Assembly: GCA_002733995.1 (NCBI GenBank)
Contig: NVXR01000010.1
Coordinates: 35,663-99,662, forward strand
Direction: 5' to 3'
Source: Desulfotalea sp.
GTDB taxonomy: Bacteria; Desulfobacterota; Desulfobulbia; Desulfobulbales; Desulfocapsaceae
DNA length: 64,000 nucleotides
Shown: piece by piece, positions 1-64,000 of the stretch
How positions within the stretch are numbered: position 1 is the first letter of the stretch
How the letters are laid out: every line of letters begins with the position of its first letter
Translations under genes and position numbers: made by a program
Notes under the pieces: generated by a model
The model's input: the letters and a program-made list of their open reading frames with translations, nothing else
The model's database searches: none
What the model was told of the DNA's origin: nothing

Positions 1-9914: not shown

Positions 9915-12047
9915 ATGGCTAATAAATTGTATGTTGCGGGTACTGAACCCCGAACTGGTAAGTCTGCTGTTGTTTTGGGCTTAATGGAATTGTTGACACG
10001 AAATATCAAGAAAGTGGCGTTTTTTAGGCCCCTTGTTGACATCAGTGAATCCCCCGAGGCGATGGATAATACAATCAGCCTGATCAGGCATCATTATCAT
10101 CTCGATTATGATTATGATGAGATGTATGCCTATACAGTGAATGAGGCTAATCAGATGATCTCCATGGGGAAAACCGAGGAGCTTCATGAAGGTATTCTTG
10201 CAAAATTCAATAAATTGGCAGAAAAAGCGGACTTTGTTCTTTGTGAGGGCATTGAGCTTGAAGGCGCAACCGCTTCATTTGATTTCGATATAAACGTGGA
10301 GATCAGTAATAACCTGGGCTGTCCTGTGATGTTGGTGGCCGGTGGTCGTATGAAAACCATTGACGAGTTGATTCAGTCAATCAAGGTGTATTACGAATCT
10401 CTGCATGATAGAAGTTGTGATGTCGTCGGTACCATTGTTAATCGTGCTGATCCTTTGATGGCTGAAAGGATAAAGACAAGATTGGTTGAAGGTAAAATTG
10501 GCCAGGGTGTGCAGCACTTTTCCGTGATCCCCAATAACGAAAATCTTGGCAACCCTTCCATGGGGGAGGTCGCAAGATTGCTTAACGCCGAAATCCTCTA
10601 CGGTGAAGAGAACCTGACCCGTCACGTTCGTGGTTTCACCATTGCGGCCATGCAGTTGCGCAACCTGCTGGATCGCATTGAGTATGGCGCTCTGGTTATT
10701 ACCCCCGGTGACCGTTCCGATGTTATTCTTGCCTGTCTTGCGGCGGTTGAGTCTGCAACTATGCCTAATATCTCCGGTATCATGCTCACCGGTGGCCTTG
10801 TGCCTGAGGCGCCTATTCAAAAAGTTATTGAGGGATTCCACAATTCGATTCCCATTATTGCAGTGAATGAAAATACCTTTCAGGCAGCAATTCGCGTTGA
10901 TAATATCCACGCCACAATAACCCCAGATAATACCCGAAAAATTACCCAGGCACTGGCGGTGTTTGAGCGTCATATCGATATGGAAGCGCTCAGCGATAAA
11001 ATAATTAAGACCAAGACCACCATTGTTACCCCCAAAATGTTTGAATCACGACTGTTGCAGCGGGCAAAAAGCAATAAGCAGCACATCGTTCTGCCTGAAG
11101 GTGAAGATGACAGGATTCTTAAAGCCGCGGAGATACTTCTTCGTCGTGATGTGGTCGAGCTGACCATTTTAGGAAGACGAGACATGATCAATGAAAGGAT
11201 CAAAAATCTCGGCTTGCATCTTGAAAAGGCAAACTTTATTGAGCCGAGGTTGGCCGATGAGTTTGAAGATTATGTAAACACCTATTACGAACTGCGTAAA
11301 GCCAAAGGTATGACGAGGGACGGCGCCAGGGATATTATGGCTGATTTGAACTTCTTTGGTACTATGATGATCTACAAAGGTCACGCGGATGGTATGGTGT
11401 CCGGTGCCATTCATACTACAGCAGCGACTATACGCCCCGCCTTTCAGTTCATTAAGACCAAACCCGGTTGCTCCCTTGTTTCGTCGGTTTTTCTGATGTG
11501 TCTTAACGACCGTGTTCTCGCCTATGGCGATTGTGCCGTCAATCCTGACCCTACGGCTGAGCAACTTGCAGAAATCGCCATCAGTTCTGCTCAGACTGCG
11601 GCTCTTTTTGGTATTAAGCCTCTGGTTGCGATGCTTTCTTACTCCTCGGGTAATTCAGGAAAGGGACAGCAGGTTGAAAAAGTGAGAGCTGCCACGGATA
11701 TGGCTAAAGAAAGAGCAGTGGCTATGTATCCAGGCTTAGAGATAGAAGGGCCTATTCAGTATGATGCGGCGGTGGATCCAGGGGTTGCTCGAACCAAGAT
11801 GCCAGACAGTAAGGTTGCAGGTAAGGCCACTGTATTTGTTTTCCCGGATCTTAATACCGGAAATAACACCTATAAGGCTGTGCAAAGATCGGCCGGGGCA
11901 GTTGCTGTCGGGCCCATTCTGCAGGGTTTGAAAAAACCAGTGAATGATCTTAGCCGTGGTTGTCTGGTTCCTGATATTGTAAATACCGTCGCAATGACTG
12001 CGGTGCAGGCCCAGGCAGAAGCGGAACAGTTGGCAAAGAGTGCTTGA
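9915..12047 (+). CDS. pta: Phosphate acetyltransferase (long form with AAA/DRTGG N-terminus)
   Basis: GTEPRTGKS, ITPGDRSDVIL, IVLPEGEDDRIL, DLNTGNNTYKAVQR and PVNDLSRG motifs. Confidence 0.97.
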   Translation: MANKLYVAGTEPRTGKSAVVLGLMELLTRNIKKVAFFRPLVDISESPEAMDNTISLIRHHYHLDYDYDEMYAYTVNEANQMISMGKTEELHEGILAKFNKLAEKADFVLCEGIELEGATASFDFDINVEISNNLGCPVMLVAGGRMKTIDELIQSIKVYYESLHDRSCDVVGTIVNRADPLMAERIKTRLVEGKIGQGVQHFSVIPNNENLGNPSMGEVARLLNAEILYGEENLTRHVRGFTIAAMQLRNLLDRIEYGALVITPGDRSDVILACLAAVESATMPNISGIMLTGGLVPEAPIQKVIEGFHNSIPIIAVNENTFQAAIRVDNIHATITPDNTRKITQALAVFERHIDMEALSDKIIKTKTTIVTPKMFESRLLQRAKSNKQHIVLPEGEDDRILKAAEILLRRDVVELTILGRRDMINERIKNLGLHLEKANFIEPRLADEFEDYVNTYYELRKAKGMTRDGARDIMADLNFFGTMMIYKGHADGMVSGAIHTTAATIRPAFQFIKTKPGCSLVSSVFLMCLNDRVLAYGDCAVNPDPTAEQLAEIAISSAQTAALFGIKPLVAMLSYSSGNSGKGQQVEKVRAATDMAKERAVAMYPGLEIEGPIQYDAAVDPGVARTKMPDSKVAGKATVFVFPDLNTGNNTYKAVQRSAGAVAVGPILQGLKKPVNDLSRGCLVPDIVNTVAMTAVQAQAEAEQLAKSA

Positions 12048-12097
12048 ACTAAAAGGTTCATTAGTTAAAAGCCCCCTCAGTTATTAAGTGCTATAGG

Positions 12098-12138
12098 AAA
12101 AAAGGCCGGTGATCTTGCAAGATCATCGGCCTTTTTTT
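12098..12138. terminator. Bidirectional intrinsic terminator between convergent pta and hypB
   Basis: AAAAAA-GGCCGGTGATCT-TGCA-AGATCATCGGCC-TTTTTTT: 12-bp stem with one G.T pair, A-run and T-run flanks. Confidence 0.9.
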
Positions 12139-12154
12139 GTCGGTTTATTGCTTG

Positions 12155-12907
12155 TTATACGTTTTTCTGTGCCTTTTTGGCGGCAACGAGTTCTCGCAGA
12201 TAGTTGAGCCATGTCTCCATGCCTTCGCCGGTGGTGGAGGCCAGTTCCATTGTCCGGAGGTTTGGGTTCAAGCGCAGGGCATCACCCCTGGCTTCGGCAA
12301 CAGGGAAGTCAAAATAGGGGAGCAGGTCCGTTTTTGTTATCACAAATGTTTGTGAGCTGATAAACGCTTTTGGGTATTTGGATGGTTTATCCGGGCCTTC
12401 TGGTACCGAGACGAAGACCACACGCTCATGTTCTCCCAAATCAAAAGTAGCTGGACACACCAGGTTGCCAACATTTTCAATAAATAGAAGATCGATTTTA
12501 TCTCCACCCGGCTCTTTTTGCAGTCTGTGAAAGCCTTTGTGGGTCATTGCCGCGTCGAGATGGCAGGCTCCACCAGTTGTCAACTGAATGACTGGAACCC
12601 CTTTTGCCCGGATGCGTTCTGCATCTCGTTCTGTTTCGATATCACCTTCGATAACGGCTATGTTAATTTCACCCTTTAGGGCCTCAATAGTGTGCTCAAG
12701 CAGGGTGGTTTTGCCCGATCCGGGGCTACTGATGAGGTTAAGAGCGACGGCTCCAATTTCATCAAAATGTTCTCTGTTGACTCTTGCAAGTGCGTCGTTG
12801 GCCGCAAACAGACTCGCGTGGACGTCAATAGTCTTTGGATTGCTGTGATTGTGGGAATGGTCGTGGGTATGGTCAGAAGGACTAGGGCAACCGCATGTAT
12901 CACACAT
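12155..12907 (-). CDS. hypB: Hydrogenase nickel-incorporation GTPase HypB
   Basis: MCDTCGC N-terminus with His-rich stretch; SSPGSGKTT, GGACHLDA, ENVGNLVCPA and TKTDL motifs. Confidence 0.97.
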   Translation of the reverse strand: MCDTCGCPSPSDHTHDHSHNHSNPKTIDVHASLFAANDALARVNREHFDEIGAVALNLISSPGSGKTTLLEHTIEALKGEINIAVIEGDIETERDAERIRAKGVPVIQLTTGGACHLDAAMTHKGFHRLQKEPGGDKIDLLFIENVGNLVCPATFDLGEHERVVFVSVPEGPDKPSKYPKAFISSQTFVITKTDLLPYFDFPVAEARGDALRLNPNLRTMELASTTGEGMETWLNYLRELVAAKKAQKNV

Positions 12908-12988
12908 TGTATAACCTCATGGATAGAGAGACAGGAAGTAAAACCTGTTGGCTGTTTGATTTAAAAGTATTCTTTGGCTAAAAAATTG

Positions 12989-13336
12989 TTATTCCATTTC
13001 CACTTGGAGGAGGATTAAATCCTCTCCGCCTGTTGGGATGAGAAGTAGGTCCTTACATTTAGGACATTCTTCAGGTCTTGGTCCCGCAATAACTTCGACG
13101 TGGCCACATTCAGTGCACTTGTAGCTCACATCCGGGATTTTGACTATGAGTTTGGCGCCGCGAAGCATCTCGTCATCGGCGGAGAGGATCTCGAAGCCGA
13201 ATTGAAAAGAATCAAGGACGACCCCACACAGAGGACCAATTTCCATGGTGACACGGGTAATCTTCTGTGCTGAATTCTCATCGGCGAGATCTTTTAACTG
13301 CTGAAAGAGGCCCTGTACGAGCGATATTTCGTGCAT
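12989..13336 (-). CDS. hypA: Hydrogenase maturation nickel metallochaperone HypA
   Basis: MHEISL start; CTECG and CPKC zinc site. Confidence 0.96.
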   Translation of the reverse strand: MHEISLVQGLFQQLKDLADENSAQKITRVTMEIGPLCGVVLDSFQFGFEILSADDEMLRGAKLIVKIPDVSYKCTECGHVEVIAGPRPEECPKCKDLLLIPTGGEDLILLQVEME

Positions 13337-13357
13337 GATTTTACCAAGATGATAGGA

Positions 13358-13852
13358 CTATTGTTTTTTAGTATAGTTAATGCCTAGCTCTGTCAGTCGG
13401 TCCAGAAGCATTTCAGCAACCTCAACCTTCCGTTTTTCCAATATCTCTGAGAGCTCGATGCCTTCTTCAAGAACCTTGGGGATAACTGTGTAGAATTCTA
13501 TCTCGCCGGGCATGGCTCCGCGGAGTTTGGATACTTCCAATATCTCCAGTAGTCCAAGCTGATGTGGAGACATACGCAGTTGAAAATTACCGGCCTTCAC
13601 ATCATCGAGACCAAAGTAGTGAAAGGAACCGGGTTCACCCTCCATGTCAACAACATCGACGATAAAGACAAGATCACACTCTTCCAAAAATGGGGCCATG
13701 TAAATGCCGGCTGTACCAACGTCTTGAAGATCAACATTTTCTGGGAAATCATAATGCTTCTCAAGGTAGTGTACGACGTGGACTCCAAAACCTTCATCGG
13801 CCAGAATGTAATTTCCTACACCGGCAATGCCGATTTTTTTTTGTTTACTCAT
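13358..13852 (-). CDS. Hydrogenase maturation endopeptidase (HyaD/HybD family)
   Basis: GVGNYILADEGFGV, DVGT and SPHQLGL motifs. Confidence 0.94.
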   Translation of the reverse strand: MSKQKKIGIAGVGNYILADEGFGVHVVHYLEKHYDFPENVDLQDVGTAGIYMAPFLEECDLVFIVDVVDMEGEPGSFHYFGLDDVKAGNFQLRMSPHQLGLLEILEVSKLRGAMPGEIEFYTVIPKVLEEGIELSEILEKRKVEVAEMLLDRLTELGINYTKKQ

Positions 13853-13871
13853 AATAATATATAACCGTCCT

Positions 13872-14885
13872 TTAACAGATTCGGGGTAGGGGCATTCCGT
13901 GTAGTGGTGTTACTACCCTGGAGCCTCCAATTGGTGTATTTATAACAACTCTTCCGGCTTTTCCGGCTACAAGTTTACCTATAATGGCGGCCTCTTTTCC
14001 TTCCGGCATGGCTCGCATAATTTGCAGAGTTTCTTCCGCCTTGTCGCCGCTGACAATAACAAGACACTTGCCTTCATTGGCAAGATACAGAGGCTCAAGA
14101 CCGAGCAATTCACAGGCTGCATTGACCTGGGGTCTTACCGGCAGGGCTTCGGCGATGAGTTCGATGGCGAGTCCACTGTTTTCGGCAATTTCATTTAAGG
14201 TGGAGGCCACCCCGCCGCGGGTGGGATCTCTTAGGGTATGAATAGCATCCGGCATTTCTTTAAGCAAGGTGGCAACTAATCTGTGCAGGGCCATGGTATC
14301 GCTTCTAAGGTCTCCCTGGACTGCAATGCCTGCTCTTCTGGTCATAATGGTAATACCATGATCGCCCATGGTGCCAGAAAGAATGATAGCATCACCTTCT
14401 TTTGCGTATTTTGAGGAGATATCGACACCGTCAGGGACAAAACCAATGCCAGAGGTGTTGATAAAGATCTTATCACCCTTCCCTTTGGGTACAACCTTGG
14501 TGTCTCCTGTTACTATAAATACCCCAGCTTCTTTGCACGCTTCTGCAATGGAGATGATGACTCTTTCAAGTTCTTCAAAGAGCAATCCTTCTTCGAGGAT
14601 TAATCCCAATGAGAGGGCGTGGGGTTGGGCCCCCCGCATGGCAAGATCGTTGATGGTGCCGTGGACTGCTAGTTTGCCGATGTCACCGCCTGGAAAAAAT
14701 ATAGGATCGACCACATAACTATCCGTGGTAAATGCAATTCTGCCGCCATGGTTTTGGAGAATGGCACTATCTTCAAGGCTATTGAGAATCGGGTTGTCGA
14801 GATGTTTGAGGAACATTGTAGTAATCAGATCCTGGCTGGCAACACCACCGCTGCCGTGATCAAGTAATATCATTTTTTTGGACAT
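13872..14885 (-). CDS. hypE: Hydrogenase carbamoyl dehydratase HypE
   Basis: HGSGG, TTDSYVVDPIFFPGGDIG, LRDPTRGG and C-terminal PRIC. Confidence 0.98.
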   Translation of the reverse strand: MSKKMILLDHGSGGVASQDLITTMFLKHLDNPILNSLEDSAILQNHGGRIAFTTDSYVVDPIFFPGGDIGKLAVHGTINDLAMRGAQPHALSLGLILEEGLLFEELERVIISIAEACKEAGVFIVTGDTKVVPKGKGDKIFINTSGIGFVPDGVDISSKYAKEGDAIILSGTMGDHGITIMTRRAGIAVQGDLRSDTMALHRLVATLLKEMPDAIHTLRDPTRGGVASTLNEIAENSGLAIELIAEALPVRPQVNAACELLGLEPLYLANEGKCLVIVSGDKAEETLQIMRAMPEGKEAAIIGKLVAGKAGRVVINTPIGGSRVVTPLHGMPLPRIC

Positions 14886-14949
14886 TTGTTAAAAAACCTC
14901 TGGCTTAGATCAATTTTGTTTTTGGATGTGATAAGCGATGGGCCATTAT

Positions 14950-16038
14950 TTACTCGTCGCGTCCATATTTATGATATGCGGAACAAGTGCCCTCGCTTGA
15001 GACCATGCAGGGACCAATTGGAGTGGCTGGAGTGCAGCCTCTGTCAAAGAGGGGGCATTCATTTGGGGTCTGCTTACCTTTGAGTATTTCTCCGCAAAGA
15101 CAACCTCTGGGTTCTTTTGATTTTGGTAAGACGATATCAAGACGAACTTCAGCGTCGAAATCCCTGTAGGCAGCCCTTATTTTAAGACCACTCTGGGGGA
15201 TGATGCCGAGCCCTCTCCAGTCCATGTCGACCGGTTCAAATATTTCTTCAACCATTTTGGTCGCCCGTTCATTCCGCTCCCAAGAAACAGCTCGGGGATA
15301 AACGTTTTCCACCTTAATATCGCCGCTGCCAACTTGACGGGCTAAAAGAATAAGTGCCTTGAGCAGATCGGCCGTTTCAAAACCACCAACAACGCAGGCA
15401 AGATTATATTTTTTTGCCATAGGTTCCCAGGCACCAGCGCCAATTATAGTGGAAACGTGGCCAGGGCAGAGTAGACCGTCAATTTTTAAATCCGGATCAT
15501 TAAGAAGTGCCTCCATGGGAGCAGGCATGGTCTTTTGGGTCGAGAATACACAGAAATTGGTAACCTTCTGGTTTTTAGCGGCTAGGATTGTGGCTGCGAT
15601 TCCCGGGGTCGTTGTTTCAAAACCGACGCCAAGAAAAACGATTAACTCATCGGGGTTATTTTTGGCAATATCAAGGGCATCCATAGGGGAGTAGACGATG
15701 TCAACCTTCGCCCCCCGTGAACTGGCTTCAGCAAGAGATCCCGTTGAGCCCGGGACCCTGAAAAGATCTCCGAAAATGGTGACATGGACGCCGGGGATAT
15801 CCGCCATGGCAATGAAGGCATCCATATGGGACGCAGAAGTGACACACACAGGGCAGCCAGGACCTGAGACAAGTTTCATCCCTTGGGGTAGAATAGAACG
15901 CAGGCCATTGCGAAATATCGCCATGGTATGGGAGCCGCACACCTCCATCACAGTGAGGGGTTTCGTTACTGTATTTTGCAGCTCTTTGACCAGTGGTAAT
16001 GCCAGACTGCTGTCACGGTATTCATCCAAATGTTTCAT
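14950..16038 (-). CDS. hypD: Hydrogenase maturation protein HypD
   Basis: MEVCGSHT, GPGCPVC, PGHVS and GPCMVSSEGTC motifs. Confidence 0.98.
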   Translation of the reverse strand: MKHLDEYRDSSLALPLVKELQNTVTKPLTVMEVCGSHTMAIFRNGLRSILPQGMKLVSGPGCPVCVTSASHMDAFIAMADIPGVHVTIFGDLFRVPGSTGSLAEASSRGAKVDIVYSPMDALDIAKNNPDELIVFLGVGFETTTPGIAATILAAKNQKVTNFCVFSTQKTMPAPMEALLNDPDLKIDGLLCPGHVSTIIGAGAWEPMAKKYNLACVVGGFETADLLKALILLARQVGSGDIKVENVYPRAVSWERNERATKMVEEIFEPVDMDWRGLGIIPQSGLKIRAAYRDFDAEVRLDIVLPKSKEPRGCLCGEILKGKQTPNECPLFDRGCTPATPIGPCMVSSEGTCSAYHKYGRDE

Positions 16039-16049
16039 GGTGTACCTTA

Positions 16050-16313
16050 TTAAGAAAGCAGTTCTTCAGGCGTATTATCTGCCAGTTCCTGGAGTAAAGA
16101 AATATTTTTCAACGCCTCTTCTTCTACAAGAGAATGGATTGCAAAGCCGGCGTGAATTATGACATAGTCGCCAACCTTGGGCCAGTAGTCCACAACATCG
16201 AGGCGAACATCGCGGCTAATGCCATCGGCATCAACCGTTGCAAGCTGGTTTGAGGTGAAGTCGTCGGGGTTACCTTGGACGGCTGTTACTTTCATTGGAA
16301 TTGCGAGACACAT
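16050..16313 (-). CDS. hypC: Hydrogenase maturation chaperone HypC
   Basis: MCLAIP start; GDYVIIHAGFAI. Confidence 0.97.
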   Translation of the reverse strand: MCLAIPMKVTAVQGNPDDFTSNQLATVDADGISRDVRLDVVDYWPKVGDYVIIHAGFAIHSLVEEEALKNISLLQELADNTPEELLS

Positions 16314-18657
16314 GGTGCAGACCTCCTATTATTGCCTGACCTATGGAAATGGCACCGTCATTTATTGGCAGCACATTTCCTGTAAAAACCTGTAGGTTTT
16401 TGAGTTTGAGTAAAGAAAAAAATCCTTCAAGTAGCAGGCTGTTTTGCATACAGCCGCCGCAAAGCACAACTTGTTGAATTCCTGTCTCTTTTGCTATACA
16501 TGCAACAAGTTGACCCACGCTTTGGATGAGCATGAGATGAAAATCGAGCGCAATTGAAGAGTAGTGACGTCTTGCCCGGATCCCATCAACCACCATTTTA
16601 ACAAATTCTACTGAACTAATCTCCCATTTTCCTTTGTTGAAATGTAGAGAGTTGCAGTAGGAGGTGTGCGAGTTATGCGTTATCTTATCGAGCCAGTCGC
16701 TGGTCTTGGTGATTTTGGCCAAGGTTTCCAGTTCCATGGCTGCCTGACCTTCGTAACTGATTGTTTGTCGAAGGCCAAGCAGGCTAGCAACCGCATCAAA
16801 TAATCTTCCGCAACTGGAGGTCGGAGGAGAGTTGAAGGAATTCTCGAGCATTGAACATATGACGTCGATTGCTCCTCCATCGATATCCCGAAGGGTAGCT
16901 GGTAGGTTGGCGGCGCTGAGGCCTTCTTTGCCAAATGTCGCATACAGAGCCGAGAGGCCCATACGCCAGGGTTCCGTTGCCGCTGCATCTCCCCCCGGTA
17001 GAGCCAGATGACTTAAAGACCCAAGTCGTTGGTAATCGGTAAGACTTGTTTTGAGTATTTCTCCACCCCAAAGGGTACCATCGTTCCCAAGTCCTATTCC
17101 ATCGAGGACAATGGCGAGGACAGGCTCTGTCAGGTTATGTTCGACCATGACGGCAACTGCGTGGGCGTGGTGATGCTGGACCCTGTAGACAGGTAGTCCG
17201 AGGCTTATGCCATATCTGCTCGATGGGTAGTCAGGATGCAGATCGCAGGCAACGGCTTCCGGCACGATTTGGTATAACTTTTCAAAGTGTTCTATGGATT
17301 CCTGATAAAAATCTGCTGTTTCAACATTGTCGAGGTTACCAATATGCTGGCTAGGAAAAATGTTGTTGCCCTTGGCAAGGCTAAAGGTATTTTTTAGGCC
17401 AGCTCCGCAACCAAGGATCTGTGGCAGTTGTAGCTTTGTGTGTAGTTTTGCTGGGGCGTATCCCCGGGCTCTGCGAAGGATCAGAGTTGATTCTCCGGCG
17501 GTTTTTACCACCGAGTCATCCACCCTCGTCAAAATCTCTCTATTGTGAAGAAGAAAATAGTCAGCCAGTTCGCTAAGGTGGCTGAGCGCATCATCGTTTT
17601 TGGTGCAGATGGGGGAGCCACTGTGATTCCCAGAGGTCATGACCAGCGCCCTAGGGCAATTTTCCTGCGCAAACATGAGATGGTGCAGGGGGGTGTAGGG
17701 GAGCATGACCCCGAGTTCTTCTATTCCTGGAGAAATATTATCCGCAAGGACCCCCGTTCGTTTTCGCTTGAGAAGTACGATGGGGTGCTCAAACGACAAC
17801 AGGAGTTCTGCTTCGCGGTGGTCGATGTGACACAGTGTTTTTGCCGTGTCCACGTTTGCCACCATGATGGCAAGGGGTTTGTCTGGTCTGTTTTTTCGTT
17901 GTCGAAGTTTGCTGACGGCATCAATTGAACAACCATTTACACAGAGGTGAAATCCACCAAGGCCGCGGATTGCGACGATATGATCCGTTGCCAGGGCGTT
18001 TACGGTTGCAGCAATTGGCGAGACTTCAGTGATGAGACTGCCATCGCTACTATGGAAGCTAATCTGTGGTCCACAGGTTGAACAGGCGTTTGGCTGGGCG
18101 TGAAATCTACGGTTTGTCGGGTCATTATATTCCTTAGTACAGGCCGCACACATAGGGAAAACCTTCATCGAGGTTTTGGGTCTGTCATAGGGAATACTTT
18201 CTATTATCGTATATCGAGGACCGCAGTTTGTGCAGTTGATAAACGGATAGAGAAATCTGCGATTCGTGGGATCGAACAGTTCGTTAAGGCAGTCACTACA
18301 AAGATTGATATCCGGGGGAATGGCGGTATTGGCAATGTGTTGGCTCGTACTGTTCAGAATGCGAAATTTTGTACTGTTGTCCTGCTCTAGTTTTGGCGGT
18401 TTACTTTTGATTTCAATGGAATCAATGCTGGCAATTGGTGGAGCTTCTGCTCGTATTGCCTCTGTAAAATTGGCCAGCAGTTTAGCGTCACCTTGGGCAT
18501 CGATTATAACGCCTGCACCGGTATTGATGACACTCCCCGAAATAGTGAGGCGAGCGGCTAAGTTGTAGATAAAAGGTCGAAATCCTACGCCCTGGACAGT
18601 GCCCTGGACGAGGATTTCGACTCTACATTGTTTATGATTTATGGGTAAACTTGACAC
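16270..18657 (-). CDS. hypF: Carbamoyltransferase HypF
   Basis: GTVQGVGFRPF acylphosphatase domain; CSDC/CTNCGPR and CAAC/CSTCGP zinc fingers; QHHHAH; NDGAISIGQA. No in-frame ATG near the domain start, so GTG at 18657 is chosen; it overlaps the cytochrome b gene. Confidence 0.95.
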   Translation of the reverse strand: MSSLPINHKQCRVEILVQGTVQGVGFRPFIYNLAARLTISGSVINTGAGVIIDAQGDAKLLANFTEAIRAEAPPIASIDSIEIKSKPPKLEQDNSTKFRILNSTSQHIANTAIPPDINLCSDCLNELFDPTNRRFLYPFINCTNCGPRYTIIESIPYDRPKTSMKVFPMCAACTKEYNDPTNRRFHAQPNACSTCGPQISFHSSDGSLITEVSPIAATVNALATDHIVAIRGLGGFHLCVNGCSIDAVSKLRQRKNRPDKPLAIMVANVDTAKTLCHIDHREAELLLSFEHPIVLLKRKRTGVLADNISPGIEELGVMLPYTPLHHLMFAQENCPRALVMTSGNHSGSPICTKNDDALSHLSELADYFLLHNREILTRVDDSVVKTAGESTLILRRARGYAPAKLHTKLQLPQILGCGAGLKNTFSLAKGNNIFPSQHIGNLDNVETADFYQESIEHFEKLYQIVPEAVACDLHPDYPSSRYGISLGLPVYRVQHHHAHAVAVMVEHNLTEPVLAIVLDGIGLGNDGTLWGGEILKTSLTDYQRLGSLSHLALPGGDAAATEPWRMGLSALYATFGKEGLSAANLPATLRDIDGGAIDVICSMLENSFNSPPTSSCGRLFDAVASLLGLRQTISYEGQAAMELETLAKITKTSDWLDKITHNSHTSYCNSLHFNKGKWEISSVEFVKMVVDGIRARRHYSSIALDFHLMLIQSVGQLVACIAKETGIQQVVLCGGCMQNSLLLEGFFSLLKLKNLQVFTGNVLPINDGAISIGQAIIGGLHHVSRNSNESNSRPR

Positions 18658-19276
18658 CGGTAAATATAGAGGAGATAACGCCCTCTGGTGATTTGACGTC
18701 GTTCCATATACAGAGATAGATATGGATGACGACAAAGATCATAAACCACCACATAAGTATGTGATGTAAAAAGCGAGCCGACTGCTGGCTGCCAAAAAGC
18801 ATCAGGCCCCATCCCTGCCAAAAAGGAATCTCAGGAAAGAGCATAAAAAAGCCACTACAGATCATCGTGATAGCGACGAAAAAGGTGAACAGGTAGGTCA
18901 GTCCAGCCAGGATGTTATGGCCGAGGCGTTCATCGTGTTTATCGCTAATGTAACAATACTGAAGAAGCGTCACTATCAGGTTGTTAATATTTCTCTTGGT
19001 AATAGGGAGCACATCTATAACTTTCTCCTGTGCATTGCCAAAAATGTAGAGAAAAGACCTGATCAGGACAGCCCCTGAAAAAGTGTACGCAGCAATGAAG
19101 TGGATATAGCGCATCATTGCCATGGGGAAGCTCGCGCTTCCTTCAATCATGGTGTTGCTCCACGGATTGTTGATGTAGAAACCCGTTACTACCAAAAAAA
19201 CGATAGAGAGAGCAAACATCCAGTGGAACAGCCGGAGTAGTACACTCCAGCACTGTTGTTTTTCAAATGTTGCCAT
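18632..19276 (-). CDS. Ni/Fe-hydrogenase b-type cytochrome subunit (HyaC/HupC family)
   Basis: RLFHW, RYIHF, GHNILA and RFLHH...IHIY haem-ligand histidines; four hydrophobic helices. Confidence 0.93.
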   Translation of the reverse strand: MATFEKQQCWSVLLRLFHWMFALSIVFLVVTGFYINNPWSNTMIEGSASFPMAMMRYIHFIAAYTFSGAVLIRSFLYIFGNAQEKVIDVLPITKRNINNLIVTLLQYCYISDKHDERLGHNILAGLTYLFTFFVAITMICSGFFMLFPEIPFWQGWGLMLFGSQQSARFLHHILMWWFMIFVVIHIYLCIWNDVKSPEGVISSIFTGVKFTHKS

Positions 19277-19336
19277 TCTAGTTACCTCCTACGGTATGAA
19301 CCGGAAAGAAAAGATTTTGTTAATGTAAACACGTCG

Positions 19337-21037
19337 TTACATCGCCTTTACTTTAACCACTTCCTTACCTTCTGGGTCGATCATATGGACGGCACAGGCA
19401 ATACAAGGATCAAATGAATGAATAGTACGCAGTACCTCAAGAGGTCGTTCTACATCGGCAACAGGATTGCCGAGAAGAGAGGCTTCGTAGGGTCCGAGCT
19501 GTCCTTCTGCATCACGTGGACCAGCATTCCATGTTGAAGGAACAACACACTGGTAATTCTTGATCTTGCCATCCTGAATAACAATCCAATGGGACAGGAT
19601 ACCACGGGGGGCTTCATGGACTCCAACGCCGCGCTGCTCGCCTTTGGGGAAGACTGGTGGGTTGAAGATCTCGTAATCGCCGGTGGCAATGTTGTTTACC
19701 AGTAGGTCCCAATGTTTGAGGGCCAGATCCGCCATCATTCCAGCGCGAATAGCACGGGCAGCATGACGACCGATGGTTCCATGAAGGATTTCAGGTCCGA
19801 GTTTAACGCCTGCAACAGCGCTAATGCGTCCAAGGAACTCGTCAACATTCTTCACAGTCATTTCATGGCCCTGGGCATAGCCTACAATCATCTGTGCCAG
19901 TGGGCCAACCTGCATGGGCTTGCCCTGGAATCGAGGAGCTTTCAACCAGGTGTAGCGACCCTCATCTTCAAATTTTGTGTATTGAGGTTCCGTAGTAGAT
20001 TCCCAAGGATGTTTGGACCAGTCACCTTTGTACCAAGCACGAGCAATGGATTCTTCGACATTATCCTTAAAGTATGGATCTGCATGTATGTCGATTCTTT
20101 TGATGGTGCTGAGGTCGGCATTAAAAACGGTTCCGCCGGGAAGGTCCGCCTTGGTAGCTTCAACATCGAGGAACATATCAGGAGCAGCAAGATAGTTGGT
20201 AACACCTGCGCCATAAGGGATCCAGTCTGCGTAAAGGGCTCCAATGGCAACAACATCAGTCATGTAAACCATCTTGACGAAGTCGCGAACTTCTTCAATG
20301 AGTTGCTTAACCCAGTAGAGACGTTCCATGGTTACAGCAGTCTCATTATTAGGATCGAGGTTAGTCGTTACACCACCAACGGAGAGGTTTTGTACATGGG
20401 GGTTTTTGCCGCCTAAAATGGCAAGGGCTTGGGTGGCTTTACGCTGGTAATCAAGGGCTTCAAGGTAATGGGATACCGCCATTAGATTTGCCTCAGGTGG
20501 CAATTTCATGGCTGAGTGGCCCCAGTATGCGTTGGTGAAAGGACCCAACTGGCCGCTTGCAACGAGATTTTTCAGCTTATCTTTAACCGCAGCAAAACGT
20601 TTAGGGCTGTTACCCTGCCAGTCAGAGAGGCTGTCTGCAAGTTTTGCGGTTGAAACAGGGTCGGCATCGAGGGCTGAAACAACATCAACCCAATCGAGTG
20701 CTGAAAGTGTATAAAAGTGAACAATATGATCCTGTAGGCAGTGAATGGACTGAACCATGTTGCGTATGAGCTGGGCATTCAGAGGAATCTGAAGTCCCAG
20801 GGCGTTTTCTACAGCACGCACAGAGGCGAGGGCATGAACGGTGGTACATACACCGCAGATACGCTGGACAAAAAGCCATGCATCTCGTGGGTCGCGACCT
20901 TTTAAGATGTTTTCCAGCCCGCGATACATCTGTCCTGAAGACCATGCCTTAGTTATCTTGCCATCATCTACTTCAACATCTACTCTGAGGTGACCCTCGA
21001 TCCTAGTGATCGGATCAATGGTAATTCTTTGAGCCAT
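19337..21037 (-). CDS. Group 1 [NiFe]-hydrogenase large subunit (HybC-like)
   Basis: IDPITRIEGH, L1 motif QRICGVCTTVH, L2 motif SFDPCIACAVH with a cleavable C-terminal extension; start at ATG 21037 after a GGAGG RBS. Confidence 0.97.
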   Translation of the reverse strand: MAQRITIDPITRIEGHLRVDVEVDDGKITKAWSSGQMYRGLENILKGRDPRDAWLFVQRICGVCTTVHALASVRAVENALGLQIPLNAQLIRNMVQSIHCLQDHIVHFYTLSALDWVDVVSALDADPVSTAKLADSLSDWQGNSPKRFAAVKDKLKNLVASGQLGPFTNAYWGHSAMKLPPEANLMAVSHYLEALDYQRKATQALAILGGKNPHVQNLSVGGVTTNLDPNNETAVTMERLYWVKQLIEEVRDFVKMVYMTDVVAIGALYADWIPYGAGVTNYLAAPDMFLDVEATKADLPGGTVFNADLSTIKRIDIHADPYFKDNVEESIARAWYKGDWSKHPWESTTEPQYTKFEDEGRYTWLKAPRFQGKPMQVGPLAQMIVGYAQGHEMTVKNVDEFLGRISAVAGVKLGPEILHGTIGRHAARAIRAGMMADLALKHWDLLVNNIATGDYEIFNPPVFPKGEQRGVGVHEAPRGILSHWIVIQDGKIKNYQCVVPSTWNAGPRDAEGQLGPYEASLLGNPVADVERPLEVLRTIHSFDPCIACAVHMIDPEGKEVVKVKAM

Positions 21038-21141
21038 TTGTGGAACCTCCATATAAAATTAGACTACCGGGTCGAGAAAATTGTGTATCTCAAAGCCCAG
21101 TAAAAATTTGCAAATGATAATAGTAAAAGACCAACAGCGGA

Positions 21142-22221
21142 TTAGGCCTCAGGGGTCTGTTTCTTACCTTTGATTAAGCTTCTCCCAATACCTACAGCAC
21201 CATGGATTCCAACACCGACTGCGGTAGCGGCCAGTATGGTTTTTCCAATTTTATCGGCACTTGCAACAATGCCTGTGGCAGGGATTTTTATCATTGGTAG
21301 TCTCTCATAAAATGGAGTCATCGTGTCCCAAAAATTTGGTTCCGTACAACCAATGCAGCCGTGTCCGACACTTACTGGCCATGCATCTACGTCATTAAAA
21401 CGTACGACGGGGCAGTTAGAGAATGTTTCTGGGCCTTTACAACCAACCTTATAGAGGCAGTAACCAAGCTTATGGAATTTATCGCCGAACTGTTCGACAA
21501 AACGACCTTCATCAAAGTGTGCTCGTCTCTCGCAGTGGTCATGGATTCTACGACCGTAAGCAAAGAGTGGGCGATTGAGTTTATCAAGAGCCGGAAATCT
21601 TTTGAAGGTTAAATAGTGAAGGATAGTTCCTAGGAAAGAAATGGGGTTTGGTGGGCAGCCTGGAATGTTTATGATCGGGGTGTCGCTTACGAGATCCTGA
21701 ACACCAACAGCGCCGGTTGGGTTAGGAGCTGCTGACTGGATCCCACCGAATGCTGCGCAGGTGCCGATTGCAATAATAGCCGTTGCCTTAGGGGCAACCT
21801 CTGCAAGGATGTCCATGGCTGTTTTACCAGCGATCTTACAGTAAATACCATTGTCTTTTGTTGGAATTGCGCCTTCTATGACAAGGATGAATGGGTGGTT
21901 GTCTACTGTATCGTGCAGGTTCTGCTCGGCCTGGTGGCCAGCAGCTGCCATAATAGTTTCATGATAATCAAGTGAGATTATGTCAAGTATCAGCCTGCCA
22001 ATGTCAGGGTGAGAGGCACGGAGCAAACTTTCTGTACAGCCGGTGCATTCTTGAAAGTGGAGCCAAATAACCCTGGGACGTTCTGCAGTCGCAGCTGCTT
22101 CAACCACTTTGGGGATCATTGCATCGGACAGTCCCAAAGCGGCTGCAGCCAAAGTGCATCCTTTGATGAATCCGCGCCTGTTAAGTTGCGGTTCCAGATT
22201 GTTTTTAACTGTGTCTGCCAT
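21142..22221 (-). CDS. Group 1 [NiFe]-hydrogenase small subunit, Tat-exported, with C-terminal membrane anchor (HybO-like)
   Basis: NRRGFIK twin-arginine motif; QECTGCTES, GCPPNP, HDHCERR, CLYKVGCKGP and GCIGC; hydrophobic C-terminal helix. Confidence 0.97.
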   Translation of the reverse strand: MADTVKNNLEPQLNRRGFIKGCTLAAAALGLSDAMIPKVVEAAATAERPRVIWLHFQECTGCTESLLRASHPDIGRLILDIISLDYHETIMAAAGHQAEQNLHDTVDNHPFILVIEGAIPTKDNGIYCKIAGKTAMDILAEVAPKATAIIAIGTCAAFGGIQSAAPNPTGAVGVQDLVSDTPIINIPGCPPNPISFLGTILHYLTFKRFPALDKLNRPLFAYGRRIHDHCERRAHFDEGRFVEQFGDKFHKLGYCLYKVGCKGPETFSNCPVVRFNDVDAWPVSVGHGCIGCTEPNFWDTMTPFYERLPMIKIPATGIVASADKIGKTILAATAVGVGIHGAVGIGRSLIKGKKQTPEA

Positions 22222-22893
22222 ATCAACCTCCTATTGCTGTGTTACAACAATTGTGCGCCAATGCGCGTTGTGTTCGACGTGCGATGTGTCGAATAAGGAA
22301 AAAACTAAACTGTCTATAAAATCTAAAAGCCCGAAGGCTAGGGTAAATAGAGTTCTATGGTATCTGAAAGAGACCATTTTATGTTGTTTCGTTTCGAGGG
22401 GAGGCGGCTTTGTAAGTATCGCTATTCTACGTGGAAATAGACGTGCAAAGTGTCTTCCTAAGCGGACAGAATATGTGAGTATGGGTTTTGCAGGGAAGGA
22501 TTGGTATGAAGGTTCTACCTTGGAGCGCAGGGCAAAGATAATGCTAATGATGAAGAGTGGGTAGAAGTAACCCCAACGTTTAATGGGGTACTGGGAATGG
22601 AGTTTTTCAGCCATTGTGCGAAAGTTGCGTCAATCAGAAGTGGAGCGCTGCTTTGCTTGTGCAAAATTAATCACTATTATTAAAATTGCCCAAAAAGTAC
22701 CACCATGGACATTCTAAAGCAAGATTAATTTTAAAACGATGTTATCTAGGTAGGCCACGGCCATTGGTCTAGCTTTGCGTTGCACAATTTGCATACTGTG
22801 ACGGCGTTTTGCACTGTGGCTAGGGCGCGTGGGAGCGCGCCATGTGTCAGTTTAGGGTGGTTCTGGTTATCTAACAAACCACCCGGCTAGCCA

Positions 22894-24270
22894 CTAGCGT
22901 TTGAAGCCAAAGATTCCACCTTTGTGGTTTTTCAGGATAACGGGTGTGTGTTGGAATGGTTCCGTAGTTTGTGGTGAACTGGTGCTTGGCTCCGTCGCGG
23001 GGGGGAGAGGGAGTTTGTTTGAAATATGGCTCAGTTCAATGGGGGTATTCGTGGTAGCGGCCAGGTAGCATTGGTAAAAGAGTTCGGTTCTCTTGAAATA
23101 ACTCTTTTTCTTTAGCCATTTTGGCCAATCATCCTGTTGCCTGTGGTGGATGAGCTGGGCAAGGTTGATGAGAAGGCTGACAACTTCTTGGCGCAATGAT
23201 TTTCGCAGGTTGAGCTGGATGCCAATTCCCTGGTCAAGATTCCTGCGGATTTGTTTGCCAAGGTGGAACAGAGCCGCACCTTTTCTAAATATTGTGTAGA
23301 GCTGAAGTGTTTCTTCAACAACAGGTGTGAGTAGAAGCGCAAAGAGAAAAAAATCTTTTTGTCTGTGTATCTGATTTGTCTTGCAGAGAGCATTGAGGTT
23401 ATCAATGGTGCTAAATAGATTTTTTAACAATTCTCTTTGTTTCTGGCCTGCCTCTGTCTCTGGGTTGAGCATGTTTTTGTAGACAGGAAAAAGTGCGTAG
23501 AATAGGCCGGAATCAAGGGCTAGGGTAAACCAAGGGGCTGAGGCCTCACTGTAGAGGTCTTTAATGAGTTCATCCCGTAGCCTGGATGGTGGGCAGAGCG
23601 TCAGTTTGGGCGCGTTTTTACAGATTGCGCTCCAACTCAGATCTTCAATAATGAAATTATTTCTGGCGGCATGGCGAATAGCACGCAACATCCTGACAGG
23701 ATCTCGTGTGAGTCTTTTCTCCGGATCACCAACTATACGAATTATTGAGCTATTCAGATCTTCGCTACCTTTGACGTAATCTATAATAGTCTGGTTCTGA
23801 ATTTCGTAAAAAAGTGAATTTATGGTTAAATCTCTTCTGCGTGCATCTTCATGCAGGGTGCCAAAGGTGTTATTGGGGGCGAGAACTGCCTCTGGACCAT
23901 CGATGTCGTATTCAGAGAAAGATCTGAGGGTACTCACTTCGATAATATTACCCCCCCTGAAGAAGACCTGGACAAGGCGGAATCGTCTGCCGATGGTGTT
24001 GCTACGGGGAAAAAGCTTTCTCAGTTGGCCTGGACGGGCATCTGTACTGATGTCGAAATCTTTAGGTGTCTTGCCGAGATATAAATCTCTTACACCGCCG
24101 CCAACGAGGTAGCCACAGTAGCCTGCTTTTTGTAATGTTTTAAGGACGAATAATGCGTCCTTATCGATCATGTCGTTGGTGATTGGATGCTGCCCTGGTT
24201 GGATAGTTACCCCAACGCAGGCGCCATCAGGGGACGTCTGCGTTGTTTTAGGTTTGATTTTTTGTGTCAT
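22894..24270 (-). CDS. pcnB: Poly(A) polymerase / PcnB-family nucleotidyltransferase
   Basis: YLVGGGVRDL, PKDFDISTDARP, DARRRDLTINSL and DPVRMLRAIR motifs; start uncertain (24270 avoids overlap with the upstream gene). Confidence 0.85.
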   Translation of the reverse strand: MTQKIKPKTTQTSPDGACVGVTIQPGQHPITNDMIDKDALFVLKTLQKAGYCGYLVGGGVRDLYLGKTPKDFDISTDARPGQLRKLFPRSNTIGRRFRLVQVFFRGGNIIEVSTLRSFSEYDIDGPEAVLAPNNTFGTLHEDARRRDLTINSLFYEIQNQTIIDYVKGSEDLNSSIIRIVGDPEKRLTRDPVRMLRAIRHAARNNFIIEDLSWSAICKNAPKLTLCPPSRLRDELIKDLYSEASAPWFTLALDSGLFYALFPVYKNMLNPETEAGQKQRELLKNLFSTIDNLNALCKTNQIHRQKDFFLFALLLTPVVEETLQLYTIFRKGAALFHLGKQIRRNLDQGIGIQLNLRKSLRQEVVSLLINLAQLIHHRQQDDWPKWLKKKSYFKRTELFYQCYLAATTNTPIELSHISNKLPLPPATEPSTSSPQTTEPFQHTPVILKNHKGGIFGFKR

Positions 24271-24280
24271 TTTGTGCAGA

Positions 24281-25267
24281 TTAGACGGCTGGATTAAAGC
24301 CCTTTCCTTCTTCATAGACTGATTCTGCCTGCTCCTTGAAGCGCTTGAATATCTCAGAAACAGAGAGAATGTTGTTCATTTTGAAGGTGTTTTCACCTGA
24401 AAATATTAAGCCATCCTTAACATTCCCCTCTTTTGCTATCATGAGTCGCTCGTTGATACAATAATGATGATTACATTTTTTGAGACAGAGATGTGGACAT
24501 TTTTTGGTGCTGACATCTTCTCCAGCATTCATTCCCTTGACAAACCGGTTGTTGATTGCACGTCCGGGCATACCGACAGGGGAGGAGGTTATTACAATAT
24601 CTTCTTTTTTTGCATCCAGATATGCCTGTTTAAATTTGTCAGACACGTCGCATTCTTTGCTGAGTACAAATCTCGATGCGATCTGCACCCCGTCTGCACC
24701 AAACTTATCCATCATTTCAGCCATTTCAAAACCGTTGGTGATTCCACCTGCCGCGATGAGCGGGATTTTTTTGATAACGGCCCTGACTGCGGGGAAGAGC
24801 TCACGCAGTGGTTTGTCTGTTCCAAGGTGACCACCGGCTTCTTTGGCTTCTACGATGACGGCTGCTGCACCAAGCTTCTCTGCAAGTTTAGCAAGAGCTG
24901 GGGAGCTTACAATCATGACGATAGGTGTGTTGTGTTCTTTGCCTATCTTGAAAATATCGCGGGAAAAACCTGCTCCTGTAACAATCATGTCGACACCGGA
25001 ATCAACCGAAGTCATAACCAACTTATAAAAATCCTTCATGGCATACATGATATTTACTGCAATAATGCCACCGGTTGCTGCTTGAGCTTTTTTGATATCA
25101 GCACGTAGTTCTTCTGGTGGTATACCGGACCCGCCAATGATGCCTATACCGCCGCAGTCAGCAACGGGGATAGCGAGTTTAGACGTAGACACGCGTATAG
25201 ACATGCCGCCCTGAAGAAGGGGGAACGATGCCTTGAGGCCTGCTATGCTAAGCGATGGTAACTTCAT
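24281..25267 (-). CDS. Nitronate monooxygenase / FabK-like FMN-dependent oxidoreductase
   Basis: PLLQGGM, VEAKEAGGHLG, IAAGGI, GVQIASRF and SPVGMPGRAI motifs; start at MKLPSL (25267). Confidence 0.88.
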   Translation of the reverse strand: MKLPSLSIAGLKASFPLLQGGMSIRVSTSKLAIPVADCGGIGIIGGSGIPPEELRADIKKAQAATGGIIAVNIMYAMKDFYKLVMTSVDSGVDMIVTGAGFSRDIFKIGKEHNTPIVMIVSSPALAKLAEKLGAAAVIVEAKEAGGHLGTDKPLRELFPAVRAVIKKIPLIAAGGITNGFEMAEMMDKFGADGVQIASRFVLSKECDVSDKFKQAYLDAKKEDIVITSSPVGMPGRAINNRFVKGMNAGEDVSTKKCPHLCLKKCNHHYCINERLMIAKEGNVKDGLIFSGENTFKMNNILSVSEIFKRFKEQAESVYEEGKGFNPAV

Positions 25268-25447
25268 ATATATGTAACTCCTGTAAAAGTAATAAAGCGA
25301 TAGAATTGAGATAATGCACTTCTTCCAACAATTTGTCAAGAAAAGGATAAATCCCACAAAATTGAGTCATTAAAGGTGCTTTTGTCTAGAAATACTTGAT
25401 TTAACGTCGTAAAATTTAGATCGGTTTCGGCGGCGACTGGCTGCTGC

Positions 25448-25477
25448 TTGACAAAACCATAAAATTGCGGTTAAATT
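25448..25477 (+). promoter_or_regulatory. Putative sigma-70 promoter of hisS-aspS
   Basis: Perfect TTGACA at 25448-25453, then a 17-18 nt spacer to TTAAAT/TAAATT. Confidence 0.45.
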
Positions 25478-25548
25478 CGGGGTTTTTGATTAAATAAATA
25501 ATAGCAGTTTTGTGACTACTATATATAATGGACGTTTAAAACCTGAAA

Positions 25549-26811
25549 TTGGAGAATGGTTTGAAGATCAAGGCCCTGAAAGGCTTTAAAGACATCGTAC
25601 CCGGAGAGGTCGAACTGTGGCAGTACCTTGAGGAAAAGGCTCGCAGGGTGTTTGAGCGATTTAATTTTGCGGAAATTCGCCTACCTCTTCTGGAGGAAAC
25701 GCAGCTCTTTGCCAGATCTATTGGGGAAGCTACAGATATTGTCGAAAAAGAGATGTACACCTTCGTAGACAAGCAGGTTACCCTGCGACCTGAAGCAACG
25801 GCTTCTCTTATCAGGGCGTATATAGAGCACGGTTTGTATGTACAAAAACCTGTGCAGCGTCTCTTTACTATTGGACCGATGTTTCGCCACGAACGCCCTC
25901 AAAAGGGGAGATTACGTCAGTTTCACCAAATGGATGTCGAGGTTCTTGGCTCTCAAAGTCCTAGGGTTGATTCTGAGCTGATTGCAATGGCTTCTCTTTT
26001 GTTCACCGAGTTGGGAATTAATGTCAGCCTTGAGCTTAATTCGCTTGGCTGTCCTGCCTGTCGCCCAAAATATCGGGAAACTCTTGTTGCATATGTCAAT
26101 GAGAGAAAAGACGCCCTGTGCAGTGACTGTCAACGCAGGAGTGAGACGAATCCGTTGCGTGTTCTCGATTGCAAGGTGCAGGCATGCAAGGAGCAAATTG
26201 TTGATGCCCCTTCAATTCTTGAGCATCTTTGCGATGATTGCAGTGAGCATTTTAATACAGTGCAGGACGGTTTGAATCAGCTCGGTGTTAAGTATACACT
26301 TAATAAATTTATGGTCCGTGGGCTAGATTACTACTGTAGAACAACTTTTGAATTTATTACCGCCGATCTTGGTGCCCAGGCTGCAGTGGCGGCTGGTGGC
26401 AGGTACGACGGGCTTATCGAAACCCTTGGGGGACCAAAGGATAGCCATGGCATTGGCTTTGCTATGGGGATGGAGAGGTTGGTTCTTCTTCTTGAGCAAC
26501 AGAAAACTGTTGTCGAACCTTCTGGAGTTGATCTCTTTATTGCGGGGATTGGTGAAGAAGGAGCTCGTCTAGCTTATGGGCTTGCCCATGGTTTGAGGGC
26601 ACAGGGTATTTCTATTGGCATGGACCATGAAGGACGAAGTCTTAAGGCTCAGATGAAGCTGGCAAATAAGGATTTTGCAAAGTTTGCCCTCATTATTGGC
26701 GATTCTGAACTTGAGTCAGGTGTTGGTGTCGTGAAAAATATGCGCGACCGTGATGCGGGACCGCAGGAAGTCAAACTCACCGTCGAGGCAATTGCAGCCA
26801 CAATCGGTTAA
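25549..26811 (+). CDS. hisS: Histidine--tRNA ligase
   Basis: KGFKD, LRPEATAS, FRHERPQKGRLRQFHQ, VRGLDYY and GGRYDGL motifs; TTG start. Confidence 0.98.
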   Translation: MENGLKIKALKGFKDIVPGEVELWQYLEEKARRVFERFNFAEIRLPLLEETQLFARSIGEATDIVEKEMYTFVDKQVTLRPEATASLIRAYIEHGLYVQKPVQRLFTIGPMFRHERPQKGRLRQFHQMDVEVLGSQSPRVDSELIAMASLLFTELGINVSLELNSLGCPACRPKYRETLVAYVNERKDALCSDCQRRSETNPLRVLDCKVQACKEQIVDAPSILEHLCDDCSEHFNTVQDGLNQLGVKYTLNKFMVRGLDYYCRTTFEFITADLGAQAAVAAGGRYDGLIETLGGPKDSHGIGFAMGMERLVLLLEQQKTVVEPSGVDLFIAGIGEEGARLAYGLAHGLRAQGISIGMDHEGRSLKAQMKLANKDFAKFALIIGDSELESGVGVVKNMRDRDAGPQEVKLTVEAIAATIG

Positions 26812-27030
26812 AATAGCATGAGGCTGTCTTGAAGCACAGCCCTTTCGCTTAAGACTTTGTGTTCCGATCGTAAAGATATCTTCGGAAGGTATTTATATAC
26901 CTTGGTCTTAAACGAAATATCTTATAATTCAAGAAACCTATTACTTATTCTCTGCTTGAGGCTACCCTATCCGGTAGCCTGCTCATTGTCGTGGGCGGGT
27001 AGAGAAAAAAATTCAACATACGTAAACATC

Positions 27031-28815
27031 ATGGAATCAATGGGAAATTTACGCCGGACTCATCATTGTAGTGAGCTTGGCAAAGAAAATATCGGGGAGC
27101 AAGTCACCCTGATGGGGTGGGTCCTGCGCAGGCGTGATCACGGTGGTGTTATTTTTATCGATCTCAGAGATCGCGAAGGTATCACACAGATTGTGTTTAA
27201 TCCTGAAATTAACCCGGAAGTCCATGGAAAGGCCCACCAGATTCGAAGTGAGTGGGTTATTGCTATCAGTGGCAGGGTTGAGGCGCGTCCAGGAGATATG
27301 GCGAATCCGAGGCTTGCAACCGGAGCCGTTGAGGTATTAATTGACGATTTACGGATACTCAACTCCAGTGAAACTCCGCCGTTCCCCCTCGATGAGGACA
27401 GCGAGATATCTGATAATCTCAGGTTGCAGTATCGCTATCTTGATCTTCGCAGACCTGAGATGGCTGCCAATCTTGTCATGCGCCACAAGGCGGTGATGAG
27501 TGTTCGCAATTATCTCAATGATGCGGGTTTTCTCGATATTGAGACTCCAATGCTCACCCGTTCGACTCCAGAAGGTGCCCGGGATTATCTGGTGCCCAGT
27601 CGCGTAAACAGCGGTAAGTTTTATGCACTGCCCCAATCTCCACAGTTGTTCAAACAGCTGCTTATGATTGCTGGTATGGACAAGTACTATCAGATTGTGA
27701 AGTGTTTTCGCGATGAAGATTTACGTGCCGACAGACAGCCTGAGTTTACCCAGATAGATATGGAACTCAGTTTTGTGGACGAAGAACAGATCATTGCTCT
27801 AAATGAGGGCATGATAACACGTCTTTTTAAAGACACTCTGGGACTCGACCTTACTCCGCCATTTGCACGCATCACCTTTGATGAGTCGATGACGAGATAT
27901 GGCACCGATCGCCCTGATGTTCGTTTTGGTATGGAGCTTGTGGATCTGACACCTATTGCTGCAAATTGCGGCTTTAAAGTGTTCCGTTCTATTGCCGATC
28001 AGGGTGGCTCTGTACGCGCTATTAACGCGAAGGGTTGCGCTACTTTCACCCGTAAAGAACTCGACGGCTTGACCGATTGGGTCACTCAGTTTGGCGCCAA
28101 GGGGCTCGCCTGGGTGAAGATGAAGGCGGACGGTGAGTGGCAGTCTCCCATTGCTAAATTTTTCACCGATGAAGAGCGTGCTGCAATCGCTAAACAAGTT
28201 GATGCCGAGGAGGGTGATTTACTCTTTTTTGGTGCAGATAACTCAAAGATTGTTTTTCAGGTTCTTTCTGAATTACGTGTCGAGCTTGCCAAGCGTCTTG
28301 ATCTGTTGAAAAAAGATGAATTTAGCTTTACCTGGGTAACCGATTTTCCTCTTATGGAATACGATGAAAAGGAAAAGCGATACCAGGCTATACATCATCC
28401 TTTTACTGCGCCTAAAGAAGAAGATATCGACAAACTCGATACCGACCCTAGCAAGGTATATTCCCGTGCCTACGATTTGGTCCTAAATGGTACTGAGATT
28501 GGTGGAGGCTCCATACGTATTCACCAGAAGGATCTTCAGGCTAAGGTTCTCAAGGCTCTTGGGATAGGTGATGAAGAGGCCAATGAGAAGTTTGGCTTTT
28601 TACTGCGTGCCTTAGAGCTTGGCGCTCCTCCCCATGGTGGCTTGGCCTTTGGTCTAGATCGATTGTTGATGATCATTACCGGCAGTGATTCGATCCGTAA
28701 TGTAATCGCATTTCCAAAGACTGCGAAGGCGACGTGTCCTTTGACTGATGCTCCTGCATCTGTTGCTCGAAAGCAGCTCACTGAACTACATATTCGTCCC
28801 GATTGGAAAGAGTAA
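27031..28815 (+). CDS. aspS: Aspartate--tRNA ligase, probably non-discriminating (Asp/Asn)
   Basis: RTHHC, RRRDHGGVIFID (His typical of ND-AspRS), TPEGARDY, FRDEDLRADRQPEFTQ and PPHGGLAFGLDR; GAD insert; start at 27031 or 27040. Confidence 0.97.
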   Translation: MESMGNLRRTHHCSELGKENIGEQVTLMGWVLRRRDHGGVIFIDLRDREGITQIVFNPEINPEVHGKAHQIRSEWVIAISGRVEARPGDMANPRLATGAVEVLIDDLRILNSSETPPFPLDEDSEISDNLRLQYRYLDLRRPEMAANLVMRHKAVMSVRNYLNDAGFLDIETPMLTRSTPEGARDYLVPSRVNSGKFYALPQSPQLFKQLLMIAGMDKYYQIVKCFRDEDLRADRQPEFTQIDMELSFVDEEQIIALNEGMITRLFKDTLGLDLTPPFARITFDESMTRYGTDRPDVRFGMELVDLTPIAANCGFKVFRSIADQGGSVRAINAKGCATFTRKELDGLTDWVTQFGAKGLAWVKMKADGEWQSPIAKFFTDEERAAIAKQVDAEEGDLLFFGADNSKIVFQVLSELRVELAKRLDLLKKDEFSFTWVTDFPLMEYDEKEKRYQAIHHPFTAPKEEDIDKLDTDPSKVYSRAYDLVLNGTEIGGGSIRIHQKDLQAKVLKALGIGDEEANEKFGFLLRALELGAPPHGGLAFGLDRLLMIITGSDSIRNVIAFPKTAKATCPLTDAPASVARKQLTELHIRPDWKE

Positions 28816-28895
28816 GAGTTAGAAGAAAATGACGTTGTCTCTTTTCCCCGCATATCTTTATGATGTGCGGGGATTTTTTCTTTGCAGGAGGTCGT

Positions 28896-29669
28896 ATGGA
28901 GATTGCAAGTTTATCACTGGACGTGTTGGCCTTTCTCTTTGTGGCGGCCTTTGTCGCAGGCTTTATAGATACCCTGGCCGGTGGTGGGGGGCTGATTGTG
29001 TTACCGGCCCTTATCATGAGTGGTATTCCACCTCTTTTGGCCTTAGGAACCAACAAGCTCCAAGGGACAATGGGGACGGCAACTGCATCTCTTATGATGC
29101 TCAGAAGTAAAAGGGTGGTTTGGCGGGACGTACGAAAACCGATGCTTTTTGCCTTCATTGGATCTGTGCTTGGCACGATCGCGGTGCAGTTTATAGATAC
29201 GAGGGTGCTTGACTTTGTCATTCCGGCGGTGTTGTTGGTTATTACTATATATTTTATTGTCTCTCCCTTTATAAAAAGTGAGCATGTCGGAGCACGGATG
29301 TCAAAGGAGAGATATCACAGGTTTATTGTTCCTGTCATTGGTTGGTACGACGGAATGTTTGGCCCTGGTACCGGTTCTTTTTTTGCTCTGGCGGGTGTTT
29401 CACTGCAGGGAAAGAGTATTATAGATGCAACTGCCGTTGCTAAAGCCTTTAACTTTGCCACCAATATTGCATCTCTGTGTGTGTTTTTATTGGTTGGTAA
29501 GGTGATGTGGAGTGCGGGCCTTATTATGATGGTAGGGCAGGGTGTTGGGGCCTGGGTGGGTTCGAAATGTTTACTGACAATTCAGCCTGGTCTTTTGCGT
29601 ATTATGGTGGTTAGCATGTGTCTTGGGATGTTAGGGAAGTATGCCCATGTTATGGGCTGGTTATGGTAA
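28896..29669 (+). CDS. Sulfite exporter TauE/SafE (TSUP/YfcA-like) family protein
   Basis: AGFIDTLAGGGGLI, ALGTNKLQ and GWYDGMFGPGTGSF motifs; start after a GGAGG RBS at 28896. Confidence 0.93.
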   Translation: MEIASLSLDVLAFLFVAAFVAGFIDTLAGGGGLIVLPALIMSGIPPLLALGTNKLQGTMGTATASLMMLRSKRVVWRDVRKPMLFAFIGSVLGTIAVQFIDTRVLDFVIPAVLLVITIYFIVSPFIKSEHVGARMSKERYHRFIVPVIGWYDGMFGPGTGSFFALAGVSLQGKSIIDATAVAKAFNFATNIASLCVFLLVGKVMWSAGLIMMVGQGVGAWVGSKCLLTIQPGLLRIMVVSMCLGMLGKYAHVMGWLW

Positions 29670-29726
29670 GATTTTTGTCTTTTATATTTTAAATTCGGTT
29701 TTTCCGAGGTAAAGAAAGGGTACGAT

Positions 29727-30305
29727 GTGGGCGTAGAACTGCTATTAATTGAAAGAAGTGGAAACAGCTGTGAACTCTGTTCAAGTAAAGATGACCTTGC
29801 GGTGTATGTTGTAGGGCCGGAGGGTGATACTCGTCAGGAATCGAGTGTTTTGCTCTGTGCTGTCTGTCGTGGTCAGATTGAAGATGCGCAGAAAACTGAT
29901 GAGCACCATTGGAGGTGTCTCAGCGACAGTATGTGGAGTCAGATACCAGCGGTTCAGGTACTTGCTTATCGCATGCTAACGAGGCTTTCGACAAACGCAT
30001 GGTCGCGGGATTTGCTCGATATGCTCTACCTTGAAGATGATGTTCTTGATTGGGCGAAAGATGGTGTTGAAGAGGTTGGAGTAGAATCTGTAATACACCG
30101 CGACGCCAACGGGACACAGCTTAGTATCGGTGACTCGGTAACCCTTATTAAAGACCTTAACGTTAAGGGGGGTGGGTTTACGGCAAAACGTGGAACTCTG
30201 GTGCGCTCAATCTCTCTTGTGGCTGATAACTCGGCACAAATTGAAGGTAAGGTGAGCGGCCAGCAGATCGTACTGTTGACCCAATTCGTAAAAAAAGCCG
30301 CTTGA
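29727..30305 (+). CDS. PhnA (YjdM-like) domain protein
   Basis: N-terminal CELC...CAVC zinc ribbon; HWRCL; C-terminal DANGTQLSIGDSVTLIKDLNVKG. Confidence 0.9.
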   Translation: MGVELLLIERSGNSCELCSSKDDLAVYVVGPEGDTRQESSVLLCAVCRGQIEDAQKTDEHHWRCLSDSMWSQIPAVQVLAYRMLTRLSTNAWSRDLLDMLYLEDDVLDWAKDGVEEVGVESVIHRDANGTQLSIGDSVTLIKDLNVKGGGFTAKRGTLVRSISLVADNSAQIEGKVSGQQIVLLTQFVKKAA

Positions 30306-30635
30306 GGTAAAACGAGGTCAATGGTTGCTGCGTCCGAGATGTCTCTCCGTTGAGGAGATGAGGTCGTCTGGGCTGGCAACTGTTGGCGCAAGGTACCGTG
30401 TCCGTCGCTATTTTGCAGTAGTTCAGCGAGGTCTATTTAGGGTTTTGTCCAACAGTCTTTGCAGGCTACTTAGCCAATAGTAAACGAATTTTTAGAGCTG
30501 CCCGAACTGTTGCAGACTCTGCTGTAAGCGATAGAGGAGAGCCGGTTGAAGAATTACAATTATATGAGAAAATCTGGGTGGAGGTTAATCGTTACGCTTA
30601 TTTGATAAAAGGTTAAATAACCTGAGGAAGGGACA

Positions 30636-31751
30636 ATGGCTTTATCATTTATGGAAGGGAATGAAGCTCTCGCTAGGGGAGCTATTGCTGCAGGATGTAA
30701 TTTCTTTGCGGGGTATCCGATTACTCCGGCCACCACTATTTTTACCAGTATGCTTAAGATGCTACCCCCAATCGGCGGTATCTGTGTCCAGGGCGAAGAT
30801 GAAATATCCTCAATGGGATATTGTCTTGGTGCAGCCATGGCGGGTAGCAAAGTATTGACCGCAACATCTGGGCCTGGAATGAGCCTGTACAGTGAACAGA
30901 TCTCCTTTGCCATTGGTAGTGAAATACCCCTTGTGATTGCAGATGTCCAGAGGCTTGGGCCTTCGACCGGTTCTGCAACGCGGGGAGCGGATAGCGATAT
31001 TCAATTTTTACGTTGGGGAAATACCGGTGGTCTGCCGGTTATCGTTCTGGTTCCCAAGGATGCTGAGGATTGTTATCTCCTGACCGTTCATGCATTTAAC
31101 TATGCAGAAGAATTTCGATGTCCTGTCTTTATTGCCTCCAATAAAGAGATTGGCATGACCAGGGAGAGCTTTGATCTTGACGGTGTTGAACTGCCTCCTC
31201 TTGTTGAACGGAAAATGTTTACCGGTGAGGATTATTTGCCCTTCCAGGCAGAAGAGGCAATGGCCCCCCCTTTCCTACCTATTGGTGGTAAAACACTTGT
31301 TAGACAGACCTCCTCTACCCATGGTCCCGATGGGTATATAACGAACTCCCCCGAAGTGATTGCTGCGACTCAGAAAAGACTGGAACGTAAAATTGTTGCA
31401 GCCGAAGAACGAATCACACTTTTTGAAGAAAATCGTAAAGAAGATGCCGATACCCTGATAATCTGCTACGGCGTTACAGCCAGGGCTGTTGCCGATGCAA
31501 GTGCTATGCTGGAACAGGCCGGTAGGATCGTTTCTACTCTTACCCTTAAGAGCCTCTGGCCCGTGCCTGAAAAATTGCTTAGGAAAAAAGCTGCCTCTTG
31601 CCGGCGAGTTGTGGTAATTGAAATGAACCAGGGACAGTATGTCGGGGAGATTCAAAAGGTACTTCTGGATAAAATAATCGAGTTCTATGGTCAGATGGAT
31701 GGGGCTTTGATTACCCCTGCAAAAATAATGGAGGTTGTTGCAAATGACTAG
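30636..31751 (+). CDS. 2-oxoacid:ferredoxin oxidoreductase alpha subunit
   Basis: EGNEALARGA, AGYPITP, EDEISS, TATSGPG and QRLGPSTG motifs. Confidence 0.94.
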   Translation: MALSFMEGNEALARGAIAAGCNFFAGYPITPATTIFTSMLKMLPPIGGICVQGEDEISSMGYCLGAAMAGSKVLTATSGPGMSLYSEQISFAIGSEIPLVIADVQRLGPSTGSATRGADSDIQFLRWGNTGGLPVIVLVPKDAEDCYLLTVHAFNYAEEFRCPVFIASNKEIGMTRESFDLDGVELPPLVERKMFTGEDYLPFQAEEAMAPPFLPIGGKTLVRQTSSTHGPDGYITNSPEVIAATQKRLERKIVAAEERITLFEENRKEDADTLIICYGVTARAVADASAMLEQAGRIVSTLTLKSLWPVPEKLLRKKAASCRRVVVIEMNQGQYVGEIQKVLLDKIIEFYGQMDGALITPAKIMEVVAND

Positions 31752-33039
31752 TTTTTTGAACGAAAACCGCCCTCCTGTTTTTTGTCCAGGCTGTACCCAT
31801 CAAAATATCACCAAAGGACTCGACAGGGCGTTACTACAGATTGGTTTTGCCGCTGATAAAACAGTTATTGTCAGTGATATTGGTTGTTCCGGCCTCTTTG
31901 ACACCTTCTTTAATGTCCACGCTTTCCATGGGCTTCATGGTCGTGCTTTGACCTATGCTTCCGGGCTAAAGCTCGCCAATCCTGGGTTGAATATCATTGT
32001 GACCATGGGGGATGGTGGGCTTGGTATTGGTGGTGCCCATCTGCTCGCTTCCTGTAGAAGAAATCTTGATCTCACCCTGCTTATTCTCAATAATTTCAAC
32101 TTTGGTATGACCGGTGGACAGTATTCCGTCACCACGCCGGGGGATGCAGTCGTAGGATCCGGTTTTTTAAACCAGGCAGAAATCCCTATTGATATCTGTG
32201 CTATAGCAGAAAGTGCAGGGGCCAGCTGGGTTGGCCGGTGTTCCGGTAATGGTGCCGATCTGAGTGATCAGATCCTTGCTGCAATGCAACACAAGGGGTT
32301 CTCGGTTCTGGAAACCCTTGGTTTGTGTACCGGCCGTTACACCAAAAAAAATAAGCTCACCACAAAAATCCTTGAGCAGATGCTTACGGAGTTACCTGCC
32401 AGGAATGGTCTGGTTGAAAAGAATGTACGGCCTGAATATGGCGATCTTTACAGGAAACTTGCTGCTGAAAAGACCAGTTTCCCAAAGCCGCTTAGCATCG
32501 CCCAAAAATTTATTCTTGAAAACGCGGAGCCGCAGGAAGTTCTCATCCTAGGCAGTGCAGGTATGAGGATTGTCACTGCCGGTGATATTGTCTGCTTCGC
32601 AGGGATGTCGGCAGGAATGAACGTTTCTATGAAAAATGACTATAATATTACGGTCCTTCGGGGGCAGTCTGTCAGTGAAATCCTGATTTCGCCTAATAAA
32701 ATTGGCTATGCAGGGGTGAAGAACCCTTCTGTAGTCTTGGCCCTCAGTGATGAAGGTGTGCACAGACGCATAGGCATCTTTAAGGACCTGGCGGCATCCG
32801 CCCTTGTTGTTAAGGAAAAAAATGTAGGAATTCCTGAAACACGGGCTGAGGTTTATGAAGTTGATTTTAAGGAATATAAGGTGAGTAAACCAGACTGGGC
32901 ATTGGCCTCACTCGGCGTTTTGGCGGCAAGGGGTCAGCTGTTCACTCGACCTATGCTTGAAGGTGCCATCAAAGCCCGTTTTAATGAAAAGCGCTCTCTC
33001 AAGGCCTTGGAAATAGTAGGAAAGATGATTCGGGCTTGA
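31744..33039 (+). CDS. 2-oxoacid:ferredoxin oxidoreductase beta subunit fused to a gamma-like domain
   Basis: FCPGC, DIGCS, HGRA, ThDP motif MGDGG...NNFNFGMTGGQ and LCT; C-terminal gamma-like ILGSAGMRI...LRGQSVSEILIS. Confidence 0.9.
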   Translation: MTSFLNENRPPVFCPGCTHQNITKGLDRALLQIGFAADKTVIVSDIGCSGLFDTFFNVHAFHGLHGRALTYASGLKLANPGLNIIVTMGDGGLGIGGAHLLASCRRNLDLTLLILNNFNFGMTGGQYSVTTPGDAVVGSGFLNQAEIPIDICAIAESAGASWVGRCSGNGADLSDQILAAMQHKGFSVLETLGLCTGRYTKKNKLTTKILEQMLTELPARNGLVEKNVRPEYGDLYRKLAAEKTSFPKPLSIAQKFILENAEPQEVLILGSAGMRIVTAGDIVCFAGMSAGMNVSMKNDYNITVLRGQSVSEILISPNKIGYAGVKNPSVVLALSDEGVHRRIGIFKDLAASALVVKEKNVGIPETRAEVYEVDFKEYKVSKPDWALASLGVLAARGQLFTRPMLEGAIKARFNEKRSLKALEIVGKMIRA

Positions 33040-33180
33040 CGGAGTAAAGCCCCTGTTTAATTGCCGATCCAGAGCTGTACTCCTGTAACTCTTGAGACAA
33101 ACGGATCTCTTCCAAGAGGGCTTTCTGCCTGCGGGTGTGATCCTGGAAAATTTTGCAACTGGTGTTGAACAATACAAAAG

Positions 33181-34926
33181 GTGACGTCATTGAATAAGGC
33201 CATCAGCGATAAAGACATTGTTGCTTGTCTCAGTAGCGCAATCATTGCCACCGATGAGCATGGACGTATTACCCATGTTAACCGGGAGAGTGAAAAGAAA
33301 TTACACCTTGTAGCGCCAGAGCTGATAGGTGAAAACATTGCAGACGTTCTCCCAGTCTTGGCTACGGTTGTTATGGAGTGCTTGGCGGACGGTGTACAAG
33401 TCATGGATAAACTCGTTGAGCTGGTTGACCTGCAATGTGTTATCCATGTCAATCCCGTTTGGTCTGCTGGGGGGCTTGTCGGCGCTGTCTTGAGTTTCAA
33501 TGTATCAGATATGTCCGAAGTCTCGGTCAGGAAATCTGATTCTTATAAGGAATTGAATCGACAGCTCAAAACTATTATTGGTGCCTCTTCAGATGGCATA
33601 TGGGTCTGTAACGCCAAGGGCGTTGTGGTCACGATTAATAGCGCCTCGGAATCCCTTAACGGTATTAAGGCAAGGGACGTTATCGGCAAGAATGTTTCAA
33701 ATCTTCTCGACAATAACAATTTCGACCAGCTGGTAACCACTAAGGTTCTCGAAAGTGGTCAACAAGAGACTATCGTTCAACATGTAAAAAAAACCAACAG
33801 GCTTTTGTTGTGTACAGGCACCCCCGCACGTGATGAAAGCGGAAATGTTGCGCTTATTGTTGTCAACGAAAGAGACATGACTGAGCTTGAAAACCTGCGT
33901 ACTAAATTCGAACAAAATAAAAAAATCACCGCTAAATTTAAGGAAGAGTTGTCAGAATTATCACTGCGTGAACTTGAGCAGAACAGCATTATTGCGGACA
34001 GTAGTCAGATGCAGCAAATTCTTCAAAAATCAAAAAAACTTGCTCATATTGGTGCCTCCAATATCTTGATTCTTGGGGCTTCGGGTACCGGAAAAGGTTT
34101 GTTGGCAAAGTCCATTCATAAAAACAGCAGTAGGCGTGAGAATGCCTTTATTGAAATCAACTGTGCAGCAATACCAGAAAATCTGCTGGAGGCTGAGCTC
34201 TTTGGTTTCGAAAGAGGGGCGTTCAGTGGTGCAGCAGAAGTCGGCAAGGTAGGTCTGTTTGAGCTGGCCCAGGGAGGAACGATTTTTCTCGATGAGATTG
34301 GGGATATGCCTCTAAACTTGCAGACAAAACTCCTCAAGTATCTCGACGATAAACAGTTTAGACGTCTTGGCGGAACGAAGGAAATAAAGGTTGAATGTTC
34401 GACAATTTCCGCCACCAATCGAAATCTGCAGGAGCGGGTACAAGACAATCTGTTTCGGGAGGATTTGTTTTATCGTCTGAGCAGCTTTACCCTGGAGATT
34501 CCCTCTCTGTGCGATCGCAGGGATGATATTCCCGGATTGGTTCACTTCTATCTGGAAAAATACAATAAAAAATATAATAGGTTGATCCGGGTCAGCGCCT
34601 CTGTGGTTGCGCAGCTGAAAACCTACTCCTTTCCGGGTAATGTTCGTGAATTAAAAAATATAATTGAAAATGGAGTGGTCCTCAGTGAAGATGCAACCCT
34701 GGATAGATACCTTGCAAATATAGGAAAAGGTAACCCTCCCTTGGTTACAAATGTTGATCTTTCGACAGCGTCTGCTGATATGGATTTATCCGCCACCCTT
34801 AATGAGGTTGAAAAGCAACTCCTTATTAAGGCCAAACAGCGTTGCAACACGACTCGACAGATGTCCAAGGTTCTCAATATCTGCCAATCAACTGTAGTGA
34901 GGAAAATGCAGAAACATGGTTTGTAA
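33181..34926 (+). CDS. Sigma-54-dependent enhancer-binding protein with PAS domains and a TyrR-like HTH
   Basis: Two PAS-like segments; Walker A GASGTGKG; INCAAIP, GAFSGA, FLDEIG, FREDLFYRL and GNVREL motifs; C-terminal TTRQMSKVLNICQSTVVRK. Confidence 0.95.
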   Translation: MTSLNKAISDKDIVACLSSAIIATDEHGRITHVNRESEKKLHLVAPELIGENIADVLPVLATVVMECLADGVQVMDKLVELVDLQCVIHVNPVWSAGGLVGAVLSFNVSDMSEVSVRKSDSYKELNRQLKTIIGASSDGIWVCNAKGVVVTINSASESLNGIKARDVIGKNVSNLLDNNNFDQLVTTKVLESGQQETIVQHVKKTNRLLLCTGTPARDESGNVALIVVNERDMTELENLRTKFEQNKKITAKFKEELSELSLRELEQNSIIADSSQMQQILQKSKKLAHIGASNILILGASGTGKGLLAKSIHKNSSRRENAFIEINCAAIPENLLEAELFGFERGAFSGAAEVGKVGLFELAQGGTIFLDEIGDMPLNLQTKLLKYLDDKQFRRLGGTKEIKVECSTISATNRNLQERVQDNLFREDLFYRLSSFTLEIPSLCDRRDDIPGLVHFYLEKYNKKYNRLIRVSASVVAQLKTYSFPGNVRELKNIIENGVVLSEDATLDRYLANIGKGNPPLVTNVDLSTASADMDLSATLNEVEKQLLIKAKQRCNTTRQMSKVLNICQSTVVRKMQKHGL

Positions 34927-35051
34927 GCAAGTATGTGTGTCTGCGGGATAGTTATGCCAGAGGCAAGCTGGTCTTTTGTGCATGGTGAGTTGTTATTATT
35001 CCACGTCTCATTCCTATAAAAGGGATGTAAGCCACTAACTGGAGGAACGAA

Positions 35052-35321
35052 ATGCAATTGGAGCCGGACAAAGAAGTAAAAATTGAAGTAACGCAATGCG
35101 ATTGTGACCTCATGAAAAAAGGGGACTGCCTTTACCTGAAGGGCCCCATGATCGATAAGGATAAATCTGATACTATTTGTGTGACGGCGCTTACCGCGAT
35201 TTACCCCTGGGTCATGACGGCTCGTTTTGGCGTTGAATCTAAAAATCTGGAATTTGATCAGGGCTGTTATAAGGTCTGGTGTCCAGAAAAATTAGTGGAG
35301 TTTAGTATTCGTCCGCTTTAA
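35052..35321 (+). CDS. TIGR04076-family small protein
   Basis: KIEVTQCDC...KGD, CVTALTAIYPWVMTARFG and WCPE pattern; GGAGG RBS. Confidence 0.75.
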   Translation: MQLEPDKEVKIEVTQCDCDLMKKGDCLYLKGPMIDKDKSDTICVTALTAIYPWVMTARFGVESKNLEFDQGCYKVWCPEKLVEFSIRPL

Positions 35322-35375
35322 CTGAACAGGTTTGTTGTCGCGGTGGACAGGAAGGTAGTCGTCTTTGTCGTCGTT

Positions 35376-35630
35376 CTTGATGCGCTGTTGCATCAAGATG
35401 TGCTTCCAGGCACAGCTGGTGGGTGGGTGAGTATGGTGGGATCACGGTGAAGTCGCGATAACTCATCCGGTTTCAGTATAAATAATAATCTGTAAGTGCA
35501 CGTTATCTAAGGTATATTCTCCTGTCGATTACTGCGGCTATTTTATCACTTTTCCGCTGATGCGTTTTGGCATCAGCGGATTGGTCCGTAAAAACAGAGC
35601 CATATGTATATTTGATGCGATTTAGCATCG
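35376..35630. promoter_or_regulatory. Three TGATGC-N6-GCATC(A/G) palindromes: candidate upstream activator sequences for the gabT sigma-54 promoter
   Basis: Copies at 35378-35395 (TGATGCgctgttGCATCA), 35558-35575 (TGATGCgttttgGCATCA, extending to an 11-bp inverted repeat 35553-35580) and 35613-35630 (TGATGCgatttaGCATCG). Confidence 0.75.
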
Positions 35631-35703
35631 ACGGGGACCTTGTGTTCAGGCTGTTCTCTGGCTATCATTGCGTTATTCCTCAGTAAAACATGTTTCTATC
35701 TTT

Positions 35704-35719
35704 TGGTATTGTTCTTGCT
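35704..35719 (+). promoter_or_regulatory. Sigma-54 (-24/-12) promoter of gabT
   Basis: TGGTATTGTTCTTGCT: GG-N10-GC with TTGCT, 55 nt upstream of the gabT ATG. Confidence 0.8.
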
Positions 35720-35773
35720 TAATAGGAGACAGGACTGCACGTTGTCTCTTATTAATCAATACAGGGGTAGAAA

Positions 35774-37081
35774 ATGACACAGCCACAAACAAATGCATCT
35801 TTAAATGAACGTCGAAAGAATGTTATCGCCAAAGGTTTTGGTAGTTCCACCGATAAATACATTGCCCACGCTAAAGGCGCGGTGATTACCGATGTTGAAG
35901 GCCAGGATTATCTCGATTTTGCCGGTGGTATTGCAGTGATGAATGTGGGGCATTCCCATCCAAAGGTGGTCAAAGCCCTGAAGGATCAGGCCGAAAAATT
36001 TACCCACACCTGCTTTATGGTTGCCCCCTATGAATCACCGGTAACACTTGCAGAAAAGTTGTGTGAAGCAGCTCCTGGGGATTCTAAAAAAGCGGTCATG
36101 TTTGTTAGTAGTGGCGCGGAAGCTGTTGAAAATGCGGTAAAAATTGCACGGTATTACACTCAGAAAACAGGGGTGATTGCCTTTGACTGCGCCTTCCATG
36201 GTCGTACCTTAATGGGCATGACTCTTTCCTCTAAAATCAAGCCCTACAAACATGGTCTTGGCCCCTTTGCCCCTGAAGTGTACCGCATGCCGTATGCAAA
36301 CTGTTATCGCTGCCCGTTCGGCAAAGAGCATCCTTCCTGTGATCTTGCCTGTGCAGATTACATGGAGGACTTTTTGATAAACCATGTAGGCGCTGAGCAG
36401 ACGGCTGCAATTATCATTGAGCCAATTCAGGGAGAAGGTGGTTTTATTGTACCTCCTAAAGAGTATTTTAAGCGTTTGAAGGCTATCTGCGAGAAACACT
36501 CCATCCTCATGATTGCCGATGAAATCCAGACCGGAATTGGCCGGACCGGTTATATGTTTGCAATGGAATATTATGGAATTGAGGCGGATATTACCACCGT
36601 TGCCAAAAGCCTCGGTGCAGGAATGCCTATAAGTGCCGTCATTGGCAAGAAAGAGATAATGGACTCTGTGCATCCTGGTGGTATTGGTGGGACCTATAGT
36701 GCTAACCCGATGGCTTGTGAAGCGGCCCTCGCTGTTTTTGATATCTTTGAAACGGAAGATCTTCTTGCTAAGGCAAAGGTTCTTGGGGAGAAGCTTTATT
36801 CAACGTTAAAAGCATTCCAGGAAAAGCACTCATTTATCGGTGACGTGCGCGGTGTTGGGCCGATGATCGCAATGGAATTTGTTTTGGATAAAGAGAAAAA
36901 GACACCTGCACCTGACAAGGCTAAGCAACTTGTTGACTTTTGTTTGCAGAGAAATCTTATTATTTTAGCCTGCGGCACCTATGGAAACGTTATCCGGTTA
37001 CTCATGCCTCTGGTTATCACCGAAGAACAGTTGACCAAAGGTTTGGAAATTATGGGAGATGGGCTGACCGCCATCAGCTGA
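35774..37081 (+). CDS. gabT: 4-aminobutyrate/5-aminovalerate--2-oxoglutarate transaminase (class III PLP)
   Basis: DFAGGIAVMNVGHSHP, SGAEAVENAVKIAR, FHGRT, EPIQGEGG, DEIQTG, VAKSL (PLP lysine) and GGTY motifs. Confidence 0.92.
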   Translation: MTQPQTNASLNERRKNVIAKGFGSSTDKYIAHAKGAVITDVEGQDYLDFAGGIAVMNVGHSHPKVVKALKDQAEKFTHTCFMVAPYESPVTLAEKLCEAAPGDSKKAVMFVSSGAEAVENAVKIARYYTQKTGVIAFDCAFHGRTLMGMTLSSKIKPYKHGLGPFAPEVYRMPYANCYRCPFGKEHPSCDLACADYMEDFLINHVGAEQTAAIIIEPIQGEGGFIVPPKEYFKRLKAICEKHSILMIADEIQTGIGRTGYMFAMEYYGIEADITTVAKSLGAGMPISAVIGKKEIMDSVHPGGIGGTYSANPMACEAALAVFDIFETEDLLAKAKVLGEKLYSTLKAFQEKHSFIGDVRGVGPMIAMEFVLDKEKKTPAPDKAKQLVDFCLQRNLIILACGTYGNVIRLLMPLVITEEQLTKGLEIMGDGLTAIS

Positions 37082-37298
37082 TAGGGCGCTGAAATATGCA
37101 GCCTTGTTGGTTTACGGGGTTGGATTCAGGTAACACATTTATGTTCTGGTTTTACGGTATCACGACCTTCATCAGCCGTGTCGTTTACTGGGAGATAAAT
37201 GTGTTACTCATTTTTAAAGGATTGACGGTGCCGAGTGAAACACCTTATCGAAGGGCGGATTAATCTATTTGCACTATTCATGATCAACGAGGGAACAT

Positions 37299-39062
37299 AT
37301 GTTTGGACATTATAATCGCATTTTAACAATCAATCTCACAGATAGATCGGTGCTCATTGAACCGGTCACCGATGAGGTTCTTGCCGAATGCTCCGGAGGT
37401 AAGGGCTTGGCGACACGTCTGCTGCTTGAGCGAAATACGCCGGGCGTCGATCCTCTTTCGCCGGGGAATCATCTTATCTTTGCCACGGGTTCCTTCTGTG
37501 GTGGACGTATGTGGGGTGCCAGTAGATATGGGGTCTATACCAAATCCCCCCTCACCGGTTTTTACGCTGAATCCTATTCTGGTGGTAAGGTTCCTGAGGC
37601 CATCGACTCTGCAGGATTTGATGCAATTATTCTGACGGGTAAAGCTGATAAGCCAACTGTTCTTACCATCACCCCCGATGGTGCCGAATTTCACGATGCG
37701 GGTGATTTATGGGGGACTGATTCGATTGTGGCGGAAGAAATTGTGGAAAAACGCTATGCCACAGATAATAAGGACTATCGCAAAGCCGGGGCCGTCACCA
37801 TTGGGCCGGCCGGAGAAAAAATGGTCAGGTTCGCTCTTATCGCCAACGACAAATGGCGGTGTGCAGGCAGAACGGGTGCGGGTGCTGTAATGGGGTCCAA
37901 ACATGTTAAGGCCATCGTTTTTCAGGGTGACAAAAAACGCCAATACGCCGATCCGGATGCCGTTGCCCTGTTTGCTAAAGAATTTGGCAAAAAAAACAGT
38001 CAGGGTCCAGCTGCCAAAGCCTATAAAGCAATGGGCACTACCATGATGGTTTCCCTGATGAATAATGTGGGAGCCTTTCCAACCAAATACTGGAGCCAGG
38101 GCTCCTGCGAGCACTGGGAAAAGATAAGTGGGGAACAGTTTCACGCAGACCATGAAATAAAACCCCATGCCTGTGCAAAATGTTTTATGGCCTGTGGTCG
38201 CATGGCAAAAATAAAAAAGGGCCGGCATAAAGGACTTCAACTGGAAGGACCGGAGTATGAGACTATCTACTCCTTCGGTGGAATTTGTATGGTCGACGAT
38301 ATGGCTGAAATTGTACACCTCAACGATATCTGCGATAGATTGGGGATGGATACGATCACCGCCGGTAATCTTTGTGGCTTGGCTATTGAGGCTAAACTGC
38401 GGGGCAAGATTGATTACGATATTGAGTACGGAAATGTTGACCAGATCGCAAGGCTTCTGCAGATGATATCCGATCGTGATGGTATTGGAGATATTCTTGC
38501 CGACGGTATTATTCCAGCTTCAAAGGACTGGGGAGTAGAAGATATTGCAATCCATGTAAAGGGGCTAGAACCCGCTGGATATGACCCTAGGGCGCTTAAA
38601 GGGATGGGACTTACCTTTGGTACCTCTCCTAGAGGTGCATGTCACTTGAGGACAACATTTTATAAACCTGAGCTTTCAGGCCTTATTCCGCCGGACCAGA
38701 CTGAAGACAAGGCTGAAATGCTTATTCAGTATGAGGACCGCCTTAATATTTTTGATACCTTGGTACTCTGTCGCTTTTATCGGGATATGTATACCTGGGA
38801 TGAGTTAGAGCCAGCTGTGCGGGCTGTTACTGGACTGCCAAGCACCCAGGCTGATCTTGAGAAAATTGCTCGAAATATCATCAATATGACCAGACAATTC
38901 AACCTGCAGGAAGGGTTAGTTCCCGAGGACGATAGGTTGCCTAAGCGTATCCATAAAGAGGCTTTGCCTTCAGGAGAGTCTCTCTCCTTCGAGGAAATGG
39001 AATATATGTTACAGGACTATTATCGGTTGAGAAACTGGGATGAAGCGGGCGTGCCACTCTAG
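37299..39062 (+). CDS. Aldehyde:ferredoxin oxidoreductase (tungstopterin AOR family)
   Basis: KSPLTG, IGPAGEK, AGRTGAGAVMGSKHVKAI, CAKCFMACG, EGPEYET, DRLGMDTI and RGACHL motifs. Confidence 0.95.
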   Translation: MFGHYNRILTINLTDRSVLIEPVTDEVLAECSGGKGLATRLLLERNTPGVDPLSPGNHLIFATGSFCGGRMWGASRYGVYTKSPLTGFYAESYSGGKVPEAIDSAGFDAIILTGKADKPTVLTITPDGAEFHDAGDLWGTDSIVAEEIVEKRYATDNKDYRKAGAVTIGPAGEKMVRFALIANDKWRCAGRTGAGAVMGSKHVKAIVFQGDKKRQYADPDAVALFAKEFGKKNSQGPAAKAYKAMGTTMMVSLMNNVGAFPTKYWSQGSCEHWEKISGEQFHADHEIKPHACAKCFMACGRMAKIKKGRHKGLQLEGPEYETIYSFGGICMVDDMAEIVHLNDICDRLGMDTITAGNLCGLAIEAKLRGKIDYDIEYGNVDQIARLLQMISDRDGIGDILADGIIPASKDWGVEDIAIHVKGLEPAGYDPRALKGMGLTFGTSPRGACHLRTTFYKPELSGLIPPDQTEDKAEMLIQYEDRLNIFDTLVLCRFYRDMYTWDELEPAVRAVTGLPSTQADLEKIARNIINMTRQFNLQEGLVPEDDRLPKRIHKEALPSGESLSFEEMEYMLQDYYRLRNWDEAGVPL

Positions 39063-39288
39063 GATCTAGGCATAAGGTCACCATTCAATAATGGGCCAAC
39101 GATGTTGTTGTGCTCATTATTTAAGGTTAGCCAGAAGCCAATGTTCTGGCAAGATAATGGTCGTGGGGATAGCCGCAAATTCAGTGGCTGTCTCGGGCCC
39201 AAAAACACAAACAAGCACCCTCCGTTTCCGGCAAGGTGCTGTGGCTGATTCGTCGTGCTACGAAGAGTAAGCGTAGGGCCTGTATGGC

Positions 39289-39807
39289 TCAGGAACTTTC
39301 GGGTGGCACCATGGTCACAGGAATTGTACTCTTTTTCAATATGCGTTTTGCGGTACTACCAACGGCTGTTTTAGAGAACATGTTCTTATGCCCCCCAAGT
39401 ACAATAAGGCCGCATTCATTTTTCTGAGAATGGCTTAGGATTTCTGCCACGATATCACCGTGGCTAATTATTATTTCACGGGATGTGAAATCGGCTGAAC
39501 CTTTCTGCATATCTTCCTGTTTGCAGAAATCATGTATTGCCTTTCTTACAACTGAGTTTGTGGGAGTCTTGCCGAGCAGGGATTTGTGGGCGGTTAGTTT
39601 ATGGGAGTCGAGCATTTCTTCCCATTGATGAACACCAACAATGTTTTTTACTCTTACATCCACATGTTCGGACAGTTTTTCAATCACATAGAGCATATAT
39701 ATCGTTGCATCCAGGCGGGTTGCTATATCGATAGTGAAGTCAAAAGCCCGCTGGCAATTTGCTGTTAAGTCTGTTGCAAAGAGAATCGATGTAACCGGTT
39801 TTATCAT
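39289..39807 (-). CDS. Universal stress protein (UspA family)
   Basis: ILFATDL...; IVLGGH...VGSTAKRILKKSTIPVTMVP. Confidence 0.9.
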   Translation of the reverse strand: MIKPVTSILFATDLTANCQRAFDFTIDIATRLDATIYMLYVIEKLSEHVDVRVKNIVGVHQWEEMLDSHKLTAHKSLLGKTPTNSVVRKAIHDFCKQEDMQKGSADFTSREIIISHGDIVAEILSHSQKNECGLIVLGGHKNMFSKTAVGSTAKRILKKSTIPVTMVPPESS

Positions 39808-39942
39808 GGTATTTTTACCTTCCATTCAATGTGAAATCCCGAAAAATTCTGGGTAAAAAACTCTTCGTTAATCTAGCTTTACTAGGCACCAACCCGGATA
39901 GTTTCGTCTTATTCAGAATAAGTGCCTTTCTGTTTCAGCGGC

Positions 39943-41265
39943 TTACATACCAACAGTTGAAGGGAGCCACAGGACCAACTGGGGGTAGACAATAATAAGT
40001 ATCAGGCAGACCGCTTGCAAGCCGATAAAAGGCCAGACAGATCTATAAATATCTCCCATGGTAATGCCTGGAGGAACGACACCTTTCATGTAAAACAGGA
40101 CAAAGCCGAAAGGTGGTGTGAGATAGGCCATCTGCATATTGACGATAAACAAAATACCGAACCATAGGGGATCGAAGCCAAGCAGGGTTATAAGCGGCAC
40201 ATAAATAGGCACGGTGATCATAATAATAGGCAGATCGTCCATCACCATTCCTAGTAAAAAGAAACTAACCATCATGGCAATGAGAACAGTCCAGCGGTTC
40301 AGACCGATGGAATCGATGAGTTCTTTTAACAGTAGAGGCAGTCCTAAGGTATTGACGACAGCTGAAAAGGCGAGGCAGCCTATAATAATCCACAGAACCA
40401 TACTGGTGAGAAAGGCGGCCTGCTCAGATGCATTAAAGACGACATCCATGGTTTTACTAATGGATCGTTTCCTGAACAACACAATAGCCATAGCAACAAC
40501 AGCACCGACGGCGGCGGCTTCTGTTGGGGTGGCAAGGCCTGAAAAAATCGTTCCCATGATGGAAAAGATAAGAATGAACGGCATCGTCAGATTTTTAAGC
40601 GAGGACCATTTTTCCCCCCAGGTGGCTCTGTCTTCCACGGGAATTGGAGGGGCCAGTTCTGGATTGATAAGGCTTCGTATCAGGATATAAGCAATAAAAA
40701 GGAAGGCCAGTAATAAGCCCGGTACAATACCGGCTAAAAACATTTTACCTATGGAGAGGTTGGAAAGAGAGGCATAGACAATCATAGTAACACTGGGGGG
40801 GATGAGAAATCCCAGGGCACCACCACCGGAGATACAGCCGATGGCAAGAGAGGTCTTGTAATTTCTTTTCAGCATTGCCGGTAGGGCAATCAGGCCCATT
40901 GTAACCGTTGCAGCCCCCACAATACCAACCATGGCTGCAAATATTACACAGATCAGCACAGTACCAATAGCAAGTCCACCCGGTATCGGTCCAAGCCATC
41001 TGTAGATCATTTCAAAGATTTCATCGGCTATGCCTGATTTTTCTAGGAGGCAGCCAATAAAGATAAATAAGGGTATGGCCAATAAAATGATACTGGTCAT
41101 ACTTTCAATGATTGATGGTGGTAACATGAGTAGAAAGCGTGGGCCATTTATCAAGTACAGGGCGACGATACCTACACTACCCAAGGTAAAGGCAACTGGT
41201 GTTCGTAACACGAAGAGAAAAATGACAGCCACAAACATGAGCAGTACGATTAAAGCGGGATTCAT
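39943..41265 (-). CDS. TRAP transporter large permease (DctM)
   Basis: LLAIPLFIFIG, GGALGFLIPPS, TPTEAAAVG and QMAYLTPPFG motifs; highly hydrophobic. Confidence 0.96.
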   Translation of the reverse strand: MNPALIVLLMFVAVIFLFVLRTPVAFTLGSVGIVALYLINGPRFLLMLPPSIIESMTSIILLAIPLFIFIGCLLEKSGIADEIFEMIYRWLGPIPGGLAIGTVLICVIFAAMVGIVGAATVTMGLIALPAMLKRNYKTSLAIGCISGGGALGFLIPPSVTMIVYASLSNLSIGKMFLAGIVPGLLLAFLFIAYILIRSLINPELAPPIPVEDRATWGEKWSSLKNLTMPFILIFSIMGTIFSGLATPTEAAAVGAVVAMAIVLFRKRSISKTMDVVFNASEQAAFLTSMVLWIIIGCLAFSAVVNTLGLPLLLKELIDSIGLNRWTVLIAMMVSFFLLGMVMDDLPIIMITVPIYVPLITLLGFDPLWFGILFIVNMQMAYLTPPFGFVLFYMKGVVPPGITMGDIYRSVWPFIGLQAVCLILIIVYPQLVLWLPSTVGM

Positions 41266-41771
41266 TGGGCACTCCCTTTTTTATATTCCAACATAGTTTT
41301 GCCAAAGTCTGCACATATCTGAAGAATAAAAAACACAGCTCCAAGGGGAAGCAGCATTTTTACAGGCCATAAAATAGGGCCAAAAAGGGTGTGGGAATGT
41401 TGATTTGTAATAAAGGCATGCCATGCAAATTTATATCCCTGCCAGAACAGGACAGTAAACATAAAGAGGGCGACTATTGAGACTATGATGTCCGCTATAA
41501 ATTTTATATTTCTGGGGAAATACTGATAGATAATATCAACGGCAACATGACCTTTTCTCAGCAGGACCCAACCACCGGTAAGGGCAACGTAGGCCGCAAA
41601 AAGATAGCCGCATAGTTCATGGACCCAGATGGTAGGGCTTTCGAAAAAATATCGTGCAATGACTTCGTAGACCATTAGAAACATGAAAACAAAGATCAAA
41701 TTGCTGGCTGCCTTGCCGACCATTTTGTTTAAATTTTCTACAAAAGATATTAATTTTTCAATGGTTTGCAT
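41262..41771 (-). CDS. TRAP transporter small permease (DctQ)
   Basis: YEVIARYFFESPTIWVHEL and HVAVD motifs; four hydrophobic helices. Confidence 0.94.
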   Translation of the reverse strand: MQTIEKLISFVENLNKMVGKAASNLIFVFMFLMVYEVIARYFFESPTIWVHELCGYLFAAYVALTGGWVLLRKGHVAVDIIYQYFPRNIKFIADIIVSIVALFMFTVLFWQGYKFAWHAFITNQHSHTLFGPILWPVKMLLPLGAVFFILQICADFGKTMLEYKKGSAQ

Positions 41772-41790
41772 TTCTAATCCTAGTATTGAC

Positions 41791-41898
41791 GTAACTCTTC
41801 AGCTGCACTCCAACTCCGTCTATTGTGGCCTTTGGTGGTAGCGCTCGTCTGCTCCAAAGTCTTCATTGAACGGATCTGAACCACCGCTGAATAGTTAC
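41791..41898. mobile_element. 108-bp MITE/REP-like element with 13-bp terminal inverted repeats
   Basis: Left end GTAACTCTTCAGC (41791-41803), right end GCTGAATAGTTAC (41886-41898), one mismatch; internal inverted repeat CTTTGG...CCAAAG; no coding capacity; no clear target duplication. Confidence 0.65.
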
Positions 41899-42043
41899 AG
41901 ATGGTGGTGGTGCTCTGTAGAAAACAATTTTCCTGTTTTCTGTTACTTAATAATGATTTTGTGGAGATACTTATCCCGGCTTATTCCCACGCTTACCGGG
42001 GGGAACCGATAGAGGAGAGTTAGCTGAATAGTTACATGTAGAC

Positions 42044-42080
42044 TCTTTTTGGCTAACACCAGAGCTGTTAGCCAAAAAGA
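42044..42080. other. Perfect 15-bp stem-loop just downstream of dctP (probable mRNA stabiliser or processing signal)
   Basis: TCTTTTTGGCTAACA-ccagagc-TGTTAGCCAAAAAGA; no 3' U-tract on either strand. Confidence 0.7.
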
Positions 42081-42092
42081 ATGGTGGGGATT

Positions 42093-43121
42093 TTATAGCT
42101 CGTAGCCACGGTCTTTCAGGTCTTTTTTAACCAGAGCGATATACTCAGCAGAAAGGGTGTCTTGGGTCAGTTCTTCATCCCACATTTTGATGGAGGTCTT
42201 GGTCCATCGCTGCATCACATCGTCGGGCAATTTGATGAATTGAGCACCGGATGCGGTCATTTTATTCATAACCTCTTTGTTTTCTTCATTAAAGGCTTTA
42301 ACCATATTCATGGCAGAGTCTTTAAGCGCTGTTTCGAAGATTAGTCTGAGATCCGCAGGGAGTTCATTGACCCTGTCCATATTGGCGATAACTTCACAGT
42401 TTTGGGCGCCTGAGATGTAGGGAACTGTCTGGTATTTGGCAACCTCATAGGTTTTGCCAAGGTAGCTTTCTGTGTGATTACCGCTGATTTCGGCATCAAT
42501 GGTTCCACGGGAAAGGGCTACATAGATTTCAGAAAATGGAATGAAAACGGTGGGAATGTTTAGCTTTCTCAACGTTTTGGCGATGGTTCCCGAGGCTCTA
42601 ACCTTCATTTTCTTCAAATCTTCCCAGCAGGTGATGGGTTTTTTGGAAACGATGGTATACCCATCCATGACAAGGGGGGCACCATAGAACACATTTTGAG
42701 TCGCATAAATATCGTGGAAGAAGGTATTAACATCATCCTTATAGATAAAATCTATAATTTCATCGACTCCTCTAGGGTCTCCTGGCAATGCAAAAGCTGT
42801 GGCTGCGGCGGGGAGGATGCCACTGTGGTAACAGGAACAGGTTGTTCCCATGTCGATGGAACCCATGCTGACTGATTCAAAAATAGAGGGTCCTTTTACC
42901 AGGGCACCTGAGGGGAGCACCATAATCTTGATTCGCCCATTGCTCTTTTTCTTCACATCAGCAGCAAATTTATTCATGGCAAGAGTTGCAGGGTGATTAA
43001 GAGAAAACATGTTTTGCATCGTAAACTTATAGGTTTTTTCGGCATGGGCTGTGGTCAACATCATTGAAAAAACTAAGACCATTGCAAAACTCAACGATAA
43101 CCTTTTCTTGCTTGTCAACAT
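42093..43121 (-). CDS. TRAP transporter substrate-binding protein (DctP)
   Basis: Signal peptide; KKSNGRIKI...PSGALV, WEDLKKMKVRAS (carboxylate-binding Arg) and EIYVALSRGTID motifs. Confidence 0.95.
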   Translation of the reverse strand: MLTSKKRLSLSFAMVLVFSMMLTTAHAEKTYKFTMQNMFSLNHPATLAMNKFAADVKKKSNGRIKIMVLPSGALVKGPSIFESVSMGSIDMGTTCSCYHSGILPAAATAFALPGDPRGVDEIIDFIYKDDVNTFFHDIYATQNVFYGAPLVMDGYTIVSKKPITCWEDLKKMKVRASGTIAKTLRKLNIPTVFIPFSEIYVALSRGTIDAEISGNHTESYLGKTYEVAKYQTVPYISGAQNCEVIANMDRVNELPADLRLIFETALKDSAMNMVKAFNEENKEVMNKMTASGAQFIKLPDDVMQRWTKTSIKMWDEELTQDTLSAEYIALVKKDLKDRGYEL

Positions 43122-43357
43122 TACGTCCTCCTCTAAGTGTTTGTGTTAGCTGCTGTTGTTGCGATTGTTGTCTCTGCAAGGTCAGCCAGCTTCGTTTTCC
43201 ATTACCACTCCGTACATTCACCTTTATGCCAGTGATGCAAGGTCTCAAGACAAGATTTACCTGAGTCTCCCTAGCTTGGAATAGATTTTAAATCTCCTTT
43301 TTCTGCTTGAACAGTTGAAATGAAAGCCTGTTGAGCTTCAAAGCGTATAAGAGCGAT

Positions 43358-44131
43358 TTAGAGGATTAACCCCTGGGGATCGCATTTCTCTCGAAGTATC
43401 CTGATTTCATTGTTGGTGGGTGGTTGTAATTCTTTGGCCTTAGAGATATCTACTGCAAATTCCATGTTCTCAAGAATCTTTTCGGGGGTGATTCCTGGAT
43501 AGTAGTAGTCTAGAACCATTCTTTTACTAGTCTCGTCAAATCCCATGATTGCCATGTTGGTGATCACCTTTGAAGGACCCTTGCCGGTAAGTCCTGCCCG
43601 TTCACGTCCTCCGGCACCGTCAAGCCACCCAGGGCTTGTTAGGTAGTCAACTTTGTTGACAAATTTACGTTTTTCATGCTGCATGAAAATGAGGCTGTGA
43701 TCAACAAAGGATGCCACATCACAGGCACCACCACTGCCAGAAAAACGCACTTTTGGCTCATGGTAATCTCCGATAACCGTCGAGTTGAGGTTGCCGAAGC
43801 AATCTATCTGGGCAGCGCCCATGATACCTACCACTTGTTTTCCTGTTTTTCTGTTTTGCATATAGGCAAAGGCATCGGTAAGTGCGCCGTTCACTGCGGT
43901 ATAGTACATGACTCTGGGGTCGGCGACGGCGAGGGGAAGCTCTTCAAGGAGTGAGTCGATGGCACCTGTTTCAAAAAAAATGGTACTGTTTGGGGCATGG
44001 ATATGTTTTGCAGCCATGGCCGCTACCATGGAGATGCCCGTACCACAAAAAGTTATTGCCCCGTCAGGAATTTCTCTGGCTGCGGCAATGGTCATGAGTT
44101 CTCGTAAGGTGTAATCAGCCACTGCAGTCAC
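43358..44131 (-). CDS. gctB: Glutaconate CoA-transferase-like, subunit B (family I CoA-transferase)
   Basis: AAAREI, CGTG, FFETG (catalytic Glu), GAAQIDCFGNLNST and GSGGACD motifs; GTG start. Confidence 0.8.
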   Translation of the reverse strand: MTAVADYTLRELMTIAAAREIPDGAITFCGTGISMVAAMAAKHIHAPNSTIFFETGAIDSLLEELPLAVADPRVMYYTAVNGALTDAFAYMQNRKTGKQVVGIMGAAQIDCFGNLNSTVIGDYHEPKVRFSGSGGACDVASFVDHSLIFMQHEKRKFVNKVDYLTSPGWLDGAGGRERAGLTGKGPSKVITNMAIMGFDETSKRMVLDYYYPGITPEKILENMEFAVDISKAKELQPPTNNEIRILREKCDPQGLIL

Positions 44132-44421
44132 TCTCCTTTCTTTTATGCAAAGCGTTGTCCAGCGTTTATGGTAACTACTCGGGTGGTTCGCCGGTATGGG
44201 CTACGCCCGGTTGGTAGGGAAATCAGCCGGGATATGTATCTGCACTTCAGCAAAATGGGGTATTAGAAAATGGCAATAATGATTTTTAAGCGAACTCAAC
44301 CCGCGCCTGTAACTGTAGTATCACTTTTCACAAGCTGTTAATTTGGGCTTATTTAACAATACGAGTGCTGCCTACGAAGCTTACAATGGTCGTAGTCGGT
44401 GCGCTGCTGAGTTGTTAGTGT

Positions 44422-45399
44422 TTATTTTCTGTCAAGATTAATGGCATATCCGGTTCGTGGATCTGCCTTGATGTTTTGCAAACGTTTGCCACCTATTAGA
44501 TCAAGAAATTCCTGGTGGTTTTTTGTGCCGTGGATGAATTTATCCAGATAGTTCTGGTAGAGGGTGTCATCGGAGGCGAATATTTTATAGTCGTTGAAAA
44601 ATATAGGATCGTAGTCGTAGTTGTTATAGCAGGCGGTGGGGTAGGCTCCCCATGGCAGGTGGACGACTGCATCGACACAGAAGTGGGGAATTTGGTTAGT
44701 GTCAGGTTTACTTTTCATTTCATCTGAACTGACAAGCTCTTCGCAGGTGACAATCAGGTGTTTGGCTGCCTTGGCCTGCTCAACATCTGCCATGGTTAAG
44801 CCTTGAATTCTTGCCGTGCCATGTTCGTCTGCCTGTTGGACATGGATGATAGTTACATCAGGGTTTATAGCAGGCACAAAAACCAGTGCTTTGGTGTCAG
44901 TCCAACCCTTAAAAGGATTTTCACCGACAATGAGTTTCTCATCTGGGATTCGTGGGTCTTCCTGGCGGATCTTCTTAGAAAAGCCCCATTTGTTGATGAT
45001 GTCAGTTCCTAACGAAGAACGGGTGGGAAGAAAAGGTATTCCCATGGCCCCGGCTTGAAACCTTAGTGTCATTTGATAGTTAGAGTAGTCTTCGACAAGA
45101 ATACTGCGATTTTGTACGGCGCGTTTAAATCTGATACAAGTGGGAGCAAATCGGCCGTTTCCGGCGTAGGCAATTTCAATCTTTTCCACACATCCGGCTC
45201 CAACGAGTTCATCTACGCCCTGGCCGTTGGAGTGGGCATACAGGTGTATCTTTTTACGGCCCTGACGGATGATTTCATAAACAGCCCCCATGGGGTTTCT
45301 GTTCACTGTAAATCCGCCGATGGAGAGATGGCAGCCGTCGGTGACAAAAGTTTCGATGGCGGAAGAGAGAGCCATCAATTTTTCAGACTTAACTGTCAT
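44422..45399 (-). CDS. gctA: Glutaconate CoA-transferase-like, subunit A
   Basis: IGGFTVNRNPM, EDYSNY, AGAMGIPFLPTRS, PDVTIIHVQQAD and PWGAYPTAC motifs; start at 45399 after an AGGA RBS. Confidence 0.8.
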   Translation of the reverse strand: MTVKSEKLMALSSAIETFVTDGCHLSIGGFTVNRNPMGAVYEIIRQGRKKIHLYAHSNGQGVDELVGAGCVEKIEIAYAGNGRFAPTCIRFKRAVQNRSILVEDYSNYQMTLRFQAGAMGIPFLPTRSSLGTDIINKWGFSKKIRQEDPRIPDEKLIVGENPFKGWTDTKALVFVPAINPDVTIIHVQQADEHGTARIQGLTMADVEQAKAAKHLIVTCEELVSSDEMKSKPDTNQIPHFCVDAVVHLPWGAYPTACYNNYDYDPIFFNDYKIFASDDTLYQNYLDKFIHGTKNHQEFLDLIGGKRLQNIKADPRTGYAINLDRK

Positions 45400-45871
45400 T
45401 GGCTTTCCTAAAGGTGATGGGTGTTGGTGTGTCAATAACCCCTAACCCCGGTAAACGAGGAGGAGGTTGGGGCAAGAGCCTTCCGCAGATTGTTTTTTTA
45501 CGAAAGGAAATTTGCAGCAAAACCGAATGACATAAGAGCCTCGGGAAAAATTCTCTGCCACAAAACTGAAGATAATAATTTATAAGCTATAGTAGCTTGT
45601 TCCTGAGAAGAACTATAAATAATTGAGCCAACAGTAGCTATATATTCACAATGATGCAACTCATATCTTCAATATAGCGGTATATACGTTAAAAATGCAC
45701 AATTCACAACCGTAAGTACCGCTGTGCGGAATTGATTTAAAAGGGGTATGGTTTGCTAGAATATGTAAATGGAGGTGCTAGAGGGGGGGGATTGGCGCTT
45801 ACAGGGCAGAAGAACGCCCGGCGACCGAGGGCTACTGAAAAAGGTCCCTCGGTGATTTGAACAATTGAAAA

Positions 45872-46663
45872 TTAACGTCCAGATTTGAATTTCAGGGCCG
45901 TTTTGACGTTGGCGACTAGGTTGAGCAAGCGGGGGCCTATATCGTTTTCAAATACCTCAGGGCTGAGTTGAAAAGCGGCACCACTGCAACTAAAAACCAT
46001 GATGCCTGATTCGCAGTCTTCGGGGACTAAGGGCACGGCAAGGGCATGGGTCTCAGGTCGCCAGTCTCCGAGGGAAAGGCAGTAGCCTTTCTCGCTGAAA
46101 TCGCTTACTGCCTTATCTATTCCTACCTTGGTTTGGGGCCAACTTGATTCATCGCTTATCCGGATTTGTTCCATTAACTCGAGTCTCTTTTCTTCGGCAA
46201 CCGCGGCTAAGAACGCCCTGCCCATAGAGGTGTTGCTGATCGATATTTCGGAACCAACATTGAGCTGGACGGCATATGTTGAGGCATTACGGTAGGTGTC
46301 GATATAGACCATATTGAGGTGATCCCGGACACCAAAATTGACCGATGCCTGGGTGTGCTCCGCCAATGCCTGCATGAGAGGGCGCGCGATTCTGCGTACG
46401 TCCATTTGGGCAAGGCTCGCATAACCTAGTCTGAGAATAGCTGTGGTGAGGCGATACTTATTGTGCTCTGCTACATATTCTAGATAGCCCTTCTCGGTGA
46501 GCGTGTAGCTAAGTCTTGATACGGTGGATTTGGGTAGACCGGTGCGCTCAGCTATCTGGTTGTTGCCTAAAAACATGTCTCCGACGCCAAAGCATTTGAG
46601 AACATCAAGGCCTCGGGCGAGGGCAGTGACGAATTTTCGATCCTTGGGGTCGTTGGCAGCCAT
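45872..46663 (-). CDS. IclR family transcriptional regulator
   Basis: FVTALARGLDVL...IAERTGLPKSTVSRLSYTL HTH; SMGRAFL; effector domain KGYCLSLGDW. Confidence 0.95.
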   Translation of the reverse strand: MAANDPKDRKFVTALARGLDVLKCFGVGDMFLGNNQIAERTGLPKSTVSRLSYTLTEKGYLEYVAEHNKYRLTTAILRLGYASLAQMDVRRIARPLMQALAEHTQASVNFGVRDHLNMVYIDTYRNASTYAVQLNVGSEISISNTSMGRAFLAAVAEEKRLELMEQIRISDESSWPQTKVGIDKAVSDFSEKGYCLSLGDWRPETHALAVPLVPEDCESGIMVFSCSGAAFQLSPEVFENDIGPRLLNLVANVKTALKFKSGR

Positions 46664-47002
46664 ATTTTCTGTTTTTCCTTTTTATGTTTTGCGAGTCGAA
46701 TGTCTTGGGATTTGCAGGTGGTATTGCAATATCGGTTTGACCTCCCTCTTCTCGCTCTGTGCCATTATATACATATCACTGCGACAGTTACCAGACGATT
46801 CGGCAATGAGTGCTGCTTTTATCACAAAAGGACTGTTTCTTTCGTTGTTTGGGTCTATGTGTTTCGCTGTGCAAAATGGAGCTACCGCAGCAGCATGTGG
46901 CGGATAGGCGATCCTGTAGGTCTGGATTTGTCGGTGCCGGCAGCAACAGTCTACTGATAAGGGTGTATTTCTTATCCGTGTTAGACTGCTGCTTTGTAGT
47001 CC

Positions 47003-47920
47003 TTACATCGCTAGGATCTTGTCTGTTAAAATAGGTACGAACTGTTTCAGATCGGCGATGAGCAAAACGTCGGCGACTTCGCCTATCGGAGCATCTTTGT
47101 CGGTGTTTATGGCCACGATAAACTCGGATTTCTTCATTCCTGCCAGATGCTGAATTGCACCTGAAATGCCACAGGCCACGTATAATTTTGGTGAGACTGT
47201 TTGGCCGGTGGTGCCAACCTGGCGGTTATGTTCAGCCCATTCAGAGTCGACGACAGGGCGACTGGCGCCATATTCACCTTTTAGTGCCTTGGCCAGGCCT
47301 TCAATAATTGCAATATTTTCAGGCTTACCAATGCCGCGGCCTGCACTGACAATGACCTGGGCCTTACTCAAGTCAACGCCACCTATGTCTGCCTGCTGGT
47401 AGCCCGAAAATTCAATTTTTCCGGTGGCTGTGGTGCTGATTGCTTCAACGGTTGGAGTTGTCGTTGGTTCCTCTGCCAGGCTGAAAGCGCCGGCCTGGAG
47501 AGTGAGGATGGTGACGGCTGTTTTGGGGGCGACGGTCCTGCGTAATTTTGCGTTGCAGACGGGTGCTATGGGCTTGCCGTCAACAAAATCCACCACCTCT
47601 GATATCTGGGCGGCCTTCAAGGCAAAGGCGATCCTTGGGGCGAGATCCCAGCCGTAGGAAGAATGGCTGAAAATAACCATATCCGGTTTAACTGTGTCTA
47701 TTGTGTCCAGTAATAATTGTTTGTGTATCTCAGGGTTATATTCACCATAGGTGCTACTGTCTGCGAGGTAGAGTGTGCCCGCAAACTTTGGCAGCTCTTC
47801 TTGTGTTCCGACGAGAAAAAGAGCACTCTCAGCGTCTGCCTTGGCGGCAAAGCCCAGCAGATCGTTTATGTTGGCCTGCAACCTTCCTTCTCTACATTCC
47901 GCTACAAGTAGTATTTTCAT
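47003..47920 (-). CDS. etfA: Electron transfer flavoprotein alpha subunit
   Basis: VSAGRG, GASRPVVD, QVGTTG, ISGAIQHLAGM and AINTDKDAPI motifs. Confidence 0.96.
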   Translation of the reverse strand: MKILLVAECREGRLQANINDLLGFAAKADAESALFLVGTQEELPKFAGTLYLADSSTYGEYNPEIHKQLLLDTIDTVKPDMVIFSHSSYGWDLAPRIAFALKAAQISEVVDFVDGKPIAPVCNAKLRRTVAPKTAVTILTLQAGAFSLAEEPTTTPTVEAISTTATGKIEFSGYQQADIGGVDLSKAQVIVSAGRGIGKPENIAIIEGLAKALKGEYGASRPVVDSEWAEHNRQVGTTGQTVSPKLYVACGISGAIQHLAGMKKSEFIVAINTDKDAPIGEVADVLLIADLKQFVPILTDKILAM

Positions 47921-47930
47921 AGGATGTTCC

Positions 47931-48701
47931 TTACGCCAGAACGGCGGTTTTTTCTTTTAGAATAGCAATTAACTGGTCGGCCAGCTCTGCAGAATCTCCT
48001 TCGAGAACAACTCCACCACCTTTTTTCTCAGGGAAGTAGAGGGATAACGTCTCTTGGAGGACTGCAACACCCAAGAGGTCAGCGACAGGTGTTACGACGA
48101 GTTCCTTCTTCTTGGCCTTCATGATATTGGGGAGGGTTGGGTAACGGGGAGTGTTGAGTCCAAGCTGACAGGTTACTAGTGCTGGAAGAGGGGCCTTAAC
48201 CATTGCCTTCACACCACCCTCAAGCTCTCTTTGAACGGTTATCTGGCCAGCATCAAAGGCAAAGCTGACGATGGTGGTGATACTGGGGATCCCAAGCATT
48301 TCTGCGGTAAGTACCCCCACCTGAGCGCTACCCCTGTCCTGTGATTGCATGCCGGTGAAGATCATGTCAAAGGATTTTTGTTCAGCAAATTTTGCGATAA
48401 TTGAGGCTATAGCAAAGGGATCTTTATCAAAAGACTCAGCATCTGTAACATGGATACCTCGGTCGCATCCCATGGCAAGTGCCTTCTTCATGGTCTCTTT
48501 TACTCGGTCTGGGCCAATGCAAAGTACGGTAAGGTCAGCACCGGTTTGTTCCTTTAGTTGAACCGCCTGCTCCACCGCGTATTCGTCATATTCGTTCATG
48601 CGCCATGCCAGATCAGAACTGTCATACCAGCAGCCTTCAGCGTTCACCTTGAATTTTGACTCCATGTCAGGAACCTGTTTGATACAAACCAATATATTCA
48701 T
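47931..48701 (-). CDS. etfB: Electron transfer flavoprotein beta subunit
   Basis: ILVCIKQVPD, MNEYDEYAVE, ALAMGCD, QSQDRGSAQVG and PRYPTL motifs; true start 48701 (the ORF-track extension is spurious). Confidence 0.96.
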   Translation of the reverse strand: MNILVCIKQVPDMESKFKVNAEGCWYDSSDLAWRMNEYDEYAVEQAVQLKEQTGADLTVLCIGPDRVKETMKKALAMGCDRGIHVTDAESFDKDPFAIASIIAKFAEQKSFDMIFTGMQSQDRGSAQVGVLTAEMLGIPSITTIVSFAFDAGQITVQRELEGGVKAMVKAPLPALVTCQLGLNTPRYPTLPNIMKAKKKELVVTPVADLLGVAVLQETLSLYFPEKKGGGVVLEGDSAELADQLIAILKEKTAVLA

Positions 48702-49093
48702 GGTCTTTCTCCAGTATTTTGTTTGTTGAATTACACTTTTTAGAGAGGATCTGCATAATATCAAGGGGCTAGGTTGTTCTTCATTTCGCTCTGTAAAGAG
48801 AGTCAGGCAGAAAGGGCGGTTGGGACATAGTCTATCGGCTTGGGTTGTTTCCGGCCCCTGCACCCGTTTGATATTGAAGCGGTGGCAACGATTTTCGTGG
48901 GCGAAGGTCCTCCTAGGCCCAGCAGCGCAGCACAATGGTTGAGACGCCTCTCCCCCGCTGGAAAGGGGTCAGACTACGGCTGTAATCAGCCCCTGCGGGT
49001 TGGTGTGGCTGTTGTCTTTTTTAATGTTTTTGACGGCAAGCGTCCGCTGAAAGAGTGTGTTGGTCATCTGCCATCAACCATCTCTCATCGAGG

Positions 49094-49549
49094 CTATTCT
49101 TTATTTTTTTCTGGGATCTGAACCATTACTGCAGATCCTTCGGCACAAAGTTTACCGAGGGCAGAAAGTGTCAGCTCTACCACAACCTTTCGGCCTTTAA
49201 TTTCCGTGATCTTTCCCCGGATATCAAGCGGAGTATTTATTGGGGTGGGGGCGCGGAAATCTACCTTCAATGATGCGGTTACAAATCGGCCAAGAGGTTT
49301 GTTTTCTGCCCGGGCTTTAGCCGCCGCAGCGGTTGCGGCCCCATGACAATCAAGTAGGGAGGCTATCATTCCGCCATAGAGAAAACCGGGAAAGCCACCG
49401 GAATATTTAGCGTCCGGTGTGAATTGACAGATTGTTTCATCGCCATCCCAATAGCTTTTGATCTGTAGGCCTCCATCGTTGAGTCTTCCGCAGCCGTAGC
49501 AGTGTGCGAACTCGTCTGGATATTGATCTTGAAAGGCTTGTGTTGTCAT
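49094..49549 (-). CDS. PaaI/hotdog-fold thioesterase
   Basis: CYGCG, YGGMIASLLDCH and VTASLKVDFRAPTP motifs. Confidence 0.9.
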   Translation of the reverse strand: MTTQAFQDQYPDEFAHCYGCGRLNDGGLQIKSYWDGDETICQFTPDAKYSGGFPGFLYGGMIASLLDCHGAATAAAAKARAENKPLGRFVTASLKVDFRAPTPINTPLDIRGKITEIKGRKVVVELTLSALGKLCAEGSAVMVQIPEKNKE

Positions 49550-49614
49550 CGTATTCTCCTATTTAAATATATTTGATACACATCTGTAAGGTACTCCAGC
49601 GCAACGTTCTAGGC

Positions 49615-50901
49615 TTATCTGCTGACGACCATAGCCATTCCCATGCCGCCACCTATACACATACTGATAAGCCCGGTAGCATAGCCTTTTCTCTCCATCT
49701 GATACATGCCTGTAACCAGCTGTCTAGCGCCGGTACAACCGACGGGGTGTCCCATGGAGATACCGCTGCCAAGCTCATTGGGTTTTTCGATATCGATACC
49801 AAGCTCTAGCATGCAGCCAATGGCCTGGGCGGCAAAGGCTTCGTTCAGCTCGATCAAATCAATATCAGCAATATTCATCTTGGTCTGCTTGAGTACCTTG
49901 TGGATTGCGGGAACTGGTCCCATACCCATGTATGCTGGATCGAGTCCACCTGCGGCAAAGCCGTCGATTGTCAGGATGGGTGTGAGTTCTAGTTCCTTGG
50001 CTTTTGCCTCGCTCATCATTACCACTGCTGCTGCACCGTCGTTGACACCGGAGGCATTCCCTGCGGTGACGGACCCAGCTGGATCGAAGACCGGTCGCAA
50101 CCTAGCCATTTTCTCCATGTTGGTTGCCATCGGTCGTTCATCGGTGGTAAAGAGAATTTCTTCCCTGCGGGATTTTACCTTAACGGGAACAATTTCCGAG
50201 GCAAAGAGCCCATCGTCTCTGCCGCAGCAGGCCCGGGCGTGGCTCATTACGCTGAGCTTATCCTGGTCTTCGCGGCTGATTGCATACAACTTAGCGATGT
50301 TTTCGGCCGTTATTCCCATGTGATAGCCATAAAAGATCTCGTAGAGAGCATCAAAGACCATCAGATCGGTGACCTCACCCGAACCTGTCAGCTCCATACG
50401 GTGTCCCCAGCGCGCCTTGGGCAGGGCCATAGGAGCCATACTCATGTTTTCCTGGCCCCCTGCCACTATTATTTCAGCCTGACCTGAGATGATAGCCTGG
50501 GCACCGAGGGCAATGGCTTTGAGGCCGGAACCACAGATTTTATTGACAGTGTAGGCAGGCGTCTCCTTGGGGATTCCGGCTTTAATCATAGCTTGACGGG
50601 CAGGATTTTGTCCCTGTCCTGCCTGGAGGACATTACCCATGATAACTTCATCAATATCCACGGGTATAGTTTGCATGTCCCAGGACTCTTGGTCCTCTTC
50701 CAGTGGTATACGACCCTGGTCTTGGAGTTTGTCCGGGGTATAGCACATTATGGCGTCGCTTGTCGCCGGACGAAGACCAATTTTTTGTAGAGATTCATGC
50801 AGTACCGTTGCGCCGAGGTGTACCGCTGAGACGTTCTTTAATGCTCCTCCGAAACTGCCCACAGCTGTTCTACAGCCACTTACAATCACAGCTTTATTCA
50901 T
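49615..50901 (-). CDS. Acetyl-CoA C-acetyltransferase (thiolase)
   Basis: NKICGSG (catalytic Cys), GGQENMS, NASGVNDGA, NEAFA, GHPVGCTG and CIGGG motifs. Confidence 0.96.
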   Translation of the reverse strand: MNKAVIVSGCRTAVGSFGGALKNVSAVHLGATVLHESLQKIGLRPATSDAIMCYTPDKLQDQGRIPLEEDQESWDMQTIPVDIDEVIMGNVLQAGQGQNPARQAMIKAGIPKETPAYTVNKICGSGLKAIALGAQAIISGQAEIIVAGGQENMSMAPMALPKARWGHRMELTGSGEVTDLMVFDALYEIFYGYHMGITAENIAKLYAISREDQDKLSVMSHARACCGRDDGLFASEIVPVKVKSRREEILFTTDERPMATNMEKMARLRPVFDPAGSVTAGNASGVNDGAAAVVMMSEAKAKELELTPILTIDGFAAGGLDPAYMGMGPVPAIHKVLKQTKMNIADIDLIELNEAFAAQAIGCMLELGIDIEKPNELGSGISMGHPVGCTGARQLVTGMYQMERKGYATGLISMCIGGGMGMAMVVSR

Positions 50902-50944
50902 TTTGTCAGCTCCTTATAACTCCATAATTTTAAGGTCTGCGGTT

Positions 50945-52702
50945 TTATCCTTTGATAGTACGAGGAAGGAGCATTTGATGGATCGGGGTGATTGATCTTG
51001 GATTCTGGTAGTTTGCACCAACAAAGGCCTGAATATATTTACGGAGGTTGGGCAGCTCTACAATTTCATCAACCAGCCCATTCATTGCACAAAAAGCCGG
51101 ACGGGATTTTTCCTGATAATCTTTGATCATCTGGTTCATCTTGTCCAATACCGGTTCAAGGTCGTGGCCCGCCGCATCTTCTTTTACCAGACGTCTGGCA
51201 TATGAGGCAGCGGCCGCGGTCTCGCCGTGCATGACATAGATTTCGGTCATTGGCGTACCAAGGGTGAAGGCGTTGTTGTTGTTCGCCTGTGGTCCACACA
51301 TAATGTAGTGGGCGGCGGCGGATCCTTTACGCAGGATAATGCACATCATAGACAGTTCGGTCTGCTCAATTGAGTAGACTAAAGACTGGCCAAGAGAAAG
51401 GAGTTCCGCTTCCTCGGCCAGGTCGCCAACATCGATGCCAGTGGTGTCCTGTAGCCAGATAATTGGCAGATTGTCCCGTCCACAGAGGGTGACGAATTCG
51501 GCTTGTTTGATAAGCCCTTCCCGGTAATGTTTACCACCGACTGCAAAATAGGCTCCGTCGGCATATTTTGGGTAATCGGGAAAGAAGCCCTGGTTGTTAC
51601 CGATGAAGGCAACCGGGAAGCCGTCAACCTTGGCAAGTCCGGCGAATACCTCGGGGCCATAGTCGGGCCGATATTCCATAAATTCGCTATTGTCGGTGAG
51701 GCGGGCAAGAATCTCTTTGGCGTCATACTGACGTTTTTGGTTGATTGGCAGGATCTTGTTCAGATCATCGGCTGCAAACTTTGGCGGTGCGGGCGCTGCA
51801 ACACGAAACATTGTGGGGTCGTAGGCCGGCATCATTTTCATATAATCTTTGATACCATCAAGCACACCACGTTCGGTATCGTGCACCTCCCTGAAGTATG
51901 CGGTATGGTCAAAATGGGTTTCAACCCTGCCAGGACTCTTGGATTTGAAGTTTTTTGTTGCCTTAATCAAGGCGTGTGCTGCCTCAATATCGAAATGTCC
52001 TTTAGGATTCATGCCGCCGACAATACCAGCACCTCCCACGGCAATGTTGGCATTTTCATGGGCAAGTAAGATGGTTGGACTGATTCCCTGGTACCCACCC
52101 CCTGCAGGGTTGGTGCCATAGATGGCATTGAGGATAGGTACGCCCAGATGATTGAGTTCTGCATGGCGGAAAAAGGGAGTGCCGCTTGAACGCCGACCGG
52201 CGTAGACTGTCTCTTGTTCCATGAGTTTTACGCCGCTGCAGTTCGTGAGCCAGACTAAAGGCACATTCAAGCGTTTTGCCATATCCGTGACCATAAGGAT
52301 ATTCTCGGATTGACCCGATATCCAGGCACCGGCCATCACCTTGTTGTCAAAGCCAATGATAATGGCCCACTTACCGCATATTTTGCCAATTCCGTTGACC
52401 ACACCTGTACACCCTTCCTCGTTATCCCGTGGGTTGTAGAGTGTATGCAGAGGGGACCATGTACCTTCGTCAACGAGGTAGTCTAAGCGATCATAGATGG
52501 TCATTGACCCGCGATCATGGATCTTTTTTGCAGGGATGCCAGCGTTTTTGACCCGCTCCACCTCTTTGGCAATAATTTGTTCCTGCTCTTCGATTAACTC
52601 AATATTTTCAAGTGTTCGTTGAACATCAGCATCGGTGAGGGCTGTGCCAATATCCGCCATTTTTTCAAAATATGGACGCAATGGCGTTTGTTTGCGTGAC
52701 AT
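50945..52702 (-). CDS. gcdA: Glutaconyl-CoA decarboxylase alpha (carboxyltransferase) subunit
   Basis: GAW..GQ, NCSGVK..EQE.VY..RR..GTPFFR.AELN.LG, YGTNPAGGGY..ISPT, GGAGIVGGMNPKG and LRKGSAAAHYIMCGPQA match the GcdA pattern. Confidence 0.9.
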   Translation of the reverse strand: MSRKQTPLRPYFEKMADIGTALTDADVQRTLENIELIEEQEQIIAKEVERVKNAGIPAKKIHDRGSMTIYDRLDYLVDEGTWSPLHTLYNPRDNEEGCTGVVNGIGKICGKWAIIIGFDNKVMAGAWISGQSENILMVTDMAKRLNVPLVWLTNCSGVKLMEQETVYAGRRSSGTPFFRHAELNHLGVPILNAIYGTNPAGGGYQGISPTILLAHENANIAVGGAGIVGGMNPKGHFDIEAAHALIKATKNFKSKSPGRVETHFDHTAYFREVHDTERGVLDGIKDYMKMMPAYDPTMFRVAAPAPPKFAADDLNKILPINQKRQYDAKEILARLTDNSEFMEYRPDYGPEVFAGLAKVDGFPVAFIGNNQGFFPDYPKYADGAYFAVGGKHYREGLIKQAEFVTLCGRDNLPIIWLQDTTGIDVGDLAEEAELLSLGQSLVYSIEQTELSMMCIILRKGSAAAHYIMCGPQANNNNAFTLGTPMTEIYVMHGETAAAASYARRLVKEDAAGHDLEPVLDKMNQMIKDYQEKSRPAFCAMNGLVDEIVELPNLRKYIQAFVGANYQNPRSITPIHQMLLPRTIKG

Positions 52703-52808
52703 AAAGAGCTCCTTTTTTCGTTCAAAATTTGCCTAAATTATGCATTCTAATCTTGCAGCCTTTAGGTTGTCATAAAATAGTGAGTGTCGAGTCGCAGGAC
52801 CAGTGGTC

Positions 52809-53966
52809 TTAGCGGTTTTGAGTATCGCCCATGGAGATGCCTGCGATGATGATTTTCTGAATATTACTGGTGCCCTCGACGACTCGTAGAGACTGGGCGT
52901 CGCGTAGGAACCTTTCAGCAGGGAACTCCGTCGAGAAGCCGTAGCTGCCGAAGATCTTCATCGTGTCGCTGGTGGCATGTACCGCCGCTTCAGAGGCGAA
53001 TAATTTGGCGATCGAGGTTTGGTGCTGGTTGGGCATTCCCTGGTCCTTCAACCAGGCAGCTTGATAGACGAGCAATTTGGCGGCCTCATGTTCAGCTACC
53101 ATATCTGCGATCTGGGACTGGACCATCTGGTAAGAGCCTATCTTTTTACCGAACTGAGTGCGTTCGTTAGCATAACCGATTGCAGCCTCCACAGCCCCGC
53201 CGCCGATACCCAGCGCTCCAGCGGCACAACTGATTCTGGTGTTGTTAAGTTGCCACATACAAATCTGGAAACCTTGGCCAACCTCACCCAGTATGGAATC
53301 CTTAGGAATCTTTGCCTTGGCAAAGGCAATCTCACCGGTGGGGGAGCAGTGCAGGCCAAGTTTAGTCTCTATGGCGGCTGTGGTAATGCCTTCGTTATCT
53401 TTCAGATTGACGATAAAGCAGGTCATGCCCTTGTACTTTTTTGTTTTATCGGTGAAGGCGTAGACGAGGCCCCAGTCACCTATATGGGCATTGGAGATCC
53501 ACATCTTTTGCCCGTTTAATTCCCAGTGATCTCCACGGTCAGTAGCTGTTGTCCCCATTCCAGCCACATCCGATCCTGAGTTTGGTTCGGTAATGGCAAA
53601 AAAACCGAATGATTCACCTTTAACCCAGGCTGGGATGTAGGTTTCTTTTTGAACTGTGCTACCAAATTTGTTGACGGTTATCGCAGGTCCAATATTCTGC
53701 ATGTTGAGGGGCACCCGCCAGGACCCGCTTACCATTGCCAACTGTTCGGCTAGGAGAACCGATTCGAAGAAGCCACAACCGTTTCCACCATACTCTTCAG
53801 GAAGTGCGCAGCCAAAGAAGCCAAGATCAGCCATCTTTTTCACCAGTTCCGGGCGAAATGTATGGTTGAGTTCATCTTCCTTAAGGGTGGGGACGATTTC
53901 TTTTTGGGCAAAGTCCCTGGCCATATCTTGCATCATTTTCTGTTCGTCAGTTAAACCGAATTGCAT
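52809..53966 (-). CDS. Glutaryl-CoA dehydrogenase, non-decarboxylating type (acyl-CoA dehydrogenase)
   Basis: ACAD motifs (ITEPNSGSD, WISN, ERTQFG); WRVPLNM and VVEG (Val before the catalytic Glu) resemble the Desulfococcus multivorans enzyme (LRVQLNM, MVEG; recalled); adjacent to gcdA. Confidence 0.8.
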   Translation of the reverse strand: MQFGLTDEQKMMQDMARDFAQKEIVPTLKEDELNHTFRPELVKKMADLGFFGCALPEEYGGNGCGFFESVLLAEQLAMVSGSWRVPLNMQNIGPAITVNKFGSTVQKETYIPAWVKGESFGFFAITEPNSGSDVAGMGTTATDRGDHWELNGQKMWISNAHIGDWGLVYAFTDKTKKYKGMTCFIVNLKDNEGITTAAIETKLGLHCSPTGEIAFAKAKIPKDSILGEVGQGFQICMWQLNNTRISCAAGALGIGGGAVEAAIGYANERTQFGKKIGSYQMVQSQIADMVAEHEAAKLLVYQAAWLKDQGMPNQHQTSIAKLFASEAAVHATSDTMKIFGSYGFSTEFPAERFLRDAQSLRVVEGTSNIQKIIIAGISMGDTQNR

Positions 53967-54089
53967 ATTGATCTCCTTGTTTTGTTGTAAACTTTTCCTC
54001 TGCTATCAGTGTTTAATCTGGGCCTCTACATACAGCCGAGCTCTTTTTTGATTTCAGTCTTTATACAAGAGGTCTTGTCTGAGTGAAGA

Positions 54090-54105
54090 TGCAGAATATG
54101 TGCCA
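54090..54105 (-). promoter_or_regulatory. Sigma-54 (-24/-12) promoter of the glutaryl-CoA dehydrogenase operon
   Basis: Minus strand reads TGGCACATATTCTGCA (TGGCAC-N5-CTGCA; GG-N10-GC). Confidence 0.85.
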
Positions 54106-54181
54106 TGTGCATAGTAATGTGTATGTCACTGTAATGAGGATGGATGGCAGTATCTTGAGGTGCAGGGAGGAGGTGGCTGTT

Positions 54182-54298
54182 TGTAGGGGGGGCGCTACAG
54201 TTTGTGCGGAAAAGAGGGCTTTCCCCCCCTAAGAGGCCTAAGTTGCCTGCTTTTTCTTAGATGTAGGGTGAAGCCTACAGTGTAGGGGATATGCTACG
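54182..54298. promoter_or_regulatory. Three TGTAG-N8-CTAC(A/G) palindromes: candidate upstream activator sequences
   Basis: Copies at 54182-54199, 54262-54279 and 54281-54298, about 77-190 nt upstream of the -24 box. Confidence 0.78.
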
Positions 54299-54325
54299 GT
54301 CGTTGCTGCGCTTGCATTGGGCGGT

Positions 54326-55771
54326 TCATTTTATTTGGCTGTCGTTGGAAGTCGCCTTGGTTTTATGAATTTTATCGTACAAAGATGTTCTGTGAATACC
54401 TAGTAATTTTGCTGCTTTCGTCTTGTTGCCCTGGACGGATTGGAGAACCTCTTCAATCACTCTTTTTTCTGTCTCCTGGAGGATTTGCTTGAGGTTGTAG
54501 CCCCCGGGATAATCGATGATTCTGTTAGTTGTCTCGGTGCAGTCTCGGATCTGCTCGGGCAGATCTTCTGGACTGATCTTCTCACCCTTGGCGATTATGC
54601 TGGCCTTTTCCATGACATTTCTCAGCTCTCTGACATTCCCCGGCCAGAAATAGTGTTGTAGTAGATCCATTGCCTCTTCAGAGATGGCCGAAGGACCCCA
54701 GGTAATTTCGGTTTTAAGTTGGGCGAGGAGATGTCTTGCAATCAGAGGAATGTCCTGGGGCATCTGCCGTAGACTTGGTGCTTGAATGTTAAAAACATTA
54801 ATTCTGAAATAGAGGTCGCTTCTGAATTTACCTTCTGTGATCAGCGCACTAAGGTCACGATTTGTAGATGCTATCAGGCGGAAATCTACGGGTATCGTGT
54901 TCGTTCCACCAAGTCGATCCACAGATCGCTCTTGCAGAACCCTAAGCAGTTTGCCCTGCATCGCGAGTGGTAATTCGCCGATTTCATCGAGTAAAATAGT
55001 ACCTCCATGGGCCATTTCGAATTTTCCTGGCTTTCCCTTGCTGCTGGCACCTGTAAACGCCCCTGGCTCATAGCCAAAAAGCTCGCTTTCAAAAAGCTCA
55101 AGAGGAATGGAGGCACAGTTGACTTTAATAAAAGGTTTATTAGCCCTGTGACTCGACTGATGGATAAAATAGGCTATAATTTCTTTTCCAGTACCGGATT
55201 CGCCGGTAACCAAAATGGTTGCAGTTGTTTTTGCAGCCAGCGTCGCTTTCTCTTTGACGTCTTGAAGAGGGGCAGACTCACCGATGAGAGGATTGGCCCC
55301 TTTGAGTTCATGTATCTGACTTTGGAAGTATTGTACTTGTCCGTCGAGGAGGTCGACTTTTCGCTGTAAGTCATAGAGTCGGGTAACCTCGTTCAACATA
55401 CCTTTGCCCACCGCCCCGATCACCTGTCCTGCTCGATTTTTGAGTGGAATTCTGGAGATGAGTTGTCGGCGTCCACCAATGTATAGCATGTCTCCTATTC
55501 TCGCCTTACCGTCCTTTAGAATCTCGTGTAGGCGGGTATCTGTTACAACCTCAGTGATGTGTTTACCAACGGCTTCTTCACTGTTTATGCCAAGGAGTTT
55601 ATCACTGTAACGACTCATAAATGTGATGACACCATCCTTACCAATCACCATGGGGCATTCGTAAGGATTATCGATAAGGGCATAGATGAGTTCGTCATCA
55701 AGGTCGCTTAACTTAGATCTGCTGGTGTCTTTATCGTTCATTTCTGGTTCCTGCGGATGTGAAGTTATCAC
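54326..55771 (-). CDS. Sigma-54-dependent Fis-family enhancer-binding protein with a PAS domain
   Basis: GESGTGKE, VNCASIP, GAFTGA, LLDEIG, FRSDLYFRI and WPGNVREL motifs; HTH NKTKAAKLLGIHRTSLYDK; start may be ATG 55741. Confidence 0.96.
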   Translation of the reverse strand: MITSHPQEPEMNDKDTSRSKLSDLDDELIYALIDNPYECPMVIGKDGVITFMSRYSDKLLGINSEEAVGKHITEVVTDTRLHEILKDGKARIGDMLYIGGRRQLISRIPLKNRAGQVIGAVGKGMLNEVTRLYDLQRKVDLLDGQVQYFQSQIHELKGANPLIGESAPLQDVKEKATLAAKTTATILVTGESGTGKEIIAYFIHQSSHRANKPFIKVNCASIPLELFESELFGYEPGAFTGASSKGKPGKFEMAHGGTILLDEIGELPLAMQGKLLRVLQERSVDRLGGTNTIPVDFRLIASTNRDLSALITEGKFRSDLYFRINVFNIQAPSLRQMPQDIPLIARHLLAQLKTEITWGPSAISEEAMDLLQHYFWPGNVRELRNVMEKASIIAKGEKISPEDLPEQIRDCTETTNRIIDYPGGYNLKQILQETEKRVIEEVLQSVQGNKTKAAKLLGIHRTSLYDKIHKTKATSNDSQIK

Positions 55772-55837
55772 TCTGTTCCTATTGACAAAATTAGGGGTTC
55801 AGCTCGTCCGGAATACAGGTGCTGATGGCTGAGTTGA

Positions 55838-56725
55838 TCATGGCAGACTTACTTTTTTTACCCGGAAGGTGGTCAGGAGAATACCACCGAAGATAAGCGC
55901 TATTGCCTGGATGTGATTTGAGGTGAGCTTTTCTCCAAGAAAGCTTACGGCAAGGATGGTACTAAAAACAGGCATGAGATGGATAAATGGGCCGGCGATA
56001 TTGGGCCCGAGTGTTGTTACCGCGCGGTTCCAAAAAATAAAAGCGAGCACCGAGGCAAAGAGGGCGACATAGCCAATGGTAATAAAGGTCTGGGGGGAGA
56101 GGATCATAGTCCTACCCATGGACATCTCCACGATGTAGCAAGGTGTAAGGATCGCCAGGCCAACGATCACAATGCCAGTTTGGTAGGCGAATGGATGCAG
56201 TTCTTTAGGGTATTTTTTTAGATTTACAGAGTAGAGGGCCCAAAGAATGGCTGCAATGAAAATGAGGATATCTCCCCTGTTATACTGAAGGTGTAGCAGG
56301 GTTGCAAACTTTCCCTGGGAGATGATGAGCAGTACGCCGCTAAAGGAAAGGCAAACCCCAAGAAACTGTCTGAAACTGATTCTGTCATTGTCCTTTAGCC
56401 AGGAAATCACCACAATGATGACAGGAATGCAGGAGTTAATGAGAACTGCGTTGATAGCAGTGGTGGTCTGGAGCGCGATATAAATGAGGCTGTTGAATCC
56501 GGCAACGCCTAGAATTCCCTGGATGATAATAAACTTTCTATGTTGTATCACCAGTTGACGCTGGTTAAGAAGAGGCCGAAGTCCAAAACAGCAGAGGATA
56601 AGAAGAGCAATAGCCCAACGCCAGAAAGACAGAGATATGGGGGGGATTGCTGCATGCATGCCACGGCTGATTACAAAATTACCGGACCAGAACAGGGTTG
56701 TAAGTATGAGAAGGATGTAGGGCAT
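55838..56725 (-). CDS. DMT/EamA family transporter
   Basis: LFWSGNF..., FWRW, FIFWNRAV and FIHLMPVF in a ten-helix repeat pattern. Confidence 0.93.
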   Translation of the reverse strand: MPYILLILTTLFWSGNFVISRGMHAAIPPISLSFWRWAIALLILCCFGLRPLLNQRQLVIQHRKFIIIQGILGVAGFNSLIYIALQTTTAINAVLINSCIPVIIVVISWLKDNDRISFRQFLGVCLSFSGVLLIISQGKFATLLHLQYNRGDILIFIAAILWALYSVNLKKYPKELHPFAYQTGIVIVGLAILTPCYIVEMSMGRTMILSPQTFITIGYVALFASVLAFIFWNRAVTTLGPNIAGPFIHLMPVFSTILAVSFLGEKLTSNHIQAIALIFGGILLTTFRVKKVSLP

Positions 56726-56828
56726 CAGTCGTTTTAATTTGAACCTAAAGTATGCAATGTAAAGTTTATATGTTTGTTGTTGTCCCGGTGACCCACCCTG
56801 GTCTCATCTATCTTGATATCGGACCTTG

Positions 56829-56860
56829 GCGGCGGACAACTACCGCTACATGTCCGCTGC
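56829..56860. repeat. GC-rich REP-like hairpin between the AI-2E and DMT genes
   Basis: GCGGCGGACA-actaccgctaca-TGTCCGCTGC (10-bp stem, one G.T pair). Confidence 0.55.
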
Positions 56861-56924
56861 TAAGTAATGCAGGCAGGGGATCATTGCAAAATTCAGGTTG
56901 ACTATGGGGGGGCTTGTGTACTCG

Positions 56925-58049
56925 CTATTGTTCCGCCTCATCGGCTGCAGGGGCTTCATTTTTCGGGCGAATGGATCGGACCTTTGGCAGATAGTCACTG
57001 AAGGTGTCTCCGTATATCTCCCAGATAGTGATGAAAAGAGCGGCAACAATGGGCCCTATGATTATGCCCAGAAGGCCAAACATAGAGAGGCCGCCCAGGG
57101 TGCCAAACAGGACAAAGAGATCGTGCATTTCGGTGTCTTTACCCACGAGTCTTGGGCGAACAATGTTATCTAGATTACCGGCAATAGCCCCACAGAGAAT
57201 GGCGAGGATAACAGCTCCTGAAAAGTTGCCGAGAAGGGCAAGAATACAGAGGGCCGGGAACCAGATTATAGCAGTTCCAAAGGCCGGTACGATGGACATG
57301 ACAGCCATTAATGAGCCCCAGAATACAGGGCCTTCAATGCCTGCGAAAGCAAAGGCTATGCCACAAATGGATCCTTGCATCAGGCCGATAATCAGAGTGC
57401 CTTTAAGGGTCGCTTTGGTGACTGAGGTGAATCTGTTGAGAAGTCGTATTTCATTATGATCGTCCAGGGGCAGGAAGTAGAGGATCTTTTTTAAAAGAAC
57501 GTCTCCCATGGTAAGAAAATAGAACATTACATACAGCATTATAATCGATGAAAAAATAGCATCAATTGTAAGCTTGGTGAAGCCGGAAAGTGAGTCAATT
57601 AAGAAAGAAGATAAGGTGCCGACCAATTCGCCCGCTTTCTGGATAATGATATCGCGGTAGGGAAGAATGTCCTGGTAATATGGAAGTCTTTCCAGATAGG
57701 CACTGGCAATAGTTGGTTCGTGGATGAATGTTTGTACCCAGGGTGTCACCGATTGACCGATGGCAATGGCCTGGGAGATAACAAGGGTAATGAGAATGGA
57801 TAGCGGCGTCAGGACCAGAGCAATAATTGCAAGAACAGTGATGATAGATGCAAGATTATCCCTGCCGTTCATGGCATCGCTGAGTTTGGTGTGTAATGGC
57901 TTTACTGTTGCTGAAAACAAGCCCGCCATAAAAATGGCCATCAAAAACTGATGGATCATAGTCAAAAATACACCAGAGATGAGAACAACCAGGGTTACCA
58001 GTGTTATATTACTAAAATTTCCTTTTATCATGGTCACCCGAGGTCTCAT
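56925..58049 (-). CDS. AI-2E family transporter (PerM/YdiK-like)
   Basis: GTLIIGLMQG, VPAFGTAIIWFP and DNIVRPRLVG...GIIIGPIVAAL motifs. Confidence 0.93.
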   Translation of the reverse strand: MRPRVTMIKGNFSNITLVTLVVLISGVFLTMIHQFLMAIFMAGLFSATVKPLHTKLSDAMNGRDNLASIITVLAIIALVLTPLSILITLVISQAIAIGQSVTPWVQTFIHEPTIASAYLERLPYYQDILPYRDIIIQKAGELVGTLSSFLIDSLSGFTKLTIDAIFSSIIMLYVMFYFLTMGDVLLKKILYFLPLDDHNEIRLLNRFTSVTKATLKGTLIIGLMQGSICGIAFAFAGIEGPVFWGSLMAVMSIVPAFGTAIIWFPALCILALLGNFSGAVILAILCGAIAGNLDNIVRPRLVGKDTEMHDLFVLFGTLGGLSMFGLLGIIIGPIVAALFITIWEIYGDTFSDYLPKVRSIRPKNEAPAADEAEQ

Positions 58050-58070
58050 GTTTTTGATTGTAGACTGCTG

Positions 58071-58937
58071 TTAATTCATTTTTTCAGCTGGATCTTCTAG
58101 CCCTGCTGTGCCTTCTTTTACCGTATCTGCGTTTTCTTTGGTAGTTCCCTCTTGGCACGCTTCTTCTTCGGCTATGTTAGCAAGTTGTGACTCAGCCGCG
58201 GCTTCGGGGATTTTTTCAACTTCCTTTAATAAAATGATATGTACCTCTTTGGGGCCATGGGCTCCGTGGACCAGGTGCGCCTCAATATCGGCAGTTTTGG
58301 ATGGGCCGGAGATAAAAACAAAGCTCTCCCCAGGGTTGATCTCTTCTATCAGTGCGTACGCCTCTTCCAGGTCCGCGACTAGGTCCTCACCTCTGATAAG
58401 AGCGATGTGAATTGAAGGCACGAGTGACGTTGACCTTGGGCAACCGGGTGTGGTGAACTGGACGAGAGTTCCGGATTCAGCAATGCTGATACGAGGGACC
58501 GTGATACCTATATAGGCTGCGATTGTTTTTTCGGTGATCTCGGGGTCACCCGGAAAGGTTGTGTGTACCGTTACCGATTCGCGGTTAAACCTTTTCCAGA
58601 GCTGCATGCCACTAATGTCTGGATGATTGTGTTGAATGATATGTCTGTTATACGAAAATTCCGGTTCTTTGGTTCGAATAATCTCGACGGTGATATCTTC
58701 TACTTCCTTTGCTGTTTCCGCCACATGGAGGACGGTCTTAAGGGTGACACAGTTTGCCTTAAATTGGTCAACGAGGAGCGCCTTTTCGTCTTGGCTTCGG
58801 TTGGCGATTTTTTCAAGGATCTTGCTCTTATCAGGTTTTGCAAAAAGAGCAGGAAACATGTTTTTTGTTCGTTCTGCACCTTGGGGCAGTTTGAGGGCAG
58901 TGCGAATATTATTTAGAAAAGAGAGATCACTAGTCAT
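58071..58937 (-). CDS. lutC: Lactate utilization protein C (LUD domain)
   Basis: AESGTL, RSTSLVPSIHIA and ISGPSKTADIE...GAHGP motifs; acidic C-terminal tail. Confidence 0.9.
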   Translation of the reverse strand: MTSDLSFLNNIRTALKLPQGAERTKNMFPALFAKPDKSKILEKIANRSQDEKALLVDQFKANCVTLKTVLHVAETAKEVEDITVEIIRTKEPEFSYNRHIIQHNHPDISGMQLWKRFNRESVTVHTTFPGDPEITEKTIAAYIGITVPRISIAESGTLVQFTTPGCPRSTSLVPSIHIALIRGEDLVADLEEAYALIEEINPGESFVFISGPSKTADIEAHLVHGAHGPKEVHIILLKEVEKIPEAAAESQLANIAEEEACQEGTTKENADTVKEGTAGLEDPAEKMN

Positions 58938-60405
58938 CGGTTTTTTCCTCCCTTATTTCCTGGGTCTGTTGTTGGGGTTTTGCATATTTTTCGTCCCATA
59001 TCTCAGCGAATGTCCGTTTGGCGATTGGCGGGAGGTCTCTGCTATCCGTCCAGCCGGCGGCAAGGCCTGTCATCCTTTGGATCATTCTATTTTTACCGAT
59101 AAATGGTTTTTGCAATAAGCGTACGGTTTTGATCATACGTCTGTATGCAGAACTGTGTGAAATGGCCCTTTGCCATGCCGCGTAGACATAGGATTCTGCG
59201 ACATTGTGCTGGCGTACATTCCAGTGGTTGTCCCCATAGGCAAGTTTATATCTTAGGGCACTGAGCATCCGGGGGAGGTCATTTCTTACCGGACAGACAT
59301 CGAGGCAAGCGCCACAGAGCGTCTCTCCTTTGCAGAGATCGGCGTGTTTGTTGATACCGTCGAGTAAGGGGGTGATAACTGCTCCGATGGGGCCTGGGTA
59401 GGTTGAGTTGTAGGCATGGCCTCCAATTTTACCGTAGACGGGGCAGATATTAAGGCAGGCGCCGCAGCGAATACAGGCAAGAGACTCGCGAAAGTCAGAG
59501 TCTTCGAGAATCTTTGAGCGCCCGTTATCGATGATTACAAGGTGAAATTCCTCTGGTCCGTCAGGGTCGTCTTTGCCCCTCGGTCCACCTGTAAAGCTGA
59601 CATAGGTTGAGAGCTTTTGCAGGGCGGCTCCCATGGTGAGGAGTTGAATGGTTTCCCGATGCTCATCCATGGTGGCAGTAACCCGCTCCATCCCCATGAG
59701 TGCAACATGTACCCTGGGCATGGTGGTGACCATTCGAATGTTGCCTTCATTGGAGACAATACTGATCTGGCCAGTTTCTGCGCAGGCAAGGTTGCAACCG
59801 GTGATTCCCATGTCGGCTGTGAGGAGCTCTTGCCGGAGTTCTTTCCGGGCGACCATTGTCAGTTTTTCCGGGTCTGTCGTAGGCTCAATGCCAAGCTTTT
59901 CTGTGAACAGTTGGCCGATGTCATTACGGTCCATATGGATACAGGGCGCGATAATGTGGGATGGTCGATCGTCGGCCAATTGGATGATATATTCGCCGAG
60001 ATCTGTTTCAATGACTTCAATTCCATCAGCCGCAAGGGCTTGGTCAATCTCAATTTCCATGGAGATCATCGATTTACCCTTTACTACCTTTCTCACTTTG
60101 TTTTTGCGGGCAACGTCGATGGTATAGTCGATAGCGTCTTGGCCGGATTGGGCGAAATACACTTTACCGCCACGTTTTCTTACATTTTCTGCAAGTTCCG
60201 CAAGAACAATGTCAAGATGGGCCAGGGTGCGCATCCGAGATTCTTTTACCCTGTCACGCATGCCCTGGTCCTCCAGCTCTTCCCAGACCTGCATGGCTCC
60301 CTTGCCAAAGCGTTCATAGAGGTTGTGAAGGTTCTTTTGCAGGGTGGGGGAGTCGATGGCTTTTTTTGCATCTTGGTTGTAGGTGGATCCTGTCTTTTGG
60401 CTCAT
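58930..60405 (-). CDS. lutB: Lactate utilization protein B (Fe-S, LUD domain)
   Basis: KGKSM, ETDLGEYIIQL, PSHIIAP, CIRCGACLNICPVY and CGACLDVCPV motifs. Confidence 0.95.
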   Translation of the reverse strand: MSQKTGSTYNQDAKKAIDSPTLQKNLHNLYERFGKGAMQVWEELEDQGMRDRVKESRMRTLAHLDIVLAELAENVRKRGGKVYFAQSGQDAIDYTIDVARKNKVRKVVKGKSMISMEIEIDQALAADGIEVIETDLGEYIIQLADDRPSHIIAPCIHMDRNDIGQLFTEKLGIEPTTDPEKLTMVARKELRQELLTADMGITGCNLACAETGQISIVSNEGNIRMVTTMPRVHVALMGMERVTATMDEHRETIQLLTMGAALQKLSTYVSFTGGPRGKDDPDGPEEFHLVIIDNGRSKILEDSDFRESLACIRCGACLNICPVYGKIGGHAYNSTYPGPIGAVITPLLDGINKHADLCKGETLCGACLDVCPVRNDLPRMLSALRYKLAYGDNHWNVRQHNVAESYVYAAWQRAISHSSAYRRMIKTVRLLQKPFIGKNRMIQRMTGLAAGWTDSRDLPPIAKRTFAEIWDEKYAKPQQQTQEIREEKTDD

Positions 60406-61145
60406 GACTGACCTCCGGATGTATTGGCAAGGAGTTCTGCGATATGTATCACCTCCACCTTCTCTCCGCGTCTTTTGAGGCGGCCCTGAATATTCATCAG
60501 GCAGCTGATGTCACAACCTGTTACCACATCCGCACCTGTAGCAAGGATGTTCTCGATCTTATCGTCCACCATTGCTGTTGAGATATCCGGATAACCCATG
60601 GCAAAGGTGCCACCGAAACCGCAACAGGTGTCACTGTTCTTCATCTCGATGAACTCGAGTCCGTTGATGTGGCGGAGGAGGGTGCGTGGCTGGGAGTTGA
60701 TGTTCAGCCCCCGTGTTAAATGACAGGAATCATGATAGGTGACCGAGCCGTTAAACTCCGCTCCTATGTCAGCTAGGTGTAGCTCGTCGACAAGGTACTG
60801 GGTGAACTCGAAAGTTTTTTTGCCAACGGCCTGGGCCCGGGCCAGCATCTCCGGGTCGTCGCTAAAGAGTTCGGGGTAATGATGACGAACCATGTGTACG
60901 CAGGAGCCTGATGGACAGACTATGATGTCTTCATTTTCAAATATTTCGATAAATCTCTTAGCAGCAACGGCCGCGTCTCTACGGTAGCCACTGTTAAAGG
61001 CGGGCTGGCCGCAACAGGTCTGCTGGGTTGGGTAGTCAAAGGGGATATCTAATCGTTGAAAAATGGCTACCATGGCCTCGGCTGTTTCCGGGAACATAGA
61101 GTCAACTAAGCATTGAATGAAAAGGGAAACTTTTTCTCCTGCCAT
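60402..61145 (-). CDS. lutA: Lactate utilization protein A (CCG domains)
   Basis: QTCCGQPAFNSG, PSGSC, YHDSCH, CCGFGGTF and DISCLMNI motifs. Confidence 0.95.
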   Translation of the reverse strand: MAGEKVSLFIQCLVDSMFPETAEAMVAIFQRLDIPFDYPTQQTCCGQPAFNSGYRRDAAVAAKRFIEIFENEDIIVCPSGSCVHMVRHHYPELFSDDPEMLARAQAVGKKTFEFTQYLVDELHLADIGAEFNGSVTYHDSCHLTRGLNINSQPRTLLRHINGLEFIEMKNSDTCCGFGGTFAMGYPDISTAMVDDKIENILATGADVVTGCDISCLMNIQGRLKRRGEKVEVIHIAELLANTSGGQS

Positions 61146-61559
61146 TGGTTCTCCTTAAAATATAACGAATGTTTCCAGTGAGACTCTCCATGAATGGCCA
61201 TGTCACTCAACTCTTCGCTGTTTTAAAGAAAATGATGCGCGCAACATCAGCTATAGGGCTGTGTTGGTTCTTTAAAATGCCTCGATTTGAGAGAGGGCTT
61301 TTCTTCTCGGACAGGCTGTTAGGCGTTGTTGCCCAGTCTTCGCTTATGGAGTGTACACCATACAAGGGAGGGCCGGGGGATTTTTGTAGACCGTCTCTGT
61401 AGAAGAGAGTTTGTATCTTCTTTTCTGCAGCAAACAGTACAACTACATTTTATACGACCCGAATGAAGTCACATAATCTTCTAGAAAGGTCAATAGTAAT
61501 GTTTCTTCTCCGCCTCGAATTTGTAAAACCGCAGATTGCTTGGGTGCTAGGGCGTAGAT

Positions 61560-61961
61560 TTATCTTGTAGGATACGCCTGTTTCCACTGTTCTGTCTGGA
61601 GTTTGTTATAATTTGCAAGGGCCTTGTAGAAGGCTCCAACAGCCAGTTCCGCACAGTGAAAGTGATCGTCGGGCAGGGTCTCGAGATAGTCCGCTACATT
61701 TTGAGGGGAGAGTTCCCAGCCGTCCTGTAAGGGTCTGCCTTCCATGAGATAAACAACGGTATTACCGCAGGCAACGGTATTGCTGCAGCCATTGACGGTG
61801 AAGGTGACCATTTGGATTTGCTTAGCACGGATGGAGAGATACATGTTTATGGTGTCTCCACATTCTCCGGTGCGACTCCCGAAACCGTCGGGATTTTCGA
61901 GTTGACCGTAACGATCTGACCGGCGTGCCATCATCTGAAATTTATCTTCCTGTTCTTGCAT
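61560..61961 (-). CDS. IscU/NifU N-terminal-like Fe-S scaffold protein
   Basis: Three conserved Cys: GECGD, GCSNTVAC and HCAELA. Confidence 0.88.
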   Translation of the reverse strand: MQEQEDKFQMMARRSDRYGQLENPDGFGSRTGECGDTINMYLSIRAKQIQMVTFTVNGCSNTVACGNTVVYLMEGRPLQDGWELSPQNVADYLETLPDDHFHCAELAVGAFYKALANYNKLQTEQWKQAYPTR

Positions 61962-62018
61962 TGTATTACCGTTATAGCCCCACCACGTAGAGTCGGAGGG
62001 GCAGTAGTTGTTGTGTTG

Positions 62019-63305
62019 TTATCGCTCGGTGAGGGGGACAAAGGAACGGGTTGTTTCGCCGGTGTAGATTTGACGAGGTCTGGAAATACGCTGATTGTGG
62101 TCGTGGAGTTCTTTCCAGTTGGCAATCCAGCCGGGCATTCTGCCTATGGCAAACATGACGGTGTACATCTTAAGTGGAATACCAATGGCCCGCAGGAGAA
62201 TTCCTGAGTAAAAATCTACATTAGGATAGAGATTCCTTGAGATAAAATAGTCATCCTTGAGGATGAATTCTTCAAGTTCAAGGGCAACGTCGAGGAGGTT
62301 GTCTTGTATGTTTAAAGCCTTTTGCACCTGATGAACCTGCTCCTTTAAGATGAGGGCGCGGGGGTCAAAGTTTTTATACACCCGGTGACCAAAGCCCATC
62401 AGTTTGAAGGGGTCGTTCTTGTCTTTTGCCTTATCGAGGTAATATCTCAATGGCCGGCCTGAATTTTTAATGTCTTCCAACATCATCATGACAGCAGTGT
62501 TTGCACCACCATGGAGAGGTCCCCACAGGGCGCACACGCCCGCCGAGATAGAGCTGAAAAGATTGGCTCTGGAGCTGCCAACAACGCGTACTGTTGATGT
62601 TGAACAGTTTTGTTCGTGGTCCGCATGTAGAATTAAAAAGAGGTTGAGGGCCCTGTCTACGACTGGAGACACCTCGTACTCTTGATGGGGATCTGAAAAC
62701 ATCATATGGAGGAAGTTGCCACAGTAGGAGAGGTTGGGGTTTGGGTGATTAATTGGTTTTCCTGCTGCCATGCGATAGGCAAACGCCGAAATAGTCCTGA
62801 CTTTTGAGAGGAGTAAGGATGCCGTTCTGTCAAATTCTTCTCCCGTGGTAGGCACTTCAAGGACCTCGGGGTGGAAACAGGAGACAAGATTGAGCATGGC
62901 TGAGAGGATCGCCATGGGGGGGGCTTCCCTGGGGAAACCAGAGAAGTGGTGTTCGAGGTTGGTGTGGAGTGGGGCATGTTCTTTCAAGCGTGCGGAGAAT
63001 TTTCTTAATTCTTGGGGGTTGGGAAGCTCTCCGTATAAAATGAGATATGCGGTCTCGGTGAAAGATGCTTTAGCGGCGACCTCTTCTATTGGATAACCCC
63101 TGTATTTTAAGATACCCTTGGCGCCATCTACGTAGGTGATTGAGGAGTAGCAGGAGCCGGTATTGCCAAATCCTGGGTCCATGGTGATTATACCGCTTTC
63201 CTTGCGCAGGTTTTGGATATCTATACAGGTTTCGTTTTCTGATCCGGTTATAACATCAAATTCATAACTTTTTCCGCCAACATTCAGTGTTGCTTTTTCA
63301 CTCAT
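62019..63305 (-). CDS. gltA: Citrate synthase (bacterial Si-type)
   Basis: DPGFGNT, YRGYPIE, HADHEQNCSTS, GPLHGGAN, MGFGHRVY and YPNVDFYSG motifs; start MSEK at 63305. Confidence 0.97.
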   Translation of the reverse strand: MSEKATLNVGGKSYEFDVITGSENETCIDIQNLRKESGIITMDPGFGNTGSCYSSITYVDGAKGILKYRGYPIEEVAAKASFTETAYLILYGELPNPQELRKFSARLKEHAPLHTNLEHHFSGFPREAPPMAILSAMLNLVSCFHPEVLEVPTTGEEFDRTASLLLSKVRTISAFAYRMAAGKPINHPNPNLSYCGNFLHMMFSDPHQEYEVSPVVDRALNLFLILHADHEQNCSTSTVRVVGSSRANLFSSISAGVCALWGPLHGGANTAVMMMLEDIKNSGRPLRYYLDKAKDKNDPFKLMGFGHRVYKNFDPRALILKEQVHQVQKALNIQDNLLDVALELEEFILKDDYFISRNLYPNVDFYSGILLRAIGIPLKMYTVMFAIGRMPGWIANWKELHDHNQRISRPRQIYTGETTRSFVPLTER

Positions 63306-63503
63306 AATGACTCCTAGCAGATTTTGTAAGCTATATTGTGGAAGCAATGAATGCACAAATAGCTGATAGTTACAGTTACTTGGGATGAAACATAGCTATA
63401 AAATAATAATTATTATTTAGGCTAATGCAACGAACAAATTATTTGAAGTGAAGACGTTTAAAACAGGCAGCGTGGTGTAACGATGTGTGATCGAGTGAGG
63501 AAA

Positions 63504-63533
63504 CCCGGAGATATCGTACGCATATCATCCGGG
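63504..63533. repeat. Intergenic hairpin with a GTAC-centred loop
   Basis: CCCGGA-GATAT-cgtacgc-ATATC-a-TCCGGG. Confidence 0.5.
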
Positions 63534-63659
63534 CTAGCCGATAGCTCCCATCAATTCAGGCGGTTCTAAGTACAAGGTTTTGTAACTATTCAGGTAGCTT
63601 TTCAGGATCTGCTCAGCCACCACCTGTAATTGTTTATGGGGAGTGTGAACTTTAGTATA

Positions 63660-64000
63660 CTACACTGAAAAAAGAATGTCTTTGTCAACAGCATTTGCCG
63701 CAGGGGTTCCCGTGAGGATCATGGTCTGCTGCAGTTCGGTCATGATGCTATCAATATATTTTTCAACACCATCTTGTAGGCCGCCAATGGCTGCTATAGC
63801 AAATGGTCGACCAATCATTACAGCATCTGCACCAAGTGCAAGGAGTTTGAGTACATCTCCACCGCTTCTAACACCGCCATCGGCGAGTATCGTTATTTTG
63901 CCCTTAACTGTGTCCGCAATATTTTCGAGTACATCGGCGCTACCAGGGGTGTGGTCAAGAACCCTGCCTCCGTGGTTGGAAACGACAATGGCATCGGCAC
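63660..64000 (-). CDS. FMN-dependent alpha-hydroxy-acid oxidase/dehydrogenase, C-terminal part (truncated by window edge)
   Basis: My translation: ADAIVVSNHGGRVLDHTPG...LADGGVRSGGDVLKLLALGADAVMIGRP...DILFSV*; stop at 63660-63662. Confidence 0.92.
   Translation of the reverse strand, partial: ADAIVVSNHGGRVLDHTPGSADVLENIADTVKGKITILADGGVRSGGDVLKLLALGADAVMIGRPFAIAAIGGLQDGVEKYIDSIMTELQQTMILTGTPAANAVDKDILFSV

What the first reader, a model, noticed from the sequence alone, without database searches (positions are those of the whole stretch)
30636..55771. Candidate anaerobic 5-aminovalerate (or GABA) to glutarate to crotonyl-CoA pathway using a tungsten AOR instead of an NAD-dependent semialdehyde dehydrogenase
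Seen: two convergent arms. Plus arm: sigma-54-controlled gabT followed by AOR, with no gabD/davD-type aldehyde dehydrogenase in the window. Minus arm: sigma-54-controlled acyl-CoA dehydrogenase, GcdA, thiolase and thioesterase, then EtfBA, IclR, GctAB-type CoA-transferase and a carboxylate TRAP system. Established: GabT/DavT converts 5-aminovalerate to glutarate semialdehyde; AORs oxidise aldehydes to acids while reducing ferredoxin; strict anaerobes use a non-decarboxylating glutaryl-CoA dehydrogenase plus biotin-dependent glutaconyl-CoA decarboxylase. Inference: omega-amino acid -> semialdehyde -> (AOR, reduced ferredoxin) glutarate -> glutaryl-CoA -> glutaconyl-CoA -> crotonyl-CoA -> acetyl-CoA. 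This would let a sulfate reducer consume 5-aminovalerate, the Stickland product of proline, and gain low-potential electrons at the aldehyde step. I do not know of this combination being described as a pathway.
Basis: partly seen in the sequence, partly recalled or inferred. Interest (0 to 1): 0.72.

Follow-up and report, generated by a model that had tools for sequence, protein, structure and literature searches.

The report
Tungsten-type aminovalerate-to-crotonyl-CoA gene cluster
This stretch of a sediment sulfate-reducer-like genome most likely encodes an oxygen-free route that turns the C5 amino acid 5-aminovalerate into glutarate and then crotonyl-CoA; it uses a tungsten-type aldehyde oxidoreductase where aerobes use an NAD-dependent dehydrogenase, and the same genes stay together in related genomes despite repeated reshuffling.

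Summary

- **Plus arm:** a sigma-54 activator, a small TIGR04076 gene, GabT and AOR. A 2-oxoacid:ferredoxin oxidoreductase lies upstream.
- **Minus arm:** a sigma-54 activator, an Acd that resembles the non-decarboxylating glutaryl-CoA dehydrogenase, GcdA, thiolase, thioesterase, EtfBA, IclR, a GctAB-type CoA-transferase, a TRAP transporter and Usp.
- **Absent from the window:** any ALDH-family gene.

Among loci whose GabT is at least 80% identical, 9 of 15 distinct contigs place gabT-AOR within 10 kb of the glutarate/glutaryl-CoA genes. They do so in six different gene orders. In Desulforhopalus sp. IMCC35007, gabT sits inside an Acd-GcdA-thioesterase-GabT-AOR string with gaps of 27-70 nt. 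None of the 51 loci with a more distant GabT shows this link. There, gabT-AOR stands alone or with glutamate dehydrogenase, Liv-type ABC transporters or aminobutyraldehyde dehydrogenase.

The C5 pathway is therefore the best reading (confidence about 0.6). The chain length of the substrate, the tungsten content and any expression remain untested. GcdBCD, crotonase and Hbd are not in the window. I class it as a new variant of known pathways.

The parts
30636..31751 (+). 2-oxoacid:ferredoxin oxidoreductase alpha subunit (POR_N, PFOR_II). Role in the pathway is unresolved.
   Evidence: Pfam and NCBIfam, (NF006412, 386 bits, below the 411 cut-off). A homologue (62% identity) lies in the Acd-GcdA-GabT cluster of L085, L168 and L169.
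31744..33039 (+). 2-oxoacid:ferredoxin oxidoreductase beta subunit fused to a gamma (POR) domain.
   Evidence: gene call.
33190..34926 (+). Sigma-54 enhancer-binding protein with a PAS sensor (s54R1). Presumed activator of gabT-AOR.
   Evidence: Orthologues lie upstream of gabT in most related loci.
35052..35321 (+). 89-aa Cys-rich TIGR04076-family gene, function unknown.
   Evidence: NCBIfam TIGR04076, 41 bits against a 33 cut-off. It is conserved at 86-91% identity between the activator and gabT in L016 and L170-L175.
35704..35719 (+). Sigma-54 -24/-12 promoter element, TGGTATTGTTCTTGCT, 55 nt upstream of gabT.
   Evidence: An equivalent element is found in 36 of 58 orthologous loci.
35774..37081 (+). 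GabT/DavT-type omega-amino acid:2-oxoglutarate aminotransferase.
   Evidence: TIGR00700, 538.5 bits, above the 506.65 cut-off. The best solved relative is E. coli GabT 1SF2, 405 bits.
37299..39062 (+). AOR-family (tungsto)pterin aldehyde:ferredoxin oxidoreductase. Proposed glutarate-semialdehyde oxidoreductase.
   Evidence: AFOR_N and AFOR_C domains. Closest solved relatives are 9MQX and 1AOR at 378 and 366 bits. C292, C295, C299 and C491, plus T247, E321, Y428 and H449, align with the P. furiosus AOR cluster and second-shell residues. gabT lies immediately upstream in about 57 of 80 orthologous loci.
39289..39825 (-). Universal stress protein. A constant neighbour of the TRAP genes in relatives.
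39943..41265 (-). TRAP transporter large permease, DctM.
   Evidence: It is 87-93% identical next to gabT-AOR in L016, L171-L175 and L088.
41262..41771 (-). TRAP small permease, DctQ.
42093..43121 (-). TRAP solute-binding protein, DctP. Ligand unknown; 5-aminovalerate or glutarate proposed.
   Evidence: Solved relatives are only distant, the best at 93 bits.
43358..44122 (-). GctB-type CoA-transferase beta subunit.
   Evidence: Best solved relative is 1POI_B, E 2.4e-67. Glu54 in an E-T-G motif aligns with the GctB catalytic Glu in E-S-G.
44422..45399 (-). GctA-type CoA-transferase alpha subunit.
   Evidence: Best solved relative is 1POI_A, E 5e-68.
45872..46663 (-). IclR/PcaR-like regulator upstream of the CoA-transferase and TRAP genes.
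   Evidence: The same position is seen in L170.
47003..47920 (-). Electron transfer flavoprotein alpha subunit.
47931..48701 (-). Electron transfer flavoprotein beta subunit (256 aa).
49094..49549 (-). 4HBT hot-dog thioesterase-family protein. A conserved partner of Acd-GcdA; role unknown.
   Evidence: It follows GcdA, directly or after the thiolase and Hbd genes, at 74-88% identity in L084-L088, L090-L091, L124, L168-L169 and L172.
49615..50901 (-). Thiolase (acetyl-CoA C-acyltransferase).
   Evidence: TIGR01930, 424 bits, above the 240.55 cut-off.
50945..52702 (-). GcdA, the carboxyltransferase subunit of glutaconyl-CoA decarboxylase.
   Evidence: 3GF3 and 1PIX at about 700 bits, E about 1e-209.
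52809..53966 (-). Acyl-CoA dehydrogenase of the non-decarboxylating glutaryl-CoA dehydrogenase type.
   Evidence: NF045552, 434.8 bits, below the 470 cut-off. The best solved relative is 3MPI at 344 bits, with the next at 306. Arg84 and Val363-Glu364 align with 3MPI Arg87 and Val366-Glu367. It lies directly upstream of GcdA in most of 80 metagenome loci.
54090..54105 (-). Sigma-54 -24/-12 promoter element, TGGCACATATTCTGCA, 124 nt upstream of Acd.
54326..55771 (-). Sigma-54 enhancer-binding protein (s54R2). Presumed activator of the Acd-GcdA operon.
   Evidence: Orthologues at 72-74% identity head the arm in L086-L088.

Best explanation
The region encodes a modular, strictly anaerobic catabolic route for a C5 omega-amino acid, most likely 5-aminovalerate. 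All steps below are inferred from sequence and gene context. No step has been shown biochemically.

1. **Uptake.** The TRAP system, whose genes always travel with the gabT unit in close relatives, probably takes up the substrate.
2. **Transamination.** GabT transfers the amino group to 2-oxoglutarate, giving glutarate semialdehyde and glutamate. In relatives a large NAD-type glutamate dehydrogenase encoded right after AOR regenerates 2-oxoglutarate and releases ammonium. That gene is missing from this window.
3. **Aldehyde oxidation.** The stand-alone AOR oxidises the semialdehyde to glutarate and reduces ferredoxin. It replaces the NAD(P)-dependent DavD/GabD.
4. **Activation.** The GctAB-type CoA-transferase makes glutaryl-CoA from glutarate.
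5. **Dehydrogenation.** Acd, with EtfAB as acceptor, forms glutaconyl-CoA without decarboxylating it.
6. **Decarboxylation.** GcdA, with biotin-carrier and membrane subunits encoded elsewhere, gives crotonyl-CoA.
7. **Cleavage.** After hydration and oxidation by enzymes not in the window, the thiolase yields acetyl-CoA.

Three regulators split the route into units: s54R1 for the amine-to-acid unit, IclR for transport and activation, and s54R2 for glutaryl-CoA oxidation.
For: **Gene identities**
-.

**The gabT-AOR pairing is conserved**
- GabT lies immediately upstream of the AOR orthologue in about 57 of 80 genome loci.
- A sigma-54 promoter motif lies upstream of gabT in 36 of 58 loci.
- Glutamate dehydrogenase is adjacent in many loci, either the 449-aa GdhA or the roughly 1040-aa form.
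- In L085, L168 and L169 a different AOR, only 36% identical, follows the orthologous gabT. An AOR has therefore been recruited to this position twice.

**The two arms are linked**
- Among contigs with GabT at least 80% identical, 9 of 15 carry CtAB, EtfAB, Acd-GcdA or Tes within 10 kb, in six gene orders.
- None of 51 loci with GabT below 80% does.
- In Desulforhopalus sp. IMCC35007, Acd-GcdA-Tes-GabT-AOR are co-directional with gaps of 27-70 nt.
- In L088 and L172 one co-directional string runs s54R2-CtAB-Acd-GcdA-Tes-EtfBA-DctPQM-Thl-s54R1-TIGR04076-GabT-AOR-GDH.

**Established knowledge**
- E. coli GabT/GabD convert 5-aminovalerate about as well as GABA (PMC6265302).
- An AOR-family enzyme, P. 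furiosus FOR, binds glutarate and is proposed to oxidise glutaric semialdehyde (PMC12096430).
Against: - There is no biochemical, expression or growth evidence. No RNA runs hold this sequence.
- The GabT sequence cannot separate C4 from C5. NCBIfam would name it a GABA transaminase.
- Five close relatives (L004, L005, L006, L008, L011) and all more distant ones show no link within 10 kb. In some, gabT-AOR sits next to aminobutyraldehyde dehydrogenase or SatP-like carriers, which fits a GABA-to-succinate role equally well.
- GcdB/C/D, crotonase and 3-hydroxybutyryl-CoA dehydrogenase are not in the window.
- Acd scores below the NCBIfam cut-off for the Desulfococcus-type enzyme (434.8 against 470).
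- The arrangement in L085 and L168 shows no CoA-transferase in the sequence I could see. It carries a 2-oxoacid oxidoreductase and a DAO-family flavoprotein whose roles this model does not explain.
- The Acd-GcdA module also occurs without gabT (L084) and beside benzoate-type genes (L086), so it is a general glutaryl-CoA module.
Confidence: 0.6

Rival explanations
1. gabT-AOR is a GABA (or putrescine-derived GABA) to succinate module. It is functionally independent of the neighbouring glutaryl-CoA arm, which serves glutarate, pimelate or benzoate breakdown. The adjacency would then reflect clustering of sigma-54-controlled organic-acid genes, not a shared pathway.
For: - All best family and structure matches are GABA transaminases.
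- In 51 more distant loci gabT-AOR occurs without any glutaryl-CoA genes.
- In L007, L009 and L010 it is followed by an aminobutyraldehyde dehydrogenase (633.6 bits against a 615 cut-off). L007 and L009 also carry two SatP-like carriers.
- In Desulforhopalus singaporensis a putrescine aminotransferase and a second AOR lie downstream.
- The Acd-GcdA module occurs alone (L084) or with benzoate-type genes (L086).
Against: - Succinate needs no glutaryl-CoA genes, yet the orthologous gabT keeps them as neighbours through six rearrangements.
- In L085, L168 and L169 gabT sits inside the Acd-GcdA-Tes-GabT-AOR string with gaps of 27-52 nt and no regulator of its own.
- PatA/PatD and GabT-type enzymes are C4/C5 promiscuous (PMC6265302), so the putrescine-type neighbours do not exclude cadaverine and 5-aminovalerate.
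Confidence: 0.2
2. The cluster degrades lysine, pipecolate or 2-aminoadipate. In this reading AOR oxidises 2-aminoadipate semialdehyde. The GabT-like enzyme transaminates 2-aminoadipate to 2-oxoadipate. The 2-oxoacid:ferredoxin oxidoreductase converts 2-oxoadipate directly to glutaryl-CoA. No CoA-transferase is needed.
For: - The window and L085, L168 and L169 carry a two-subunit 2-oxoacid:ferredoxin oxidoreductase in the cluster.
- L085 and L168 also carry a DAO-family flavoprotein, which could be a pipecolate or amino-acid dehydrogenase, and show no CoA-transferase in the visible sequence.
- GabT gives a substantial but sub-threshold match to the 2-aminoadipate transaminase model NF049976 (382.8 bits against a 650 cut-off).
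Against: - GabT matches GABA-transaminase models much better (550 and 538 bits).
- Four of the six arrangement types have the CoA-transferase and lack both the oxidoreductase and the DAO gene.
- This route needs an extra enzyme to make the semialdehyde, and the window has none.
- Most gabT-AOR loci have none of these accessory genes.
Confidence: 0.1
3. The aminotransferase and AOR act on another amine/aldehyde pair, such as beta-alanine, beta-aminoisobutyrate, 6-aminohexanoate or taurine-type compounds. The link to glutaryl-CoA would then be indirect.
For: - In L052, L058 and L067 a methylmalonate-semialdehyde-dehydrogenase-like ALDH and a beta-hydroxyacid dehydrogenase lie near gabT-AOR.
- AORs are typically broad-spectrum (PMC12096430).
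- JGI labels for the GabT relatives include (S)-3-amino-2-methylpropionate transaminase.
Against: - These neighbours occur only in distant loci with GabT about 70-73% identical.
- None of these substrates yields a product that needs Acd-GcdA.
- GcdA is specific to the C5 branch.
Confidence: 0.1

Closest known systems
DavT/DavD (Pseudomonas) and GabT/GabD (E. coli) route from 5-aminovalerate to glutarate
   Same: Both start with a GabT-type class-III aminotransferase that uses 2-oxoglutarate. Both then oxidise glutarate semialdehyde to glutarate, and glutarate is catabolised further (PMC6265302).
   Different: - The NAD(P)-dependent ALDH (DavD/GabD) is absent. An AOR-family ferredoxin-reducing enzyme sits in its place.
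- Glutarate goes on through a CoA-transferase and a non-decarboxylating dehydrogenase plus Gcd. It does not use the O2-dependent CsiD or a decarboxylating GcdH.
- Control is by sigma-54.
Lower benzoyl-CoA pathway of obligate anaerobes (Desulfococcus multivorans, Syntrophus): non-decarboxylating glutaryl-CoA dehydrogenase plus glutaconyl-CoA decarboxylase
   Same: An Acd-GcdA pair with Etf. Acd is closest to the D. multivorans enzyme 3MPI, and GcdA is about 700 bits to solved GcdA (PMC5852087).
   Different: Here the module is fed from a free dicarboxylate through a GctAB-type CoA-transferase and is coupled to an amino-acid module. It is not fed from ring cleavage. The GcdB/C/D genes are not adjacent.
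Pyrococcus furiosus formaldehyde ferredoxin oxidoreductase (FOR; 1B25, 1B4N)
   Same: An AOR-family tungstoenzyme proposed to oxidise glutaric semialdehyde, crystallised with glutarate (PMC12096430).
   Different: The window enzyme is closer to AOR sensu stricto (366-378 bits) than to FOR (270 bits). It is bacterial and mesophilic, and it is genetically wired to the aminotransferase that would make its substrate.
Glutaconate CoA-transferase GctAB of Acidaminococcus fermentans (1POI)
   Same: Both subunits match best, with E about 1e-67, and the catalytic Glu of the beta subunit is conserved. From my own knowledge, GctAB also accepts glutarate.
   Different: In A. fermentans it activates (R)-2-hydroxyglutarate during glutamate fermentation. 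Here it would activate glutarate in an oxidative pathway.
Fermentative cadaverine/5-aminovalerate degradation via glutarate and crotonyl-CoA in a Firmicutes coculture (Roeder and Schink 2009; recalled from memory, the paper could not be retrieved)
   Same: The same carbon skeleton route in a strict anaerobe: 5-aminovalerate, glutarate semialdehyde, glutarate, glutaryl-CoA, glutaconyl-CoA, crotonyl-CoA.
   Different: That work was enzyme assays in cell extracts with no genes assigned. No AOR-family enzyme or gene cluster was described, and the organism belongs to a different phylum.

Membership tests
AOR/WOR family, aldehyde-oxidising type (AOR sensu stricto-like) | AFOR_N and AFOR_C domains over the full length | tested here: met
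   PF02730 at 227 bits and PF01314 at 393 bits. 1AOR aligns over residues 1-584.
AOR/WOR family, aldehyde-oxidising type (AOR sensu stricto-like) | Four Cys ligands of the [4Fe-4S] cluster | tested here: met
   C292, C295, C299 and C491 align with P. furiosus AOR C288, C291, C295 and C494. They are invariant in 14 orthologues.
AOR/WOR family, aldehyde-oxidising type (AOR sensu stricto-like) | Second-shell residues Thr243, Glu313, Tyr427 and His448 (P. furiosus numbering; PMC12096430) | tested here: met
   T247, E321, Y428 and H449 align and are invariant.
AOR/WOR family, aldehyde-oxidising type (AOR sensu stricto-like) | Tungsten-bis-metallopterin cofactor and aldehyde oxidation with ferredoxin | not testable with these tools
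   Needs metal analysis and enzyme assays.
GabT/DavT 4-aminobutyrate/5-aminovalerate:2-oxoglutarate transaminase | Score above the curated cut-off of the equivalog model | tested here: met
   TIGR00700 gives 538.5 bits against a 506.65 cut-off. The other GABA-transaminase models fall below their own cut-offs.
GabT/DavT 4-aminobutyrate/5-aminovalerate:2-oxoglutarate transaminase | Closest characterised relatives are GABA transaminases | tested here: met
   The top 12 solved relatives are all GabT or PuuE. E. coli GabT gives 405 bits.
GabT/DavT 4-aminobutyrate/5-aminovalerate:2-oxoglutarate transaminase | Chain-length preference (C4 or C5) | not testable with these tools
   E. coli GabT uses both (PMC6265302). 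Only gene context argues for C5.
Non-decarboxylating glutaryl-CoA dehydrogenase (Desulfococcus type, NF045552) | Score above the curated cut-off | tested here: not met
   434.8 bits against a 470 cut-off. It is still the best of 22 families.
Non-decarboxylating glutaryl-CoA dehydrogenase (Desulfococcus type, NF045552) | Val in place of Tyr before the catalytic Glu, and an Arg that binds the distal carboxylate (diagnostic residues recalled from memory of the 3MPI work) | tested here: met
   V363-E364 and R84 align with 3MPI V366-E367 and R87. The meaning of these residues rests on my memory, not on a paper read here.
Non-decarboxylating glutaryl-CoA dehydrogenase (Desulfococcus type, NF045552) | Genetic pairing with glutaconyl-CoA decarboxylase | tested here: met
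   Acd orthologues (74-91% identity) lie directly upstream of GcdA in most of 80 metagenome loci.
Glutaconyl-CoA decarboxylase (GcdABCD) | GcdA carboxyltransferase subunit | tested here: met
   3GF3 and 1PIX at about 700 bits over the full length. The next family scores 131 bits.
Glutaconyl-CoA decarboxylase (GcdABCD) | Biotin carrier (GcdC), membrane Na+-pumping subunit (GcdB) and GcdD | tested here: not met
   None was found among the annotated ORFs of the 64-kb window. They may be encoded elsewhere in the genome, which I could not search.
Glutaconate CoA-transferase (GctAB) | Two subunits, each most similar to GctA or GctB | tested here: met
   1POI_A at E 5e-68 and 1POI_B at E 2.4e-67. The next solved relatives are far weaker.
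Glutaconate CoA-transferase (GctAB) | Catalytic glutamate of the beta subunit | tested here: met
   Query E54 (E-T-G) aligns with the GctB Glu in E-S-G.
Glutaconate CoA-transferase (GctAB) | Activity with glutarate and the identity of the CoA donor | not testable with these tools
   Needs an enzyme assay.
Sigma-54-dependent operon | Adjacent enhancer-binding protein with an AAA+ Sigma54_activat domain and an HTH, plus a GG-N10-GC promoter upstream of the target gene | tested here: met
   The gabT promoter motif is conserved in 36 of 58 loci. The Acd motif is seen in only 7 of 41 loci, because in several relatives the operon starts further upstream.

The most novel reading that the evidence does not exclude
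Desulfobacterota may run a tungsten-dependent network for diamine and omega-amino acid catabolism in which AOR-family enzymes replace every NAD(P)-dependent aldehyde dehydrogenase. One AOR would take the place of PatD after a putrescine/cadaverine aminotransferase, as in Desulforhopalus singaporensis L011. Another would take the place of GabD/DavD after GabT. Each aldehyde step would then deliver ferredoxin-level electrons. In the Desulforhopalus/Desulfocastanea clade this network would be wired to GctAB, Acd and the Na+-pumping Gcd, giving a previously undescribed, energy-conserving way for sulfate reducers to consume 5-aminovalerate and cadaverine released by protein decay.
Probability: 0.4. 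Interest if true: 0.7.

Novelty: new variant of a known kind. Interest (0 to 1): 0.6.

Why it matters
**Ecology.** 5-Aminovalerate (from proline Stickland reduction and from lysine or cadaverine decay) and GABA are common products of protein breakdown in anoxic sediments and guts. Which sulfate reducers consume them, and how, is poorly known.

**Energetics.** A ferredoxin-reducing aldehyde step and a Na+-translocating decarboxylation would together change the energy yield of this substrate. They would also predict a tungsten requirement.

**Testability.** The comparative result names cultured strains that carry the linked cluster: Desulfocastanea catecholica and Desulforhopalus sp. IMCC35007. 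The idea can therefore be tested directly.

**Annotation.** The widespread gabT-AOR(-gdh) module could be annotated more precisely than as 'aldehyde ferredoxin oxidoreductase family protein'.

Tried and rejected
- **Early impression reversed.** The 80 AOR-centred genome loci suggested the two arms were unlinked; only L016 showed the CoA-transferase and TRAP genes. GcdA-centred and GabT-centred look-ups overturned this.
- **Expression evidence.** Only DNA metagenome runs hold the sequence, so no transcript test was possible.
- **TRAP ligand.** The best solved relative of DctP is a lactate-binding protein at 93 bits, which is uninformative.
- **Literature.** Seven searches for a described gabT-AOR or AOR-dependent 5-aminovalerate/GABA pathway found nothing in the held library. 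The Roeder and Schink paper could not be retrieved.
- **Window-wide sigma-54 count.** It is no higher than chance. Only the position of the motifs and their conservation across loci carry weight.
- **Sigma-70 promoter and terminator scan** around gabT-AOR gave nothing above background.
- **Missing genes.** I looked for GDH, ALDH, DAO and the small 77-86-aa gene in the window and found none.
- **Not attempted.** I did not model the AOR substrate pocket or search for GabT specificity residues. No validated rule separating C4 from C5 exists.

Full report
**1. Observation**

The plus strand carries:
- a PAS-containing sigma-54 enhancer-binding protein (33190-34926)
- an 89-aa TIGR04076-family gene (35052-35321)
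- a class-III aminotransferase that passes the GABA-transaminase equivalog cut-off (TIGR00700, 538.5 against 506.65)
- an AOR-family protein (37299-39062)

Reading the minus strand in the direction of transcription, the order is:
- a second sigma-54 activator
- an acyl-CoA dehydrogenase (Acd)
- a carboxyltransferase
- a thiolase
- a 4HBT thioesterase
- EtfB and EtfA
- an IclR regulator
- two CoA-transferase subunits
- DctPQM
- Usp

No ALDH-family gene, glutamate dehydrogenase or DAO-family gene is present in the 64 kb. The remaining large ORFs are a [NiFe] hydrogenase with its maturation genes, tRNA synthetases, Pta, LutABC-like genes, citrate synthase and others.

The sequence comes from a metagenomic member of the Desulfocapsaceae. 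It occurs in subsurface and marine-sediment metagenomes, and its closest named relatives are Desulforhopalus, Desulfocastanea, Desulfosediminicola and Desulfopila.

**2. Enzyme identities**

- **GcdA** matches solved GcdA structures (3GF3, 1PIX) at about 700 bits. The next carboxyltransferase family scores 131 bits.
- **The CoA-transferase subunits** match glutaconate CoA-transferase 1POI chains A and B (E 5e-68 and 2.4e-67). The catalytic Glu of the beta subunit is conserved.
- **Acd** is closest to the Desulfococcus multivorans glutaryl-CoA dehydrogenase 3MPI (344 bits; next best 306).
  - It shares the Val-Glu pair (V363-E364) and the Arg (R84) that I recall as the marks of the non-decarboxylating, glutaryl-binding enzyme.
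  - It scores just below the NCBIfam cut-off for that family (434.8 against 470).
- **AOR** is closer to AOR sensu stricto (9MQX at 378 bits, 1AOR at 366 bits) than to FOR (270 bits).
  - It keeps the four cluster cysteines and the four second-shell residues listed in a recent review (PMC12096430).
  - It has no partner subunits, so ferredoxin is the likely acceptor.
- **GabT** is closest to E. coli GabT (405 bits).

**3. Sigma-54 control**

A good -24/-12 element lies 55 nt upstream of gabT. A near-consensus one lies 124 nt upstream of Acd. The total number of such matches in the window is what chance gives, so their position is what matters. A TGG-N9-TGC match (mostly TTGC[AT]) is present within 300 nt upstream of gabT in 36 of 58 orthologous loci, most of them 66-116 nt upstream.

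**4. The gabT-AOR pair is a conserved module**

I collected 80 genome loci around AOR orthologues (64-87% identity; Desulfobulbales and Desulfobacterales). GabT (over 60% identity) lies immediately upstream in about 57 of them, usually behind an orthologous sigma-54 activator.

Recurrent extra genes:
- glutamate dehydrogenase directly after AOR or before gabT, either a 449-aa GdhA or a roughly 1040-aa NAD-GDH-like protein
- a Liv-type ABC transporter inserted between gabT and AOR
- in a few loci, an aminobutyraldehyde dehydrogenase plus a second ALDH, two SatP-like carriers, or a methylmalonate-semialdehyde-dehydrogenase-like ALDH with a beta-hydroxyacid dehydrogenase

The glutamate dehydrogenase fits a closed deamination cycle. 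GabT makes glutamate from 2-oxoglutarate, and the dehydrogenase regenerates the 2-oxoglutarate.

**5. Are the two arms linked?**

The AOR-centred set alone suggested they are not; only L016 showed the CoA-transferase and TRAP genes. Searches centred on GcdA and GabT changed the picture.

Acd-GcdA is a nearly universal pair, usually with the thioesterase and Etf. Among contigs whose GabT is at least 80% identical to the window's, the activator-TIGR04076-GabT-AOR-GDH unit lies within 10 kb of glutarate/glutaryl-CoA genes in 9 of 15 distinct contigs. There are six arrangements:

- **A:** the window, with convergent arms.
- **B:** EtfBA-CtAB-DctPQM-Usp-s54R1-TIGR04076-GabT-AOR-GDH (L173/L174; L016 shows the same order from CtAB onward).
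- **C:** DctPQM-DAO-OorAB-EtfBA-Acd-GcdA-Tes-GabT-AOR'-GDH (Desulforhopalus sp. IMCC35007 L085; L168/L169). Gaps from Acd to AOR' are 27-70 nt, and the AOR is a different family member, only 36% identical.
- **D:** s54R2-CtAB-Acd-GcdA-Tes-EtfBA-DctPQM-Thl-s54R1-TIGR04076-GabT-AOR-GDH-Usp (L088, L172).
- **E:** s54R1-TIGR04076-GabT-AOR-GDH-IclR-CtAB-DctP (Desulfocastanea catecholica, L170).
- **F:** CCG-EtfBA-ArgJ-DctPQM-s54R1-TIGR04076-GabT-AOR-GDH-Usp (L171).

L175 shows only the TRAP genes. L004, L005, L006, L008 and L011 show no link. None of the 51 loci with GabT below 80% identity shows one.

Neighbourhood that survives repeated rearrangement, together with one tight co-directional string, is the classical signature of functional coupling. 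The sample has a bias: some contigs were picked because their length matched one already known to carry GcdA. However, the three top-identity GabT hits on long contigs that I picked without knowing their content (P0251-P0253) all showed the link.

**6. Mechanism proposed**

The proposed steps are:
1. The TRAP system probably takes up the substrate.
2. GabT converts 5-aminovalerate to glutarate semialdehyde.
3. AOR oxidises the semialdehyde to glutarate and reduces ferredoxin.
4. The GctAB-type transferase makes glutaryl-CoA.
5. Acd, with Etf, makes glutaconyl-CoA.
6. GcdA, with subunits encoded elsewhere, makes crotonyl-CoA.
7. The thiolase finishes the route after two steps that are not in the window. 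L084 carries a 3-hydroxyacyl-CoA dehydrogenase in the arm.

Supporting knowledge:
- E. coli GabT/GabD convert 5-aminovalerate about as well as GABA (PMC6265302).
- Obligate anaerobes use this dehydrogenase/decarboxylase pair (PMC5852087).
- P. furiosus FOR binds glutarate and is thought to oxidise glutaric semialdehyde (PMC12096430).

All steps are inferred. None is shown.

**7. What remains open**

- **Chain length.** It cannot be read from the sequence. The more distant gabT-AOR modules may well serve GABA.
- **The 2-oxoacid:ferredoxin oxidoreductase.**
  - It occurs in the window and in arrangement C, and in arrangement C a DAO flavoprotein occurs with it. The main model does not explain either.
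  - They allow a rival route in which 2-oxoadipate is converted directly to glutaryl-CoA (lysine, pipecolate or 2-aminoadipate catabolism).
  - I rate this rival low. Four arrangement types carry the CoA-transferase and lack these genes, and GabT matches GABA-transaminase models far better than the 2-aminoadipate transaminase model (550 against 383 bits).
- **Missing glutamate dehydrogenase.** The window is unusual in lacking the glutamate dehydrogenase that follows AOR in the 13 other clade-I contigs that carry it. Relative to arrangement B, the EtfBA-to-Usp block (carrying an IclR gene not visible in the arrangement-B contigs) appears inverted and placed after AOR.
- **Other missing genes.** GcdB/C/D, crotonase and Hbd are not in the window.

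**8. Novelty**

Seven full-text searches found no description of a gabT-AOR module or of an AOR-dependent 5-aminovalerate or GABA pathway. The parts are all known kinds. From memory, the carbon route through glutarate and glutaconyl-CoA was proposed from enzyme assays for a cadaverine-fermenting Firmicute. The new element is the genetic wiring of an AOR into the DavD/GabD position and its coupling to GctAB, Acd and Gcd in Desulfocapsaceae. I class it as a new variant of a known kind, with interest 0.6.

Noticed in passing
L011:12984-17906 (Desulforhopalus singaporensis DSM 12130); similar pairs in L010:1466-4677 and L078:4484-7400: A second aminotransferase-AOR pair lies a few kb from gabT-AOR. 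In L011 the aminotransferase passes the putrescine aminotransferase PatA model (647 bits against a 612 cut-off). It is followed by an AOR only about 29% identical to the window's and preceded by a Na+/H+ antiporter-like carrier. This suggests an AOR also replaces PatD, so both aldehyde steps of diamine catabolism would be AOR-dependent.
   Followed up: partly
L085:13648-15480, L168:11411-13192: In arrangement C the gene after the orthologous gabT (80% identity) is a different AOR-family member, only 36% identical to the window's AOR. This is a non-orthologous replacement at the same position.
   Followed up: partly
window 35052-35321: An 89-aa Cys-rich TIGR04076-family gene of unknown function lies between the sigma-54 activator and gabT. 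It is conserved at 86-91% identity in the close relatives L016 and L170-L175, and absent from the more distant gabT-AOR loci.
   Followed up: partly
window 39062-39289, compared with L170-L175: The window lacks two genes that follow AOR in nearly all close relatives: the roughly 1040-aa NAD-glutamate-dehydrogenase-like gene and the small 77-86-aa winged-helix-like gene. AOR is instead followed directly by a convergent Usp. An inversion with loss or relocation of gdh is likely.
   Followed up: partly
window 30636-33039: The 2-oxoacid:ferredoxin oxidoreductase has an unusual two-gene layout: alpha alone (371 aa), then a beta subunit fused to a gamma (POR) domain (431 aa), with no delta ferredoxin subunit. 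The same layout sits inside the Acd-GcdA-GabT cluster of L085 and L168.
   Followed up: partly
window 49094-49549: A 4HBT hot-dog thioesterase-family gene with no NCBIfam match follows GcdA, directly or after the thiolase and Hbd genes, in every close relative of the Acd-GcdA module that I examined (74-88% identity). Its role in glutaryl-CoA metabolism is unknown.
   Followed up: no
L086:1-1954: In one Desulfocapsaceae MAG the s54R2-CoA-transferase-Acd-GcdA-Tes-Etf module lies beside an AMP-forming ligase and a 646-aa AOR-family protein. This could be a benzoate-CoA ligase and a BamB-like class II benzoyl-CoA reductase subunit, so the same module would also serve aromatic breakdown.
   Followed up: no
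window 12155-22221: A [NiFe] hydrogenase (small and large subunits plus a cytochrome b) lies with HypB-, HycI-, HypE-, HypD- and HypF-type maturation genes on the minus strand.
   Followed up: no
window 4140-4760 and 5547-8108: Two ORFs of 206 aa and 853 aa have no Pfam match at E 1e-4.
   Followed up: no
window 58071-63356: LutABC-like genes (LUD and CCG domains), a NifU-like gene and a citrate synthase lie downstream of the arm. EamA and AI-2E-family transporters lie between them and s54R2.
   Followed up: no
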